From contig JBKPAI010000051.1 of assembly GCA_046726355.1 (NCBI GenBank), positions 1,106 through 65,105 on the forward strand: a stretch of DNA of 64,000 bases. Direction: 5' to 3'. The notes under the pieces are model-generated. The model had not been told where the DNA came from. It did not search any database and worked only from the letters and a program-made list of their open reading frames with translations. The position numbers and the translations under genes are program-made. Origin of the DNA: Acidobacteriota bacterium (GTDB lineage Bacteria > Acidobacteriota > Vicinamibacteria > Vicinamibacterales > CAVVIG01). Below are positions 1 to 64,000 of the stretch, piece after piece (positions within the stretch are counted from its first letter, which is position 1; each line of letters begins with the position of its first letter).

Positions 1-2723
1 GTCGCGGTCTTGCTCGCTTCGACGTCGGGCTGGTCGAATGGATTGATCCCGAGGATGGCGCCGGCTGTGGCGGTCGCGATCTCCCAGCGGAAGAATTCCG
101 CCCCCAGATCGTAGGGATCGTCCAGCGTGATGCGCACGATGGGGTGACCGGCCCGCGCCAGCGCGTCGACTGATGCGTCCTGTGCCGCATCGGGCGAGGA
201 TAGCAGGCGCAGATACACGAACAGGCGGTCGCGTCCATACCGGTCCGGACCGCCGAGTGTCTCGCGATCGATCGGAATCAGTCCTTTTCCCTCTTTGCCC
301 GTCGATTCGGCGACGAGCTGTTCCAGCCACGCGCCGAGCGGCACGAGTCCCGGCGGCGCCACGATCGTCAACTTGTCCCGGCCGAATCGGGTCGCGGCCA
401 CGCCCAGAATCGTGCCGAGCACGACGCCAGGGTTCTCCTCGACCGGCACGGACGGCATGCAGGCGCAGACCATCTCCTCGGTCCGATCGAGGAACTTCAC
501 GACGTCGACACCCATCACTGCCGCGGGAACCAGGCCGAAGTCCGACAGCACCGAATAACGGCCGCCGATATTCGGCCATCCGAAGAAGACACGGCGGAAT
601 CCATCGCTCTCGGCCGCCTGCTGCATTTTCGAGCCGGGGTCGGTGATGGCGATGAAGCGGCGGCCGGCTTGCTCGGGTCCCACCAGTTGGGACACGCGAT
701 CGAAGAAGTATTGCTTGAAGATGTTCGGTTCGAGCGTCGAGCCCGACTTGCTCGAGACAATGAACAACGTGTTCTTCAGATCGATTTGGTTCTCGAAGGC
801 TTTCACCTGGGCCGGGTCGGTCGAATCGAGCACGTGCACCGCCGGAAAGCCTTCGATTCTTCCGAACGTCGTCTTCAAGACTTCCGGGCCGAGACTGGAT
901 CCTCCCATGCCGAGGATCAGAACGTGAGCGAACCGGGCGCTGCTGGCGGCGTCCCTGATCGCGATGAGACGCTGAACGTGTGCGAGTTGATCGTTGGTGA
1001 TGCCGAGCCAGCCGAGCCACTGCGCTTCGTCTCTGCCGCTCCATAGCGTCGCGTCGCAAGCCCACAGCCTCCTGACGTTGGCCTGCGCGCGCCATTCCGT
1101 CAGCGACTCACCGACCGCGGCGGCCAGGGGCTCGGGCAACGTGTACGACATGCGGTTGCGGGGCGCGGCTCCGCCCCGGAGACGCTGCGCGTCGACGGCT
1201 TTCAGCAGCTTCTCAAAAGCGGTGGAGAACAGCTGCGCGCCCTCTGCCAGCAGCATTTCCGTCACCTCGCTCATGGCGATGCCGGCGTCGTGCAGCGACG
1301 CCATGGTGTCGCGCGCCGACTCGAGGTCTTCGGTCAGACTGGCGCGCGGCCGTCCATGATCGCGAAAGGCAGCGAGCGTCGCAGGAGGGATGGTGTTGAC
1401 GGTGTCGGGTCCGACCAGCTCCTCGACATAGACGACGTCGCGGTAGGCGGGATTTTTCGTACCGGTGCTGGCCCAGAGCAACCGCTGCGTCTGCGCGCCC
1501 CGATCCGCCAGCGCGCGCCACCGCGGGCCGGCGAAGAGCTCCTGGTACCGCTGATACGCGAGCTTGGCATTGGCGACCGCCACCCGGCCGGTCAAATCGT
1601 GCAGCGCACGCTGTTCGCGCGCATTCGTCGTCGCCGCGGCGCGCGCGGACACGAGGGCGTCGATCACGGTGTCGATCCGGCTCACGAAGAAGCTGGCAAC
1701 GCTCGCGATCCGCGCCACGTCGCCGCCGAGGGCGGCACGCTGCTCCAGTCCGGCGAGGTACGCCTCGGCGACCTGCTCGTAGGCGTCGATCGCGAACAGC
1801 AGCGTCGCGTTCACGTTGATGCCTTCGCTGATCAGCTGCCGGACGGCGGCGATGCCCTGCGACGTCGCCGGAACCTTGATCATCAGGTTGTCGCGTCCCA
1901 CCGCGCGCCACAGGCGCCGTGCTTCGTCGATCGTGCCGGCTATGTCGTAGGCGAGGAACGGCGACACTTCCAGGCTGACGTATCCGTCGCGTCTCGACGT
2001 CTCGTCGTACACGCTCCGCAGTTCGTCGGCCGCGTCCTGAATGTCGCGGACGGCGAGCATTTCGTACAGCGTCTTGGCGTCCTCCGCTCCGGTGTGGGCG
2101 GCGAGCAGATCGCGGTAATCGGAGCTCCCGGCGATGGCCTTTTCGAAAATGGCCGGATTGGACGTCACGCCGCGGACGCCGTCCTCGTTGATCAGCCGGC
2201 GCAGCTCGCCGCTGGTGATCAGGCTGCGGCGCACGTAATCGAGCCAGACGGACTGCCCGAATACTCGGAGCGCACGCACCGGGTTCTCGAGCGCGGTCAT
2301 CTTGGCGAGCCGTCGGAGGTGGCGATCATCGCCCGAGAATCGGGCGTTCAGAAACGCCTCCACCAGCTCGCATGCGAGCTCGACGCCGACGACGCGGCCG
2401 CCGAGCACGAGCACGTTCATGTCGTCGTGCTCCACGCCCTGGTGTGCGGAGTACGTGTCATGGCAGAGGCCGGCGCGAATGCCTTGAATCCTGTTCGCCG
2501 CCATCGACGCGCCGACGCCGCTGCCGCACACGATGATGCCGCGCTCGACCCGATGCTCGCGCAGCGCCGCGCCGACCGCTTCCGCATAGTCCGGGTAGTC
2601 GACCGCCCGATCCTTGTCGAACGTGCCGACGTCGACGACCTCGCGCTGCCGTCCGCGGAGGAACGCGCGCACCGCCTCCTTCAGCTCAAAGCCGGCGTGA
2701 TCCGAGCCGATTGCCACGCGCAT
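1..2723 (-). CDS. RpiB-transaldolase-glucose-6-phosphate isomerase triple fusion (3' end runs off the left edge)
   Basis: Absent from the ORF track because it has no stop in the window. Manual translation from ATG 2723 gives RpiB ([35 protein letters not shown]). It continues with no stop into transaldolase ([56 protein letters not shown]) and then Pgi ([41 protein letters not shown]). Confidence 0.9.
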
Positions 2724-4839
2724 GGGTCACCTCGCCCTTGTCGACCTGTTGTCTGGCGGCCAGGACGACGTTGTCGACCGTGAAACCGAACCTCTTCTGC
2801 AGCTCCAGCAGCGGCGCCGAGGCCCCGAACGTCTCCATGCCGAGACTGTGACCGTCAATGCCGACATACCGGGTCCATCCGAGCGTGGACGCCTTTTCGA
2901 CTGAGACGCGCGCGGTGACCGCGGATGGCAGCACCTGCTCGCGGTATTCAGGATGATCGCGACAGTAGCGCTCGAACAGCTCCCACGACGGCATGCTGAC
3001 GACCCGCGCCTTGATGCCCTCGGCGAGGAGGCGCTCGTGCGCCTCGACGCAGAGCGAGACCTCGCTGCCGGTGGCCAGCAGCAACACGTCCGGTCGATCG
3101 CCGGCATCGGTCAGCACGTACGCGCCGCGCGACACGCCCGCCGCCGACGCGTACTTCGTGCGGTCCAGCGTCGGCACCGCCTGCCGCGTCAGGATCAGCG
3201 CGACCGGCGCGTGGCGGAGCTGCATGATCAGGCGCCAGGCTTCGACCGTCTCGTTCGCGTCGGCCGGCCGCAGCGTGATGAGACCGGGGATCGCGCGCAG
3301 CGACGCGAGATGCTCCACCGGCTGGTGCGTCGGGCCATCCTCGCCGACGCCAATCGAATCGTGCGTGAAGACGTGGATGACCGGGATTTCCATCAGGGCG
3401 CTCAGGCGGATCGCCGCGCGCCCGTAGTCGCTGAAAATCAGGAATCCCGATCCGTACGGCCGGACCTTCGACAGCGACAGGCCGTTGAGAACCGCCGCCA
3501 TCGCGTGTTCGCGAATGCCGAAGTGAAGATTGCGCCCGCCGGGACTGTCGGCGCTGAAGTCATCGGCGCCGTCGAACGTCAGGCGCGTCTTGCACGACGG
3601 GCCCAGGTCCGCCGACCCTCCGAGCAGCCATGGTACGTTCCTGCCGATCGCATTCAACGCCTGTCCGGATGCGTCGCGCGTCGCCATCCCCTTGCCGTCC
3701 GCCGGAAACGACGGCAATTCCCGGTCCCAGCCTGGCGGCAACTCGCGCCGCAGCATGCGGAATCCGCGATCCGCGAGATCGGGATAGGCGCGGCGGTACT
3801 CTTCGAAAGTCGCCCACCAGTCGCGATGCAGCGCCGCACCGCGCGCGCAGACGCCCGCCTCGAAATGAGCGCGCACCGCGTCGGGCACGAGGAACTTCGC
3901 GTCTTCCGGCCAGCCGTAATGCCGCTTGGCGAGCCTGATTTCCTCGGCGCCGAGCGGTTCGCCATGCGCCGCGCTGGTGTCCTGCTTGTTCGGCGCGCCG
4001 TAGGCGATGTGGCTGTCGACGATGATGAGGGTGGGCCGATCGGTCGTGTTCTTGAAGGTTCGGAACGCACGCTCGAGCATCGCGAGATCGTTCGCGTCGC
4101 CAACGCGCGTGACGTTCCAGCCGTAGCCGGCGAACCGCGTCGCCACATCGTCGCTGCAGGCCAGCGCCGTGTTTCCCTCGATCGTGATTCGATTGTTGTC
4201 GTAGATCCAGCACAGGTGCGAGAGCTTGAGGTGTCCGCCGAGCGACGCCGCCTCGGCGGTGATCCCTTCCATCATGCAGCCGTCGCCGCACAAGGCGTAG
4301 ACGTCGTAGTCGAAGAGGTCGAATCCCGGACGATTGAAGTGGCTGGCCAGCCAGCGTTCGGCGATGGCCATGCCGACGCTCGTCGCCAGACCCTGCCCGA
4401 GCGGGCCGGTCGTCGTCTCGACGCCCGAGGTCCAGCGGTATTCCGGATGCCCGGGGCACTTGCTGTCGGTCTGGCGAAAACGCTCGATGTCCTGGAGGGT
4501 CACCGCCGGATCGCCGAGCGTTTCGTACTTCGGATTCACCGCCTTCATGCCGGTCAGGTGCAGCATCGAGTAGAGCAGCATCGACGCGTGGCCCACCGAG
4601 AGCACGAACCGATCGCGATTCGGCCAGATCGGGTGATTCGGATCGACGCGCAGGAAGCGTTGCCACAGACAGTAGACGACCGGCGCAAGCGCCATCGGCG
4701 TGCCGGGATGGCCCGAGTTGGCCGCCTGCACGGCGTCCATCGACAACGTTCGGATCGTGTTGACGCACAACTGATCGATGTCGACGCCGGGCGTGTCGAC
4801 GCGGACGGTCGCATGTCGTAGGCTCGATTCGGTCGTCAT
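2686..4839 (-). CDS. tkt: transketolase
   Basis: Motifs [33 protein letters not shown] (ThDP), [24 protein letters not shown]. Start set at ATG 4839 (MTTESS). The stop overlaps the rpiB start by 38 nt. Confidence 0.95.
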
Positions 4840-4900
4840 CGGCTCAGCTCCGCCCCGATGCCGCGGCCGCCGGGCAGACGGCACGGGTGCCGCGCCATCG

Positions 4901-7312
4901 CTAGTAGGGCCACGTCCAGTTCACGAGTTCCGGGCGATCGGTGCCGTGCTCGTGCGCAAACCGCATGTTGTCGAGGATGGCGTTCTTCATCTCCTCTTTG
5001 AGGTGCGCGGCCCGTGTTCGCAGCTTCGGCACCCGCTCGATCACGTCGATGACCAGGTGGAAGCGGGACGTTTCGTTCAGCATCGCCAGTTCGAGCGGGG
5101 TGTTGATGTTTCCCTTTTCCTTGTAGCCGCGGACGTGCAGGTTCTCGTGGCCTTTGAACCGGTACGCGAGCCTGTGGATCAGCCACGGATATCCGTGAAA
5201 GTTGAAGACGACCGGTTTGTCCGACGTGAACACCCCGTCGAATTCACGCTCGGTCGAGCCGTGCGGATGTTCGGACGCCGGCTGCAGCTTGAACAGATCG
5301 ACGACGTTGACGAAGCGCAGCTTCAAGTCGGGGACGCGATCGCGCAGGATCGCGGCGGCTGCCAGCGCTTCCATCGTGGCCACGTCGCCGCACGACGCGA
5401 GCACGACGTCAGGCTCTTCGCCGGCATCGGTGCTCGCGCGCGCCCAGATGCCGAAGCCCTTGGCGCAATGCGTGATGGCTTCGTCGATCGTCACGAACTG
5501 GAGGTGCTTCTGTTTGTCGGCCACGATCACGTTGATGCAGTCGCTGCTGCGGAAGCAGTGATCCGCGACGGCCAGCAGCGTGTTGGCGTCGGGCGGCAGG
5601 TAGATGCGCACCACCGAAGCCCCCTTGTTGGTCACGAGATCGATGAAGCCGGGATCCTGATGCGAGAAGCCGTTGTGGTCCTGGCGCCAGACGGTGGAAG
5701 ACAGCAGGATGGTCTCGGACGCGACCGAGGCACGCCAGTGCACGTGGTTCTTGCTGATGTCCAGCCACTTCGCGTGCTGGTTGAACATCGAGTCGATCAC
5801 GTGGGCGAACGCTTCGTAGGTATGAAACAGGCCGTGGCGGCCGGTGAGCAGATATCCTTCGAGCCACCCGAGGAGCGTGTGCTCCGACAGGATCTCCATC
5901 ACGCGACCGTCAGGGGCGAGCTCACCGCCGTCTGCGTCCTCCGGCAGCAGATCGGCCATCCAGGTCTTCTTGCTCACCTCGTACACGGCCTGTAACCGAT
6001 TCGAGGCGGTTTCGTCAGGACCGAACACGCGGAACGTCGTCGGATTGTTCCGCATCACGTCGCGGAGATACTCGCCCAGCGGCCTGGTGTTCTCGTATGT
6101 CGCAGCGCCGCGCGTCGGCACGTCGACCGCATGCCGGCGAAAGTCCGGAAGAGTCAGATCCTTCCTGAGCAGTCCGCCGTTGGCGTGCGGGTTGGCGCTC
6201 ATCCGGCGCGTCCCCGTTGGCGCGAGCGCCTTGAGATGGGGGACGAGACGGCCGTTCCCGTCGAACAACTCTTCGGGCTTGTAGCTGCGCAACCAGTCGC
6301 TCAGCAGCTGGAGGTTGTCGGGATTGTCCCGCACGTCGGAAAACGGCACCTGGTGCGACCGCCAGGACCCTTCGACCTTGTGTCCCTTGATCTCCTTCGG
6401 ACCGGTCCAGCCCTTCGGCGTCCGCAGCACGATCATCGGCCACCTGGGACGGAAGGGCCGGTTGCTGTCGCGCGCCCTCCTTTGTTGCGTGCGAATCTCT
6501 CCGATCGTGTCTTCCAGCGTCGACGCCATCCTCTGGTGCATCTCGGCGGGATCGCTCCCCTCGACGAAATAGGGCTTGTAGCCGTAGCCGACGAACAGCG
6601 CGTCCAGTTCCTCGTGACTGATGCGCGAAAGGATCGTCGGGTTGGCGATCTTGTAGCCGTTGAGATTCAGAATCGGCAGCACGGCGCCGTCGCGGACCGG
6701 GTTGATGAACTTGTTGGAGTGCCACGACGCCGCGAGCGGACCCGTCTCCGCTTCGCCGTCGCCGACGACGCACGCCACGATGAGATTCGGGTTGTCGAAC
6801 GCCATGCCGTACGCGTGCGAGAGGCTGTAGCCCAGCTCGCCACCTTCGTGGATGGAGCCCGGTGTTTCGGGCGTGACATGGCTGCCGATATGACCCGGGA
6901 AGGAGAACTGCTTGAAGAACTTCCGCATTCCCTCGGCGTCCTGGCTCTTGTCCGGATAGATCTCGGAATACGTGCCTTCCAGGTAGGCCGGCCCGAGGAC
7001 GCCGGGCGCGCCGTGGCCCGGCCCGGCGACGAAGATCATGTCGAGATCGTGCTTGACGATCAGGCGGTTCAGATGGACCCACACGAACGACAGCGCCGGG
7101 CTCGCGCCCCAGTGGCCGAGAAGGCGGTGCTTCACGTGCTCGGTGATCAACGGCTCTCTCAGCAGCGGGTTGTCCTTCAGATAGATCATCCCGACCGACA
7201 GGTAATTGCACGCGCGCCAGTAGGCGTGCATCAGCTCCAGCTCCTTGGCCGACAACGCCTTGTCGGCATCCATCACCGCCACCCCTTTATGGCTCGCTCG
7301 CGTTTTTTCCAC
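4901..7312 (-). CDS. xfp: xylulose-5-P/fructose-6-P phosphoketolase
   Basis: Motifs [68 protein letters not shown]. Start is GTG 7312 or ATG 7273. Confidence 0.95.
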
Positions 7313-7328
7313 GGCACTTCTCCCGTTC

Positions 7329-8354
7329 TCAAACGACTAAAGACACCGTCTCCATCGACGGCTTGTACATGCCGAGCGCCGCCGCGCTCGCGCACCTGGC
7401 GCGGTGGTAGAACGCCTGCTGACCGGCCATCAGGTTTTCGGGCCGGCCTCGCCACGCATTGAGAGCTTCCGCCTGCAGCGCGCGTCCGTACGAAAACGTG
7501 AGCGGCCACGGCTTCGGCGCGTCGAACCGGTTGATGGCGTTCAGGTGCAGCGTGGCGAGGAGATGATCCTGGCCCCCCGACAGGAACACAATGCCCGGGA
7601 CCGACGCGGGCACGAAGCGCTGGAGACACCGAACCGTCGCCGCCGCGACGTTGGCGACGGAGGCCTGTGCGGCGCACTGTTGTCCGGAGATCACCATGTT
7701 CGGTTTGAGCAGGATGTCGTCGAGCGCCACGGTCTGGGTCCACAACGCCTCGAACACCGCATGCAGGACGTTTCCGGTCACCTCCTCGCAGCGCGCGATC
7801 GTGTGCGGGCCGTCCATCAGGACCTCGGGTTCGACGATCGGCACCAGACCCTGCTCCTGACACAGAGCGGCATATCGTGCCAGCGCGTGCGCGTTGGCCT
7901 GCACGCAGGCTGCGCTGGGCAGCGGTCCACTGACGACGATGACCGCGCGCCACTTCGCGAACCGGGCGCCGATCTCGCGGAACCTCGTCAGACGGGCGCG
8001 AAGCCCGTCGAGACCCTCGGTGATGGATTCCTTCGTCGAGCCCGCGAACGGCTGGGTGCCGGCGTCGACCTTGATTCCCGGGATGATGTTCTGCTGCGCG
8101 AGCACGTCGACGAGCCGTGCGCCCGTCGAGTTGCACTGGTGGATCGTCTCCTCGTGCAGAATGACGCCGCTGATGTATTCCGCGATGCCTGGTGTGGTAA
8201 AGAACATCTCGCGGTACTCGCGGCGGCTGTCCGGCGTCGATTGGACCGCAACCGCCGCGAGCCGCTTGGTCACGGTGAAGACCGTCTCGTCCGCGGCGAG
8301 AATGCCCTTGCCCGAGTCGACGAGGGCGCGTGCGGTCGTGTGTAGATCCGTCAT
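7329..8354 (-). CDS. fba: class I fructose-bisphosphate aldolase (Schiff-base, eukaryote-like family)
   Basis: Motifs [31 protein letters not shown] (Schiff-base Lys), [15 protein letters not shown]. True start is ATG 8354 (MTDLH); the ORF-track N-terminal extension overlaps the upstream gene. Confidence 0.93.
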
Positions 8355-8959
8355 GGTTCCTCCGGGTGTTCCTGGGGCGCGAGCGCGGCGTTCCACCGTT
8401 TCACCGCCGGGATTCCGCGGTAGTAGCCGAGCACGCTCAGCGTTGCCGTACCGAGCTGGAAGTGGCAGCCGGCCAGGGTCGGCAGCCCCAGCCATCGGGC
8501 GACGACAACTCTGAAAATGTGGCCGTGCGCGAACAGCGCCACCGAGCCGCCCGCCGATCGGACCTTCGCGATCACTCGATCGGCGCGGGCGCCCACCTGT
8601 TCGGGACTTTCTCCACCCGGACAGCCATCCCTGAAGATCAACCAGTCGGGCGCCTTCACCTTGATGTCCTTCGGCGTCAGGCCTTCGTACTCGCCGTAGT
8701 TCCACTCCACGAGATCGCGATCGATCTCGGCGCGGTCGCCGAGGCCGGCCAGCTCGCACGTACGCCGCGCACGGGTGAGCGGGCTCGTCAGCACCCGCGC
8801 GAAGCATTCCCCGGCCAGGGCCGGTGCGAGCTGCGTGGCCATCCTCTCTCCGTTCTCGGTGAGCGCGAGGTCTGTCACACCGGTGTGCTGCCCGCTCAGG
8901 CTCCACGCCGTCTCGCCGTGGCGGAGCAGATAGACGCGCTGATCCGTCCAGGTGTTCAT
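8351..8959 (-). CDS. histidine phosphatase superfamily protein (phosphoglycerate mutase-like sugar phosphatase)
   Basis: RHGET catalytic motif, SPLTRARRT, EWNYGEYEG, GGES, FAHGH. Start is ATG 8959, with 4-nt overlaps to both neighbours. Confidence 0.88.
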   Translation of the reverse strand: MNTWTDQRVYLLRHGETAWSLSGQHTGVTDLALTENGERMATQLAPALAGECFARVLTSPLTRARRTCELAGLGDRAEIDRDLVEWNYGEYEGLTPKDIKVKAPDWLIFRDGCPGGESPEQVGARADRVIAKVRSAGGSVALFAHGHIFRVVVARWLGLPTLAGCHFQLGTATLSVLGYYRGIPAVKRWNAALAPQEHPEEP

Positions 8960-10605
8960 CGGACGATGCCTGCAAACGCCCGGCTGACGATGGCCTGTGC
9001 CTCCTCCTGAATCCGCTTCAGGTGCTCGCGGCCGCGAAAGCTTTCCGCGTAGAGCTTGTAGACGGCTTCCGTGCCGGATGGGCGCGCGGCGAACCACCCA
9101 TTGGCGGTGATAACCTTCAAGCCGTCGAGCGGCGCGCCGTTGCCGGGCGCCGTCGTGAGCACCGCCTGGATCGGCTCGCCCGCGAGCTCCGACGCCACGA
9201 CGTCTGCCGGCGAAAGATTCCGCAGCGCCGCCTTCTCGACTGCCGTCGCGGGGGCGTCGATGCGCGCGTAGACGGGAGCCCCGAGCTCGTCGGTGAGATC
9301 GGTGTACAACTCGAACGGGTTGCGGCCCGTGCGGGCCATCAGTTCGACCGCCAACAGATCGAGGATGATCCCGTCCTTGTCGGTGGTCCACACCGTGCCG
9401 TTGCGCCGCAGGAACGACGCGCCCGCGCTCTCCTCGCCGGCAAACCCGAGCGACCCGTCGAGCAGGCCGGCCACGAACCACTTGAACCCGACCGGAACTT
9501 CGACCAGCGGCCGTCTGAACTTTTCCGCCACCCGATCGATGATGCTGCTCGTCACCGCGGTCTTGCCGATCGCGGCGTCCGCCAGCCACTCCGAGCGATG
9601 GGTGACGAGATAGGACGCCGCCGCGGCGAGGTAGTGATTCGGGTTCATCAGCCCCGCGGATGTGACGATGCCGTGGCGGTCGCCGTCGGGATCGTTGCCA
9701 AACGCGATGTCATAGCGGGACTTCAGCGCGATCAGGTTCGCCATCGCGTAGCGGGATGAACAGTCCATCCGGATCTTGCCGTCCCAGTCGAGAGGCATGA
9801 AACCGAACGTCTCGTCGATCGTGTCGTTGAGGATGTCGAGATCGAACCGATAGCGATCGGCAATCGGCTGCCAGAAGGGCAGGCTCGCTCCGCCAAGCGG
9901 ATCGACGGCGATGCGCAGGCTCGCGCTCCGGACCGCGTCCATGTCCACGACGGCCGAAAGGTCGTCAACGTAGGAGCGGATGTAGTCGTAGGCGTGCGTC
10001 GTCGATGCGCGGCGAGCCTTCGGGAACGCGGTTCGCGATACGCTCGTCAGGTGGTTCGAGAGCAGCCGGTTGGCTCTCTCCTCGATCCAGCGCGTCACCT
10101 CTGTGTCTGCCGGTCCACCGTTCGGCGGGTTGTACTTGAGGCCGCCGTCCTCCGGCGGATTGTGCGACGGGGTGACGACGATCCCATCGGCAACGTGATT
10201 CGTCCGGCCGTGGTTGTGCGTCAGGATGGCGTGCGAGATCGCCGGCGTCGGCGTGCAGCCGCCGGCCGCATCGACCATCGTGTCGACCCGGTTGGCCGCG
10301 AGCACCTCGAGCGCGGTCGCGAAGGCCTGGTCCGACAGCGCGTGCGGATCCTTGCCAAGGTAGAGAGGCCCGGTGATCTTCTGCAGCTTCCGGTAGTCGC
10401 AGATCGCCTGCGTGATCGCCAGCACGTGCGCCTCGTTGAACGTGCCGGCGAGCGACGAGCCCCTGTGGCCGCTGGTGCCGAAGCTGACGCGCTGCGCCCG
10501 GTCGGCGATGTCCGGTGCGCGCGAGGCGTACGCGTCCCGGACCGCCGCGACGTCGATCAGGCGATCCCGCGGAGCGGGCTGACTGGCCAGCGGATGAACC
10601 CTCAC
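8956..10605 (-). CDS. pgm: phosphoglucomutase (alpha-D-glucose-1,6-bisphosphate dependent)
   Basis: Motifs FGTSGHRG, TPSHNPP (phospho-Ser), DPDGDR (metal loop), GEESAG, RPSGTE. Probable start is GTG 10605. Confidence 0.94.
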   Translation of the reverse strand: MRVHPLASQPAPRDRLIDVAAVRDAYASRAPDIADRAQRVSFGTSGHRGSSLAGTFNEAHVLAITQAICDYRKLQKITGPLYLGKDPHALSDQAFATALEVLAANRVDTMVDAAGGCTPTPAISHAILTHNHGRTNHVADGIVVTPSHNPPEDGGLKYNPPNGGPADTEVTRWIEERANRLLSNHLTSVSRTAFPKARRASTTHAYDYIRSYVDDLSAVVDMDAVRSASLRIAVDPLGGASLPFWQPIADRYRFDLDILNDTIDETFGFMPLDWDGKIRMDCSSRYAMANLIALKSRYDIAFGNDPDGDRHGIVTSAGLMNPNHYLAAAASYLVTHRSEWLADAAIGKTAVTSSIIDRVAEKFRRPLVEVPVGFKWFVAGLLDGSLGFAGEESAGASFLRRNGTVWTTDKDGIILDLLAVELMARTGRNPFELYTDLTDELGAPVYARIDAPATAVEKAALRNLSPADVVASELAGEPIQAVLTTAPGNGAPLDGLKVITANGWFAARPSGTEAVYKLYAESFRGREHLKRIQEEAQAIVSRAFAGIVR

Positions 10606-10609
10606 GGAA

Positions 10610-12751
10610 TCACCTCCGCGCGCGAAGCGCCGGATCGACGTGTTCGAGCAGGGCCGCGACGACGGCGATCGAGCGTGACTGCACCACATACGTCGGGTCG
10701 GCGACGTCCGGTGCGTGCGCCCAGCGCGAGATGTCGGCGGGCGAAGCGAGTGCGGTGTCGATGCAACGCCGCCAGCGCGCGGCTCCATTGGCTGGAGCAG
10801 GCGGCAGCTCGAATGCGAGCGGCTCCCAGTACGCGTTGAACATGCAATGGAGCACGAACCGTGAATGCAGGCTCCGGAGCGTGAAGGCCAGCGAGTGCGA
10901 GTGATCGCTCCAGTCCGGACAGCCGAGCCTCACACCGTGCCAGTCGATGCGTGCGCGGCGCAGCAGGTCGTTCAGCGCCGGCGCGGTTGGCTCCGACACG
11001 ATGTCGCGCCGCTGGCGAAACGCCGCGAGTTCCTTCACGAACCGATGCATGCCGGCGTGTCGGTCGAGCAGACCCCAGTCGAACCAGCTGATCTCGGCGT
11101 CCTGGCAATACGCGTTGTTGTTGCCGCACTGCGTCCGGCGGACCTCGTCGCCCATCAGCAGCATCGGCGTGCCCGCAGCGAGCAGCGTCAGCGTCAGGAA
11201 GTTCTTGACCTGCCGATCGCGCAGCGCGTCGATGTCGGGGTCGTCGGTCGGCCCTTCGACGCCGCAGTTCCAGCTCGCGTTGTCGTCCGCGCCGTCCCGG
11301 TTGTCCTCGCCGTTCGCCTCGTTGTGTTTTCGATCGTACGACACGAGATCGTTGAGGGTGAACCCGTCGTGACAGGTGACGAAGTTGATGCTCTGCTCGG
11401 CCTCGCGTTGCTCGTGTCCGTAGATGTCGGGGCTGCCGAGCAGCCGTGCGGCGAGCGCCGTCACCGATCGATCGTCGCCCTTCAGGAAGCGCCGCGCGTC
11501 GTCGCGAAACCGGCCGTTCCACTCCTGCCAGGCGTCGCCGACGAAGTGTCCCACTTGGTAGAGGCCGGCGGCATCCCAGGCCTCCGCAATCAGCTTGCTC
11601 CCGGCCAGGAGCGGATCCGACTCGATGTCCCACAGGACGGGTGGATTCGGCAGCGGCCGGCCCGTCTCGTCGCGCGACAGGATCGACGCGAGGTCGAAGC
11701 GGAAGCCGTCGACGTGCATGTGAGTCACCCAGTACCGCAAACTGTCCTGGATCAGCCGCCGCACGATCGGATGGTTCGCGTTCAGCGTGTTGCCGCAGCC
11801 GGTGTAGTCGGCGTAGCGCGACCGGTCCGCCTCGAGGGTGTAGTAGAAGTCGTTGGCCAGGCCGCGGTAGCACAGCGTCGGCCCGTTCGCGCCGTCTTCG
11901 GCCGTGTGATTGAAGACCACGTCGAGGATGACTTCGATGCCCGCTCGGTGGAACGCCTTGACCATGTCGCGGAATTCATCGAGCACGCCGAGCGGGTTCC
12001 GGCGCGAGCTGTAGCCATGATGCGGCGCGAAGAACGAAACCGGCTGGTACCCCCAATAGTTGGTGCGGCCTCGCGGCGCATCCTGGGGATCGAACTGGAA
12101 GACGGGCAGCAGTTCCACCGCCGTGATGCCGAGCTCCTTCAGGTAGGGAATCTTTTCGACCAATCCGGCGTACGTCCCGCGCCGCGCGCGCGCGACGCCC
12201 GAGCTGGGATGGTTGGTGAAGCCGCGTACGTGCAGCTCGTAGATCACCGTCTCGGCCGGGCGACGATGGAGCGGCGCGTCGCCTTCCCAGTCGTACCGCT
12301 GGGGATCGGCCACGACGCTCTTCATGGCGGTCGCGGCGCTGGAACCCGGCCGGCACGCCGCGTCCCGGCAGTACGCGCCAGGCACCGCGACGGCGAGGCC
12401 GTATGGATCGATCAACACCTTGTCGGCATCGAAACGGAGCCCGCGTGCCGGATCGAATGGTCCGTGGGCACGGTAGGCGTAGACCTGGCCCGGCTCGAGG
12501 CCGGGAACGAAGACGTGCCAGTAGTGGTAGGTGCGATGGGTCGGCGCCGCGAGGGAGATAGTCCGGGAAGGCTCGGTCGCCTCCGCGTCGTCGAACAGCA
12601 GCAGATCGACGAGGGTGGCGTCCTTCGCGAACACGCTGAAGTTGACCCCGCCCGGAAGGACCGTGGCTCCCAGCGGCGCGCTTCGACCGGTCGTGCCAAC
12701 GGCAGGTCCGATCGCGACGCCGCGGCTGCTTGAGGCGGCAGTGGCGCTCAT
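10610..12751 (-). CDS. glgX: glycogen debranching enzyme / isoamylase (GH13)
   Basis: Motifs GVNFSVF, IYELHVRGFT, NYWGY, DVVFNHT, DGFRFDLAS, IAEAWD, NFVTCHDGFTL. Start ATG 12751 overlaps the glgP stop. Confidence 0.94.
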   Translation of the reverse strand: MSATAASSSRGVAIGPAVGTTGRSAPLGATVLPGGVNFSVFAKDATLVDLLLFDDAEATEPSRTISLAAPTHRTYHYWHVFVPGLEPGQVYAYRAHGPFDPARGLRFDADKVLIDPYGLAVAVPGAYCRDAACRPGSSAATAMKSVVADPQRYDWEGDAPLHRRPAETVIYELHVRGFTNHPSSGVARARRGTYAGLVEKIPYLKELGITAVELLPVFQFDPQDAPRGRTNYWGYQPVSFFAPHHGYSSRRNPLGVLDEFRDMVKAFHRAGIEVILDVVFNHTAEDGANGPTLCYRGLANDFYYTLEADRSRYADYTGCGNTLNANHPIVRRLIQDSLRYWVTHMHVDGFRFDLASILSRDETGRPLPNPPVLWDIESDPLLAGSKLIAEAWDAAGLYQVGHFVGDAWQEWNGRFRDDARRFLKGDDRSVTALAARLLGSPDIYGHEQREAEQSINFVTCHDGFTLNDLVSYDRKHNEANGEDNRDGADDNASWNCGVEGPTDDPDIDALRDRQVKNFLTLTLLAAGTPMLLMGDEVRRTQCGNNNAYCQDAEISWFDWGLLDRHAGMHRFVKELAAFRQRRDIVSEPTAPALNDLLRRARIDWHGVRLGCPDWSDHSHSLAFTLRSLHSRFVLHCMFNAYWEPLAFELPPAPANGAARWRRCIDTALASPADISRWAHAPDVADPTYVVQSRSIAVVAALLEHVDPALRARR

Positions 12752-15273
12752 ACCGCGATTTCGGGTGAGACGATTGGCGTGACGTGCCAGATGTCGCGGC
12801 AATACTCCCGAATCGAACGGTCGGACGAGAAGTGGCCGACGCGAGCGGTGTTGAGAATCGACATGCGACTCCACCTCCGGTGGTCGGCGAACGCGTCGTC
12901 GACGCGTTGCTGCGCGTCGACGTAGGCCTGAAAGTCGGCCAGGAGCAGGTAGTCGTCGCGGGTCAGCAGCGAGTCCACGAGCGGCCTGAAGAGGTCTCGG
13001 TCGCCGTTCGAAAACGCCCCCGCCGCGATGAGGTCGATCGCGTCCCGGAGCTCGGCATTCGATTCGTAGATGGATCGCGGGTTGTAGCCGCCGGATTTCA
13101 GCTGAGCGACCTCGCCGGCGGTCAGGCCGAACAGGAAGAAGTTCTCGTGCCCCACGGCGTCGCGGATCTCGACGTTCGCGCCGTCCAGCGTCCCGATCGT
13201 CACGGCGCCGTTCATCGCGAACTTCATGTTGCCGGTGCCCGACGCCTCCTTGCCGGCCATGGAGATCTGTTCGGAGAGATCGGCGGCAGGGTAGACACGC
13301 TGACCGCTCTTCACGTTGAAGTCCGGCAGGAACACGACCGTCAGAACCTTCGAGGCCGCCGGATCGCGGTTGATGACATCGGCGACCCCGGTGATCAGCC
13401 TGATGATCAGCTTGGCCATGCGGTACCCGGGCGCCGCCTTGCCGCCGAAGATCACGGTACGCGGCGTGATGGCCGGGCCGGCGCCGCGCCTGATCCGGTT
13501 GTACAGCGCGATCAGGTACAGAGCGTTCAGGTGCTGCCGCTTGTATTCGTGCAGCCGTTTCACCTGAATGTCGAACAGCGACTGGGGATCCGGTGTGATG
13601 CCGGTGCGCTGGTTGACGAAGGCGGCGAGGGCGACTTTGTTGGCGCTCTTCACCGCCTGCCACTGCCGCTGGAACTCGTCGTCCCCGGCGAGCGGCTCGA
13701 TTCGACCGAGCTCTTCTTCGAGGTTCGAGATCCATCCCGGGCCGATGTGGAAGGTAATCAGCTCGGCCAGCTTCGGGTTGCTGAGCACCATCCAGCGCCG
13801 GGGCGTCACGCCGTTGGTCACGTTGAGGAACCGTTCCGGCGCCAGCGCGTGAAAATCTTTCAGCACCGTCTGCTTGAGGAGCTCCGTATGCAGCGCCGCC
13901 ACGCCGTTGATCGCGTGGCTGCCGACGCAGGCCAGGTGCGCCATTCGCACGTATTTCTCGCCGGTCTCTTCGACCAGCGACAGCCGGCACAGCAGGTCAT
14001 CGTCGCCGGGACAGCGGCGGCGCACATCGTCGAGGAACCGTTGGTTGATCTCGTAAATGATCTCGAGATGGCGGGGCAGCAGCCGGCCGAACAACGGCAG
14101 CGGCCACTTCTCGAGCGCCTCGGCCAGCAGCGTGTGGTTCGTGTACCCGCAGGTTCGTTGGGTGATGTCCCACGAGCGATCCCACTCCAGCCCATGCTCG
14201 TCGACCAGCAGCCGCATCAGCTCGGCCACGGCGATGGCGGGATGCGTGTCGTTCAACTGCGCGGCCCAGAACGAGTCGAGCTCTTCGATCGGTCTGCCGC
14301 GCGCCAGATGGAGACGGATCATGTCCTGCAGCGAACAGGACACGAAGAAGTACTGCTGCGCGAGCCGCAGTTTCTTCCCCGCTTCGGGTTCGTCGTTCGG
14401 GTACAACACCTTGGAGATGGTTTCGGAAGCCACCTTCGTTTCCACGGCGCGGTAGTAATCGCCGATGTTGAACGCCTCGAAATCGAAGGACTCGGTGGCT
14501 TCGGCCTTCCACAGGCGCAGCAGATTGGTGGTCGCGGCGTGGTAGCCGGGCACGGGCGTGTCGCAGGCGACACCCTTGACCACATGGTCGGGAAGCCAGC
14601 GAACCCGGTACTGATCGCGTTCGTTGCGGCCGTGCTCGGTTCGGCCGCCGAATTTCACATCACAGGTGATCTCCGGGCGCACGATCTCCCAGGGGTTGCC
14701 GAAGCGCAGCCACTTGTCGGTCAGCTCCACCTGCCAGCCGTCGCGAATTGCCTGATCGAAGATGCCGAACTCGTAACGGACGCCGTACCCGATCGCGGGA
14801 ATGTTCAGCGTTGCCAGCGAATCCAGGTAGCACGCGGCCAGCCGGCCGAGGCCGCCGTTGCCCAGACCCGGCTCTTCCTCCTGTTCGAGCAGCGTCACGA
14901 GGTCCTGGCCGACCCGCCCGATGGCTTCGTCGGCCGTCTGCCACATCCCGAGGTTGATGAGGGCGTTGCCCAGATGCGGTCCGGTCAGGAATTCGGCGGA
15001 CAGGTACGCCACGACCTTTGCCGACCCGTTCGGGGCCGTGATCGTGTCGACGGTCGCGATGTAGCGATCCAGCAGGCGATCGCGGACCGTAAAGGCGAGC
15101 GCCATGTACCAGTCGTGGCGCGTGGCGTGTCTCGGGAGCTTCGCCTGCAGGCAATGAAGGTTGTCGATCAACGCGTCCGCAATGTCAGCGGCCCCGAGGC
15201 CGCGGCGAACGTTTCCCTGGCGACTTCGATGGCCTGAGTTCGGTGCCGACTCGTGGGCGACCCGTGTCTTCAT
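12748..15273 (-). CDS. glgP: glycogen/maltodextrin phosphorylase (GT35)
   Basis: Motifs LGNGGLGRLAAC, LYPND, QLNDTHP, YTNHTLL, TNGVTPRRW, KRLHEYKRQ, EASGTGNMKF (PLP Lys). Confidence 0.96.
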   Translation of the reverse strand: MKTRVAHESAPNSGHRSRQGNVRRGLGAADIADALIDNLHCLQAKLPRHATRHDWYMALAFTVRDRLLDRYIATVDTITAPNGSAKVVAYLSAEFLTGPHLGNALINLGMWQTADEAIGRVGQDLVTLLEQEEEPGLGNGGLGRLAACYLDSLATLNIPAIGYGVRYEFGIFDQAIRDGWQVELTDKWLRFGNPWEIVRPEITCDVKFGGRTEHGRNERDQYRVRWLPDHVVKGVACDTPVPGYHAATTNLLRLWKAEATESFDFEAFNIGDYYRAVETKVASETISKVLYPNDEPEAGKKLRLAQQYFFVSCSLQDMIRLHLARGRPIEELDSFWAAQLNDTHPAIAVAELMRLLVDEHGLEWDRSWDITQRTCGYTNHTLLAEALEKWPLPLFGRLLPRHLEIIYEINQRFLDDVRRRCPGDDDLLCRLSLVEETGEKYVRMAHLACVGSHAINGVAALHTELLKQTVLKDFHALAPERFLNVTNGVTPRRWMVLSNPKLAELITFHIGPGWISNLEEELGRIEPLAGDDEFQRQWQAVKSANKVALAAFVNQRTGITPDPQSLFDIQVKRLHEYKRQHLNALYLIALYNRIRRGAGPAITPRTVIFGGKAAPGYRMAKLIIRLITGVADVINRDPAASKVLTVVFLPDFNVKSGQRVYPAADLSEQISMAGKEASGTGNMKFAMNGAVTIGTLDGANVEIRDAVGHENFFLFGLTAGEVAQLKSGGYNPRSIYESNAELRDAIDLIAAGAFSNGDRDLFRPLVDSLLTRDDYLLLADFQAYVDAQQRVDDAFADHRRWSRMSILNTARVGHFSSDRSIREYCRDIWHVTPIVSPEIAV

Positions 15274-15324
15274 ACGCTCTCCGCGCGTTCGTCGCGTTTC
15301 ACGAGGTCCGATGCCGCCGTCGTT

Positions 15325-15885
15325 CTACTTCTTCGCCACCGGCGGATAGTTCTTCAGCACCTTCGCGACAGCCTTGTCCAGGTTCTTCTGCTGTTTCTCC
15401 GGTTTCGCCTTTTGATCGAGCGTCTTGCTCGCCACGCCGCGCCAGACGAGATTGCGCGCCGCCGAGGCGTACATATCAAGCGCCAGCTGACCGACGTAAA
15501 TCGTCGAAGTCTGACCGGTCGTCATACCGCCGCCGCCGCCATACCAGCCGCCGCCGTGCCATCCCGGACCGTAGCCCCAGCCGGTGTCGAAGGAGGTGTA
15601 TTCCTTCTCTTGGCCGACGGCGGCCTGGTAGCCGATCAGCAGGTCGGCGTTGTCGGCATCGGAGCGCGTGAGTCCTTTCTTCGCGAGCTCGGCGTCGACG
15701 GCCGCCTTGACTTGTTTGTCCGCCAGGTCACTCAGCTGCGTGGCGCCTTTGATCACGACCCATTTGTAGGTCTTGAACGTCGAGAAGTTGCAGTCCTTGT
15801 CGAAGTTGTAGCGGACGTCCTGCGCGAGCGCGGGGCGCGCGGCCGCCAGGAGCAGAACCAACGGGAAGACGAATGGCGATCTCAT
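15325..15885 (-). CDS. exported DUF4136-like protein
   Basis: Signal peptide (MRSPFVFPLVLLLAAARPALA), DxNFSTFKTYKW, a Gly/Trp/Tyr-rich loop, GQLALDMY...LVWRG. An SD (AAAGGAA) precedes ATG 15885. Confidence 0.75.
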   Translation of the reverse strand: MRSPFVFPLVLLLAAARPALAQDVRYNFDKDCNFSTFKTYKWVVIKGATQLSDLADKQVKAAVDAELAKKGLTRSDADNADLLIGYQAAVGQEKEYTSFDTGWGYGPGWHGGGWYGGGGGMTTGQTSTIYVGQLALDMYASAARNLVWRGVASKTLDQKAKPEKQQKNLDKAVAKVLKNYPPVAKK

Positions 15886-15933
15886 CGCGATCGTTCCTTT
15901 CTTGAAGTCGGACCAAGTACGGCGTGCTGTCTG

Positions 15934-15949
15934 TGCAAACGGCACGCCT
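15934..15949 (-). promoter_or_regulatory. putative sigma54 -24/-12 promoter of the DUF4136-glgP...tal-pgi block
   Basis: Minus strand reads AGGCGTGCCGTTTGCA (GG-N10-GC, TTGCA at -12), 50 nt upstream of ATG 15885. Confidence 0.65.
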
Positions 15950-16023
15950 GTGTCGATGCACCGCGGCTGGCCGTCCTCGCTTCGCGATCGCCGAGCGTGC
16001 GCGGTGGTAGACGTTTCCTGCTG

Positions 16024-16037
16024 TCCGACATTTCGGA
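16024..16037. promoter_or_regulatory. palindrome TCCGA-N4-TCGGA, putative activator binding site
   Basis: TCCGACATTTCGGA lies between two divergent sigma54-like promoters. The same motif occurs at 39704, 46752 and 60664. Confidence 0.65.
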
Positions 16038-16165
16038 GCGTCTCCGGTCGACCGGGGGCGCAATCGATGGAAGACGGCGCGGTCGCATCGCGAAAGGCCC
16101 GGGTTCAGCTCTGCGCCGAACAGACTTGTCGGCCTCGGTGTTGAAACGCCGTTTGTGACCGATGG

Positions 16166-16181
16166 TGGCATGCGGTCTGCC
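16166..16181 (+). promoter_or_regulatory. putative sigma54 -24/-12 promoter of the porin-amidohydrolase-glutaminase block
   Basis: TGGCATGCGGTCTGCC (GG-N10-GC). It overlaps the ORF-track ATG 16162, which favours GTG 16195 as the start. Confidence 0.6.
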
Positions 16182-16194
16182 TTGGTGCGGGCGT

Positions 16195-17724
16195 GTGTGC
16201 CCTTCACACTGCGGGCTTCATGCGGCCGCGGCGGTAGTGATCGTGACCGTTGCTGCACCCGCGGCGGGTCGTTGTCAGACGGCTGGACCCTCGGGCTCCG
16301 ACTCCGCTCCGGCCCTGACCTGCTCGTCGGTGCCAGGTACGCTCGAACACTGCGCGGCGGACACGTCGGCCGGCGTCGCGCTGATCCGGTCGACCGGCGA
16401 GGGACCGTGCCTCCTCGGCAAGACGTGGGGGTACGACGACACGGGGATCTGGGTGTCGGATGGCTGCAGCGCCGCCTTCGTCGCTGGCCAGGCCACCGCC
16501 GCGCCGTCGGCGGAAGGAGAGAAGCACAAGCCCTTCGAACACGTCCCCAACGCCGGCTTCCTGCTGTACGACGGCGATCTGGGTCAGATTTATTTCCGGC
16601 TTTTCAGCTACGCGCGGTACCTGAATCAGCGCACGCTGGATGGCAGCTATACCGACGCGTTCGGCAACACCCATTCCGTGCAGCGGCGCCAGGATGTGCA
16701 GCTGCAGAAGTTCTTCTCGCCCGTCAGCGGGTGGTTCCTCAGACCGAAGTTCCGGTACTACCTGTACGTCTGGTCGTCGAACCCGTCACAGGGCGATCCG
16801 GCCCAGGTCGTGGGGGCGGGCAACTTGAGCTACGCGTTCAATCGCTTCCTGACCGTCGGTGCCGGCATCACGTCGCTGCCCACGGTGCGAAGCACCGAAG
16901 GGCAATTTCCCTACTGGCTCGGCGTCGACGACCGGATGACCGCCGACGAATTCTTCCGAGGGTCGTACACCAACGGCGTCTGGCTCAAGGGTGAGCTCCC
17001 CGCCAAGTTGAAGTACATGGCGATGGTCGCCACGAACCTGAGCATTCTCGGCGTCAGTGCGGCGCAGCTGGACAACCGGATGGACACTCAGTCCTGCATG
17101 CTGCAATGGCTGCCGACGACGGGCGAGTTCGGCCTGTACGGAACGTTCGGCGACTTCGACGACCACGAGAAAGTCGCCACCCGGCTGGGCGTGCACTTCT
17201 CGCACAGCCTCGAGAACAAGCAAAGCCAGCCGGGGGCAAACGCGATCGAGAACACTCAGATCCGCCTCACCGACGGAAGCATCGTCTTCACGCCGGATCT
17301 GTTAGGCCCCGGGATCGCGGTCGACACCGTCGACTACAAGATGACGAGCATCGACGGCGGCATCAAGTACCGCGGACTGTCGCTCGAAGCCGAGTACTAC
17401 CGGCGGCGGCTGACCGACTTCACCGGCGTCAACACCGCCGGCATTCCCGACGTCGCCGACACCGGCTATCAGCTCCAGTCATCAGCGATGCTCGTGCCGA
17501 AGAACCTGCAGGTCTATGTCAGCGGATCGCAGATCTTCGGCCGCTACGGCGACTCGTCCGAGTTACGCGTCGGCGAGAACTGGTACTTCACGGGAGACCG
17601 CGGGCTCCGCATCAACGCCGAGTTCATCCACGTGAACAAGAGCCCGGTCGGCTATACCGCCTATCCGATGCCCGTCGGCGCGAACGGCAACATCGTCCAC
17701 GTCAACCTGGAGATGAACTTCTGA
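16195..17724 (+). CDS. outer-membrane beta-barrel with N-terminal four-Cys DUF3011-like domain
   Basis: A hydrophobic N-terminus is followed by LTCSS...HC...PCLLGKTWGYDDTGIWVSDGCSAAF, then amphipathic beta-strands and a C-terminal Phe (VHVNLEMNF). Start is uncertain (16162 or 16195). Confidence 0.65.
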   Translation: MCPSHCGLHAAAAVVIVTVAAPAAGRCQTAGPSGSDSAPALTCSSVPGTLEHCAADTSAGVALIRSTGEGPCLLGKTWGYDDTGIWVSDGCSAAFVAGQATAAPSAEGEKHKPFEHVPNAGFLLYDGDLGQIYFRLFSYARYLNQRTLDGSYTDAFGNTHSVQRRQDVQLQKFFSPVSGWFLRPKFRYYLYVWSSNPSQGDPAQVVGAGNLSYAFNRFLTVGAGITSLPTVRSTEGQFPYWLGVDDRMTADEFFRGSYTNGVWLKGELPAKLKYMAMVATNLSILGVSAAQLDNRMDTQSCMLQWLPTTGEFGLYGTFGDFDDHEKVATRLGVHFSHSLENKQSQPGANAIENTQIRLTDGSIVFTPDLLGPGIAVDTVDYKMTSIDGGIKYRGLSLEAEYYRRRLTDFTGVNTAGIPDVADTGYQLQSSAMLVPKNLQVYVSGSQIFGRYGDSSELRVGENWYFTGDRGLRINAEFIHVNKSPVGYTAYPMPVGANGNIVHVNLEMNF

Positions 17725-18824
17725 TGATCGTGCCCGCTCGCCCCACGATGATCCGCGCGGTGGCGGCCGCTCTCGCACTTGTCGGCGCTGGAGCGCCTGC
17801 CGGCCGGGCCGCGCCGCAGCCGCGCGACGCGTACGAGATCCACGACACGCACTTTCATCTGACCAACTACATCCAGGAAGGCACGAGCATCCACGACTTC
17901 CTCAAGATCATGGGAACGAAGGTCGGCCGTGTCGCGCTGTTCGGCATTCCGCTGCAGCAGCAGTGGTCGTACGGCAACAGCGGAGACTTCGCGCCAACCT
18001 ACTACCTGCAGACCGACGCGCCCCTCTACTACTACTCGTTCACCGACGCGTTCATCGCGATGGCGTACAAATCGCTGGCGCCGGCGGAGCAGGCCCGGTT
18101 CGATCCGATGATCACCGGGTTCAACCCGGCCGACATGTACGCCGCCGATCACGTCCGGCGCGTGCTCACGACGTTCCCCGGCGTGTTCTCCGGGATCGGC
18201 GAGTTCACCATCCACAAGGAGTTCGTCTCGTCGAAGATCGCCGGCGAAACCGCCAGCCTCACGAATCCCGCGCTCGATCGCCTCCTCGACTTCGCCGGCG
18301 AGGTCGGCCTCGTCGCGCTGCTGCACAGCGACGTCGACATGCCGTTCCCGAAGCCGGGCCAGGAACCGTATCAGGTGGCGCAGCTGCGCGACCTGTTCCT
18401 GCGTCACCCGAAGACCACGATTATCTGGGCGCACATCGGCCTCGGCCGGGTCGTCCGGCCGGTCGCCGACCAGATCGGCATCATCGAGCGCGCCCTCGCG
18501 AATCCCGCTCTCGCGCACGTCAACGTCGATCTCTCCTGGGACGAGACCGCGAAGTACATCGTCGCCGGGCCGGAATCGATCGCGCTGGTCGCCGGTCTCA
18601 TCAATCGGTATCCAGACCGGTTCCTGTTCGGAACGGACGAAGTCGCGCCGGCCACACAGACGGCGTACCTCAAGGTCTACACGCAGTACGCGCCGCTGCT
18701 CGCGAAGCTGACGCCCGAGGCGAGCGAAAACCTGCGCCGGAAGAACTACGAGCGCCTCTTCGACGAGGCCAGACGCAGGGTCAGGGCCTGGGAGCGGGCG
18801 CACGTCAAGGAGACATCGCAATGA
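17724..18824 (+). CDS. exported metal-dependent amidohydrolase (Amidohydro_2-like TIM barrel)
   Basis: Motifs DTHFH, GIGE, LLHSD, WAHIG, FLFGTD. Signal-like N-terminus MIRAVAAALALVGAGAPAGRA. ATG 17724 overlaps the upstream TGA. Confidence 0.8.
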   Translation: MIVPARPTMIRAVAAALALVGAGAPAGRAAPQPRDAYEIHDTHFHLTNYIQEGTSIHDFLKIMGTKVGRVALFGIPLQQQWSYGNSGDFAPTYYLQTDAPLYYYSFTDAFIAMAYKSLAPAEQARFDPMITGFNPADMYAADHVRRVLTTFPGVFSGIGEFTIHKEFVSSKIAGETASLTNPALDRLLDFAGEVGLVALLHSDVDMPFPKPGQEPYQVAQLRDLFLRHPKTTIIWAHIGLGRVVRPVADQIGIIERALANPALAHVNVDLSWDETAKYIVAGPESIALVAGLINRYPDRFLFGTDEVAPATQTAYLKVYTQYAPLLAKLTPEASENLRRKNYERLFDEARRRVRAWERAHVKETSQ

Positions 18825-20056
18825 AAGACAGTCATCTGTCGGCGCGATGGTGGAGGGTCGCGCCGCTCCTGATCGGTCTGGCTGCCACCGGCGCGGCGAG
18901 CGCCCGAGCGCAGACGCCGCAGGCGGAGAAGCCGGCCCTCGACATCTACGGGTTTGCGCAGGTCGACGCGATCGCCGATTTCAAGCAGAACAATCCCGAT
19001 TGGTACGACGTCAGCCGCCCGTCGAGGCTGCCTGCGTTCGACAATCAGTTCGGCAAAGACGGTCGTTTCTATTTGAGCCCGCGCCAGAGCCGCTTCGGCG
19101 TTCGTGGTGCCCTCCCGACGTCGGCTGGCGACGTCAAGGCCACGTTCGAGTTCGACATGTTCGGCGTCGGCCGCGACGCCGGCCTCACGACAATCCGCCT
19201 GCGCCACGCCTGGGGGCAGTGGAAGCGGGTCGGCGCAGGACAAACGAACAGCACGTTCATGGATGCCGACGTGTTGCCGAACTCGCTCGACTATTGGGGC
19301 CCGAACGGCGCGCTGTTCTTCCGGAACGTGCAGCTGTTCTACGAGCCGTTCAACGACGGGACCGCGAACGCGCGGCTGGCGATCGAGGCGCCGGGCGCGA
19401 GCGGCGACGCGGGCGTTCTCGCCGATCGCATCGAACTGCAGAACGTCCGGCCGCGCTTTCCGATGCCGGATTTCACGGGCCACTATCGTCTCGGCCAGAA
19501 GTGGGGACACGTCCAGATCAGTGGCGCTCTCCGCTACATCGCCTATGACGACACGCTGACGACCGATCAGTTCGATCTGAGCGGACACGTGTGGGGATGG
19601 GGCTTCAGCGGCAGCTCGAACGTGAAAGCCGGTCCCGACGACGTGATTCGCGCTCAGCTGGTCTACGGCGAGGGCATCGAGAACTACTTCAACGACGCGC
19701 CAATCGACGTCGGTCTCAAGCGGAATCCCGGCAACGCGGTCACGCCTGTCGTCGGCGAGGCGCTGCCCGCTTTTGGCCTCGTCCTGTTCGTCGACCACGC
19801 GTGGAGCAAGCGTTTCACGACGGCGGCCGGGTACTCGCGGGTCGACATCACCAACAGCGAGGGCCAGGCGCCGAACGCGTACAAGAACGGGCAGTACGCC
19901 CTCGTCAACCTGCTGTGCACGCCGGCCGCCAACGTGATGCTCGGCGGCGAGTTCCAATGGACCAGGCGGCAGAATTTCTCAGACGGTTTTGGCGTCGACG
20001 ATTTCCGATTGCAGTTCTCACTGAAATACAACTTCGCGACCAGAGTAGGAGGCTAG
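18821..20056 (+). CDS. DcaP-like trimeric outer-membrane porin
   Basis: Signal peptide, IYGFAQVD, RQSRFG, FEFDMFG, RLRHAW, GQTNSTFMD, PDFTGHY, and C-terminal RLQFSLKYNF. Confidence 0.78.
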   Translation: MKDSHLSARWWRVAPLLIGLAATGAASARAQTPQAEKPALDIYGFAQVDAIADFKQNNPDWYDVSRPSRLPAFDNQFGKDGRFYLSPRQSRFGVRGALPTSAGDVKATFEFDMFGVGRDAGLTTIRLRHAWGQWKRVGAGQTNSTFMDADVLPNSLDYWGPNGALFFRNVQLFYEPFNDGTANARLAIEAPGASGDAGVLADRIELQNVRPRFPMPDFTGHYRLGQKWGHVQISGALRYIAYDDTLTTDQFDLSGHVWGWGFSGSSNVKAGPDDVIRAQLVYGEGIENYFNDAPIDVGLKRNPGNAVTPVVGEALPAFGLVLFVDHAWSKRFTTAAGYSRVDITNSEGQAPNAYKNGQYALVNLLCTPAANVMLGGEFQWTRRQNFSDGFGVDDFRLQFSLKYNFATRVGG

Positions 20057-20058
20057 CG

Positions 20059-21111
20059 ATGGATCCAAGCCACAGAATCGATCGGCGGCTATGGCTGCTC
20101 GTCGGCGTCGTCGCGGCCGTGTCGCCGATGTTCCTCCTGGCGCAGGACGACGCGCAGTCGGTCGTGAACGCGGCGTTTGCCAAGTACAGGACGCTGAACG
20201 AAGGCAAGAACGCCGACTACATTCCGGCCCTCGCGAAGGTGGATCCGAACCTGTTCGGCATCGCGCTGGTGACGACCGACGGCAAGGCCTTCACGTCGGG
20301 CGACATCACCACGCCGGTGTCGATCCAGTCGATCTCGAAAGTCTTCACGATGGCTCAGGTGATCCAGGAGCAGGGACCCGAGGCGATCGAGAAGCGCATC
20401 GGCGTCGACGCCACCGGCATGCGGTTCAACTCGATTATCGCCGTGGAGGCGGTGCGCGGCGTCGTGGCAACCGGCGCGCCGGAGATCAACCCGCTCGTCA
20501 ATCCAGGCGCGATCGCCGCGACGAGCATGGTGAAAGGTGCCGGCGCCGACGAGGTCTGGGCCAAGATTATCGGTTTCCACAACGATTGCGCCGGCCGCTC
20601 GCTGAGCGTTCTTCAGGACGTGTACAAGTCGGAGTCCGACACGAACCAGCGCAACCAGGCGATCGGCGCACTGATGTTCGCCTACGGGTATATCAAGAGC
20701 GACTGGCAGCAGGCGGTGGATCTCTACACGCGCCAGTGCTCGATCGGCGTCAACGCGAAAGACCTGGCGACGATGGCGGCGACGCTTGCGGCGATGGGAC
20801 GCAATCCTGTGACAGGGAAACAGGTGATCGACGCGAAGTACGTGCCTGGCGTGCTCGCGGTGATGGCCACCGCCGGGCTGTACGACGACTCGGGTAAATG
20901 GCTGTTCCACACCGGCTTGCCGGCCAAGAGCGGCGTCGGCGGCGGCATCATCGCGGTGTCGCCCGGCAAGTTCGGCATCGCCGTCGTGTCGCCGCCGCTC
21001 GACGACGCGGGGAACAGCGTGCGCGCGCAAAAGGCGATTGCGGATATCTCGAACAAGTTGAACGGCAACCCGTTGAGTGCGCGCCCGGGCAGCCGTCCGG
21101 CGACGCAATGA
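20059..21111 (+). CDS. glsA: glutaminase A with N-terminal signal peptide
   Basis: Motifs GKNADYIPAL, IQSISKVF (SxxK), NPLVNPGAI, YTRQCS, GLYDDSG, PAKSGVGGG, SPPLDDAGNS. N-terminus MDPSHRIDRRLWLLVGVVAAVSPMFLLA-QD. An SD (AGGAGG) precedes ATG 20059. Confidence 0.92.
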   Translation: MDPSHRIDRRLWLLVGVVAAVSPMFLLAQDDAQSVVNAAFAKYRTLNEGKNADYIPALAKVDPNLFGIALVTTDGKAFTSGDITTPVSIQSISKVFTMAQVIQEQGPEAIEKRIGVDATGMRFNSIIAVEAVRGVVATGAPEINPLVNPGAIAATSMVKGAGADEVWAKIIGFHNDCAGRSLSVLQDVYKSESDTNQRNQAIGALMFAYGYIKSDWQQAVDLYTRQCSIGVNAKDLATMAATLAAMGRNPVTGKQVIDAKYVPGVLAVMATAGLYDDSGKWLFHTGLPAKSGVGGGIIAVSPGKFGIAVVSPPLDDAGNSVRAQKAIADISNKLNGNPLSARPGSRPATQ

Positions 21112-22732
21112 GGCGATCGGTCTTCCGGATCGGGCTTGCCGGCGCGCTCGCGATCACGCTGCTGGCTCCTCTGCGCGTCGGCGCACAGAGTGACGCGAGC
21201 ACGCCCGGCACGAAGGCGGCCGCCGCGCAGGCCGAGGCGCGTAAAGACGCTCTCGGCCGCGATACGCCTCGAGGAACGCTGCTGGGATTCATGCGCGCGG
21301 CGCGCGCGCAGAACGACGAAGCGGCCGCGGCGTACCTGAATACGCGCGCGCACGGTGAGGCGGCCAAACAACTGGCGCGTCAACTGTATGTCGTCCTCGA
21401 CACGCGGCTCCCCGCCCGGCTCGCCGACGTGAGCGACTCTCCGGACGGAGGGCTGGCGAACCCGTTGCAACCCGACGTCGACGTCCTAGGCACCATCCAG
21501 ACCGCCAGCGGTCCACTCAAGATCCTCGTCGAACAGGTCAACCGGGGTGCGTCGGGACGCATCTGGCTGTTCTCGCGTCGCACGCTCGAGGTCATTCCCG
21601 ACGTGTACGACGAGGTCGATCTGGTCTCGCTCGATCGACATCTGCCGCGCCTGTTGACGAAATACCGGATCGCGGGCATCCAGCTGTTCGACTGGATCGT
21701 TCTTTTCATCATCATTCCCGTCTGCTACCGCCTGATCGGGCTGCTGGGGAAGCTGGTTGGTCCGCTGATCGCCGTCTGGCGCCGCCGACACGGGCATGCG
21801 CCGGCCGCTCGCGTGAAGGCCGTGCCGGGGTTCGTCCGGTTGCTGCTGCTGGCGATTGTCATTCGTTGGCTTCTCACCGGCGTCGATCTTTCGTTGATCG
21901 AACGGCAGTTCTGGTTGGCCACCACAGGGATGTTCGCGATCGTTGCCGCGGTCTGGATGATGTTCCTCGCGAATGCGCGCGGCGAGGAGTATCTGCGGCG
22001 GCGACTGGCGGGTGGGGGCCACGCCGAAATCGCGGCGCCGCTGCGGCTGGTGCGCCGCATGGCCGATGTGGTCGTCGCCACGGCAGGGGTGATCGTGACC
22101 CTGCACTTCTTCGGCGTCGACCCGACGGCGGCGCTTGCCGGACTGGGCATCGGCGGCATTGCGGTGGCGCTGGCGGCACAGAAAACGCTCGAGAACGTGA
22201 TCGGCGGCCTCTCGATCATTTTCGACAAGGCCGTGCGCGTCGGCGATTTCCTGAAGCTGAACGACACGTTCGGCACGGTCGATTACATCGGCCTGCGTTC
22301 CACGCGCATCCGGACGCTCGATCGGACGATCCTCAGCTTGCCCAACGGCCAGATCGCCAATCTCGGTATCGAGACCCTCTCGTCGCGCGACAAGTTCTGG
22401 TTCCATCATTTCGTCGGCGTCCGCTACCAGACGACGGCGCGCCAGCTCACCACGATCATCGACGGCATGCGCAGCCGCCTCGCCAGCCACCCGTTCGTCG
22501 ACGTCGAGTCGGTCCGCGTGCGTTTCGTCCGCTTTGGTTCGTTCTCGCTGGACATCGAGCTGTTCGCGTACATCCTGGCCGCCGACTGGCTGCAGTTCCT
22601 GGAGATTCAGCAGGAACTGCTGCTCGATCTCATGGAGATCGTCGAACGCTCCGGCGCCGCGCTCGCGTATCCGTCACAAACGTTGTATTTCGCCAGTTCG
22701 AATCCGCTCGCGGCCCTTACCGGAGGTGAAAA

Positions 22733-22736
<4 letters not shown>
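21108..22736 (+). CDS. MscS-family mechanosensitive channel with periplasmic N-terminal domain
   Basis: Signal peptide, LGRDTPRGT periplasmic motif, several TM helices, ALAGLGIGGIAVALAAQKTLENVIGG, VGDF, IGLRSTRIRT, PN. Confidence 0.88.
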
Positions 22737-25486
<2,750 letters not shown>

Positions 25487-25550
25487 TGTTGGTGTCGATG
25501 AGCGTCGCGCGCCCGGAGACGATCATCGTCGCGTTCGTTTTGATCGCGTC

Positions 25551-25614
25551 GGAGGGCGGGCGCTTCGGGAAGGAGGCGGGGGCTTCGGGAAGAAGGCGGG
25601 GGCTTCGGGAAGAA
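25551..25614. repeat. 20-bp tandem repeat (about 3 copies) in a convergent intergenic region
   Basis: GGAGGGCGGGCGCTTCGGGA / AGGAGGCGGGGGCTTCGGGA / AGAAGGCGGGGGCTTCGGGA, with no unique spacers. Confidence 0.8.
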
Positions 25615-25761
25615 GAGGATGGATCCGCAGCCCGCACCCAGCTGCCTGAAACCCCTTGCTTCAACCGTTACGTTCTCTTCCGTCGGACGTGTCGAGTGGC
25701 CTGTATCGGTTGAACGAGTAGTGGATTCCGGAGCGCGGCGCCCGGATGGCAAGGCGCGACG

Positions 25762-25800
25762 ACCGAGAATACCGGGAGTTACCGGAGTAACCGGGAGTAT
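25762..25800. repeat. short degenerate 9-10 bp tandem repeat (4 copies)
   Basis: ACCGAGAAT ACCGGGAGTT ACCGGAGTA ACCGGGAGTAT. Confidence 0.6.
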
Positions 25801-25873
25801 TTGAGGGCGGAGCAACGCAGCCAGCCGGGATGCCCCGCCCGGAGGCCACTACTTGATCAACCGATACAGGCCA

Positions 25874-26482
25874 CTAGCCCACGAGCTTCATTTTCTTCAT
25901 CTCGACGACCGTCGCGGTCACGAGGTCCTTGACGAAGTCCTGCAGCTGTTTCGGATCTCGTGTTTCGCTCAGCGCTGCCCACACGAGCCGGTCCTGCGTC
26001 AGGTCGTAGACGAGCGTTTCGACGACGACCGTGATCGTTTCTCTCGATGCCCGGGCCACATACACGCCGCTCCAGCCGTAGTCGTAGTAGCTCCAGAACG
26101 ACTGGTAGTATCCGGACGACCAATAGGCCGGCGAGTACGATCGCCCGATCTCCCGGCTCACCGGCCGCAGCGCGACGACGCCCTCCACACCCGAACGCTC
26201 GAACCAGCCTCGCGCCTGTTCGGCGTTCTTCAGTTCCTCGCGCGGCACGAATCGGTATGCCGGCAGACCGGATACACGGCGTCCGGTCAATTCTCTCGTC
26301 AGCGCCTCTTCACCGGAGACCTGAAGCGATTGATCGTCGGTGATGACGAGCGCCGCGACCTTCTTGCCGGCGAAGTTCAGGCGTGAGACCTCGGGCGATT
26401 TCCAGACGTCCAGAAACTTCGGCGCGGAAGGAGCCGCAGCGGCGGCGCCTGCGACGAAGACAACAAGGCACAATCGGGGCAT
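25874..26482 (-). CDS. exported hypothetical protein (DUF4136-like fold likely)
   Basis: Signal peptide, a Tyr/Trp-rich loop (YWSSGYYQSFWSYYDYGW), ETLVYDL...LVWAALSET. It is the last gene of the arc block. Confidence 0.65.
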   Translation of the reverse strand: MPRLCLVVFVAGAAAAAPSAPKFLDVWKSPEVSRLNFAGKKVAALVITDDQSLQVSGEEALTRELTGRRVSGLPAYRFVPREELKNAEQARGWFERSGVEGVVALRPVSREIGRSYSPAYWSSGYYQSFWSYYDYGWSGVYVARASRETITVVVETLVYDLTQDRLVWAALSETRDPKQLQDFVKDLVTATVVEMKKMKLVG

Positions 26483-26493
26483 TGTCGTTGACC

Positions 26494-27876
26494 TTACGCC
26501 GCTCGAGGATCATGCAGTTGGCGCGCGCAGTTCCGGCGGATGTTCTCTCGCCGCTGCCACACGTAAACCGGAATCCCGAGGAGAAGGAGCATCAACCCGA
26601 GCAGCACCGGCTTCGGGCCGCAGCCGTAGACGGTAAAGAGTGAGAAGGCGAATGCGGCGATTTCGACGATGGTGAGGCGCGGAACCCCCCCGGCGGCGCC
26701 GGCGACGATCAATGCGGGCGCCAGCGCGCAGAACACGTAGGGAATGACGGCGGCCATCGTACTGAGACCCACGATGGCTTCGTAGATGGCCGCGAACTTG
26801 GCGGTGCCGGCGGTCTGTATCAGCACCAGCGCGGTGGCGAGACTGGCCGAGATCGCGATGCCGACGGCGGGAACGCCGCGCGGCGAGACGCGACCGAAGA
26901 TCGGTGGAAACACGCCATCGATTGCGGCCGCCATGGGCACCTGTCCCATCAGCAGCGTCCAGCCGTTGAGGCCGCCGAGCGACGACACCATGACGGCGAT
27001 GGCGATGACCGTCGCCGCCGCCGATCCCCACATCAGGCGGGCCGCGTCGGCAAAGGGCGCCGGAGAGACGACCAGCTGCGCGCGCGGCACAACCCCCATG
27101 ACCACGGTCGTGCCGAGCACGTACAGCAGCACGGCCACGACGATGCCGAGCATCGTCGAACGTGGAATTGTCCGCCCCGCGTCGCGCACGTCGCCCGCCG
27201 GCACCGTCGCCGACTCGAGACCGAGGTAGGCGAACATCGTGAGCGGCGCGAGCGCGGCGCTCGCGTCGACGAGCGACTTGCCGCTCGGATTGAACCCGGC
27301 GAGGTGTTCCGGCCGGACGAACGCCAGGCCGATGACCGCGATCGCGGCAAAGGGCACGAGCTTCGCGTACGTGGTCACCTGCGCGAAGAGGCCGGCTTCC
27401 TTCACGCCCAGAAGGTTGGTGAACGTGGCCAGCCAGATCGCGCCGAGGGTGATCGCGATGCCCATCGGTCGGCTGCCCTGGAGCGCGGGTACGAGCTTGA
27501 CGACCGACCCGGTGAACGCGAAGGCGATGACCGGCAGCGACGCCCAGATGGAAATCCAGTAACCCCAGGCAACGAGGAACCCCGCAAAATCGCCGTAGCC
27601 CGCCTTCGTGTAGGCATATGGCCCGCCGGTCGCCGGCGCGAGGCGCGCCAGTCGCGCGAACGTCAGCCCGAGGCACACCGCGCCGATGCCCATCACGATC
27701 CACGCCAGGATCGCGAGCTGGCCGTACGGCGCGACCGCCGCCGGCGACAGGTAGAAGCCCGATCCCACCATGTTGCCGACGACGATCGCGGTGCAGGCGG
27801 CGAGGCCGAGGCTGGCGTGCGCCGTACGGCCCGGCGGCGTCTCGGCCGCTGCCGGGACCACCACATCAGGCGGCAT
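26494..27876 (-). CDS. APC-family amino acid/polyamine antiporter (AdiC/ArcD-like)
   Basis: TM1 GNMVGSG, GGPYAY, TM6 FAYLGLESA, about 12 TM segments. It lies directly after arcC. Confidence 0.88.
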
Positions 27877-28804
27877 AGCCGATCCCCGATTCGGTCGCCG
27901 ACACCGTGGTGCCAGCTTCGCCGGCCATGATGCGGCTCAGATCGGCCAGCGCGCCAATGGCGGCGCGCTTGCCCGTCGCGGCCACGAAGCGGCACGCGGC
28001 GTCGACCTTCGGACCCATCGAGCCGGCCGCGAAGGTGATCGCGGCCAGCGCCTCCGGCGAGGCCCGGCGGATTTGGCGCTGTGTCGGTTTGCCCCAGTCG
28101 GTATACACCGCGTCGGCGTCGGTCAGCATCACGAACAGGTCGGCGCCCAGATCACGGGCCAGTAATTCCGACGCCAGATCCTTGTCGATCACGCACTCGA
28201 CGCCGGCGAGCGTGCGGTGCTCGCCGGCCTCGTACATCGTCGGAATGCCGCCGCCGCCCGCCGCGATCACGATCGTGTTGCGTTCGAGGAGCCACTTAAT
28301 CGGACGCAGCTCGAAGATCCGTTTCGGTTCCGGCGAGGGGACGACGCGTCGCCATTGGTCGCCGTCCTTTTTGAAGAACCACCCCTTGTCCTCCGTCAGG
28401 CGGTCGGCTTCTTGTTTCGCGTAGACCGGGCCGATGAACTTGGTTGGATTCCTGAATGCGGGATCGTGCGGATCGACTTCGATCATCGTGAGCAGCGTGG
28501 CGAACGGACGCTCGAACGGCAGCAGGTTGCCAAGTTCCTGCTCGATCATGTAGCCGATCATCCCTTCGGTCTGCGCGCCGAGCACGTCGAGCGGGTAGGT
28601 CTCCACCTCGCCGTAGGCGGCGCCCAGGAGCGCGAGCAGCCCGACCTGCGGCCCGTTGCCGTGACCGATGACGAGCTGATGGTGCATCGCCACGGGCGCG
28701 AGCGCTTCGGCGGCGATGCGGACGTTCTGCCGCTGGTTGTCGGCCGTCATCGGCTGGCCTCGCCGCAGCAGCGCGTTGCCGCCGAGTGCTGTGACTACGA
28801 GCAT
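27866..28804 (-). CDS. arcC: carbamate kinase
   Basis: Motifs [51 protein letters not shown]. Start is ATG 28804. Confidence 0.95.
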
Positions 28805-28806
28805 GG

Positions 28807-29811
28807 CTAGTCTCCCAGAGTCGCCACGAGGAGCGCCTTGATGGTGTGCATGCGGTTCTCCGCCTGCTCGAACGCGATGTTGTATTCGGACTCGAACACG
28901 TCGTCGCTGACCTCGAGGCCGCAGCGGAGGCCGTACTCTTCGGCGATCTGCCTGCCCACCGTCGTCTCCGTGTCGTGGAACGCCGGCAGACAGTGCATGA
29001 ACCTGACCTGCGGATTGCGGCTGGCCTTGATCAGATCCATGTTGACCTGATACCTGAGCAGCAGCTGAATGCGCTCCTTCCACACCTCCTTGGGCTCGCC
29101 CATCGATACCCAGACGTCGGTGTGAATGAAGTCGACGCCGTTCACGGCTTCCTGCGGGTCGTCGGTGATCGTGAGCGTGGCGCCCGACTGCTTCTGCAAA
29201 GCGCGCGCGATGGCGATGTACTCGTCGTCGGGCCACAGCTGTTTCGGTCCGCAGAGGCGGACGTCCATGCCGGTGAGGCAGCCGGCGATCATCAGCGAGT
29301 GCCCCATGTTGTTGCGTGTGTCGCCGAGGAAGGCATACTTGATCTCGTGGATCGGCCGGTCGCTGTGCTCGCGCATCGTCATCACGTCGGCGAGCATCTG
29401 CGTGGGGTGGTACTCGGCGGTGAGGCCGTTGAACACGGGGACGCCGGCCCATTTCGCGAGCTCGGCGACGCCACTTTGGCTGGCGCCGCGGTATTCGATG
29501 GCGTCGTACATCCGGCCGAGGACCCGCGCGGTGTCCTTGAACGATTCCTTGTGCCCGATCTGCGAGCCGGCGGGATCGAGGTAGGTGACGTGCGCGCCCT
29601 GGTCGTAGCAGGCGACCTCGAACGCACAGCGCGTCCGCGTGGAGGTCTTCTCGAAGATCAGGCAGATTTCCTTGTCGGCGAGATGTTTCTGCTCGGTGCG
29701 CGCGTACTTCGCCCGTTTCAGATCGCGCGCGAGGTCGAGCAGATAGCGGAACTCGCGCGGTGTGTAGTCCTGTACCGTGAGCAGCGAGCGGTTACGCAGA
29801 TTGAAGCTCAT
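28807..29811 (-). CDS. arcB: ornithine carbamoyltransferase (catabolic by context)
   Basis: Motifs [21 protein letters not shown] (SMG loop), [14 protein letters not shown]. Start is ATG 29811. Confidence 0.94.
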
Positions 29812-29840
29812 GATGATGGTCCTCGTCCGTCTTCGGTTGA

Positions 29841-31067
29841 TTACGGGTCGCGCGAAATCGGACACGTCATGCAGTGCCCCCCGCCGCGCCCCCGACCAAG
29901 CTCCGCGCCGCGGACGGTGATCACCTCGACGCCGGCCTTGCGCAGCAGCGTGTTGGTGTAGGTGTTGCGGTCGTACCCGACCACGACGCCCGGCGACAGC
30001 GCGACGACGTTGTTGCCGTCGTCCCATTGCTCGCGCTGCGCCTGCCAGTCGTCGCCGCCGGTCTCGACGAGGCGCAGCTGCTTCAGGCCGAGGACCTCCT
30101 TGACTACGTCGAACAGGGAACCCTGGTCGGGGCGGATGTCGACGCCGGCGTTGCCGTTTCCCGTGGGTCGCGCGCTGTAACAGCGGATCTGGTCGGCGAC
30201 CTCGCGGAACGTGGTGCACAGATCGCGATCGCAGAAGGTGAACACCGTATCGAGGTGCATCGCCGCGCGGCTCTTCGGCATCAGGCAGGCAACCACGCGC
30301 ATGGCCGCCTGGTGCGCGAACAGCGCCGATGCCACCTGGAAGACGGCGTGGCGCGTCGTCCGCTCGCCCATGCCGATGAGAACCGTGCCGTTGCCGATGG
30401 GCATGACGTCGCCGCCTTCGAGCGTCGCAGCACCGAACGGTTGATCGCAGTCGCCCCACCAGATCGTGAAGCTGGCGTTCTTGAAACGCGGGTGAAACTT
30501 GTAGACGGCCCGCTGCAGCAGCGTTTCGGGCCTTCGCGCCGGCCAGTACATCGGGTTGACGGTGACGCCGTTGTAAATCCAGCACGAGGGGTCGCGCTGG
30601 AACAGCGTGTTGGGGATCGGTGGAAGGATGAAGTCGGTGCCCTCGTAGGCGCCAGCGAGCATGGCGGACTGCTCACTCTTCGGCACGTCGAGGATCGCGA
30701 CGCCACCGATCAGATGTTCCGCGAGCTCCGCGGGCCTCATCTCGGAGAGCCACGCGCGAAGAATCGGCGCGGCCAGGAGTCCCACTTCGTTCGGGGTGAC
30801 GCGGCGATCGAGCAGCCACCCGCGCGCCTCCGGGTCGCTGACCGTCTCCGCGAGCAGGTCGTGCAGCTCGAGGACCTCGACGTTACGCTCGCGCATTTTC
30901 AGCACGAAGTCGTAATGGTCTTTCTGCGCTTCGTGGACCCACAACACGTCGTCGAACAGCAGCTCCGCGGCGTTGCCGGGCGTCAGCCGCTGGTGCGCCA
31001 GGCCGGGCCGGCAGACCATCACCGTTCTGAGCGTGCCGACTTCGCTATGCACACCAAGTGGTGCCAT
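29841..31067 (-). CDS. arcA: arginine deiminase
   Basis: Motifs [46 protein letters not shown] (catalytic Cys). Start is ATG 31067. Confidence 0.95.
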
Positions 31068-31084
31068 GACCGTTCTCGGTTCTG

Positions 31085-33430
31085 CTAAACGGCGAGCTCC
31101 GTCGTCCTGCCGATCTGCGCGCGCCGCCGGGCCTCGGCCGGCACGGGCTCGAGACACTGGACGAAATACGTGCCGTCGCGAGGCTCGACGCCGTGGGTGT
31201 CATGGCCGAATCCCGGGAATCGGCGATCCCAGGACGCGAGCGCGCGCAGGTAGCTCAGATAGGGTCCGTCGTCGGGGCCGGTCATTTCGCCCGGCATCAG
31301 CATCGGAATGCCGGGGGGATACGGCACGACGCTCGTGGCGAGCACGTGATCGGCCAGATCGTCGAGCGCGACGTGGGCGACCTCACCGCGCACCAGCAAC
31401 TGGTACGCCTCGTGCGGCGTCGTCGCGGGGCGCGGCAGCGTCGAGAACGCTTCGGCCAGCCACTGTGTCTGGCGGCTCTCGACGAGGTGCGCGAACATCT
31501 GGTCGGCGAGATCGCGCAGGCCCAGGCCGGCGTACACGGCCGGCTGTGCCGCGACCACCTGCGGCAGCACCTCCGCCAGGCTCGCGTTGTCGTCGTAGTC
31601 GCGCTTGAAGTCGAGCAGCGCGTTCAGCAGCGTCCCCCATTTCCCTTTCGTGATGCCGATCGAGAAAAGGAAGAGGATCGTGAAGTCGGTCGTCTTCTCG
31701 ACCTCGACGCCGCGCCGGTGCAGATACGCGGTGACGAGCGCCGCCGGCACGCCGCGTGTTTCGAGGCCGCCGGCGGCCGCCACTCCCGGCGTCACGACCG
31801 ACACCTTGATCGGATCCAGCATGCAGTAGCCGTCTTCGAGGTCGCCGAAGCCGTGCCACTGCTGGCCCGGATGCAGCACCCACGCGTCGGGGTCGCGCGC
31901 GAGCCGTTCGGGCGCTGCGTCCTCGAACGCGACCGTCCGGCCGCGTTCGTCGGTCACCGTGTCCGCGTTCCACGTGCTGAAAAACCAGTCGCCCTTGTCG
32001 GCAAACTGTCGGTGCACGCGGCCCATCGTCTGCCGGAACGCCACCGCTTCCTGAATCGATTCGGTGGTGAGGGCAACACCGCCGGGTCCCTCCATCATGG
32101 CGGCGGTGACGTCGTTCGACACGATGATGGGATAGAGCGGGGAAGTGGACGCGTGCATCATGAACGATTCGTTGAACCGCTCGTGGGGGATGGCACGGCG
32201 GCCGTCGCGGATGTGCAGAAGGGATGCTTGCGAGAGCGCTGCGAGCAGCTTGTGCGTCGAGTGCGTGGCGAAGACGGTCGGTCCGGAATGGTGCTTCGGG
32301 TCGCCGTGCATCGCGTGGCGATGCTGGTAGATCGGATTGAACCGTGCGTATGCGTACCACGCCTCGTCGAAGTGGATGCGATCGACGCTGGGATCGAGCA
32401 GCGCCTCGACGCGCCTCGCGTCGTAGCAGAGCCCGTCGTAGGTGGAGTTGGTCACCACGGAATAGACCGGCCGCGCGTCGACGGTGTCCGTCACCAGGGG
32501 GTTCGCGCGGATCGCCGCGGCGATGGCCGGCTGCGCCAGCCGCTCGGGCGGAATCGGACCGATGATGCCGTAGCGGTTGCGCAAGGGGACCAGATACGTC
32601 GGAATGCCGCCGGTGAGGACGAGACCATGCTCGATCGACTTGTGGCAGTTGCGGTCGCACAACGCGATCTGATCGCGGCCGACGGCCGCGGTGAAGATCA
32701 CCCGGTTCGACGTCGACGTGCCGTTGGTGACGCAGTAGCTGCGGTGCGCGCCGAAGACGCGCGCGGCGTAGCGCTCGTGCTCGCCGATCGGGCCGGTGTG
32801 GTCGAGCAGCGATCCGAGTGCGCCGACGCTGATCGACAGGTCGGAGCGGAGCAGGTTCTCGCCAAAGAAGTCGAAGAAGATGCGGCCGACCGGCGACTTC
32901 AGGAACGCGGTGCCGCCGGTGTGGCCCGGCGTATGCCACGAGTACTCGTATTCCTGGGTGAACGCCATCAGGGCCGCCGCGAGTGGAGGCAGCACGACCT
33001 GCAGGTATCGCCGTGTCGCTGCCACGACGCGCCCGCCGACGAACGCCGCGGTGTCCTCGAGCGTCCAGACGAACTCGTCAACCATCTGCATCACATCGAC
33101 CGGAATCGCCGAGGCCTCGCCGCGTTCCGCCATCAGGAAAATGGGAATCTTGTCGTTGCGCGCGCGTATCAGCTCCAGCACGCCACGCGTTGGCGCATGG
33201 TCGCCCTCGCTGCCGAGCGTCCAGTCGACGAGGACCGTGTGAATCGCCGAATCCGACACGATCACGGACGTCCCGTCCTCGGCCGACACCGCCTCGACGA
33301 CTTCGACGCCGCGATCGCGGAGCTCCTGGACCAGCGCGCGGACGGCGCGCCCTTCGGGCGTGGGCAATGTCAGCTCGTCGTCGATCATGAGGACTCGGAG
33401 ACACAGCCGCTTGGCGGTTCGCTGAATCAT
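31085..33430 (-). CDS. adiA: inducible arginine decarboxylase (AAT-fold, wing domain)
   Basis: Receiver-like wing domain, [45 protein letters not shown] (PLP Lys, AdiA-like context), [18 protein letters not shown]. Substrate is assigned by recalled similarity; lysine is not excluded. Confidence 0.78.
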
Positions 33431-33454
33431 GTCGCTGGACTCCAACCGTCGGTG

Positions 33455-34396
33455 TCAATTCGATAAGGCATTCCACCGGAAAAACGCGAGGGCGCTCTCG
33501 TCGGGCTCGCCGAACCATCTCGCGTACAGGCTGCCGAGCTCCCCCGACGCGTAGAACCGGGACAGCGTCCGATCGACGAGCAGACGCAATCGCTCGTCGT
33601 CACGGCCGAGCGCGAGCGCCAGCGGTTCGTGCGTGAAGAGGCGATCGACAACTGCGAGCGGGCGCGCCCGATCGCGGTGCGCGGCGTCGAGCAGGATGGC
33701 GCGTTCGCCGAACAGCGCGTCGGTGCGGCGATCGGCGACCGCCTGCACGCCCGCGTCGTAGCTCGGCACGCGAACGACCGAGGTGAGCACCTGAAGGTCG
33801 GCGATCCGACTGGTCAGCCATGTGTCCGCGGTGGTGCCGGCCACGGTCGAGAACGAGCGCGCCTGCAGCACCTGGAGCGCCGCCGCGCGCCACACCGGGT
33901 GGAACGGCTGACCTTGTCCGTCGAGAACCTGCCGCAGGCGCGCCGGTGCGTCCGACCGAAGCAGCGCGCCGATGCCGCCGGGGAAGATCGGGATCGAGAA
34001 CGAGACATTGGCGCGCCGGTCGAGCGTCACCGTGTCGGCGCCGCACAGCGCGTCGATCCGGCCCTGCTGCACGGCTCGAAACCGGTCCGGCGCCGCGACC
34101 TGGACCCAGTTCACGGCAAGCCCCGGAACCTTCACCTCCGCCTTGATCGCGTCCGCGAGCTTCTCGCAGAGCACGATCGAGTACCCGGCGGCGTGGCCCG
34201 ATTCATCGCGATACGAGAACGGTCTCGCATCGTCCCGGTAGCCGAGGTTGATCCGGCCGGCCTCGACGATCCGTCTCAGGGTGTCGGTCGCCGCCTGCGG
34301 CGTCTGCGCGGCCGGCGCCGCGGCGAACAACGCGATCGTGCAGACGGCGAGCGCGTTCCGTCGCCGCCACCTGGGTCCGGTGCATGCGGGTTTCAT
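33455..34396 (-). CDS. polar amino-acid substrate-binding protein (GltI-like, family 3)
   Basis: Signal peptide, TLRRIVEAGRINLGYRDDARPFSY, GYSIVLC, RFRAVQQGRIDALCG. No ABC permease or ATPase is adjacent. Confidence 0.85.
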   Translation of the reverse strand: MKPACTGPRWRRRNALAVCTIALFAAAPAAQTPQAATDTLRRIVEAGRINLGYRDDARPFSYRDESGHAAGYSIVLCEKLADAIKAEVKVPGLAVNWVQVAAPDRFRAVQQGRIDALCGADTVTLDRRANVSFSIPIFPGGIGALLRSDAPARLRQVLDGQGQPFHPVWRAAALQVLQARSFSTVAGTTADTWLTSRIADLQVLTSVVRVPSYDAGVQAVADRRTDALFGERAILLDAAHRDRARPLAVVDRLFTHEPLALALGRDDERLRLLVDRTLSRFYASGELGSLYARWFGEPDESALAFFRWNALSN

Positions 34397-34410
34397 TGAT
34401 CGATCTCCTT

Positions 34411-34432
34411 TCGGGCCGGCCCGCCGGCCCGA
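34411..34432. other. GC-rich intergenic inverted repeat
   Basis: TCGGGCCGGC-CC-GCCGGCCCGA lies between the potE stop and the SD of the binding-protein gene. There is no U-tract. Confidence 0.5.
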
Positions 34433-34436
34433 CGTG

Positions 34437-35762
34437 TCACGCGGCCTGCCGAACGACTTCCGGCACCGCGACGAAGCGCGGCGCGATGAAGCCCCAGATC
34501 ACCAGCCCGATTCCCCAGGCGAGCATGCCGCCGAGCACGGCGTCTTTCCCGGACGCGTAGATGGCGAACACGCTGTAGACCATCGCGACGACGGCGACGG
34601 CGGCGTTGCGCCGATACTTTCGGCCGTCGAGGTGCGCGGCCTGCATCATCACCGGCAACGCGGAGAGCGCGATGATGTAGGGCACCACGTTGGTGACGAC
34701 CGCGAGATTGACCAGGACGCCGAACTGCTCGCTGAGCGACGGGGAGATCGTCGAGAGCGCAAGGACCGACTGCACGACGCCCATGACGACCATGCCGGCG
34801 ACCGGCGCACCCGTTCCGCTGACCGTGCCGAACAGGACTGGAAACATCCGCTGATCCGCGGCCGACTTCGCGGTCTGCGCGATCGTGAACTGCCATCCCA
34901 GCAGCGATCCGAGGCAGGCGAGCACCGCCAGCGCCATGATGATCAAGCCGATCGTCGGGTTGAACATGCGCGCGTAGGCGAGGCCGAACGGGCCCGTCGA
35001 GTTCGCGAGGTCGGCATTCGGCACGATCCCCTGGATGACCGTCGTCGAGAGGATGTAAATGGCGGCGGCGCCGAGCGTGCCGAACATGCACGCCAGCGGA
35101 ACGGTCCGCTTCGGATCCTCGACCGCGCTCGAATTCTGCGCCGCCGATTCCATGCCGAGAAAGGCCCACAGCGTCAGAGCGATGCTCGAACCCATGCCCT
35201 GCGCCAGGGTCATTCCCTTCGGATTCCACGCGGCGGCAAACGTTGCGCGGTCGAACCAGAACCAGCCGAAGAGCGACAGCAAGCCGACCGGGATGATGAC
35301 GCCCCAGACGGTGACGGATCCGATGCGTCCGGTCACGCCGGGTCCGCCGAAGTTCGCCACGGTCGTCAGCCAGAGCAGCGCGACGACGCCGACGCACGTC
35401 GCCGCCGGCGTCGACGAAAGCCAGGGAACGAACGGCGCGAGGTAGCCGACCGCGGAGCTGGCAATGGCCACGTTCCCGATGGCGAGCGAGAGGAAGTACA
35501 GGTAGAAGACGAGAAAGTAGCCGGACTTGCCGTACGCGTCCTCCGCGTACGCCGACATGCCTCCCTCGCGCTGGTTGAAGAGGCCAGCCTGCGCGAACCC
35601 GTAGGCAATTGCCATCGAGCCAACGGCAGTGACGAGCCACGAGAGCAGGGAAATCGCGCCGACCCGCGCCATGTTCGTCGGCAGCATGATGATTCCCGAC
35701 CCCATCATGTTGACGGCGACGATGAAGGTCAGCTGCACGAGGGTCATCTTCCGGGCCTGCAT
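34437..35762 (-). CDS. potE: putrescine-ornithine antiporter
   Basis: The N-terminus KMTLVQLTFIVAVNMMGSGIIMLP...SWLVTAVGSMA matches PotE. Further motifs are WAFLGMESA and GSLLGWQFTIAQ. It is adjacent to ornithine decarboxylase. Start is ATG 35762. Confidence 0.88.
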   Translation of the reverse strand: MQARKMTLVQLTFIVAVNMMGSGIIMLPTNMARVGAISLLSWLVTAVGSMAIAYGFAQAGLFNQREGGMSAYAEDAYGKSGYFLVFYLYFLSLAIGNVAIASSAVGYLAPFVPWLSSTPAATCVGVVALLWLTTVANFGGPGVTGRIGSVTVWGVIIPVGLLSLFGWFWFDRATFAAAWNPKGMTLAQGMGSSIALTLWAFLGMESAAQNSSAVEDPKRTVPLACMFGTLGAAAIYILSTTVIQGIVPNADLANSTGPFGLAYARMFNPTIGLIIMALAVLACLGSLLGWQFTIAQTAKSAADQRMFPVLFGTVSGTGAPVAGMVVMGVVQSVLALSTISPSLSEQFGVLVNLAVVTNVVPYIIALSALPVMMQAAHLDGRKYRRNAAVAVVAMVYSVFAIYASGKDAVLGGMLAWGIGLVIWGFIAPRFVAVPEVVRQAA

Positions 35763-35797
35763 TATCCCGCCTCCTTCACTCGCGTCCCGCGGCGACG

Positions 35798-38227
35798 CTA
35801 CGCGCGGACGACATACGTGTAGAACTTGATCCGGCCGGCCGTACGCTCCTGGAAGACGCCCTGTACTTCGTAGTTGAAACCCGGGAACCGGTTGAACGAC
35901 TCCTCGAACGCGAGAAAGTAGTCGAGCATCGGCTGCGCGCGCGCGTCCCATCGTTCGCCCGGCACCACGACGCCGATACCGGGCGGATAGATGAGAGCGA
36001 GCGTCGCCGAGACCCGGCCCCTGACCTGGTCGAGCGGCAGGTAATCGACTTCATTCGCGACCAGCGCCTCGTAGGCGTCGCGCGCCGGCATGGCGATCTC
36101 CGGGAAGCTCGACGCGCGGAAACACTCGCGCTGGAGATCCTTGACCCGCGCGCTGCGATAGAAGTCGTGCATCTCACAACACACTTGACGGAGCGAGTAC
36201 CCGGCGTAGCGCTCGGCGTGCGCCGCGCACAGCGTCGGCAGCACGTCGGCGAGCATCGCGTCGCGATCCCAGAGCTCCTTGAACTTGACCAGCTTCGCGA
36301 TCAGCGTGTTGAGCTTGCTCTCGTCCTCGGCCGGCGTCATCAGGAACAGGATGCTGTTCAAGTCGCACTTTTCCGGAACGATGCTCTGCTCGCGGAGATA
36401 GTTCGCGACCACCGTGGCCGGAACGCCGAAGTCCCGGTACTCGCCGGTGGCGCGGTCGATGCCGGGCGTCAGCAGCGTGAGCTTGTTGGGATCGACCATC
36501 GCGTAGCCGTCGATGTAGCCGGAGTATCCGTGCCACGCGCGCGACGGATCGAAGGTCCAGCACTGCTGCTCGCGCTTGAGCACGTCGGTGGGAAGCTCTT
36601 CCCAGGCGGCGTCGGTGACGTCGGCGGTGAAGGCCGAGCCTCGAATCGAGACGAGGTCGGGCACGAACGGGTCGAAGAACCACTGCTCCTGCGCGGTGCG
36701 GCCGGTCCGGGCGTAGTAGCGTCCGAATGCGCGGAGCTTCTTACGCGCTTCGATGCCGAGGGCGATGCACCGGTCCCACAGCGCCTCGCCGCTCCGGCCT
36801 TCGTGAATCTTCGCGTTCACGTCGAGCGACGCGAACAGCGGATAGAACGGCGAGGTCGACGCGTTCATCAGAAACGACTCGTTGAAGCGTTTGTGCTCGA
36901 CGAAGCGTTTCTGCCCGCGGATGTGATCGTCGCGCTTGTGGATCTGTGACGCCTGCGAGAATCCGGCGCCCTGCTTGTGCACCGACTGCGTCGAGAACAG
37001 CCCCGCCATGTCCGGTCCGAGCCGGGGCAGCCGCATCGGGCTGTGATCGGCGAACAGCGGGTGGAACGCGTTGTAGCCGATCCAGGCCTCGTCCCACAGG
37101 ACGTAGTCGCACAGCGCCCCGATCTGCTCGAGCACCTTGCGGACGTTGTAGACGGTGCCGTCGTAGGTCGCGAGCTGGATGCACGCGAGGCGGAACGGCC
37201 GGTTGACCTTGTGCCGATCCGGATCGGTGACGAGCGGATTGATCCGAATCTGCTCGCGCAGGTACTTCTCGTCCCACGCGTCCCAATCGACCGCGCCGAT
37301 CATGCCGAACGCGTTGCGCGACGTGGGCAGGAAGATCGGAATCGCGCCCGCCTGCACCAGCGCCCCCTGATGGAGCGACTTGTGGTTGTTCCGGTCGAAC
37401 AACACCAGGTCGCCGCGCCGCAGGACGGCGTTGGTCACGACCTTGTTCGAGGTGCTCGTGCCGTTCAGGACGAAGTAGGTCTTGTCGGCGCCGAAGACGT
37501 GCGCCGCGTGCTGCTGCGCGCGCGCGGCGGCGCCGTCGTGGATGAGGAGATCGCCCAGGCGCACGTCGGCGTTGCACAGATCGTTGCGGAAGATGCCTTC
37601 GCCGAAGTGCTTGAAGAACAGCTGTCCCGCCGGCGATTTGCGATAGAACTGACCGCCCTGGTGGCCGGGACAGTCGAACGCGATGTTGGCTTCGGCGTCG
37701 TACGCCATCAGGCCGCCGAAAAATGGCGGCAGCAGGCTCATGCCGTAGCGGACGATGCTCGCCACGACCTGCTTGGCGTAGAACGCCGGCGACTGCTGCC
37801 CCAGATAGATGTAGCCCTCCACCTCGCCGGTGAGCCCGAGGACGGCGATGTCCGCGATCTGGTGCGAGTCGGCCAGCGCCCACAGCGGCGTGCCGAAGCC
37901 GGCTTCGCGAACGGCGCGGCCGAGATCCCGCGCCCGCTCGCGGCGGTCGCCGTCGATCAGTACGACGTAGGCGCCGACGTCCGCGTCCTCGGAAACGTCC
38001 CGCCCGAAGGTGTCGGTCACCTCGATCTGAAAGCTCGCGGCGGCAATGTGGTCCAGCAGTTGACGCGTGTGCAGGTGGTCACGATCGACGATCGCGACGA
38101 CTTTGAGCAGCTTGTGAAACGGGATTGGAATCGTCGGAACCGGAACGGTGAAGGCCGGCCTCGTCTGCCGCGCGCCGGTGTCGACCGCCGCCGTCGCTCC
38201 GTCGCGAAGGTCAGTAACTGTAAGCAA
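35798..38227 (-). CDS. speF: ornithine decarboxylase (SpeF/SpeC family)
   Basis: Motifs FDCPGHQGG, DLCNADVRLGDLLIH, NGTSTSNK, DRNNHKS, QSVHKQGAGFSQASQIH (ODC-type PLP Lys), STSPFYP, EKCDLNSILFL, IYPPG. The only canonical start ahead of the wing domain is TTG 38227. Confidence 0.88.
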   Translation of the reverse strand: MLTVTDLRDGATAAVDTGARQTRPAFTVPVPTIPIPFHKLLKVVAIVDRDHLHTRQLLDHIAAASFQIEVTDTFGRDVSEDADVGAYVVLIDGDRRERARDLGRAVREAGFGTPLWALADSHQIADIAVLGLTGEVEGYIYLGQQSPAFYAKQVVASIVRYGMSLLPPFFGGLMAYDAEANIAFDCPGHQGGQFYRKSPAGQLFFKHFGEGIFRNDLCNADVRLGDLLIHDGAAARAQQHAAHVFGADKTYFVLNGTSTSNKVVTNAVLRRGDLVLFDRNNHKSLHQGALVQAGAIPIFLPTSRNAFGMIGAVDWDAWDEKYLREQIRINPLVTDPDRHKVNRPFRLACIQLATYDGTVYNVRKVLEQIGALCDYVLWDEAWIGYNAFHPLFADHSPMRLPRLGPDMAGLFSTQSVHKQGAGFSQASQIHKRDDHIRGQKRFVEHKRFNESFLMNASTSPFYPLFASLDVNAKIHEGRSGEALWDRCIALGIEARKKLRAFGRYYARTGRTAQEQWFFDPFVPDLVSIRGSAFTADVTDAAWEELPTDVLKREQQCWTFDPSRAWHGYSGYIDGYAMVDPNKLTLLTPGIDRATGEYRDFGVPATVVANYLREQSIVPEKCDLNSILFLMTPAEDESKLNTLIAKLVKFKELWDRDAMLADVLPTLCAAHAERYAGYSLRQVCCEMHDFYRSARVKDLQRECFRASSFPEIAMPARDAYEALVANEVDYLPLDQVRGRVSATLALIYPPGIGVVVPGERWDARAQPMLDYFLAFEESFNRFPGFNYEVQGVFQERTAGRIKFYTYVVRA

Positions 38228-39575
38228 TGTAGATCATCCCGTAGCCGAAATTCCTGGTCTGGTTGCCGGCCTGCTTCACCGCCTCGCCGGGGTTGGCGAA
38301 GGCCGCGACGACGCTCACCGTGAAGTTCCGGTTGATCTTCCAGTCGGTGTACGCGTCGATCTCGAACGCCAGATGCTTGTCGGTGACGCCGGCCGCATAC
38401 GACGCCGGCTGGTCGAGCGTGAAGTCGAAGAACATCAGCCCGCCGCCGATCGACTCGGTCGGCGAGACGTGCGCGCGGACAAGGCCGGAGCGCAGATTCG
38501 AGTTGGACAGGAAGTACTCGCCGCCGATCTCGCCCTGCCACCACGCGCCCCAGTCGGAGAAGCCGAGGAGCAGGGGATCGAACGATTCGTTTTGCGGCGT
38601 CGCGGGGTCGTCGCCCTGGAAGTACGCGTAGCGGTAGCTGAATCTCGGTTTCCATCCCATCTCGCTGAGCTGATACGCGCCCTGGAGCGTCCACGCGTTC
38701 GAGTTGAGTGCGTCGCCGTTGCGCTCCGACGCGTACTCGACCTCGAACGACAGATCGCGAGCGGCAGGAACAGGCGTCGTGTACGCGCGGACGTTGAAGA
38801 CGTTCAGGTGATCGCGCTGCGGCGAGACGTCGGGCTTGGCCCAGAACTTCATGTAGGTCGCGCCGAACGTGGAATGCGAGTCAGGTCGGATCTCGTAGTT
38901 GGCGCCCCACAATTGCGTGCCCGTGACGTGCTCGGGAAGGTCGTCCTTCTTCAGGAAGAACGTTTCGACGGTGTGCAGCCCCGGCTTGACGCGGCCGATC
39001 GCGGCCAGCGCAAATGCCTTCCGGGCGTTGCTCCAGTACCCGCCGCGGCTGCCGCCCTCGGCGGCGCCGTCCCAGAGCAGGAACCCGTGGCCGAGCGTGT
39101 ACTGGGCGCGGCCGAACTGGACGTCGATCAGATCCGCGGACGACCCGATCGATTCCCCGGATCGCCAGCCGATGGCGGCGTCTTCAGGGAAGAACGACGA
39201 AAAATCCGAGCCGACCAGCTCGGGCGCCGAGCCGTACGTGCGCTCGCCGACGGCGCTCAGCTTCCCGTACAGCTGACTGGACCGGGCCAGCGTGTAGGTC
39301 GCCGACAGCGACGGTTTCACGTAGCCCTCGCCCCAGTGGTTGCCGAAGTCTTCGGGCACCTGTTCCTTCGGGTCGTTGAACACCGAGTTGTGGAACCCGA
39401 AGCTGCCCGCCGCGGCGTCGAAGTTGAACTTCCAGTCGATGCCTGTCGGCAGGCCGGTCGTGCGTGGTGCCGGTTGTTCCGGGTTCTCGGCGGGCGCCTC
39501 CTGTGCGGTCACGATCGCCGGGACGAGCAGCGCGACCGAGAGAAGCGCGAAAGGTACTGTGTTCGTGCGCCGCAT
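38211..39575 (-). CDS. alginate-export (AlgE-like) family outer-membrane beta-barrel
   Basis: Signal peptide, GRAQYTLGHGFLLWDG, YAYFQGDDP, FDPL, FEIDAY, and a C-terminal aromatic strand (MIYIAYSY). Confidence 0.72.
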   Translation of the reverse strand: MRRTNTVPFALLSVALLVPAIVTAQEAPAENPEQPAPRTTGLPTGIDWKFNFDAAAGSFGFHNSVFNDPKEQVPEDFGNHWGEGYVKPSLSATYTLARSSQLYGKLSAVGERTYGSAPELVGSDFSSFFPEDAAIGWRSGESIGSSADLIDVQFGRAQYTLGHGFLLWDGAAEGGSRGGYWSNARKAFALAAIGRVKPGLHTVETFFLKKDDLPEHVTGTQLWGANYEIRPDSHSTFGATYMKFWAKPDVSPQRDHLNVFNVRAYTTPVPAARDLSFEVEYASERNGDALNSNAWTLQGAYQLSEMGWKPRFSYRYAYFQGDDPATPQNESFDPLLLGFSDWGAWWQGEIGGEYFLSNSNLRSGLVRAHVSPTESIGGGLMFFDFTLDQPASYAAGVTDKHLAFEIDAYTDWKINRNFTVSVVAAFANPGEAVKQAGNQTRNFGYGMIYIAYSY

Positions 39576-39587
39576 GTCCCGACGTCC

Positions 39588-39603
39588 TGCAGCCCCGCTG
39601 CCA
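39588..39603 (-). promoter_or_regulatory. putative sigma54 -24/-12 promoter of the porin-speF-potE-adiA-arc block
   Basis: Minus strand reads TGGCAGCGGGGCTGCA (GG-N10-GC). The -12 C is 14 nt from ATG 39575. Confidence 0.62.
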
Positions 39604-39702
39604 GGAGAGAGGCGTTCGGATGCTGAGGACCAAACCGCAATGCGATGAGAGAATTGCGGTGCGCGGGCGGGGATGCGGCGGTTCGGCGGCGACCGGTGTC
39701 CA

Positions 39703-39718
39703 CTCCGACAGTTCGGAG
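39703..39718. promoter_or_regulatory. palindrome CTCCGA-N4-TCGGAG, putative activator binding site
   Basis: CTCCGACAGTTCGGAG is identical over 16 nt to 46751-46766 and lies about 110 bp upstream of the 39.6-kb promoter. Confidence 0.68.
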
Positions 39719-39721
39719 CAC

Positions 39722-40135
39722 CTACGAGACGCGCTGGCGCCGCTTCACTTTCAACTGCGCGAGGGAGCGCGCGAGGGCCGCGTTCACCGTCGCGACTTCC
39801 TCGTCGGCGATCTTGTCGCGCAGCCGCGCCGCCGCGCGCTGGCGCGCTTCTTCGGCCTTCGCTTCGTCGATGTCCTTCACCGCGACGGCCATGTCGGTGG
39901 CGATCGCGACGTGATCGCCCGTGACTTCGACGACGCCTCCGCCCACCGCGAGGAACTCCTCGACGCCGTTGCGCCGGACGATCATTTCGCCCGGCGTCAC
40001 GCGCGTCAGCAGTGGCACGTGATGCGGGTAGATGCCGATTTGCTGTTCGACCGCGGGCAGCGTGACCATCTCGACGTCTGCGGAGTAGACGACGGCGGTG
40101 GGTGTGACGATCTCGAGCTTCAGCGTGGCGGCCAT
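39722..40135 (-). CDS. atpC: F1Fo ATP synthase epsilon subunit
   Basis: Motifs LKLEIVTP, GIYPHHVPL, GGVVEV, IDEAKAEEARQRA, plus a C-terminal helix. Confidence 0.93.
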   Translation of the reverse strand: MAATLKLEIVTPTAVVYSADVEMVTLPAVEQQIGIYPHHVPLLTRVTPGEMIVRRNGVEEFLAVGGGVVEVTGDHVAIATDMAVAVKDIDEAKAEEARQRAAARLRDKIADEEVATVNAALARSLAQLKVKRRQRVS

Positions 40136-40145
40136 CGTCGGCTCC

Positions 40146-42429
<2,284 letters not shown>

Positions 42430-42432
42430 GGC

Positions 42433-43965
42433 TCAGGGGCAGCTCTGTTTGAACTGCGCCGCGGCGGCGGTCAGCTCCGCCGTCAGCCAATCGCTGAGCG
42501 CCTGTTCGGCGGCGATCCTGGCGAGCAATTCGCCCTTCGACGTCGTCAGGTATTCGGTGAACCGTCCCTGGAAGTCCTTCACCCGCTCGAGCGGCACATC
42601 GTCGAGACATCCGTTCTGCACCGCCCACAGCACGGCGATCTGGATTTCGACCGGTATCGGGTTGTGCTGCGGCTGGTTGAACAGTTCGATGATGCGCTTG
42701 CCGCGATCGATCTTGGCCTGCGTCGCGGCGTCGAGCTCGGAGCCGAACTGCGCGAACGCGGCCAGCTCGCGAAACTGTGCCAGCTCTCCCTTCAGCCGCC
42801 CGGCAACCTGCTTCATCGCCTTGAGCTGCGCCGCAGAGCCGACGCGCGAGACCGAGATGCCGACGGAGATGGCCGGCCGCGTGCCCTGATAGAAGAGGTC
42901 GGTCTCGAGGAAGATCTGGCCGTCGGTGATCGAGATGACGTTGGTCGGGATATAGGCCGAGACGTCTCCCGCCTGCGTTTCGATGATCGGAAGCGCCGTC
43001 ACCGATCCGTTGCCGTAGCGCTCGCCGACGCGAGCCGCCCGCTCGAGCAGCCGGCTGTGCAGGTAGAACACGTCGCCCGGATAGGCTTCGCGGCCCGACG
43101 GCCGCTTGAGCACGAGCGAGACCTGACGGTAGGCGACCGCGTGCTTGGACAGATCGTCGTAGACGATGAGCGCGTCCATACCATGGTCCATGAACCACTC
43201 GGCCATGGCCGCGCCCGCGAACGGCGCCAGGTACTGGCTCGTCGCCGAGTCCGCTGCCGGCGCCGCCATCACGATGGTGTAGGGCATCGCGCCGTTCTCT
43301 TCGAGCACCGACACGAGCCGCGCGATCGTCGACTGCTTCTGGCCGATGGCGACGTAGATGCAGTAGAGCGGACGGTAGTCCTTGTCGCCCGCAGCCTGGG
43401 CGGCGCTGTTCAGTCGTGCCTGGCTGATGATCGTGTCGACGCAGATCGTCGTCTTCCCGGTCGACCGGTCGCCGATGATCAACTCGCGCTGGCCGCGCCC
43501 GATCGGGATCATCGCGTCGATTGCCATGATGCCGGTCTGCACCGGCTGGCTGATGGGGCGCCGGCGCATGATGCCGGGCGCGAGTTTCTCCACCGGATAC
43601 GCGGTGTCGCTGGCAATCGGGCCCTTGCCGTCCAGCGGCTCGCCGAGCGCGTTCACCACGCGGCCCAGGAGCGCCTTTCCGACCGGCACCTGCAGCAGCT
43701 TGCCCGTGGCGCGGACCTCTCCGCCTTCTGCGAGTCGCGTGTCGTCGCCGAGGACAATGACGCCGACGTCGGTCTCCTCGAGGCTCAACGCCAAGCCGGT
43801 GACGCCGTGGCCCAGGTCGAGCATCTCATTGAGCATCACGTCGCCGAGGCCCTCGACGCGGGCGACGCCGTCACCGACTTCGCGGATCACGCCGACGTTG
43901 GTCCGGATCGTCGCGGTTCTGACGCCAGCGATGCGCGCTTCGATGTCCTGCAGCAGCGTGCTCAT
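42433..43965 (-). CDS. atpA: F1Fo ATP synthase alpha subunit
   Basis: Motifs [58 protein letters not shown]. Confidence 0.96.
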
Positions 43966-43974
43966 GCCTGTCCC

Positions 43975-44367
43975 TCAAAAACTCGATTCGAGCGCGGCCA
44001 GACCGGCGCGGACGCTGCCGTCGTACACGTCGCTGCCGACCTGCACGCGGATCCCGCCGATCAGCCCCGGGTCGATGACGAACGTCGTGACCAGGCGGCG
44101 ATGATTCAGGTGTGCGAGCCCGCGCTCGATGTCGTCGCGGACCGCCTCGTCGAGCGGCGCCGCGCTGGCGACGATCGCGGCGTGTTCGGCTTCGTCGAGC
44201 CGCACCAGGCGGACGAACTGTTTCAGCACCGACAGCGTGCCTGCGCTCGGCGACTGGACGATCCGATCGACGACCTGCCGCGCGCGCGCCTCGTCGAGCA
44301 CGCCGTCGGCCAGACACGCGCGCCACAACTCCTGCGCGTCCCGCTTCACCTGTCGCGACTTCTTCAT
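43975..44367 (-). CDS. atpH: F1Fo ATP synthase delta subunit (short form)
   Basis: C-terminal OSCP-like motif ASAAPL...DPGLIGGIRVQVGSDVYDGSV. It lies between atpF and atpA and is only 130 aa. Confidence 0.85.
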   Translation of the reverse strand: MKKSRQVKRDAQELWRACLADGVLDEARARQVVDRIVQSPSAGTLSVLKQFVRLVRLDEAEHAAIVASAAPLDEAVRDDIERGLAHLNHRRLVTTFVIDPGLIGGIRVQVGSDVYDGSVRAGLAALESSF

Positions 44368-44376
44368 GGCATCGTC

Positions 44377-44925
44377 CTACGAGGCCTTCAGTTCTCTGGC
44401 GCTCTCTTCGGCCAGCCGCCGCTGATCGTCCGCGGTCAGGATCTTGCCGGTGACGGCAGCGGTGGTCCGCACCACCAGCCGCCCGAGCTCGCGCCGCAGC
44501 TCGTTCATCATCCGCCGGTGCTCCTGCGCCGCGGCGTCGCGGGCCTTGACGATGATCTGCTCGGCGGCGGTGACGGCGCGCTGCGTCTCGCGTTCCTGTA
44601 CCCGCCGGGCGAGATCGCGGGCCTCCGCCACCAGGCGGGCGCCCTCCTCGCGCGCGGCGGTCAGCGCCTGCTGGCGCTGGGTCTCGATGGCCGCGAGCGC
44701 GGCGTTGATTTTCTCCGTGTTGGCGAGGCCCTGCGCGATTTGCTGGCGGCGCGCTTCGAGCATCGCCAGCACCGGTTTGTACGCCAGGCGGTACAGGAGC
44801 GCGCACACGATCGCAAAGCTGATCACCTGGGCGCCCAGATGAGGCCAGTCGACGCCGAACGTGGCGGCGATCGTCTCGGGGGCAGCGGTCTCGTGCGGCT
44901 GGAGCATCAACGCGAGAAACGTCAT
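44377..44925 (-). CDS. atpF: F1Fo ATP synthase b subunit
   Basis: A TM segment (FGVDWPHLGAQVISFAIVCALLYRLAYKPV) followed by a long Ala/Arg/Glu coiled coil. Start is ATG 44925. Confidence 0.9.
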   Translation of the reverse strand: MTFLALMLQPHETAAPETIAATFGVDWPHLGAQVISFAIVCALLYRLAYKPVLAMLEARRQQIAQGLANTEKINAALAAIETQRQQALTAAREEGARLVAEARDLARRVQERETQRAVTAAEQIIVKARDAAAQEHRRMMNELRRELGRLVVRTTAAVTGKILTADDQRRLAEESARELKAS

Positions 44926-44936
44926 GGCGACGCCCG

Positions 44937-45125
44937 CTACCTGACGAGGAACAACGCGTAAAACACGATCGCTTCGGCGAACGCGATGGCCAGAATCGAC
45001 TGGACCATGACGGCCGTCGCCGAGCCGGGATTTCGGCCGACCGCGGACGCCGCGGTGGCTCCGATCCACCCTACCGCGAGAGCCGAACCCAATGCCGCGA
45101 GACCGACGTGCAGATTGCCGCCCAT
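44937..45125 (-). CDS. atpE: F1Fo ATP synthase c subunit (62 aa)
   Basis: Two hydrophobic helices, an RNP loop, and the ion-binding Glu in AFAEAI. Confidence 0.9.
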   Translation of the reverse strand: MGGNLHVGLAALGSALAVGWIGATAASAVGRNPGSATAVMVQSILAIAFAEAIVFYALFLVR

Positions 45126-45161
45126 GCTTTCTCGCCCCCTTCTTTGAGCCGTGTCGCCATT

Positions 45162-46052
45162 TCAGTTGTGCGCGGCCGCAGGTGTCGCTTCGTGATGCTG
45201 ACAAATGAGCAGCGTGAACACCGCGGTCAGCAGCATGAAGACCAGCGCCTGTACGAAACCCACGAGCAATTCGAGGAAATAGAACGGAACCTGCACCAGC
45301 CAGCCGATGCGCGGCATGCGCGCCATCGTTTCGAGCATCGTTTCGCCGGCGAAGATGTTGCCGTACAGCCGGAAGCTCAATGAGACGGGGCGGAACAGGA
45401 TCGACACGATTTCCAGACACCCCGCCGCGAAGAACACGACGACGAGCAGGATTCTCAGCGCGCCCGCGCTCTCGCCTTTCGGCGCGAACAGCTCCTTGAG
45501 GAACCCGATCGGTCCAAGCTCGCGCAGACCCCACACGATCCACGACCCGAAGAAGACGAGCGCCATCGCCAGCGTCATGTTCACGTCGGCATTCGCGCCG
45601 CGAAGCAGCGGCTCGGTGATGGCGAAGCCGGCCGGCGTTCGCTGGCCCCAGCCGATCGATCCGACGCCGGGAACCAGGCCGATCCAGTTCGACGCCAGAA
45701 TGAAGATGAAAATGCTGGCGAAGAACCAGAACGTCCGCTCGACCAGGTGGCGGCCGATGATCCCTTCGAGAAACCGATAGAGTCCCTCGACGAGCCACTC
45801 GAGAAAGTTCTGCGCGCCGTCCGGCACCTGCTGCATTTTCCGCGTCGCCGCCTGCGCGAAGACGACGAGCGACAGCGCCACCACCCACGTGACCACCATC
45901 GAATTGGTGATCGGGAAGCCAAATGGATGCGCGATCTCGACCGCCTTCGGCGACAGGCCATGTTCCGCGGTCGCCGCGAATACCGCGGTCGAGCCCGACA
46001 CGACGAACGCGATCGCGCCGAGCGCCGCCAATCTGATCGTCGATCCGAACAT
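45162..46052 (-). CDS. atpB: F1Fo ATP synthase a subunit
   Basis: Motifs ITNSM, QNFLE, ASNWIGLVPG, RPVSLSFRLYGNIFAGE (essential Arg), ELLVGFVQALVF. Confidence 0.94.
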   Translation of the reverse strand: MFGSTIRLAALGAIAFVVSGSTAVFAATAEHGLSPKAVEIAHPFGFPITNSMVVTWVVALSLVVFAQAATRKMQQVPDGAQNFLEWLVEGLYRFLEGIIGRHLVERTFWFFASIFIFILASNWIGLVPGVGSIGWGQRTPAGFAITEPLLRGANADVNMTLAMALVFFGSWIVWGLRELGPIGFLKELFAPKGESAGALRILLVVVFFAAGCLEIVSILFRPVSLSFRLYGNIFAGETMLETMARMPRIGWLVQVPFYFLELLVGFVQALVFMLLTAVFTLLICQHHEATPAAAHN

Positions 46053-46062
46053 CGTCGTCGCC

Positions 46063-46626
46063 CTACTTGCGGACCACGTTCGTCAATTGCACCAGGTCCG
46101 CGTTGTAGCCCTCGGTCACAATCGCGCCTTCCTCGGTCAGTCGAACTGTCGTGGCCGGCGCGAGCTCGCCGCGACCCGGCCGTCCGGCCGTCACTTCGAG
46201 CAGCACGAGTCCGAGGTCGAAGCCGGTGGTCGGTTTCGCGCCGGGCAGACCGGCACCGAGGAATACGATCGGCTCGGCGGTGACAACCGTCATCAACCGC
46301 CCGTCTCCGAGCGTTCGCGCGTAGGCGTACTTGATCGGCGTCTTGTGCGACCCGAGTTGAACCGTGCCGACGTCGCCGCGCGCCGCGAGCAGCGCACGCG
46401 CGGAGGCCGTGCCGCCCTGCTTCAGCGCGGCCATCAGCTCGTCGCGTTCGGCGTCGGTCGCGAACCGGCGGACGATGACCGTGACCGGCGCGGTGGCGGT
46501 GGCGCCGCTGGCGGTTGTGACACTCGCCGATGCCGTAATAGTGAGCGCCTCCTCCGCGCTGCCGCGCGCGGACGGAATCGCGCAAAGAACGGCGACAGAA
46601 ATCGCGGTCGATGCTGTGAAGCGCAT
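46063..46626 (-). CDS. exported hypothetical protein, first gene of the atp transcript
   Basis: Signal peptide (MRFTASTAISVAVLCAIPSARGSA) and a soluble beta-rich body. The stop is 10 nt before atpB. Confidence 0.7.
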   Translation of the reverse strand: MRFTASTAISVAVLCAIPSARGSAEEALTITASASVTTASGATATAPVTVIVRRFATDAERDELMAALKQGGTASARALLAARGDVGTVQLGSHKTPIKYAYARTLGDGRLMTVVTAEPIVFLGAGLPGAKPTTGFDLGLVLLEVTAGRPGRGELAPATTVRLTEEGAIVTEGYNADLVQLTNVVRK

Positions 46627-46638
46627 GGCGCCTTCCGG

Positions 46639-46654
46639 AGCACGTCGCGTGCCA
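46639..46654 (-). promoter_or_regulatory. putative sigma54 -24/-12 promoter of the atp block
   Basis: Minus strand reads TGGCACGCGACGTGCT (perfect TGGCACG, GG-N10-GC). Confidence 0.62.
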
Positions 46655-46750
46655 CCGCCCTCGGTCCGCCGCGAACGCCGGCGATTGCTCCGCCCGAACA
46701 CATCGCGAGAACTCGCCGCGACCCCCGCCGTTCCGCAGGATCTGGAAAGG

Positions 46751-46766
46751 CTCCGACAGTTCGGAG
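46751..46766. promoter_or_regulatory. palindrome CTCCGA-N4-TCGGAG, putative activator binding site
   Basis: CTCCGACAGTTCGGAG lies between two divergent sigma54-like promoters. Confidence 0.7.
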
Positions 46767-46837
46767 TCCCTCCGGTCCGGCAGAGAGCGCAGGCGGCCGC
46801 GAGCGCGCGATTCGAGCCGGCGCCCGCGGAACCTCGA

Positions 46838-46853
46838 TGGCACGCCGGCTGCT
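46838..46853 (+). promoter_or_regulatory. putative sigma54 -24/-12 promoter of the RND-ppk2 block
   Basis: TGGCACGCCGGCTGCT (perfect TGGCACG, GG-N10-GC), about 45 nt before the MFP start. Confidence 0.7.
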
Positions 46854-46897
46854 GAGACACGCGATGGGTATCGCTTTGCAGAAGGAAGGGCGTGCGC

Positions 46898-48058
46898 ATG
46901 GGAGCCGATCGAGGACGAACGATCGTGGCCGTGGTCGCGGCTGCTGCGCTGACGTTCGCGTGTGAAAAACCGGCAGCGATCGCGCCTCCGCCCGCGGAGG
47001 TGTACGTGACGCCGGTGATCCAGAAGGACGTGCCGGTCTACCTGGAGCTCGTCGGCCAGACCCAGGGCTTTCAGGACGTCGAGATCCGCGCCCGCGTCGA
47101 AGGGTTTCTCGAGACGGTAAAGTTCCGCGAGGGATCCTTCGTACGCAGAGGCGACCTCCTCTACGAGATCGATCGCAAGCCACTCGAGGCGACGCTCGCC
47201 GTCGCCAGAGCCGATCTGGCAACCGCAAAGGCGCGGCTGGAGAAGGCCAACAACGACGTCGCGCGCTATACGCCCCTGGTCGCCAAGCAGGCGGTCAGCC
47301 AGCAGGAGCTCGACGACGCGGTTGCCGCGCAGAATGCGGCGCGGTCGCAGGTCGACGCCGCGGCGGCGGCGGTGGAGAAAGCGACGCTCGACCTCGGCTA
47401 CACGCGGGTGACGTCGGCAATCGATGGGCTCGTAGGCACGACGCAGGTGAAGCCCGGCAACCTCGTCGGCCGCGGTGAGAGCACGCTGCTCACGACGGTC
47501 TCACAAATCGATCCGATCATCTTCAGGGTTGGCGTCACCGAGGCCGATTACCTGCGCGTCGTCAAGCGCGACCCCGGCCGATCCGGCGCCGAGCCACGCG
47601 CGAGCGGCATCGAGCTGACGCTGGCGGACGGCACGGTCCATCCGCAGAGAGGCCGCCTGGGCCCGATCGAGCGGGCGATCAACGCGTCCACCGGCACGCT
47701 CGGCGTGCAGATTCTGTTTCCCAATCCCGATTCCGTGCTGCGGCCCGGCCAGTACGGACGCGCGCGCCTGCTGCTCGACACGAGAGCGGGCGCCCTGCTC
47801 GTCCCGCAGCGCGCGGTCCAGGAGCTGCAGAACCGCTACAGCGTGGCGGTAGTGAGCGGCGACAAGGTCGCCTTCCGCACCGTCAAGGTCGGTCCGCGCA
47901 TCGATTCGCTGTGGGTGATCGAGGAAGGGCTCGAGCCCGGCGTGCAGGTCGTGGTCGAAGGGCTTCAGGCGATTCGCGACGGCATGACGATCCGCGCCAA
48001 GCCGATGGCTGCGACCTCCACCAGCCGCACCGGCGACGTCGTGCCGGAGGCAAAGTAG
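46898..48058 (+). CDS. RND efflux membrane fusion protein (lipoprotein)
   Basis: Lipobox-like LTFAC, VEIRARVEGFL, GDLLYEID, coiled-coil hairpin, LRPGQY, LVPQRAV. Start is ATG 46898 or GTG 46892. Confidence 0.92.
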   Translation: MGADRGRTIVAVVAAAALTFACEKPAAIAPPPAEVYVTPVIQKDVPVYLELVGQTQGFQDVEIRARVEGFLETVKFREGSFVRRGDLLYEIDRKPLEATLAVARADLATAKARLEKANNDVARYTPLVAKQAVSQQELDDAVAAQNAARSQVDAAAAAVEKATLDLGYTRVTSAIDGLVGTTQVKPGNLVGRGESTLLTTVSQIDPIIFRVGVTEADYLRVVKRDPGRSGAEPRASGIELTLADGTVHPQRGRLGPIERAINASTGTLGVQILFPNPDSVLRPGQYGRARLLLDTRAGALLVPQRAVQELQNRYSVAVVSGDKVAFRTVKVGPRIDSLWVIEEGLEPGVQVVVEGLQAIRDGMTIRAKPMAATSTSRTGDVVPEAK

Positions 48059-48061
48059 ATC

Positions 48062-51000
48062 ATGGCTCGCTTCTTCGTCAACCGGCCGATCGTCGCCATC
48101 GTGCTGTCGATCATCCTGGTGCTGCTCGGCGTCGTCGCGATGCGCGGCCTGCCCATCGCACAGTACCCCGACATCGTGCCGCCGATGATCCAGGTCACCA
48201 CGACCTTCATCGGCGCCAGCGCGACGGACGTCGAGGCCTCGGTGGCAACCCCGCTCGAGCAGCAGATCAACGGCGTCGAGCAGGGCATTTACATGAAGTC
48301 GACGAACGCCAACGACGGCACGCTGACGCTCAAGGTGTCGTTCGAGGTCGGCTCGAACCTCGACATGGACAACGTCCTCACCCAGAACCGCGTGTCGCAG
48401 GCGATGCCGCTGATGCCGCAGCCGGTCAAGCAGTACGGCGTCACGGTCAAGAAGTCGCTGGCGTTCCCGCTGATGGTCATCTCGATCAAGTCGCCGCACG
48501 GCAGCTACGACAGCAGCTTCCTGTCGAACTACTCGACCATCAACATCAACGACGCGATCGCGCGCATCCCTGGTGTGGGTCAGGTCACGCTGTACGGCGG
48601 CAGCGACTACGCGATGCGGGTGTGGCTGCGGCCGGATCGAATCGGGCGACTCGGTCTCACGGTCCCCGACATCGCCAACGCGATCGCCCAGCAGAATCAG
48701 TTGAGCCCCGCCGGTCAGATCGGCGGGCCGCCGGCGGCACCCGCGACGGAATACACCTACACCGTTCGCACCCAGGGGCGGCTGCTCAACGAAGACGAGT
48801 TCGGCGACATCATCCTGCGCACCGCGGCGGACGGCTCGCAGGTGCGCTTGAAGGACGTCGCGCGCCTCGAGCTGGGAACGATGCTCTACAACGCGATCGG
48901 CCGCCACGACAGCCAGCCGGCGGCGGTCATCGCAATCTATCAGGTTCCCGGGAGCAACGCCCTGGCGGTTGCGAACCAGATCAAGGCGACGCTCGCCGAT
49001 CTCTCGAAGCGGTTCCCGCCGGACATGAACTATCTGGTCTCGCTCGACACCACGCTGCCGGTGTCCGAGGGCATCAACGAGATCGTGCACACCCTCTTCG
49101 AGGCGGTAGCGCTCGTCCTCATCGTGGTGTTCGTGTTCCTGCAGAACTGGCGCGCGACGCTGATTCCGCTCATGACCGTGCCGGTATCGCTGGTCGGCGC
49201 CTTCATTTTCTTCCCGCTCCTGGGCTTCTCGATCAACGTGCTCTCGCTCCTCGGCCTCGTCCTCGCCATTGGCATCGTCGTCGACGACGCGATTGTCGTG
49301 GTGGAGGCGGTGATGCACCACATCGAGCACGGTCTGTCGCCAAAGGACGCCACGATCAAGGCGATGGACGAGGTGTCAGGACCGGTGGTGGCTATCGGGC
49401 TGATTCTGAGCGCGGTGTTCGTGCCGGTGGGGTTCATGGGCGGCATCACCGGCCGGCTGTACCAGCAGTTCGCGATCACCATCGCCCTGTCGGTGCTGCT
49501 GTCGGTGGTCAACGCGCTGACGCTCAGCCCGGCGCTCTCGGCGATGCTGCTGAAGGCGCCGAGCGGAAAGCGGACGCTGCTGACGCCGTTCTACAACGCA
49601 TTCAACAAGGTGTTCGGCGTCACGACCGATGTGTACGTCAGCTTCGCCGGCATCCTCGTCCGGAAGATGGTCCGCAGCATGGCGTTCATCGCCGTGCTGA
49701 TCGTCGCGATCGTCGTCCTTCTCCGCCACATCCCTGGCGGCTTCGTGCCGGAGGAGGATCAGGGATTTCTGCTCGTCAACGCGGTGCTGCCCGATGCGGC
49801 CTCGCTCGAGCGTACCGATGCCGTGATGCGCAAGGCCGAAGCGGTGCTCAAGGCGAACGAGGCGGTTGAAGGCTACAACACCATCAGTGGATTCAGCCTG
49901 CTGACCGGTGCGTATTCGTCGAACATGGGGTTTTTCTTCGTGCAGCTCAAACCGTGGGAGGAACGCGGCCGCACCCACACCGCGGCGGTCGTGACGCAGG
50001 CGTTGAACGGCGCGTTCGCGCAGGAAATTCGCGAAGGCGCGGTTGTCGCGTTCGGCCCGCCGGCGATTCCCGGGCTCGGGACCGGCGCCGGCTTCACCTT
50101 CGAGCTCCAGGACCGCAGCGGCGGGTCGCCTGAGTACCTCGCCGCGCAGGCGCAGTCGTTCATCGAGGCGGCGCGGAAACGGCCCGAGATTGCGCGGATT
50201 AACACGCTGTATCGCGCGTCGGTGCCGCAGATCTACGCGGACATCGACCGGAGCAAAGTGACGAAGGCGGGTGTTCAGCTCGCCGACGTCAACACGACGC
50301 TCGGGGCGCTGCTCGGCAGCTCCTACGTGAACGACTTCAACAAGTTCGGTCGCGTGTACAAGGTGTACGTGCAGGCCGAGCCCGAATTCCGGCGGGATGC
50401 GAGCCAGCTCGGACTCTTCTTCGTCCGCAACGCCGCAGCCGGGATGGTGCCGCTCGACACGTTCGTGGCCACGCGGCCCAGCGCAGGTCCGGAGTTCACC
50501 AACCGGTTCAACCTGTTCCGGACGGCGGAAATCACCGGCGTGCCCGCGGCGGGATTCTCGTCGGCCCAGGCGCTCGATGCGCTCGAAGCGACGGCGCGCG
50601 AGGTGTTGCCGCCCGACGTCAGCTATGACTGGGCGGACATGTCGTATCAGGAGCGCAAGGCGCCGGGTGTCGCGGTCGTGTTCGGGTTGGGGGTGCTGCT
50701 CGTGTTCCTGATCCTGTCGGCGCAGTATGAAAGCTGGGGTCTGCCGTTCAGCGTGCTCCTCGGCACGCCGTTCGCCGCCTTCGGCGCGTACTTCGGGCTC
50801 TGGTCGGCGCGTCAATTCTCGGAGAGCTACGTGAACAACGTGTTCGCGCAGATCGGGCTGATCATGCTCGTCGGTCTGGCCGCAAAGAATGCGATCCTCA
50901 TCGTCGAATTCGCCAAGATGCAGCACGACGCCGGCGTCGGCCTCGTCGATTCGGCGCTCACCGCGGCGAAATTGCGCTTCAGACCCATTCTGATGACCGC

Positions 51001-51241
51001 GTTCGCCTTCATCCTCGGCGTCGTCCCGCTGCTCACGGCATCGGGGGCCGGCGCCGAAGCGCGCAAAGTGATGGGCATGGCCGTCTTTTCCGGCATGCTC
51101 ATCGCGACCATCCTCGGCGTCTGTCTGATTCCAATGTTGTTCGTGGCCGTCGAGAAGATCATCGGCGGAGCAAGGCAGCACGCGCCGGCCCCTGCCGCGC
51201 CATCCGCTCTGGCGGCGCAGCCCGGCAGCGGAATCCACTGA
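48062..51241 (+). CDS. HAE1-family RND efflux permease (AcrB/MexB-like)
   Basis: Motifs FFVNRPI, QYPDI, GIVVDDAIVVVE (proton-relay Asp pair), AKNAILIVEF, RFRPILMT. Confidence 0.95.
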   Translation: MARFFVNRPIVAIVLSIILVLLGVVAMRGLPIAQYPDIVPPMIQVTTTFIGASATDVEASVATPLEQQINGVEQGIYMKSTNANDGTLTLKVSFEVGSNLDMDNVLTQNRVSQAMPLMPQPVKQYGVTVKKSLAFPLMVISIKSPHGSYDSSFLSNYSTININDAIARIPGVGQVTLYGGSDYAMRVWLRPDRIGRLGLTVPDIANAIAQQNQLSPAGQIGGPPAAPATEYTYTVRTQGRLLNEDEFGDIILRTAADGSQVRLKDVARLELGTMLYNAIGRHDSQPAAVIAIYQVPGSNALAVANQIKATLADLSKRFPPDMNYLVSLDTTLPVSEGINEIVHTLFEAVALVLIVVFVFLQNWRATLIPLMTVPVSLVGAFIFFPLLGFSINVLSLLGLVLAIGIVVDDAIVVVEAVMHHIEHGLSPKDATIKAMDEVSGPVVAIGLILSAVFVPVGFMGGITGRLYQQFAITIALSVLLSVVNALTLSPALSAMLLKAPSGKRTLLTPFYNAFNKVFGVTTDVYVSFAGILVRKMVRSMAFIAVLIVAIVVLLRHIPGGFVPEEDQGFLLVNAVLPDAASLERTDAVMRKAEAVLKANEAVEGYNTISGFSLLTGAYSSNMGFFFVQLKPWEERGRTHTAAVVTQALNGAFAQEIREGAVVAFGPPAIPGLGTGAGFTFELQDRSGGSPEYLAAQAQSFIEAARKRPEIARINTLYRASVPQIYADIDRSKVTKAGVQLADVNTTLGALLGSSYVNDFNKFGRVYKVYVQAEPEFRRDASQLGLFFVRNAAAGMVPLDTFVATRPSAGPEFTNRFNLFRTAEITGVPAAGFSSAQALDALEATAREVLPPDVSYDWADMSYQERKAPGVAVVFGLGVLLVFLILSAQYESWGLPFSVLLGTPFAAFGAYFGLWSARQFSESYVNNVFAQIGLIMLVGLAAKNAILIVEFAKMQHDAGVGLVDSALTAAKLRFRPILMTAFAFILGVVPLLTASGAGAEARKVMGMAVFSGMLIATILGVCLIPMLFVAVEKIIGGARQHAPAPAAPSALAAQPGSGIH

Positions 51242-51242
51242 G

Positions 51243-52664
51243 ATGGCGGCCATCCCTCGGCCCCCGCGCGTGGTCACGGTCGCCGTCACGTCGCTGTGGC
51301 TCAGCGGCTGTGCCGTCGGGCCCAACTACGCACGGCCGCAGGTGGCGAGTCCGCCGGAGTATCGATTCGCCGAGGGCATGGCCCAGGCGCAGTCGCTGGC
51401 CGACCTGCCGTGGTTCCAGGTTTTCGACGACCCGGCGCTGCAGGCGCTCATCCGCGAAGCACTCGCGAACAATCTCGATGTCCGCGCAGCGGTGGCGCGC
51501 GTCGAGGAGGCGCGCGCCCGCGCCGGAATCGCGACGTCGTTCCTGTATCCGCAGGTCGACGCCACCGCGAGCTACGCGCTGCGGCAGGCGTCGAACACAT
51601 CGTCGCAGACCGGCACGCAACAGACGACCGACGACACGACGCATCAAAGCGGCGTCTATGGCTTTCAGCTCTCCTGGGAGCTCGATCTGTTCGGGCGGCT
51701 GCGGCGCGAGCGGGAATCTGCGCTGGCGGTGGCGCTCGCGAGCGAGCAGGCTCGACGCGGCGTTCTCGTCACGCTGGTCGGAGACGTCGCGACGGATTAC
51801 TTCCTGCTGCGCGAGCTCGACCTGCAGCTCGATATCGCACGGGAGACGCTGCGACTCAACGACGACACGGTGACCTACTTCCGGAACCGGCTCCAGGGTG
51901 GCGTGTCGAACCGCCTCGAGCTCGATCGCATCCTGGCGAACCGATCGCAGACGGCGGCGACGATTCCGGACCTCGAACAGCAGATCGGTCTCGTCGAGAA
52001 CGCGCTGTCGCTGCTCCTCGGCCGGCCGCCCTCGTCGATCACGCGCGAACGTCTCGATCCGCGTGCCGCGCTCCCGCCGCCGATCCCTCCCGGATTGCCC
52101 GCGTCGCTCCTCGAGCGGCGGCCCGATGTGGTCGAAGCGGAGCAGCTGCTCGTGGCCGCGAACGCCGACATCGGGGCGGCGAAGGCGCTGTTCTTTCCGA
52201 CGATCGGCCTGACCGGATTTGCGGGCGGCGTGAGCGGCGATCTCACGCGGTTCCTTGGCGGCGACGGCGCGGTGTGGTCGGTGGGCGCCGGGCTGCTGCA
52301 GCCGGTATTTCAGGCCGGTCGGCTGCGGCGGAATCTCGACGCGATGCGCGCGCGCTACGCCGCGGCGCTCGCCGGGTATCAGAAGGCCGCGCTGAACGGC
52401 TATCGCGAGGTCGCCAATACGCTGCTGACGATTCAGAAGCTGGCGGTGGTGCGCGTCGAGCGGGAGGCGGCGGTCGTCGCCCTGCAGGACGCTACGGACC
52501 TGTCGCGATCCCGCTACGACTCGGGGCTCGCATCATATATCGAGATACTGACGGCCGACGAGCGACTGTTCGAGCAGCAGCTCCTGCTGGCGCAGACGCG
52601 GGGAGCAGAACTGCGGGCGCGCGCGGAGCTCTACCGGACGCTCGGTGGCGGATGGCAGCCATAA
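51243..52664 (+). CDS. outer membrane factor (NodT/OprM-like lipoprotein)
   Basis: Lipobox LSGC-AVGPNY, SWELDLFGRLR, LLERRPDV, LYRTLGGGW. Confidence 0.93.
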   Translation: MAAIPRPPRVVTVAVTSLWLSGCAVGPNYARPQVASPPEYRFAEGMAQAQSLADLPWFQVFDDPALQALIREALANNLDVRAAVARVEEARARAGIATSFLYPQVDATASYALRQASNTSSQTGTQQTTDDTTHQSGVYGFQLSWELDLFGRLRRERESALAVALASEQARRGVLVTLVGDVATDYFLLRELDLQLDIARETLRLNDDTVTYFRNRLQGGVSNRLELDRILANRSQTAATIPDLEQQIGLVENALSLLLGRPPSSITRERLDPRAALPPPIPPGLPASLLERRPDVVEAEQLLVAANADIGAAKALFFPTIGLTGFAGGVSGDLTRFLGGDGAVWSVGAGLLQPVFQAGRLRRNLDAMRARYAAALAGYQKAALNGYREVANTLLTIQKLAVVRVEREAAVVALQDATDLSRSRYDSGLASYIEILTADERLFEQQLLLAQTRGAELRARAELYRTLGGGWQP

Positions 52665-52678
52665 CCGAAGGTCGGACG

Positions 52679-53461
52679 ATGTCGAAGCTCAAACGGAAGA
52701 AGTTCGAGAAGGAATTAATACGGTTGCAAGGCAGGCTCTGCGTCCTCCAGGAATGGGTCAAAGCCAAAGGACTCCGCGTCATCGTCATCTTCGAAGGGCG
52801 CGACGCGGCGGGGAAGGGAGGAACGATCAAGGCGATCACGGAGCGTGTGAGCCCGCGGGTGTTTCGAGCGATCGCGCTGCCGGCGCCGTCGGAGCGCGAG
52901 AAGTCTCAGATGTACATCCAGCGCTATCTCCAGCACTTTCCGGCGGCCGGCGAAGTCGTCATCTTCGATCGCAGCTGGTACAACCGCGCTGGTGTCGAGC
53001 CGGTGATGGGGTTCTGCACGAAGGAACAGTACAAACAGTTCCTCGAACTGGTCCCCGAGTTCGAGCGACACCTGGTCAACAGCGGCATCTACCTGATCAA
53101 GTTCTGGCTCGAGGTCGGCAACAAAGAGCAGGAACGCCGGTTCAGGGCGCGCATCGACGATCCGGTACGGCAGTGGAAGCTGAGCCTGATGGATCTGCCG
53201 TCGCGCGCGAAATGGTACGACTACTCGCGCGCGCGCGACGCGATGCTCAAGGCGACCGACACGCGCGTCGCGCCCTGGTACATCGTCCGATCCGACGACA
53301 AGAAGCGCGCGCGCCTCAATTGCATCGCCCATTTGCTCAAACTCATTCCCCACAAGAGGCTCAAGCGTCCGAGGGTGAAGCTTCCCGAGCGATCGCGAAA
53401 GCGCGCGTACAACGACGAGGCGTCGCTGGCGCGGCGCCGGTTCGTGCCCGAGACCTATTGA
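52679..53461 (+). CDS. ppk2: polyphosphate kinase 2 (single domain)
   Basis: Motifs FEGRDAAGKGG (Walker A), FDRSWYNR, RQWKLS, DKKRARLN. Start is ATG 52679. Confidence 0.93.
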   Translation: MSKLKRKKFEKELIRLQGRLCVLQEWVKAKGLRVIVIFEGRDAAGKGGTIKAITERVSPRVFRAIALPAPSEREKSQMYIQRYLQHFPAAGEVVIFDRSWYNRAGVEPVMGFCTKEQYKQFLELVPEFERHLVNSGIYLIKFWLEVGNKEQERRFRARIDDPVRQWKLSLMDLPSRAKWYDYSRARDAMLKATDTRVAPWYIVRSDDKKRARLNCIAHLLKLIPHKRLKRPRVKLPERSRKRAYNDEASLARRRFVPETY

Positions 53462-53486
53462 ACCGTTCGCAGCGGAGACAGATCGC

Positions 53487-53975
53487 ATGGCAACCGTAAC
53501 CGTTCTGAAATTCTCGACCCCCGAGGGCGCGCAGAATGCGCTGGCCCTGGTGCAACGCCTGAAGAAGAAACATCTGATCAAGTTGCTCGATGCCGCGATC
53601 GTGTCGTGGCCGACGGGCGAAAGCGGTCCCACGACTCGTCAGCTGGTGAACCTGGTCAGGACCGGCGCCCTGACCGGGATGTTCTGGGGCATGCTCTTCG
53701 GGCTGATTTTCGTGACGCCGCTGTTTGGCATGGTGCTCGGCTCGGCCGTCGGTGCACTCGGCGGGACGTTTCACGACTATGGTATCGACGACGACTTCAT
53801 CAGGCAGGTCCGCGGCGCGGTCACCGCCGGCACGTCGGCGCTGTTCCTGATGACGAGCGACGCGGTGATGGATCGCGTCGTCGAGGGAATGAAGGGCGTG
53901 AAGTTCGAAGTCATCGCCACCAACTTGTCGGCCGACCAGGAGCGAAAATTGCGTGAAGCGTTCGCCGCGGCGTAA
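53487..53975 (+). CDS. DUF1269-family membrane protein
   Basis: Motif LIKLLDAAIV, a glycine-zipper TM pair (GALTGMFWGMLFGL...GSAVGALGG), DYGIDDDFI, GTSALF, TNLS. Confidence 0.82.
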   Translation: MATVTVLKFSTPEGAQNALALVQRLKKKHLIKLLDAAIVSWPTGESGPTTRQLVNLVRTGALTGMFWGMLFGLIFVTPLFGMVLGSAVGALGGTFHDYGIDDDFIRQVRGAVTAGTSALFLMTSDAVMDRVVEGMKGVKFEVIATNLSADQERKLREAFAAA

Positions 53976-55707
53976 TCGCGCTCGGCGCTTCGTCTGTTTC
54001 GCAGCCGGCGCGCTGGCGAGCCTCGCTGTGGGCGCGCACGCGGCGTTTGCCGCGCAAACGCCCACAGCAGCGCTGGGTGAGTCGCAGGGATCCCCCCCGA
54101 CTACGATCGGGGCGGAACGCGCGGGGCGGCCGGCGACGCTCATTTTCTTCAACCGTCCCATCGTCACGCTCAGAGCGCGCGTGCTCGGACGGGAGCCCGA
54201 CGAACGCGCGGCCGGCGCGAAACATCGGCTCGACGATCTCGTCGCAGCGCAGGTCACGGGACCGGTCGCGTCGCGACCGGTCGACGGCGGCGTGCTCGTC
54301 AACGTCGGTTCGCGCAGCGTGCTGGCGCTGACGGCGGCCGATGTCGACGACCTGTCCGGTGAAACCGTCGAGGACGTCGCTGAGCGCACGGTCGCCCGCC
54401 TGCGGCAGGCGCTCGGCGAGGCGGCGGAGGCGCATGCGCCGAGGGTACTTCTGCGGTCGGCCACCGTTGCTGCGCTCGCCGTCGCGGTTGGCCTCCTGCT
54501 GATGGCCGCCGTTGCGCGCGCGCGCCGCGTGGCGACCGCGAGGCTGATCCCGATTGCGGAAGAGACGATTGCGAGATCCGGCATCGCCGACCGCGATTTG
54601 CTGCGCGCCTCGCGGCTGCTGGAGGTCGAACGCCGCGTCGTCACGACGGCGGCCGTATCGGCGCACGCCGTCATTCTTTACAGTGTCCTCACGTTCGTGC
54701 TTCGGCGCTTCCCGTACACGCGTCCGTGGGGAGAGTCGATGCGGGCGTTCCTGATCGGGACCGTCGAGCAGCTCGCCGCCGGCGTGCTGAGGGCCCTTCC
54801 GGGATTGTTCGCGGCGGCAGTCATTTTCCTGGCGGCGCGCTGCCTGATTCGTCTGCTCGGCCTCTGGTTCGCCGCGATCGAACAAGGGCGGATCGCGCCG
54901 CGCTGGATCTATCCTGAAACCACGCTGCCCACGCGGCGGTTGTCGTCGGCGCTGGTGTGGATGTTTGCGCTGGTGGCGGCATATCCGTATCTGCCGGGAA
55001 GCCAGACCGAGGGGTTCAAAGGCCTCAGCGTCTTTTTGGGCCTCATCGTGACGTTCGGGTCGAGCGGACTGGTCAACCAGATCATGAGCGGCTTCATGGT
55101 CACCTACTCGCGCGCGGTACGGCTCGGCGACTTCGTCCGCATCGGCGACGTCGAGGGCACGGTCACGCACCTGGGCGTACTGTCCGCCAAGGTGAGAACA
55201 CCGCGGAACGAGGAGGTCACGATTCCGAACGCGGTCATCGTCTCGCAGACCACGATCGATTACTCGCGCTTGGCCGATCAAGGCGTGTTCACGCCCTCGT
55301 CGGTGACCATCGGCTACGACGCGCCGTGGCGGCAGGTGCAATCGCTCCTGCTGCTGGCGGCCGAGCGGACGCCGGGTATCCGCCGCGAGCCGAAGCCGCT
55401 CGTGCTCCAGGAGGCGCTCGAGGATTTCTACGTCAAGTACACGCTCCTGGTGTGCCTCGAGCGCCAGGAGCTGCGGCCGTACACGCTGCACACGCTGCAC
55501 GCGCTCATCCAGGATCTGTTCAACGAGTACGGCGTGCAGATCATGTCGCCGAACTACGTCATGGACCCGGCGGCGCCGAAGATCGTGGCCAAAGAACACT
55601 GGTTCGCGGCGCCCGCTCGAGGGGAACCGGTCAGCGGAACCACACGAGTCCGAACTTCAGGTTCCACCGGCCACTCTGATTCGGTCCCCACCACAGCTCC
55701 GGCTTGA
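53953..55707 (+). CDS. MscS-family mechanosensitive channel (second copy)
   Basis: Signal-like N-terminus, a periplasmic domain, YPYLPGS...FKGLSVFLG, LGDFVRIGDVEGTV, TIPN, TIGYD, GVQIMSP. Confidence 0.87.
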   Translation: MKRSPRRNRARRFVCFAAGALASLAVGAHAAFAAQTPTAALGESQGSPPTTIGAERAGRPATLIFFNRPIVTLRARVLGREPDERAAGAKHRLDDLVAAQVTGPVASRPVDGGVLVNVGSRSVLALTAADVDDLSGETVEDVAERTVARLRQALGEAAEAHAPRVLLRSATVAALAVAVGLLLMAAVARARRVATARLIPIAEETIARSGIADRDLLRASRLLEVERRVVTTAAVSAHAVILYSVLTFVLRRFPYTRPWGESMRAFLIGTVEQLAAGVLRALPGLFAAAVIFLAARCLIRLLGLWFAAIEQGRIAPRWIYPETTLPTRRLSSALVWMFALVAAYPYLPGSQTEGFKGLSVFLGLIVTFGSSGLVNQIMSGFMVTYSRAVRLGDFVRIGDVEGTVTHLGVLSAKVRTPRNEEVTIPNAVIVSQTTIDYSRLADQGVFTPSSVTIGYDAPWRQVQSLLLLAAERTPGIRREPKPLVLQEALEDFYVKYTLLVCLERQELRPYTLHTLHALIQDLFNEYGVQIMSPNYVMDPAAPKIVAKEHWFAAPARGEPVSGTTRVRTSGSTGHSDSVPTTAPA

Positions 55708-56434
55708 TCCACGCGGCGAACTGCGGCGCGAGAATCCGTCCCAGCTGAAGGCCCGATTTCACGCCGGTCCGGTTGTCGAGCAGCCAATCCGTTTTGGTCT
55801 CGGAGTCGGCGAGCACCCACCATCGCGTCTGCCACCGGAAAATGACCGTCGGCGTGATCAGGAGGAAGTTGAGGTCCGGCCGCGCCGAGTCGCCGCCAAT
55901 CGACGAGAGGTTCTGAAGCTTCACGAACAACAGCCCGCGTCCGGGGAAGAACCACACCGGGGCGGCCGCAGGTGCCAGCGTCCACTTTCCGGTTCCCAGC
56001 AGCTCGTCGCTGGCCGTCGGCGCCTGCAGTCCACTGCCGACGACGAACGCAAAGCGCCGGCTGAAATACGGTGCGACGAGCAGTTGCGCGTACGCGTCGC
56101 CGAGCCCGGTCTGCCGCGGCGAGCTGCCGGCCTGCGTATATCTCACCGGCAGCTCGAAGCGGAGAATCACTCCACGCCGGCCGGGCAGCCAGCGCCGCTG
56201 CACGAACGTCGCCTGGTCATAGCGAAAAATCACCGCGCCCTGCGACACCGAGGGAGCCGGCGCGTAAAGCTCCGGTCGAATGCTGAACAGCACGGGGCGC
56301 GTCGGATTGCTGTCGTTTTCGACCGCCGCGTTGGGTTGATCGCGCGTACTCTCAGGCGTCTGAGACCACCCGCGGGTCGGCGCGCACAGAAGGACGAGCG
56401 CCGCGATCGCCCGACCGGCGCGCATGCGTGCCAT
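55631..56434 (-). CDS. putative outer-membrane beta-barrel (transporter-like hypothetical)
   Basis: Signal peptide, TGLGD, PTASDELLGTGKW, alternating beta-strands, C-terminal NLKFGLVWFR. Confidence 0.62.
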   Translation of the reverse strand: MARMRAGRAIAALVLLCAPTRGWSQTPESTRDQPNAAVENDSNPTRPVLFSIRPELYAPAPSVSQGAVIFRYDQATFVQRRWLPGRRGVILRFELPVRYTQAGSSPRQTGLGDAYAQLLVAPYFSRRFAFVVGSGLQAPTASDELLGTGKWTLAPAAAPVWFFPGRGLLFVKLQNLSSIGGDSARPDLNFLLITPTVIFRWQTRWWVLADSETKTDWLLDNRTGVKSGLQLGRILAPQFAAWIKPELWWGPNQSGRWNLKFGLVWFR

Positions 56435-56464
56435 CCCCGCGGCCGTGAGGCGTTCGGGTCGACG

Positions 56465-57232
56465 CTACGGTTGAACCGTCACCGCGGCGTTCAGCGAGAA
56501 CTGCAGCCGCGTTTCAGCCGGGACCTTCAGATGTTCCGTGCCCTGGCTGGAAACGATGGCTCCGGTCGCGCCGCCGGCGACCGCGCCGATCGCTGCGCCG
56601 GTACCGCCGCCAGCGATCCCACCGACGATGGCGCCAAGCCCGGCGCCTCCGGCAACCTTTCGCGTCGTCTTCTTCCCTTCGCCCGAGCCCTTCGACTCGA
56701 CGGGCGTCGTGACGATCTCGTACTTGCGGCCGCCGAAGGCAATCGAGTTCGCCTTCAGCGTGATTTTGTCGGCGCCTTTCATCTTCCCGGCCTGCTCGAC
56801 CTTCGCCGCCTGCAGCACGACGGCCGCGCCGCGCGGGACGATGACCTTGCCGCCCATCATCACCGGATCGTCGAGGAGCGACTTGAACGTCATCCCTGCT
56901 TGAGCGGCATCGACTTCAATCGTCTGCGTCAGGCGCACGCTCAGCAGCGTGCCGGCGGGCAGGGTCACGGGCGCGGGCGCTTTCGACGGATCGGGCGCCG
57001 GCGCCGGCTGCGCCTTGCGTGGCGAGAACTCCACTGCGCTCACGCCATCCACGGGGAACTCGGCGATCGATCCGTTGTCCAGCAGCAGGCGGACGATCTT
57101 GACGTCCGCGCTCATGAACGCTCCGGTGACGACTTTGCCCGATCGCAGCGTCACCTTGTCAGCCGAGAGGGTCGCGCCGGCGACGACCATCGTTGCCATC
57201 AGGGTCGAGAAGAACAGCGAGTGCTTTCGCAT
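56465..57232 (-). CDS. exported hypothetical protein with glycine zipper
   Basis: Signal peptide, a small N-terminal domain (DKVTLRSG), a Pro/Ala linker, LPAGTLLSVRL beta domain, GAGLGAIVGGIAGGGTGAAIGA. Confidence 0.72.
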   Translation of the reverse strand: MRKHSLFFSTLMATMVVAGATLSADKVTLRSGKVVTGAFMSADVKIVRLLLDNGSIAEFPVDGVSAVEFSPRKAQPAPAPDPSKAPAPVTLPAGTLLSVRLTQTIEVDAAQAGMTFKSLLDDPVMMGGKVIVPRGAAVVLQAAKVEQAGKMKGADKITLKANSIAFGGRKYEIVTTPVESKGSGEGKKTTRKVAGGAGLGAIVGGIAGGGTGAAIGAVAGGATGAIVSSQGTEHLKVPAETRLQFSLNAAVTVQP

Positions 57233-57255
57233 GGGTCACACCTTCGTGTCGCGTG

Positions 57256-57798
57256 TCATTTCGCGAGCGGCAGCGCCGACGCAATCTGGAGGTCGAGCAG
57301 CAGCAGGATCTGGTTCTCCACCTGGATGAACCGCGCCGCCGTCTTCGGCGAGATGACCGACTTGAGTCGATCGTAGAAGCGTGCTTTCAGCGCGTTCCTC
57401 CGCGATTCGAGGTCGAGCGCGCCGCGCGCGAGCTTGTCGGCGACCGGATCGGTCAGCTGCTCGTAGTTGACCGCGTACTCCTTGATCAGCGCTATCCGGT
57501 CGTCGTTGATCTTCGCGAGCTCGTTCTCATACTCGCGGTAGACGGGCCAGAATTTCTCGTCTTCGGCCTCGGTGAACTGCATCACCTCGGTGATGATGGC
57601 GACTTTCTGGCTGCGGAGGTCGGAGCGAAGCAGCTCCACGTAGGCACGCAGGTTCGTTTCGCGGGTTTCGTCCGAGGCTGTGGTCGGCGTCGCCTGCGCG
57701 GGGCCGGGCTTCGTCGCCTGCACGCCGGCAGCGGCGTGCGCGCACGCCAGCACGGCCAGCGTGACGACGCCGATTTGCAAGTGGTTCACACGCGTCAT
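57256..57798 (-). CDS. exported alpha-helical hypothetical protein (Spy/CpxP-like character)
   Basis: Signal peptide, MQFTEAEDEKFWPVYREYE, ARFIQVE, charged helical composition. Confidence 0.68.
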   Translation of the reverse strand: MTRVNHLQIGVVTLAVLACAHAAAGVQATKPGPAQATPTTASDETRETNLRAYVELLRSDLRSQKVAIITEVMQFTEAEDEKFWPVYREYENELAKINDDRIALIKEYAVNYEQLTDPVADKLARGALDLESRRNALKARFYDRLKSVISPKTAARFIQVENQILLLLDLQIASALPLAK

Positions 57799-57826
57799 GA
57801 CGTGACTCCCTTTCGGTTATCGATCC

Positions 57827-60088
57827 CTACCGGCGTCGGCCGCCGCCTCGCATGGAGCGCCCGGCTCCGCTCGGGCGGTAGCTCGAGGCAGCTCCTGATG
57901 ACTGCGCGCGGCTCGCGTCGCGCGTGCGCTGTGCGCCCTCCGCCCGCGCCGCCGAATCTCGATTGAGCTCCCCCGTCGCCGGCTGCTGGACTGAATTCCA
58001 GCCGCCGTTGTCGTACTTTTGCCAGCTCCCGTCCTGCTTCCGGTACACGTTCCCGTCGCGGCCGGCATACACGTCGCCCGTAGCGGTCCGTGCGACGCCG
58101 GACGTGCCCTGCGGTCCGGTGCGCGTGACGGCGCCTCGGCCGCCGCTGCCCTGCGTGACGCGCGTCGTCGTACCCGTAAGGTTGCTGGTCACGCGGGACG
58201 TGGTCGCCCACCGATCGCCGCGCTGGACGCCACTCTGGCCCCAACTGCCGTACACATTCGAGCCCTGTCTTGTCGCCGCGTACGTTCCCGTGCGCGGGTT
58301 GTAGGCCTGCGCGGCGCCGCGCGCCCCGTACGGCCCGTACGCCGCAGCGCCGCGCGCATACGTGCCCGTCCGCGGGTTGTAGCGCGCGCCGATGCCGGCG
58401 CCGCCGTACGGGCCGTATGCGAACGCGCCGCGGCTGTAGGCGCCGGTCCACGGGTTGTACGCGGCGCGATACCCGTAGGTCGGGTAGTACGGGAAATAGG
58501 CCGGGTAGAACCCGCCGTAATACACGTACGGCGGGTAGTACCAGCCCGTGCCCCAGACCGCGCACCCCCACGCGATCATCATGCCGGTGTAGGCCGCCGT
58601 CGCCGCGAACACGACGTCATCGTCGTGATCTTCCACAACGGTGACGTACGTCACGTTGTGAGCTGGCGAGCTGACCGGAATCTCGTAAATCTCCTTGGGT
58701 ACCGATCCGGTGACTTCCCACGGGCCGCCGGGGCCTCGCGCCATGAACCACACGCCCTGGAAGCACATGTAGTACAGGTCGCCGACTTTGATGATGTCCT
58801 TGTCGGTGTTCACCGCGCGCGAAACGGTCGTCTGTTCGATCGGCTGGAACTGAGGATCGCCCTGATACTGGACGTCGGGCGCGTTCACCTGCTTCTTGGT
58901 GACCCGCGCGGTCTGGGGAATCTGCGCCAGCAGCACCGCTTCAACGGCTTCGTCCGTTCCGGGAACCGATGCGAGCACGCGCGATCGCTCGTGCGAACGC
59001 GGAATCTTCTTGAAATCGTCGGGCAGCGACGGCGTGGCGAACGTCCACGGACCGGTGAAATCGGGTGCCGAGAACCATCGTCCCGAGACGAGGTAGTACA
59101 CCGGGCCGTTCTTGCCGAGCCTGAACACGTCGCTCTCGGTGTTGCTCACCCAGAGCAGGCGCGTGCCGCTCACGACCAGGTAATTCGGAGCGCCGGTCAG
59201 CAGGATCAGTTCCGCGGGTTTCATGCTGACGAACACTTTGGGGACGGTGGCCGGCGATTTGGGTCGGCCGGGCAACGCCGCCTTGACCTCCTTCCAGTTG
59301 TCGTCGGCCGGAAGCGTCGCGAAACTGTCGGGCAGCTTGGCGGCCGGCATCCACGGCCCTTCAATCCTCGTTGCCGTCAGCCAACTGTCGCCGTCCCTGA
59401 GGAAGAGTTTCTTCGTCGGTTCGTGTTCGAACAGATCCCAGTTCGTGTTGACGGCGAACCTGAGATCGTTTTCCTTGATCGGACTCCACACCGGGTCGCC
59501 GTCCAGGTTGACGAGGACCGACGCGGCCGTGGCGTAAAAGATGACTGGCGGGTCGGCCTTTACTCCTTCGACGTTCTTCGGAATGATGTTCGCCTTGTCG
59601 AGCCGGGCCAGCACGCGGTCGAGCCCGATGATTCCCTCGTCGGGCACGAGCCGCTCGATTCGGGCGACGACGTCGCGAAGCTGGTCCTTCGGCAAGTCGG
59701 CGAAGTGAGTCTCGGTCAGCGCGAGGCGCGTGAAGTTCACGAGCCGTTCGTCGACCGCCACCGAAGTGTCCGCCTCGATCTTCACGGTTCCGAGAGCGGG
59801 TTTGGCGGCGCCCTTCGCCGTGTACGCCACCGCGGCGTAGGCGACCATGTGGCGCTGCCCGTCCCAGCTGGCCACCTGCGGCTGAAAGACGCGAATCGCA
59901 CCGCCGCTCGGCGTCGCGTAGTCGCGGGGCCATCCACCGTCGCCCTCCCGGATTGCCGCCGCCGCTTTGGCTGAAGACGGCGGCAATCCGGCTTGCGCGC
60001 TCACCGCCGGCGCCAGCGTCGGGAGGAACGCCGCACCGGCGGCCGCGAAGGCCGCTACCGCGCGCGAAACGCTTCGCTTGACTCTCAC
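57827..60088 (-). CDS. large exported repeat protein of unknown function
   Basis: Signal peptide after GTG 60088 (the ORF track starts at 60148), three ~105-aa NT..D...W...GPW repeats, a Tyr/Pro-rich segment, three 26-aa YNPxTG repeats and a Gly/Arg-rich tail. Confidence 0.75.
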   Translation of the reverse strand: MRVKRSVSRAVAAFAAAGAAFLPTLAPAVSAQAGLPPSSAKAAAAIREGDGGWPRDYATPSGGAIRVFQPQVASWDGQRHMVAYAAVAYTAKGAAKPALGTVKIEADTSVAVDERLVNFTRLALTETHFADLPKDQLRDVVARIERLVPDEGIIGLDRVLARLDKANIIPKNVEGVKADPPVIFYATAASVLVNLDGDPVWSPIKENDLRFAVNTNWDLFEHEPTKKLFLRDGDSWLTATRIEGPWMPAAKLPDSFATLPADDNWKEVKAALPGRPKSPATVPKVFVSMKPAELILLTGAPNYLVVSGTRLLWVSNTESDVFRLGKNGPVYYLVSGRWFSAPDFTGPWTFATPSLPDDFKKIPRSHERSRVLASVPGTDEAVEAVLLAQIPQTARVTKKQVNAPDVQYQGDPQFQPIEQTTVSRAVNTDKDIIKVGDLYYMCFQGVWFMARGPGGPWEVTGSVPKEIYEIPVSSPAHNVTYVTVVEDHDDDVVFAATAAYTGMMIAWGCAVWGTGWYYPPYVYYGGFYPAYFPYYPTYGYRAAYNPWTGAYSRGAFAYGPYGGAGIGARYNPRTGTYARGAAAYGPYGARGAAQAYNPRTGTYAATRQGSNVYGSWGQSGVQRGDRWATTSRVTSNLTGTTTRVTQGSGGRGAVTRTGPQGTSGVARTATGDVYAGRDGNVYRKQDGSWQKYDNGGWNSVQQPATGELNRDSAARAEGAQRTRDASRAQSSGAASSYRPSGAGRSMRGGGRRR

Positions 60089-60122
60089 CTTGGGCCTCCT
60101 GTGCAACGCAGGCCGTCGGCGA

Positions 60123-60464
60123 TCATTGCAGGGAGGCTCGAACTTCATCCATAAAGTCGAGTCCGCGCGTTTCGTGATCGAGCGCGAATTCGATGCGCGG
60201 CGGCTGAACCGCGCCTTCGATCAGCGAGACCAGCTGCGAGAACGTATCGGATCGCAGCCGGCGCCGCAGGTCCTCCTCGGTCTGCCATTCCTCGACATAG
60301 CGGACCGCACCGCGCTTTCCGATGTCGGTCAACACCGAACAGCCGATGCATCCGCGCGTGGTCCGCGTGTCGGCGGCGAGCGAGTGCAGCGCCAGGGTGA
60401 TTGGACGCGTTTGGCCGAGCGGCACGAACCACTCGATGGTCATCCGCACACACGTCGAAAGCAT
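60123..60464 (-). CDS. small ABM-like (dimeric alpha/beta barrel) protein
   Basis: TRTTRGCIGCSV...RYVEEWQTEEDL pattern. Start is ATG 60464 (alternative 60509). Confidence 0.62.
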   Translation of the reverse strand: MLSTCVRMTIEWFVPLGQTRPITLALHSLAADTRTTRGCIGCSVLTDIGKRGAVRYVEEWQTEEDLRRRLRSDTFSQLVSLIEGAVQPPRIEFALDHETRGLDFMDEVRASLQ

Positions 60465-60531
60465 TGTGACACCCAACTTTGTCCGGGCTCCCCATCTGGA
60501 ACGCGACATGCTCGAACGATGCGGGTGGACG

Positions 60532-60547
60532 AGCAGGCTGCATGCCA
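60532..60547 (-). promoter_or_regulatory. putative sigma54 -24/-12 promoter of the ABM/exported-protein block
   Basis: Minus strand reads TGGCATGCAGCCTGCT (GG-N10-GC). Confidence 0.68.
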
Positions 60548-60663
60548 TGGATCGTCGGCGTTGCGGAAACGGGCAACAGCCGTTGTTACGAAGCTCTGAC
60601 GCCAATCGCCGCGAACGTTCGCGGCAGATTGGGACGCCGCGAACTCCGTCTGGCAGGAGGCGC

Positions 60664-60677
60664 TCCGAAATCTCGGA
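60664..60677. promoter_or_regulatory. palindrome TCCGA-N4-TCGGA, putative activator binding site
   Basis: TCCGAAATCTCGGA lies about 125 bp upstream of the 60.5-kb promoter. A related perfect palindrome, GCCGCGAACGTTCGCGGC, is at 60608-60625. Confidence 0.62.
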
Positions 60678-60688
60678 TCGTCGCGGGC

Positions 60689-61699
60689 ATGGTTCTGGCC
60701 GTGTGCGCCTGGCTGCTGTTCGGGCGCGCGACCACGGCCGCCGATAAGGTCGACGTCATTCAGTTGAAGAACGGCGACCGTTTGACGTGCGAGATCAAGA
60801 AGCTCGATCGCAGCGCGCTGATGATCAGCACCGATCCGCTCGGGAAGGCGACCGTGCACTGGGGCGAGGTGGTCGGCGTGATGAGCCCGAGGATGTTCGA
60901 TATCCAGCTGGCCTCTGGCCAGCACTACTACGGGTCGCTGACCCTCTCGGCGCCGGGGCAGGTCGGCGTCGCGCTGAGTGCCGGAGCGCCCACGATCTTG
61001 GCGCTGTCCGACATCGTCCGCCTTGCGCCTATCGGTCAGAGGGTCTGGACCCGGATAGATGGGTCACTCGATGCGGGATTCAGCTTCGCACAGGCGAACC
61101 TCGAGACTCACTACACGCTGAACGGCTCTGCGACGTACCGCAGCCCGCGGTATCAGTTCGGCGCGTCACTGGCCTCCCAGCTGACGAGCAACGAGGACGC
61201 GGACCGCCTTTCTCGAAACAGCCTGGGCCTGAACGGCAACCGATCGTTCGGCAACCGCTGGTACACCATCGGGTGGGGACAGCTGCAGCAAAACGAGGAA
61301 TTGGCGCTCGACCTCCGCGTCGTCGGGGGCGGTGGGGTCGGCCGCGGCCTCGCCCACACGAGCCGTCGGCTCTGGTCGCTGTACGCCGGCCTGGCGTACA
61401 CACACGAGCGATTCTCCGGAGAGTCGCCCGATCAGTCGGCCGAAGCGGCGATCGGTGGGCAAATGGATTTCTTCACGCCGGGGAAGGAGGACTTTCGGAT
61501 CAGCAACAGCGTCGTATCGTACTTCAATGTCACCGGTCGTCAACGGATCCGCGTCGAGCTGCAGAGCGCGTGGCGACACGAGTTTCTCAAGGATTTCTAC
61601 TGGAGCCTCAATGGGTTCGAGAGCTTCGACGGCGATCCGCCGGCGGACCAGAAGCAAAACGATTCCGGCATCAGTTTCACGCTCGGCTGGAAATTCTGA
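60689..61699 (+). CDS. DUF481-like outer-membrane beta-barrel
   Basis: N-terminal DVIQLKNGDRLTCEI domain, GSLDAGFSF, LDLR..GGGVG, C-terminal TLGWKF. Start is uncertain (ATG 60689 or TTG 60629). Confidence 0.72.
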   Translation: MVLAVCAWLLFGRATTAADKVDVIQLKNGDRLTCEIKKLDRSALMISTDPLGKATVHWGEVVGVMSPRMFDIQLASGQHYYGSLTLSAPGQVGVALSAGAPTILALSDIVRLAPIGQRVWTRIDGSLDAGFSFAQANLETHYTLNGSATYRSPRYQFGASLASQLTSNEDADRLSRNSLGLNGNRSFGNRWYTIGWGQLQQNEELALDLRVVGGGGVGRGLAHTSRRLWSLYAGLAYTHERFSGESPDQSAEAAIGGQMDFFTPGKEDFRISNSVVSYFNVTGRQRIRVELQSAWRHEFLKDFYWSLNGFESFDGDPPADQKQNDSGISFTLGWKF

Positions 61700-61796
61700 T
61701 CAGCGGCCGCCGGCTTCGGCGCTTCGCGGGGCAAGCTGGGCCGGGCGTCGCCGCGGACCAACTCTCCGCCCATCAGGGGCTCGAAAGGACGGCTGC

Positions 61797-63434
61797 GTGG
61801 AGGAGTCCTTTCTTCGGACATTGGCGCGACGGTCTTCGGCTCTCGCCGCGGCGGTCCTGGTGCTCGTGCCGTTACTGGGTATCTGGAACGTGTTGGGAAC
61901 GGGCGACCGCATCGGCACCCGCGAGACACTTCTGCTGATCGTGTTTGGCGTCGGCGCGCTTGCCGCGGTGCTGTTCGTCGGCGGCCGTGTCGTCAACCGC
62001 GCGTGGTCGAGCGCGGAATCGGCGCGTCGGCTCGCATCGCTCGTGGAGTCGTGCCACGATTCGGTGATGTCCTTCGATTCCGACGGGCGGATCACGAACT
62101 GGAACCCGAGCGCGCGCCGAGTGTTCGGATTCACGGCAGCGGAAGCGATCGGCACGCCGATCAGCCGGCTGGTTCCAACTGAAGTGCGGGAGGAACAGGC
62201 TCAGGTCATCGCAAGGCTCAACGCCGGCGAGGTCATCGATCACTACGAGACGGTTCGCCTCACGAAGGAGGCGAGGCGCGTCAATGTTTCAGTGACGCTG
62301 TCGCCGATAAGGGATATCGCCGGCCGAATCATCGGCGCATCGGAAGTCGCGCACGAACGATCGCCGGCGGAGCAGGCGCTTCGCGAGAGCGAGGAACGCT
62401 TCCGACTCGTCGCCGCCAGCGCTCCGGTGATGATCTGGGTGTCAGATGTGGATGGGCTGTACACCTACTTCAACCGTGCATGGCTGGAATTCACCGGTCG
62501 ACCGATCGAGAGGGAGCTGGGGAACGGGTGGGCGGACGGCGTTCATCCAGACGACTTGAAACAGTGTCTGGACACCTACACCGAGGCATTCGTCGCCCGC
62601 AAACCGTTCCGGATCGAGTACCGGCTTCGGCGCCACGACGGCGAATACCGGTGGATTCTGAACATCGGCGTACCGACATGTGCACACGGAGCGTTTACGG
62701 GTTACATCGGCTCTGCCACCGACGTCACGGATCACAAGCGCGCCCGAATCCTGCTGGCCGGTCTGAGTCGACGGTTGATGGACGCGCACGAGAAGGAGTC
62801 CGCGCGGATCGCCAGAGAGCTGCACGACGACATCGCGCAGCGCATCGCGGTGCTGGCGATCGAGATGAGAAGCCTGCGCGATGCCGTTCCCGCTGCGATG
62901 GCCGAGGCCCGCGCGCTCCGCAGGATCGCCGACGAGCTGGCTGACCAGGCGGACGATCTTGCACGGGACATCCAGTCGATGTCACATCACCTGCATTCGT
63001 CCCAACTGGACTATCTGGGCATCGCTGCGGCGGCCGCCGGCCTGTGCCGGGAGCTCTCGAGACAGCACAACGTGGAGATCACGTGCCGTTGCGACGGCAT
63101 TCCGAAAGACCTGCCGAAGGACGTTGCGCTCGGATTGTACCGAGTGCTGCAGGAAGCCATCTCCAACGCCCTGAAGCACGCCCGGGTCACCGACATCGCC
63201 GTCGTGCTGCAGGGCCGCCCTGACGATATCGAGCTTGCGGTCACCGACGCCGGGATCGGCTTCGACCCCGACGCGGTGATGCGAGGCAGCGGACTGGGGC
63301 TGACCAGCATGCGCGAGAGGCTTGCGCTCGTGAACGGCGAGATGTCGATCGAGTCGCGGCCAGGCGGCGGGACGACGATCCGCGCTCGCGTTCGGCTGAA
63401 CCGGAGGGCGCCCGCAGGCGCGTCGACTGGTTGA
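61797..63434 (+). CDS. membrane-bound PAS-PAS sensor histidine kinase (HisKA_3/NarX type)
   Basis: Two TM segments, two PAS domains (WNPSARRVFG; FNRAWLEFTG...VHPDD), H-box RIARELHDDIAQ, QEAISNALKHA, DAGIGF, GLGLTSMRER. Start is GTG 61797. Confidence 0.9.
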   Translation: MEESFLRTLARRSSALAAAVLVLVPLLGIWNVLGTGDRIGTRETLLLIVFGVGALAAVLFVGGRVVNRAWSSAESARRLASLVESCHDSVMSFDSDGRITNWNPSARRVFGFTAAEAIGTPISRLVPTEVREEQAQVIARLNAGEVIDHYETVRLTKEARRVNVSVTLSPIRDIAGRIIGASEVAHERSPAEQALRESEERFRLVAASAPVMIWVSDVDGLYTYFNRAWLEFTGRPIERELGNGWADGVHPDDLKQCLDTYTEAFVARKPFRIEYRLRRHDGEYRWILNIGVPTCAHGAFTGYIGSATDVTDHKRARILLAGLSRRLMDAHEKESARIARELHDDIAQRIAVLAIEMRSLRDAVPAAMAEARALRRIADELADQADDLARDIQSMSHHLHSSQLDYLGIAAAAAGLCRELSRQHNVEITCRCDGIPKDLPKDVALGLYRVLQEAISNALKHARVTDIAVVLQGRPDDIELAVTDAGIGFDPDAVMRGSGLGLTSMRERLALVNGEMSIESRPGGGTTIRARVRLNRRAPAGASTG

Positions 63435-63490
63435 AACAGGTCTGCCCCCAAGAACTGAGAACCATCCGCGGCGGAGACGTGAATGGTCCG

Positions 63491-64000
63491 CTAGCCCGCT
63501 TTCTTGCGCGCGACTCCGAGCCTGGCCATCCGGCTCTCGAGCGTCGTCGGTTTGAGGCCGAGGCGTTCGGCGGCGCCGCCCGGGCCGCGGACGCGACCAC
63601 CAGTGCTCTCGAGCACCGCGCGGATATGGTCTGCTTCGAGTTCCGCCAGCGTCCGCGCCAGCGGCGGCAGCGGCATGCCGGCCGGCGGCCGCGGAGCCGG
63701 CACGACCAGGTGGTGGCTGGTTGTGATGATGGCGGCGCGCTCGATGACGTTGCGCAGTTCCCGCACGTTGCCGGGCCACGGATACCGCTGCAGCTCGCGC
63801 ATGCTTTCAGCGGAAATCGACTCGATCGGCTTGCCGAACAGCCGCGAGAACTCGTCGATGAAGGTCCACACCAGTCCCGGAATGTCCTCGGCGCGATCGC
63901 GCAGCGGTGGCACGACGATGGGAAACACGTTCAGGCGGTAGAACAAATCCTGACGGAACGTCTTGTCGCGAACTTCGTCCTCGAGGTTGCGATTGGTGGC
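63491..64000 (-). CDS. sigma54-dependent activator (bEBP), FhlA-like, C-terminal part (5' end beyond the right edge)
   Basis: Motifs ATNRNL, FRQDLFYRLNVFPI..PPLRDR, WPGNVRELRNVIERA, and HTH GRVRGPGGAAERLGLKPTTLESRMARLG. Confidence 0.92.
   Translation of the reverse strand, partial: ATNRNLEDEVRDKTFRQDLFYRLNVFPIVVPPLRDRAEDIPGLVWTFIDEFSRLFGKPIESISAESMRELQRYPWPGNVRELRNVIERAAIITTSHHLVVPAPRPPAGMPLPPLARTLAELEADHIRAVLESTGGRVRGPGGAAERLGLKPTTLESRMARLGVARKKAG

Follow-up and report, generated by a model that had tools for sequence, protein, structure and literature searches.

In sigma-54 regulons of the NtrC/NifA type, promoters with GG/GC elements are served from tandem dyad enhancers about 100 bp upstream, and the activator (bEBP) has an AAA+ domain with a GAFTGA-type loop and a C-terminal Fis-type helix-turn-helix (HTH). 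The 64,000-nt stretch of DNA analysed here (the window), from an Acidobacteriota bacterium of the order Vicinamibacterales (66% G+C, genome of 8.05 Mb), shares this anatomy. However, the -12 region reads (C/G)TGCT where theirs reads TTGCA, the genes concern energy, pH and the envelope rather than nitrogen, and the host is an acidobacterium. We know of no enhancer sequence that is matched by the palindrome of this island, CTCCGA-N4-TCGGAG. The phage-shock (psp) response of enterobacteria, under PspF, is a sigma-54 response to stress on the membrane and the proton-motive force. PspF is resembled by the activator homologues of other families, short frames that match only the AAA+-HTH half of the activator, but the regulon described here is some ten times larger than psp and includes a whole ATPase.

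The arcDABC genes of Pseudomonas aeruginosa, under ANR, and the lxa locus of Burkholderia cenocepacia are low-oxygen survival loci with FNR-type control. The island is likewise a putatively co-regulated set that would suit the survival of an aerobe without respiration, the arginine deiminase (ADI) pathway among its parts, but its predicted control is by sigma-54 and its gene content is different; to our knowledge no accessory ATPase has been reported for arcDABC or lxa. The bifid shunt and synthetic non-oxidative glycolysis convert hexose phosphate to acetyl-phosphate without redox change. The phosphoketolase, Tal, Tkt, Rpi, FBA and candidate sugar-bisphosphatase of the first operon could do likewise, although here they form one operon, and GlgP, GlgX and PGM feed it; the operon has neither Rpe nor Tpi. 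In Escherichia coli, AdiA/AdiC, SpeF/PotE and the glutaminase YbaS belong to the same enzyme and antiporter families as their counterparts in the island (PMC3641589), but they are scattered and stand under sigma-70/sigma-S regulators. Sigma-54 touches acid resistance in that species only indirectly (PMC3459932, PMC4287178).

The window appears to cover most of a regulon island of about 75 kb. The regulon, with at least nine predicted promoters and some 60 genes, reaches past the window. The six operons of the original prediction were an undercount, since the regulon has two further promoters just beyond the right edge of the window and another on contig C213. The regulon is probably real and conserved, with sigma-54 control exerted through the PAS-AAA+-HTH activator encoded at the right edge. 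No published description of such a regulon was found in the literature searched, as the original prediction had supposed from its composition; the regulon is newly described, and its NtrC/NifA-like mode of control was already known.

Promoters and upstream palindromes

All six GG-N10-GC elements that had been predicted at the operon heads were found there, on the predicted strands (Table 1). This bare pattern is uninformative because it is too frequent in DNA of 66% G+C. The stricter TGGCA-N7-TGC occurs five times in the window (1.42 expected; at least five in 2 of 100 shuffles) and 220 times in the genome (both strands, 8.05 Mb), and all five of these elements lie in intergenic operon heads and share the strand of the genes that follow. 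To judge from these sequences, the promoter form of the island is (T/C)GGCAY-N6-(C/G)TGCT. Five elements are predicted sigma-54 promoters; the sixth, upstream of op1, is only probable because it departs at -26 and -22 (AGGCG) and falls below the 5-of-6 criterion. In a scan of positions 25000-64000 no operon head had a sigma-70 consensus promoter. The genome has a single RpoN gene. A search for RNA runs that contain the stretch found none.

A feature missed by the original prediction is a rare palindrome, TCCGA-N4-TCGGA, 60-135 bp upstream of every one of the six elements. It occurs four times in the window (0.21 expected; none of 100 shuffles had four) and at 14 sites in the 8-Mb genome, five of them on contig C51. 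The dyads are in tandem, a strong CTCCGA-N4-TCGGAG being followed by a weaker copy 18-20 bp further on. When a pair was defined as a palindrome and a TGGCA-N7-TGC element 40-200 bp apart in outward orientation, a scan of the genome gave seven pairs (0.06 expected), which use 6 of the 14 palindromes and are all on C51 or C213. An additional pair, at L001:5731/5811, combines a palindrome having one mismatch with CGGCAC. Relaxed criteria gave 12 right-oriented and 11 wrong-oriented pairs in the whole genome, and discriminate only when joined to an exact palindrome or to clustering.

Table 1. Coordinates of operons, predicted control elements and regulatory genes in the window
Feature	Position	Strand	Sequence or content	Basis
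op1	3-15885 (runs off left edge)	-	DUF4136 lipoprotein, GlgP, GlgX, PGM, His_Phos_1 phosphatase (8351-8971), class I FBA, phosphoketolase, Tkt, RpiB-Tal-PGI fusion	Pfam, codon-position G+C plot
op1 -24/-12 element, probable but weak	15934-15949	-	AGGCGTGCCGTTTGCA; 81.5 nt from palindrome centre	
UAS common to op1 and op2 (predicted)	16024-16057	.	TCCGACATTTCGGA; second, weaker dyad ~19 bp on	
op2 -24/-12 promoter (predicted)	16166-16181	+	TGGCATGCGGTCTGCC; palindrome and promoter orthologous in G003	
op2	16195-25486 (start approximate)	+	DUF3011 protein, Amidohydro_2, DcaP-like porin, glutaminase, MscS, GH63/MGH1-like hydrolase	Pfam, frame plot
op3	25874-39575	-	AlgE-like porin, SpeF-like ornithine decarboxylase, PotE, SBP_bac_3, AdiA-like decarboxylase, ArcA, ArcB, ArcC, AdiC-like antiporter, unknown 202-aa protein	Pfam, NCBIfam
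op3 -24/-12 promoter (predicted)	39588-39603	-	TGGCAGCGGGGCTGCA; 14 nt from -12 C to ATG 39575	
op3 UAS palindrome (predicted)	39704-39717	.	TCCGACAGTTCGGA; 5 bp past atpC stop codon	
op4	39722-46626	-	Secreted 187-aa protein without known family; accessory F1Fo a, c, b, short delta, alpha, gamma, beta, epsilon	Pfam
op4 -24/-12 promoter (predicted)	46639-46654	-	TGGCACGCGACGTGCT; 14 nt from -12 C to ATG 46626	
UAS common to op4 and op5 (predicted)	46752-46785	.	TCCGACAGTTCGGA and second dyad	
op5 -24/-12 promoter (predicted)	46838-46853	+	TGGCACGCCGGCTGCT	
op5	46892-55707	+	RND pump (MFP, RND, OMF), PPK2 (52649-53461), DUF1269, MscS	Pfam
op6	55631-60464	-	ABM-like small protein, unk773 (secreted 773-aa protein without known family), 180-aa unknown, glycine-zipper lipoprotein, 267-aa unknown	Pfam, translation, Atlas search
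op6 -24/-12 promoter (predicted)	60532-60547	-	TGGCATGCAGCCTGCT; orthologous pairs in G003 and other loci	
op6 UAS (predicted)	60640-60677	.	TCCGAAATCTCGGA at 60664-60677; weaker dyad on promoter side	
DUF481 outer-membrane protein and PAS/HisKA_3 histidine kinase	60690-63434	+		Pfam
Activator (bEBP), C-terminal part	63491-64000 (full gene to window-equivalent 65578)	-		

Conservation in the Vicinamibacterales

In G003, a genome of the same genus with about 73% DNA identity in the one coding stretch that aligned, palindrome and promoter head the DUF3011 operon, the unk773 operon and the divergent RND/atp pair. Across 80 related loci (1.56 Mb) of the order there are 50 right-oriented and 2 wrong-oriented pairs (2.6 expected), and the genes behind 47 paired promoters again belong to the island families. 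In 201 genomes of the order, which are related and not independent samples, the composite pattern has 79 matches, spread over 41 genomes (G000 included), compared with 15 for the reversed-pattern control by count of listed rows. The enrichment depends on exact spacing: when the -24/-12 distance is off by one base, 32 matches stand against 29 in the control.

Rearranged islands with four to six paired promoters each are found in six genomes of two other families, and most of these promoters have two dyads spaced by 18-20 bp. In all five other-family islands that have the atp operon in the compared stretch, a pair immediately precedes atpB; such pairs occur in G003, G021, G124, G077, G166, G185 and G197. 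The conserved core consists of the ATPase, PPK2, glutaminase and envelope proteins. Within the stretches compared, none of the six other islands has the phosphoketolase, ADI or decarboxylase modules, so the energy theme is in part a matter of lineage-specific additions. Conservation of the promoters in relatives, an earlier suggestion for checking the regulon, is borne out for the pairing across the order but not for op1, in that 26 of 27 other GlgP loci have no pair within 1.5 kb upstream; in G077, GlgP-GlgX stands behind one. For unk773, strict criteria place a paired promoter within 1.5 kb upstream in 6 of 78 loci, and of the 47 paired promoters that the 80 loci have under relaxed criteria, 27 are followed by the gene. 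Since two loci contribute two each, most of the 80 show no such pair. In G017 the two divergent promoters that separate atp from RND are present without the palindrome, and a different bEBP gene adjoins it.

The putative activator and its rivals

The sigma-54 activator gene noted at the right edge of the window is represented there by its C-terminus. The full protein has PAS, probable GAF, AAA+ and HTH_8 domains (domain matches Sigma54_activat, AAA_lid_14 and HTH_8), Walker A and B motifs and a GAYTGA loop. Its nearest counterparts in other families are short open frames (366-430 aa), which match only from residue ~310-390 to the end. Of the 18-22 bEBP matches in each of five other genomes, the best homologue of the activator falls within the palindrome cluster in four genomes and on the same contig in the fifth. 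Together with the palindrome at every head and the order-wide pairing, this position strengthens the earlier proposal of one sigma-54 switch for all operons.

In the mechanism proposed, each transcription unit would start at a sigma-54 promoter with tandem dyads 60-135 bp upstream. The island's own bEBP would bind and assemble on the dyads, reach the closed RpoN-polymerase complex by looping and use ATP hydrolysis to open it; the same activator would serve all of the promoters. The motifs with their statistics and conservation were observed directly, as were the gene families, whereas binding by the activator, a requirement for RpoN, joint induction of the operons and the nature of the trigger are inferences.

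The palindrome might instead be bound by the NarL-type response regulator of the island, with the PAS/HisKA_3 kinase as its partner, or by an AraC-like protein; co-regulation would stand, and the bEBP would have its sites elsewhere or would not bind DNA specifically. A NarL-type (GerE-type) regulator, a CheY-like protein, an AraC-like HTH protein and a HisKA_3 kinase are indeed encoded beside the bEBP gene; the kinase, the NarL-type regulator and the CheY-like protein recur in the islands of G166, G050, G197 and G077, and a dimeric GerE-type protein would suit a 16-bp palindrome. Yet the position of the palindrome some 100-125 bp upstream, the tandem dyads 18-20 bp apart and the outward orientation (50 against 2) are standard bEBP enhancer anatomy, the bEBP has kept its HTH_8 domain, and inspection by eye revealed no other common motif at enhancer distance, all of which makes this reading improbable. 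That the motifs are chance or a non-regulatory repeat, with the operons controlled independently, is very hard to believe: bare GG-N10-GC is frequent at this G+C and relaxed pairs are as often wrong-oriented as right-oriented, but exact-palindrome pairs far exceed expectation, are conserved across families despite rearrangement, and lose their enrichment with a one-base shift in spacing.

Gene content and the trigger

Gene families were assigned by Pfam and NCBIfam, and the gene content agrees with that given earlier. The first operon starts at ATG 15885, with an RBS and a signal peptide. The F1Fo operon in op4 is complete, and the housekeeping F1Fo genes are elsewhere, on C42 and C231. ATP could be made without respiration by three routes: from glycogen through phosphoketolase and pentose-rearranging enzymes to acetyl-phosphate, by the ADI pathway, and by PPK2. 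Two decarboxylase/antiporter pairs, glutaminase and the accessory F1Fo would use protons or support the membrane potential, and porins, lipoproteins, the two MscS channels of the window (op2, op5) and the RND pump would remodel the envelope.

The label of acid/energy stress is an interpretation of this content, and acid is no likelier a trigger than low oxygen. Low oxygen or respiratory arrest is tentatively suggested by the fact that every ATP source in the island can do without an electron acceptor, namely ArcC, PPK2 and the route by which phosphoketolase, Tal, Tkt, RpiB, FBA and the phosphatase would turn glycogen into acetyl-phosphate. The pta-ackA genes are present elsewhere in the genome. 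Against the Protein Data Bank, seven of the eight matches of the activator PAS at E ≤0.001 are FixL haem domains (E 1.5e-6 to 1.3e-4), with His and Arg aligned opposite what we take to be the haem-ligand His and Arg220 of FixL. However, not all homologues have the His (the nearest orthologue, that of G003, has a deletion over this segment, and G124 lacks the residue), the homologues in other families begin to match only beyond about the N-terminal 310-390 residues, and the conserved core is not specifically fermentative.

Acid stress is a doubtful trigger. An acid-resistance programme would account for five classical devices found together, namely the AdiA-like/AdiC-like and SpeF/PotE pairs, glutaminase, the ADI pathway and the F1Fo ATPase, and glutaminase and the ATPase are in the conserved core. 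Subdivision-6 acidobacteria prefer neutral soils. No feature of the regulators hints at pH sensing, redox-neutral ATP sources would be superfluous if respiration were available, and the decarboxylases and ADI were not found in the compared stretches of the other islands. Glutaminase is described as an acid-resistance system in PMC3641589. Some other trigger, such as hypo-osmotic or envelope stress, is possible, and we are similarly doubtful of it.

If low oxygen or respiratory arrest is the trigger, the regulon may energise an aerobic soil bacterium in anoxic spells by means of redox-neutral ATP sources and an ATP-driven proton pump. Since one sigma-54 promoter type and one predicted activator-binding site are common to the operons, the back-up supply of ATP, the handling of protons and the envelope proteins are probably all turned on by a single switch.

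Promoter elements and a shared palindrome

The gene map (table) was drawn from a codon-position G+C plot together with family scans, and it agrees with the gene calls of the original prediction, that of PPK2 included. The window (G000:C51:1106-65105) belongs to a 77-kb contig, C51, in a genome of 8.05 Mb and 231 contigs. Its G+C content is even, at 0.63-0.69, and for that reason no claim of horizontal transfer is made. The convergent ends of the MscS ORF of operon 5 and a 267-aa ORF of operon 6 overlap by about 76 bp (55631-55707), and one of these ends may be miscalled.

Table. Operons, selected genes and palindromes in and around the window
Feature	Position	Strand	Content
Operon 1	15885 to past left edge	-	DUF4136 lipoprotein, GlgP, GlgX, PGM, His_Phos_1 phosphatase, class I FBA, phosphoketolase, Tkt, RpiB-Tal-PGI fusion
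Operon 2	about 16195-25486	+	DUF3011 protein, Amidohydro_2, DcaP-like porin, glutaminase, MscS, GH63-like hydrolase
Operon 3	39575-25874	-	AlgE-like porin, SpeF-like ornithine decarboxylase, PotE, binding protein, AdiA-like decarboxylase, ArcA, ArcB, ArcC, AdiC-like antiporter, unknown
Operon 4	46626-39722	-	secreted unknown protein, complete F1Fo operon
Operon 5	46892-55707	+	RND pump, PPK2, DUF1269, MscS
Operon 6	60464-55631	-	ABM-like protein, unk773, three small envelope proteins
Right of operon 6			DUF481, PAS/HisKA_3 kinase, then end of sigma-54 activator gene (-)
Triple fusion	3-2723	-	RpiB-transaldolase-phosphoglucose isomerase
Phosphatase	8351-8971	-	His_Phos_1
Delta subunit	43975-44367	-	accessory F1Fo
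unk773	57827-60148	-	secreted 773-aa protein
Palindromes in window	16024, 39704, 46752, 60664		operon heads
Fifth palindrome of C51	window-equivalent 67328		heads unit right of window
One-mismatch palindrome	L001:5731		heads another unit right of window
Palindrome on contig C213			heads outer-membrane protein gene and dicarboxylate-symporter/binding-protein fusion
C213 fusion gene	L002:7618-9897

Sigma-54 promoters are recognized by GG and GC doublets 10 nt apart in a TGGCAC-N5-TTGCW-like context. At the G+C content of this genome a bare GG-N10-GC carries little information. Such elements had been predicted at all six operon heads, and each was found (15949-, 16166+, 39603-, 46654-, 46838+ and 60547-). 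Five of the six have the form TGGCA-N7-TGC, and these five are all intergenic, at operon heads and on the correct strand. The sixth (AGGCGTGCCGTTTGCA, at 15949-) has both doublets and a good -12 region, with a poor -24 flank. The form TGGCA-N7-TGC occurs five times in the window compared to 1.42 expected, a count reached in 2 of 100 shuffles, and 220 times on the two strands of the genome.

The operon heads that were read share a palindrome, TCCGA-N4-TCGGA. Its four copies in the window compare with 0.21 expected, and four were reached in none of 100 shuffles; genome-wide there are only 14 sites, five of them on C51. At six of the 14, an outward-facing TGGCA-N7-TGC comes 40-200 bp further on, which gives seven palindrome-promoter pairs against 0.06 expected. 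The centre of the palindrome lies 59.5-135.5 nt upstream of the first base of the element in all eight strong promoters, and 81.5 nt upstream in the weak one. Most of the strong dyads have a weaker dyad about 19 bp away. On sequence grounds, tandem dyads about 100 bp upstream and common to divergent promoters are the anatomy of an enhancer for a sigma-54 activator (bEBP).

Besides a TLC-like transporter, the two units right of the window encode DUF4136 and CusF-like proteins, an unknown protein and two large unknowns. The TLC-like (ATP/ADP translocase family)/MFS transporter (L001:10072-11523, right of the window) is the last gene of the unit with a promoter at L001:5811. The pair on C213 is the sole one outside C51; the fusion found there combines a dicarboxylate/amino-acid symporter (SDF) with a family-3 solute-binding domain. 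Under relaxed criteria the genome-wide search did not discriminate, yielding 12 right-oriented and 11 wrong-oriented pairs. The DUF481 gene (60497-60690 region) begins 13 bp past the palindrome of operon 6; an element, TGGAACGCGACATGCT, 167 bp upstream faces the gene, and the operon 6 palindrome would then lie downstream of that promoter.

In operons 3 and 4 the first gene, which encodes a clear signal peptide in both cases, has its start codon (39575- and 46626-) exactly 14 nt past the -12 C. With this spacing the two mRNAs would be leaderless or would have a leader of about 2 nt. Distances of 14-16 nt from promoter to start form a cluster, comprising 7 of 54 paired promoters in this genome and related loci. 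A sigma-70 scan of 25000-64000 revealed no promoter at any operon head, a weak indication given that sigma-70 promoters of acidobacteria may depart from the consensus applied. Terminator-like sites in the same region were no more frequent than by chance. A search of sequencing runs for words from the window listed 0 RNA runs; a single DNA run contained a 0.06 share of them.

The activator and the pairs in related genomes

The genome has one Sigma54_DBD match, RpoN (222.8 bits, contig C146), and about 33 strong bEBP genes. One of these is the activator gene that had been predicted at the right edge of the window, where its end lies on the minus strand. The protein consists of a PAS domain, a region aligning with the GAF part of NorR/NifA/FhlA, an AAA+ domain (Sigma54_activat PF00158, 3.5e-69) and a C-terminal HTH (HTH_8, residues 643-686). 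It has Walker A and B motifs, GETGVGKE and LFLDEIGD, and a GAYTGA loop, the F-to-Y variant of GAFTGA.

The closest relatives are nearly all metagenome-assembled genomes. Promoter conservation among them had been proposed as a check, and motif pairs are indeed kept at island heads. In G003, a member of the same genus in which about 400 coding bases of a 1-kb query aligned at 73% identity, the island is compact and rearranged. There, palindrome and promoter head the DUF3011 operon, the unk773 operon and the divergent RND/atp pair, and the combination also occurs beside the activator gene. In G021 a pair precedes atp. G017 keeps the divergent promoters; the palindrome is missing there, and a different bEBP gene is beside them.

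Eighty loci around homologues of unk773 (1.56 Mb) contained 95 palindromes with at most one mismatch and 265 promoter-like elements. These formed 50 right-oriented and 2 wrong-oriented pairs, with 2.6 expected. Behind 47 paired promoters are genes of island families: unk773, the commonest (27), CusF-like (13), glutaminase (8), DUF3011 (6), DcaP (5) and others. By strict criteria a pair lies within 1.5 kb upstream of unk773 in just 6 of 78 loci; a pair is absent from many loci, so that membership of single genes in the regulon varies. As a composite pattern, palindrome and promoter gave 79 matches in 41 of 201 genomes of the order (G000 included), frequently several within tens of kb, compared to 15 for a reversed-pattern control (counts of the matches listed). 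With one extra base between -24 and -12 the numbers were 32 and 29.

Six clusters in two other families are reshuffled islands, each with 4-6 paired promoters. They share an accessory atp operon, PPK2, a glutaminase operon, porins, unk773, glycine-zipper and DUF4136 proteins, MscS, RND and GH63; GlgP/GlgX is found in some. The activator, an AraC-like protein and a kinase/NarL/CheY trio are also present. In 5 of 5 cases atpB is immediately preceded by a pair. The best activator homologue is inside the palindrome cluster in four of five genomes; in the remaining one it shares a contig with the cluster. In G050 and G166 the AraC-like gene adjoins that of the activator.

The stretches of these six islands that were covered showed no phosphoketolase, ADI or decarboxylase modules, which may be additions of the present lineage. 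The core conserved across families is narrower: the ATPase, PPK2, glutaminase and many envelope proteins. At 27 loci of GlgP orthologues, the search 1.5 kb around the orthologue gave one dubious pair, inside a gene, and one pair past the far end of the orthologue, on the opposite strand and facing it; conserved control of operon 1 finds no support from these loci.

Energy and pH enzymes, proposed mechanism and trigger

The non-oxidative glycolysis or bifid shunt set consists of Xfp, Tal, Tkt, Rpi, Rpe, Tpi, Fba and Fbp. Operon 1 holds Xfp, Tal, Tkt, RpiB, class I FBA and the His_Phos_1 phosphatase; Rpe and Tpi are absent from the island, and pta-ackA is elsewhere in the genome without a palindrome. 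The triple fusion is a single frame of more than 907 aa. The phosphatase gene, between those for PGM and FBA, lies under a longer spurious ORF and was missed by ORF lists, and was seen in the codon-position plot. It is a possible FBP/SBP phosphatase. A tblastn search of the genome detected no further copy of GlgP, GlgX, phosphoketolase, ADI or glutaminase; PGI, RpiB and Tkt-type genes do occur elsewhere as well.

The arginine deiminase pathway is represented by ADI, OTCace and AA_kinase matches (ArcA, ArcB and ArcC) and an AdiC/ArcD-like antiporter below equivalog cut-offs. The SpeF/PotE pair passes the NCBIfam cut-offs (ornithine decarboxylase subfamily 914 bits, cut-off 794; PotE 663, cut-off 409). 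The other decarboxylase has AdiA as its best match (997, cut-off 1167) and the antiporter scores 280 against 574 for AdiC; since both are below equivalog cut-offs, they are called only AdiA-like and AdiC-like.

The island F1Fo is an extra copy, the housekeeping genes being on contigs C42 and C231, with 66% (beta), 58% (alpha) and 39% (gamma) identity between the two sets. All eight subunits have Pfam matches, in the order a-c-b-delta-alpha-gamma-beta-epsilon. The delta subunit has only 130 aa, covering positions 87-171 of the 172 in the OSCP profile, and tblastn matches in G003, G017 and G021 cover all 130 residues. N-ATPases have no delta, possess atpQ/atpR and are ordered beta-epsilon-Q-R-a-c-b-alpha-gamma; gene order and the delta gene rule out this assignment for the island enzyme.

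The genome collection contains 229 relatives of unk773, a secreted protein whose signal is Arg-rich and whose C-terminal part carries a repeat region rich in Gly, Tyr and Pro. The protein had no Pfam or NCBIfam match and only hypothetical clusters in an Atlas search; its AlphaFold model (30 sequences) has a mean pLDDT of 59 and gave no Foldseek match in the PDB at E ≤0.001. Because these family, Atlas and structure searches were uninformative, no function is claimed.

The original reading of a single sigma-54 regulon is supported and extended by the shared palindrome, the conserved pairs and the further units beyond the window. From this anatomy and its conservation, the most likely mechanism is that a single activator would bind the tandem dyads, oligomerise and open the RpoN closed complex at each operon head. 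A single signal would then induce all the units jointly. Their products have a theme in common, the maintenance of ATP, membrane potential and pH without respiration. Glycogen would be converted to hexose phosphate by GlgP, GlgX and PGM, and hexose phosphate to acetyl-phosphate, with no redox change, by phosphoketolase with Tal, Tkt, RpiB, PGI, FBA and the candidate bisphosphatase; this route is redox-neutral by the logic of the pathway. ArcC and PPK2 would supply ATP or NTP. Proton consumption or the release of ammonia would come from glutaminase and the two decarboxylase/antiporter pairs, and the accessory F1Fo could turn ATP into proton export. An acid/energy-stress label for the regulon is plausible.

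The trigger may be low oxygen, as the ATP sources of the island are redox-neutral and the PAS domain of the activator resembles FixL haem domains, which provide seven of its eight PDB matches at E ≤0.001. The FixL haem-ligand His and distal Arg align with a His and an Arg of this domain. However, the His is absent in the nearest orthologues, and in other families the closest activator homologues (G050, G166, G185 and G197), short ORFs of 366-430 aa, match only from about residue 310-390 to the end, the AAA+-HTH half. Acid may instead be the signal, given the textbook acid-resistance devices in the island, glutaminase among them (PMC3641589). Two MscS channels and the GH63 hydrolase hint at osmotic downshift.

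We consider it possible, though doubtful, that the abundant, mostly uncultured soil Vicinamibacterales have a natural "life without respiration" programme whose master switch is one sigma-54 activator that senses oxygen or redox state. It would govern a natural, nearly complete non-oxidative glycolysis supplied by glycogen, ATP production from arginine and polyphosphate, a decarboxylation-driven membrane potential, a dedicated accessory F1Fo with truncated delta as ATP-driven proton pump, and conserved secreted envelope proteins that belong to no known family. The mRNAs from some of the promoters may be leaderless.

Relation to known systems and significance

The mechanism is of the ordinary bEBP/sigma-54 type. 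The enhancer sequence, host phylum and gene set of such a regulon were not found in the literature searched, although supplements might hold regulon tables, and no literature on Vicinamibacteria with sigma-54 was found. A comparative study of sigma-54 regulons has no mention of "Acidobacteri", ATP synthase or arginine deiminase (PMC12316311). In E. coli acid resistance the effect of sigma-54 is only indirect (PMC3459932, PMC4287178).

Vicinamibacterales (subdivision 6) belong to the commonest bacteria of soil, and their regulation is nearly unstudied. The regulon has four defined parts, namely its enhancer motif, the form of the promoter, the activator and some 60 target genes, and is kept across several families of the order. 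A complete accessory F1Fo ATPase under sigma-54 control would be unusual. The regulon also ties unk773, the secreted protein upstream of atpB, and the DUF3011, DUF4136 and DUF481 proteins to a common physiological response. Should oxygen loss or acidification prove to be the trigger, the regulon would partly account for the survival of these aerobes through wet, anoxic or acid pulses in soil.

Follow-up and report, generated by a model that had tools for sequence, protein, structure and literature searches.

The window, a stretch of 64,000 nucleotides on a 77-kb contig (C51) of an uncultured Vicinamibacterales acidobacterium, carries the following genes, as defined by gene calls, Pfam and NCBIfam:

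16330-25486, plus strand: operon for a 464-aa protein with a DUF3011-like N-terminus, an amidohydrolase, a DcaP-type porin, glutaminase A, an MscS-type channel and a GH63/MGH1-like hydrolase
25874-39575, minus strand: ten co-directional genes for an alginate-export-like porin, a SpeF-type ornithine decarboxylase, a PotE antiporter, a solute-binding protein, an AdiA-like arginine decarboxylase, arginine deiminase, ornithine carbamoyltransferase, a carbamate-kinase-like AA_kinase, an amino-acid permease and a 199-aa protein
39722-46626, minus strand: a 187-aa signal-peptide protein, then an accessory F-type ATP synthase operon
46925-55707, plus strand: a membrane-fusion protein, an AcrB-type RND pump, an outer-membrane factor, PPK2, a DUF1269 protein and an MscS-type channel
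56465-60443, minus strand: an ABM monooxygenase-like protein, a 753-aa protein of no known family, a 180-aa protein and a Gly-zipper protein
63491-65524 (window numbering), minus strand: activator gene encoding a PAS-GAF-AAA+-HTH_8 protein of 677 aa, which runs past the window end
63491-64000, minus strand: the part of the activator gene inside the window, its 3' part, encoding the AAA+ lid and HTH_8

PotE and glutaminase A scored above their NCBIfam equivalog cut-offs and the ornithine decarboxylase above its subfamily cut-off. With gaps of at most 106 bp, the ten genes at 25874-39575 appear to form one transcription unit. Subunits a (ATP-synt_A) and beta of the ATP synthase were confirmed; gene order, size and translation suggest the order a, c, b, delta, alpha, gamma, beta, epsilon, in which the remaining subunits are named on these grounds. 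The first gene of the efflux operon probably starts at the ATG at about 46899 rather than at 46925, and the protein atlas returned unnamed clusters only for the 753-aa protein.

The control regions of these genes contain recurrent copies of the palindrome TCCGA-N4-TCGGA together with -24/-12 promoter elements:

16024-16037, intergenic: primary dyad TCCGACATTTCGGA, putative UAS of the plus-strand operon 16330-25486; 128 bp from its edge to the -24 T
16043-16056: companion dyad TCCGGTCGACCGGG, matching at 7/10 positions and spaced 19 bp from the one at 16024
16166-16180, plus strand: -24/-12 element TGGCATGCGGTCTGC, predicted to serve 16330-25486
15935-15949, minus strand: weak, uncertain -24/-12 candidate AGGCGTGCCGTTTGC with 3 mismatches, facing the DUF4136 gene at 15325-15885
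39704-39717, 4 bp past the atpC stop: primary dyad TCCGACAGTTCGGA, putative UAS of the minus-strand operon starting at 39575
39589-39603, minus strand: -24/-12 element TGGCAGCGGGGCTGC, whose -12 GC is separated from the ATG by 13 nt
46752-46765: primary dyad TCCGACAGTTCGGA, flanked by two divergent sigma-54-like promoters
46771-46784: companion dyad TCCGGTCCGGCAGA, matching at 7/10 positions and spaced 19 bp from the one at 46752
46838-46852, plus strand: -24/-12 element TGGCACGCCGGCTGC, assigned to the RND efflux operon
46640-46654, minus strand: -24/-12 element TGGCACGCGACGTGC, assigned to the ATP synthase operon and the 187-aa secreted protein that precedes it; its -12 GC and the ATG are 13 nt apart
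60664-60677: primary dyad TCCGAAATCTCGGA, putative UAS of the minus-strand ABM operon, invariant in a seven-genome alignment
60645-60658: companion dyad TCCGTCTGGCAGGA, 7/10 match, 19 bp off on the promoter-proximal side, its outer CTCC...GGAG invariant in the seven genomes
60533-60547, minus strand: -24/-12 element TGGCATGCAGCCTGC, with TGGCAyGC-N3-CTGCTC kept in the seven genomes

The four palindromes that the original prediction had placed in this region were thus found at 16024, 39704, 46752 and 60664, the second and third lying within identical 16-mers, CTCCGACAGTTCGGAG, that start at 39703 and 46751. The -24/-12 elements, expected about 80-140 bp away, were present at all four, with 72-128 bp between element and site edge (100 bp to the -24 T at site 39704). 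Two sites had been described as sitting between divergent promoter pairs; this holds for 46752, whereas at 16024 the minus-strand partner is the three-mismatch candidate. Upstream alignment of the seven genomes assigned site 60664 to the minus-strand ABM operon, and the adjacent DUF481 gene was dropped as its target.

The palindrome is a 5+5 inverted repeat with a 4-bp spacer, a dyad symmetry suiting an HTH dimer. The window has four copies, whereas 100 dinucleotide shuffles of it had 0.21 on average and never more than two; the whole genome (8.05 Mb) holds 14 copies. Other spacer lengths of the same half-site (N0-N12) gave 7-26 genomic copies, a range that includes 14, and the word is therefore not over-represented; its placement, however, is far from random. 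Nine of the 14 copies are intergenic, compared with 14.7% intergenic DNA in the genome (P=3 × 10−5), and C51 alone holds five of the 14 (P=1.5 × 10−7). Among 60 half-site permutations, the palindrome ranked first in intergenic count (9 of 14; permutation mean 1.85) and had by far the highest intergenic fraction. One-mismatch variants were intergenic at the background level (51 of 337 matches, 15%), so that weaker regulon members are invisible to a loosened motif; the only credible extra site among them, C51:69735, was located via its promoter and companion dyad.

Intergenic copies were closely paired with promoter elements. A sigma-54-like element was defined as having at most two mismatches to TGGCAC-N5-TTGC with GG and GC fixed; this home-made scan is loose, giving 324 candidates, most with two mismatches, and it was run with equally home-made gene calls. 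Seven of the nine intergenic copies had an oriented element 30-220 bp downstream (background 3.6% of intergenic bases; P=2.7 × 10−9), at 60-135 bp from the site centre to the -24 T. Conversely, seven of the eight sigma-54-like candidates on C51 were accompanied by the palindrome. The genome has one copy of rpoN.

A second dyad (at least 7/10 matches) was found at +/-19 bp, centre to centre, in 12 of 19 sites, whereas every other offset from 10 to 45 occurred in 0-1 sites. These dyads, and not the CGA-N4-TCG sequences proposed originally at 60608-60625 and about 46704-46717, are the true companions; the sequence at 60608-60625, although perfectly palindromic in the window, is specific to it, the seven-genome alignment showing no conservation there. 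A genome-wide search with the tandem composite of primary and companion dyads returned no regulon members outside C51 and C213.

The arrangement is conserved in relatives, although the genomes compared are related and not independent samples. Upstream of the ABM gene in seven Vicinamibacterales genomes, the only invariant blocks were the palindrome (consensus across relatives TCCGAnATnTCGGA), the companion dyad and the -24/-12 element, and an eighth locus (L011) has the same module with one mismatch. The arrangement of site 16024 recurs upstream of orthologues of the 464-aa protein/amidohydrolase pair in three genomes (L087, L089 and L091). In seven other genomes, 18 of 21 sites were intergenic; 15 of these 18 had a sigma-54-like element, and 14 flanked homologues of the C51 and C213 targets.

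These observations bear on whether the palindrome might be a non-regulatory repeat (REP-like, a small hairpin or terminator, or chance) that lies near -24/-12 elements by coincidence. Such a repeat would fit the genomic count, which does not exceed that of other spacer lengths, and the copy just 4 bp past the atpC stop, a place in which a hairpin would be no surprise; some copies do appear to be chance, since five are coding and two intergenic ones (C61:19083 and C175:22312) lack a companion dyad as well as any oriented sigma-54 element nearby. A frequent REP-like element, which the original prediction had named as the contrary outcome, was rejected, as was the REP/BIME-like class in general, because there are only 14 copies, non-randomly placed and mostly upstream of promoters, with no extended shared sequence and nothing common in their flanks beyond the companion dyad. 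The stem of 5-6 bp has no T-run and most copies precede promoters rather than follow genes, which speaks against a hairpin or terminator. Taken together, the preference for intergenic DNA, the concentration of copies on one contig, the companion at a constant 19 bp, the pairing with promoters and the conservation across families of the order are incompatible with chance; a non-regulatory repeat is thus largely refuted, and we consider it highly improbable.

To the question of which protein binds the sites, the activator gene offers the most direct candidate. Its product has an AAA+ sigma-54-interaction domain (PF00158, 232 bits) and HTH_8. The original prediction had called it FhlA-like and the palindrome its operator; the NCBIfam FhlA model scored 380.6 bits against a cut-off of 830 and aligned over residues 331-674 only, so that the protein is not an FhlA equivalog and the likeness is confined to the AAA+-HTH part. 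The operator assignment itself gains from the promoter pairing, the conservation, the co-occurrence with orthologues and the uniqueness of the HTH, all read from sequence. Near activator orthologues the motif was about 40 times denser than near other bEBPs (10 copies in 157 kb at 8 loci versus 2 in 1278 kb at 71 loci), with an exact copy absent at two of the eight orthologous loci (L021 and L011). Across 151 genomes of the order, a hand tally gave 23 copies of TCCGANATNTCGGA, a pattern that misses spacer variants such as the CAGT of the window, in the 13 genomes with a strong orthologue and 38 in the other 137; the reversed control pattern had five matches in total. All four genomes with four copies encode an orthologue, and in G105, G038, G057 and G006 the sites cluster beside the activator gene. 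Five of the 13 strong-orthologue genomes (G043, G061, G074, G081 and G101) contain no TCCGANATNTCGGA, and one of these, G074, has three tandem paralogues of the activator. The HTH is nearly invariant among orthologues that have sites, and none of the other bEBPs in its genome, which encodes about 33, has a closely related one (next best 36% identity, E=0.003). Because the motif travels with the orthologues and the HTH has no close counterpart in the genome, the reading of the palindrome as the operator of this activator is supported.

Alternatively, the palindrome could be a regulatory site at these sigma-54 promoters that is bound by another protein of the cluster, with the bEBP acting from elsewhere or from solution. 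The main candidate would be a NarL/LuxR-type response regulator (66494-67108 in window numbering, minus strand) with its partner PAS-HisKA_3 kinase (61860-63434), and a further one a small AraC-type protein (65508-65882). In favour of this, the genes of these regulators are neighbours of the bEBP gene, and the LuxR-type gene has a palindrome 219 bp upstream. Short inverted repeats are also the kind of site to which GerE-type HTH dimers bind, and in E. coli acid-resistance genes are under the control of NarL-, LuxR- and AraC-family proteins. A LuxR-type regulator of some kind is present at five of eight orthologous loci, but true orthologues (at least 70% identity) at only two, and three loci have none; L006 lacks any LuxR-type regulator, yet keeps site, companion dyad and promoter. 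The AraC-type gene occurs at one of the eight loci and the kinase at four, whereas the bEBP is present at all eight, as is its linkage to the ABM gene. Tandem dyads 60-135 bp upstream of -24/-12 elements also have the appearance of a bEBP enhancer, and we regard binding by another protein of the cluster as unlikely.

The reading we favour, with a probability of about 0.7, is that the palindrome is an enhancer (UAS) of sigma-54 promoters, bound by the PAS-GAF-AAA+-HTH_8 activator, which would switch on a gene block of about 45 kb with functions in the degradation of arginine, ornithine and glutamine, a spare ATP synthase, an efflux pump and envelope proteins; we infer both the identity of the binding protein and the activation itself, and take pH, oxygen or amino acids as candidate signals. 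TCCGA-N4-TCGGA would be the high-affinity half of a tandem enhancer whose second, weaker dyad lies 19 bp away centre to centre, and the Fis-type HTH of the bEBP would be the most likely contact. On the two dyads, the activator would assemble into an active oligomer and reach, by a DNA loop over 60-135 bp, RNA polymerase-sigma-54 held at TGGCAY-N5-YTGC, where its ATP hydrolysis would open the promoter. The predicted regulon comprises at least eight promoters in the genome (five in the window, two further along C51 and one on C213) and a probable ninth on C139; together they would drive nearly all genes between 16 and 60 kb of the window.

The proposed system resembles those of NtrC/NifA/FhlA-class bEBPs in its tandem dyad-symmetric sites about 60-135 bp upstream of a GG-N10-GC promoter, in the AAA+ sigma-54-interaction domain and C-terminal Fis-type HTH, and in the position of the activator gene among its own targets. 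According to the parts of PMC6615313 considered here, most EBP target operons are co-localized with the EBP, multiple UAS sites are usual and these lie mostly 100-250 bp upstream. The same parts give the FhlA/NifA-type UAS as TGT-N10-12-ACA, whereas the conserved motif here is TCCGAnATnTCGGA, and the palindrome would therefore represent a different specificity; they also assign 1-6 operons to each Clostridiales EBP, so that the predicted regulon of this acidobacterium, with at least eight promoters, is larger (PMC6615313). A literature search found nothing on this motif; the motifs in Table S3 and Fig. 3 of PMC6615313 fell outside it and might include a similar one. Nor did it find anything on sigma-54 regulons of Vicinamibacteria or Acidobacteria, or on any Vicinamibacterales regulon.

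In domains and predicted targets, the activator resembles RocR of Bacillus subtilis, a PAS-containing bEBP controlling arginine and ornithine catabolism: both are PAS-bearing sigma-54 activators whose targets degrade arginine and ornithine. The activator here differs in an additional GAF domain, and its predicted targets comprise the arginine deiminase pathway and decarboxylase/antiporter pairs instead of the arginase route, to which an ATP synthase, an RND pump and envelope proteins are added. The same enzyme and antiporter families make up the arginine deiminase pathway and, in enterobacteria, the amino-acid-dependent acid-resistance systems (SpeF-PotE, AdiA-AdiC and glutaminase YbaS/GlsA). 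There, expression depends on sigma-70 and on regulators such as CadC, AdiY, GadE, EvgA or those of the ArgR/ANR type, whereas the genes here lie in one island behind sigma-54-like promoters with a putative common enhancer.

Vicinamibacterales are abundant, mostly uncultured soil Acidobacteriota. For them, a specific regulon is proposed, in which a single activator would act on about eight promoters through a 14-bp motif that has its companion at a fixed 19 bp. The regulon joins proton-consuming and ammonia-producing amino-acid pathways with a spare ATP synthase and envelope remodelling, and it suggests a way in which soil members of the order withstand periods of acidity or low oxygen. The mechanism of bEBP enhancers is textbook knowledge; the system is of interest for its host, for the genes in the regulon and for a UAS specificity distinct from the TGT-N10-ACA class, and not for any new principle. 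More tentatively, and with the odds somewhat against it, the activator may be a haem-PAS (FixL-like) or pH/amino-acid sensor that turns on, through one enhancer motif, a sigma-54-dependent survival island of about 45 kb containing the arginine deiminase pathway, arginine/ornithine decarboxylase/antiporter systems, glutaminase A, a second F-type ATPase, the RND pump, PPK2, MscS channels and envelope proteins. If so, Vicinamibacteria would have their first defined stress regulon, with an ATP synthase operon and classical acid-resistance modules under sigma-54 control; the second ATPase might then work in the reverse direction and so maintain the proton-motive force. The genome's other ATP synthase operon lies on contig C231, and its beta subunit is 67% identical to the accessory beta of the window.

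The 64-kb window has exactly four copies of the palindrome TCCGA-N4-TCGGA (starts 16024, 39704, 46752 and 60664), within sequences that agree letter for letter with those of the original prediction and include identical 16-mers starting at 39703 and 46751; 100 dinucleotide-preserving shuffles of the window contained a mean of 0.21 palindromes, and none contained four. The window comes from an uncultured bacterium that its relatives place in the Vicinamibacterales, Acidobacteriota. The whole genome (8.05 Mb, 65% G+C, 231 contigs) holds only 14 copies, and the same half-sites with other spacers (N0–N12) give 7–26, so the palindrome is not over-represented as a word; the case of a frequent, randomly placed element, raised in the original prediction, does not apply. 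Its abnormal feature is placement, rather than frequency. By the gene calls of a home-made codon-bias caller (6208 genes, 85.4% coding), nine of the 14 copies were intergenic (P=3 × 10−5), and C51, the 77-kb contig that carries the window at 1106-65105, held five of the 14 (P=1.5 × 10−7). In a comparison of half-site permutations (n=60), TCCGA ranked first for the number of intergenic copies and, by a wide margin, for the share of copies that are intergenic (9/14, versus a mean of 1.85 intergenic copies); one-mismatch variants were intergenic at the background rate genome-wide (51/337), with no enrichment.

Intergenic DNA was scanned for promoters of the form TGGCAC-N5-TTGC, in which GG and GC had to match and up to two mismatches were allowed elsewhere; each element also had to point to a gene start within 250 bp. 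The scan yielded 324 sigma-54-like candidates genome-wide. The palindrome centre lay 60–135 bp upstream of a sigma-54-like element at seven of the nine intergenic copies, the site at 46752 having an element on either side; bases 30–220 bp upstream of a candidate make up 3.6% of intergenic DNA (P=2.7 × 10−9 for at least seven of nine). Counted in reverse, seven of the eight candidates on C51 have a palindrome, and a sixth C51 site, the one-mismatch CCCGATATTTCGGA at C51:69735, was found via its promoter. The intergenic copies on contigs C61 and C175 have neither an oriented promoter within 220 bp nor a companion dyad and are probably due to chance, as, probably, are the five coding copies. The genome has one rpoN gene.

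The companion, a weaker copy of the dyad, stands at a fixed distance from the palindrome. When 19 sites (10 from this genome and 9 from relatives) were scored for a second dyad match at every offset, 12 had one scoring 7/10 or better exactly 19 bp to one side or the other, centre to centre, and each other offset from 10 to 45 gave 0 or 1; orthologous sites among the 19 are not independent, and the own-genome share is 5/10. Companions in the window start at 16043, 46771 and 60645, and site 39704 has none. Genome-wide, the only intergenic hits of the tandem composite with promoters were four on C51 and one on contig C213, which points to a small, mainly local regulon.

The reading of the palindrome as a sigma-54 upstream activator sequence (UAS), advanced in the original prediction, is supported with corrections, and we put the probability that TCCGA-N4-TCGGA is a sigma-54 enhancer at roughly 0.9. 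It behaves like a classical bEBP enhancer. According to passages of PMC6615313, EBPs bind UASs mostly 100–250 bp upstream, usually at multiple sites, and their targets mostly adjoin the EBP gene, 65% of EBPs controlling one operon and the others two to six; the UASs of FhlA and NifA are TGT-N10-12-ACA motifs. In comparison with the EBPs described there, the present case has a different motif, somewhat shorter distances and a larger regulon. A literature search, with supplements and regulon databases outside its coverage, returned nothing on TCCGA-N4-TCGGA or on sigma-54 regulons of this lineage. The genes concerned are as follows.

Promoter 16166, plus: 464-aa protein, amidohydrolase, DcaP-type porin, glutaminase A (420 bits, cut-off 395), MscS, GH63-like hydrolase
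Promoter 39603, minus: ten co-directional genes, namely a porin, SpeF-type ornithine decarboxylase (914 bits, cut-off 794), PotE antiporter (664 bits, cut-off 409), binding protein, AdiA-like arginine decarboxylase (997 bits, under the cut-off of 1167), arginine deiminase, ornithine carbamoyltransferase, carbamate-kinase-like protein, permease, 199-aa protein
Promoter 46654, minus: secreted 187-aa protein, then F-type ATP synthase operon
Promoter 46838, plus: RND pump (membrane-fusion protein, AcrB type, outer-membrane factor), PPK2, DUF1269, MscS
Promoter 60547, minus: ABM (60123-60443), 753-aa protein of no known family, 180-aa protein, Gly-zipper protein
Beyond the window: 183-aa protein with DUF4136; CusF-like protein with PAP2 phosphatase
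Contig C213: outer-membrane beta-barrel protein
63491-65524, minus: activator, 677 aa, with FixL-like PAS (residues 40-158), GAF (E=5 × 10−7 in a search of that region alone), sigma-54-interaction AAA+ and HTH_8 domains

Most of the regulon products consume or move protons, release ammonia, remodel the envelope or yield ATP through substrate-level phosphorylation. The F-type ATP synthase operon is complete (39722-46052, minus) and is considered accessory because a second, housekeeping-like operon, with a beta subunit 67% identical, lies on contig C231; the two identical 16-mers bracket the accessory operon, each being the enhancer of a flanking or its own promoter. The mechanism is textbook; the regulon is unusually large and coherent, comes from a poorly known phylum, and has both an ATP synthase operon and modules for acid resistance behind sigma-54. 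A carbohydrate block at 3-15171 (minus), downstream of DUF4136 and of a weak three-mismatch promoter at 15949, may or may not belong to it; the block encodes an RpiB-transaldolase-PGI fusion (>907 aa, running off the window), transketolase, phosphoketolase, class-I FBP aldolase, a histidine-phosphatase-family protein, phosphoglucomutase, an isoamylase-like debranching enzyme and glycogen phosphorylase.

Relatives of the activator were found at 79 loci, with near-full-length orthologues (60–75% identity) at eight (L006–L011, L021 and L047), and palindromes were 40-fold enriched around these eight (10 in 157 kb, versus 2 in 1278 kb around the other 71). At six of the eight the palindrome centre lies 111–127 bp upstream (to the -24 T) of TGGCAYGC-N3-CTGC before an ABM-type orthologue, and the seven-genome alignment of these regions with the window has as invariant blocks TCCGAnATnTCGGAG, the companion CTCC-N8-GGAG and TGGCAyGC-N3-CTGCTC, the remaining DNA being unconserved, which indicates that site 60664 serves the minus-strand ABM operon. 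At L011 the module is present with a single mismatch, as is the companion, and L021 has a one-mismatch palindrome immediately upstream of the activator gene. DUF481, which starts 11 bp to the right of 60664, was ruled out as the target by the footprint upstream of ABM.

Motif copies and their surroundings were also taken from seven further genomes, which belong to four other families of the order; these 20 loci contained 21 palindromes, 18 of them intergenic; a sigma-54-like element lay within 230 bp of 15 of the 18, and the ±19 companion was present at 10. Fourteen of the 18 flank a gene whose best match in our genome is a C51 or C213 gene, including the 464-aa protein with amidohydrolase, the 753-aa protein, ABM, two DUF4136 lipoproteins, the GH63-like hydrolase, the C213 beta-barrel protein, the MscS channel and the activator itself. 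In genomes G038 (L090:4001) and G006 (L101:4001) a palindrome stands ahead of C139_31425 homologues (about 468 aa) with no sigma-54-like element of two or fewer mismatches; these genes could also belong to the regulon, under weaker promoters. Copies inside orthologous 372–392-aa genes at L094:3380 and L098:4001 (G079 and G136) look like a coding coincidence retained through protein conservation, not sites.

The genome encodes about 33 full-length bEBPs (42 PF00158 matches), only one of them on C51. The protein called an FhlA-like activator in the original prediction does have sigma-54 activator domains, but at 381 bits against an equivalog cut-off of 830 it is not an FhlA equivalog. Judged from sequence, this neighbouring activator probably binds the palindrome, a link that draws on local enrichment, co-occurrence across the order and a distinctive HTH. 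In a hand tally of 151 genomes sampled from the order (strong orthologue, best match at E≤1 × 10−150), TCCGANATNTCGGA had 23 copies in 13 strong-orthologue genomes (at least one in 8/13) versus 38 in the other 137; the orthologue is present in each of the four genomes that hold four copies, and a reversed control pattern gave 5 copies in total. The four copies of G105 are all within about 45 kb of the activator gene; two in G057 are upstream of it, by 78 and 704 bp, and one in G006 is 45 bp away from it. Counting against the link, TCCGANATNTCGGA is absent from five orthologue-bearing genomes (G043, G061, G074, G081 and G101), a result to be read with the fact that this NATN-type pattern does not cover CAGT, a spacer that occurs in the window itself. 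The HTH (C-terminal 75 residues) has no close counterpart in the genome, the next best match showing 36% identity (E=0.003); WRVRGpGGAAERLGLKPTTLESRMARLGI is almost invariant among orthologues from site-bearing loci, and sites are absent for more distant bEBPs with ...TTLETRMAKLG....

Two neighbours could instead be the binder, and both fare worse: a NarL/LuxR-type regulator (66494-67108, minus) has a true orthologue at two of the eight orthologue loci and no relative at three, including L006, and a small AraC-type gene (65508-65882) is present at one. The PAS-HisKA_3 kinase (61860-63434) that would partner the NarL/LuxR-type regulator is present at four; the activator and ABM genes are both present at all eight. 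Genome G074, without TCCGANATNTCGGA, has three tandem activator paralogues (G074:C13:1000552-1015026; 46–49% identity), which may be a sister subfamily of other specificity. Within the window's own family, f1, a strong orthologue is absent from 11 of 12 genomes (best E 1 × 10−76 to 1 × 10−108) and the motif from 10 of 12; the exception, G101, carries the orthologue (1.5 × 10−159) yet no motif copy. Since activator and motif both occur in other families and are mostly missing in f1, the island is patchily distributed, and it may be horizontally mobile.

The regulon content fits acid stress and, equally well, oxygen or energy limitation, the arginine deiminase pathway and a reversible ATPase being suited to either. 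The best solved relatives of the activator PAS are FixL proteins and a multi-sensor kinase, and the histidine of the FixL PEPDRSRHDSY segment, which we take to be the haem-ligand region, is aligned to a histidine in the activator. As rough odds, oxygen or redox state is our tentative first choice of signal, with pH almost as likely and amino acids or something else less so.

In each of the minus-strand promoters 39589-39603 and 46640-46654, the -12 GC is separated by exactly 13 nt from the start codon (ATG) of a signal-peptide protein, a spacing that would make for leaderless or nearly leaderless transcripts; GGAAGG, a Shine-Dalgarno-like word at 46626, would fall outside the mRNA. A second sigma-54-like word, TGGAACGCGACATGC at 60497-60511 (plus), stands head-on to the ABM promoter and points at the palindrome and DUF481. 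L006 and L007 conserve its counterpart. The word may be either a genuine convergent promoter or, within the ABM mRNA, a conserved 5'-UTR element.
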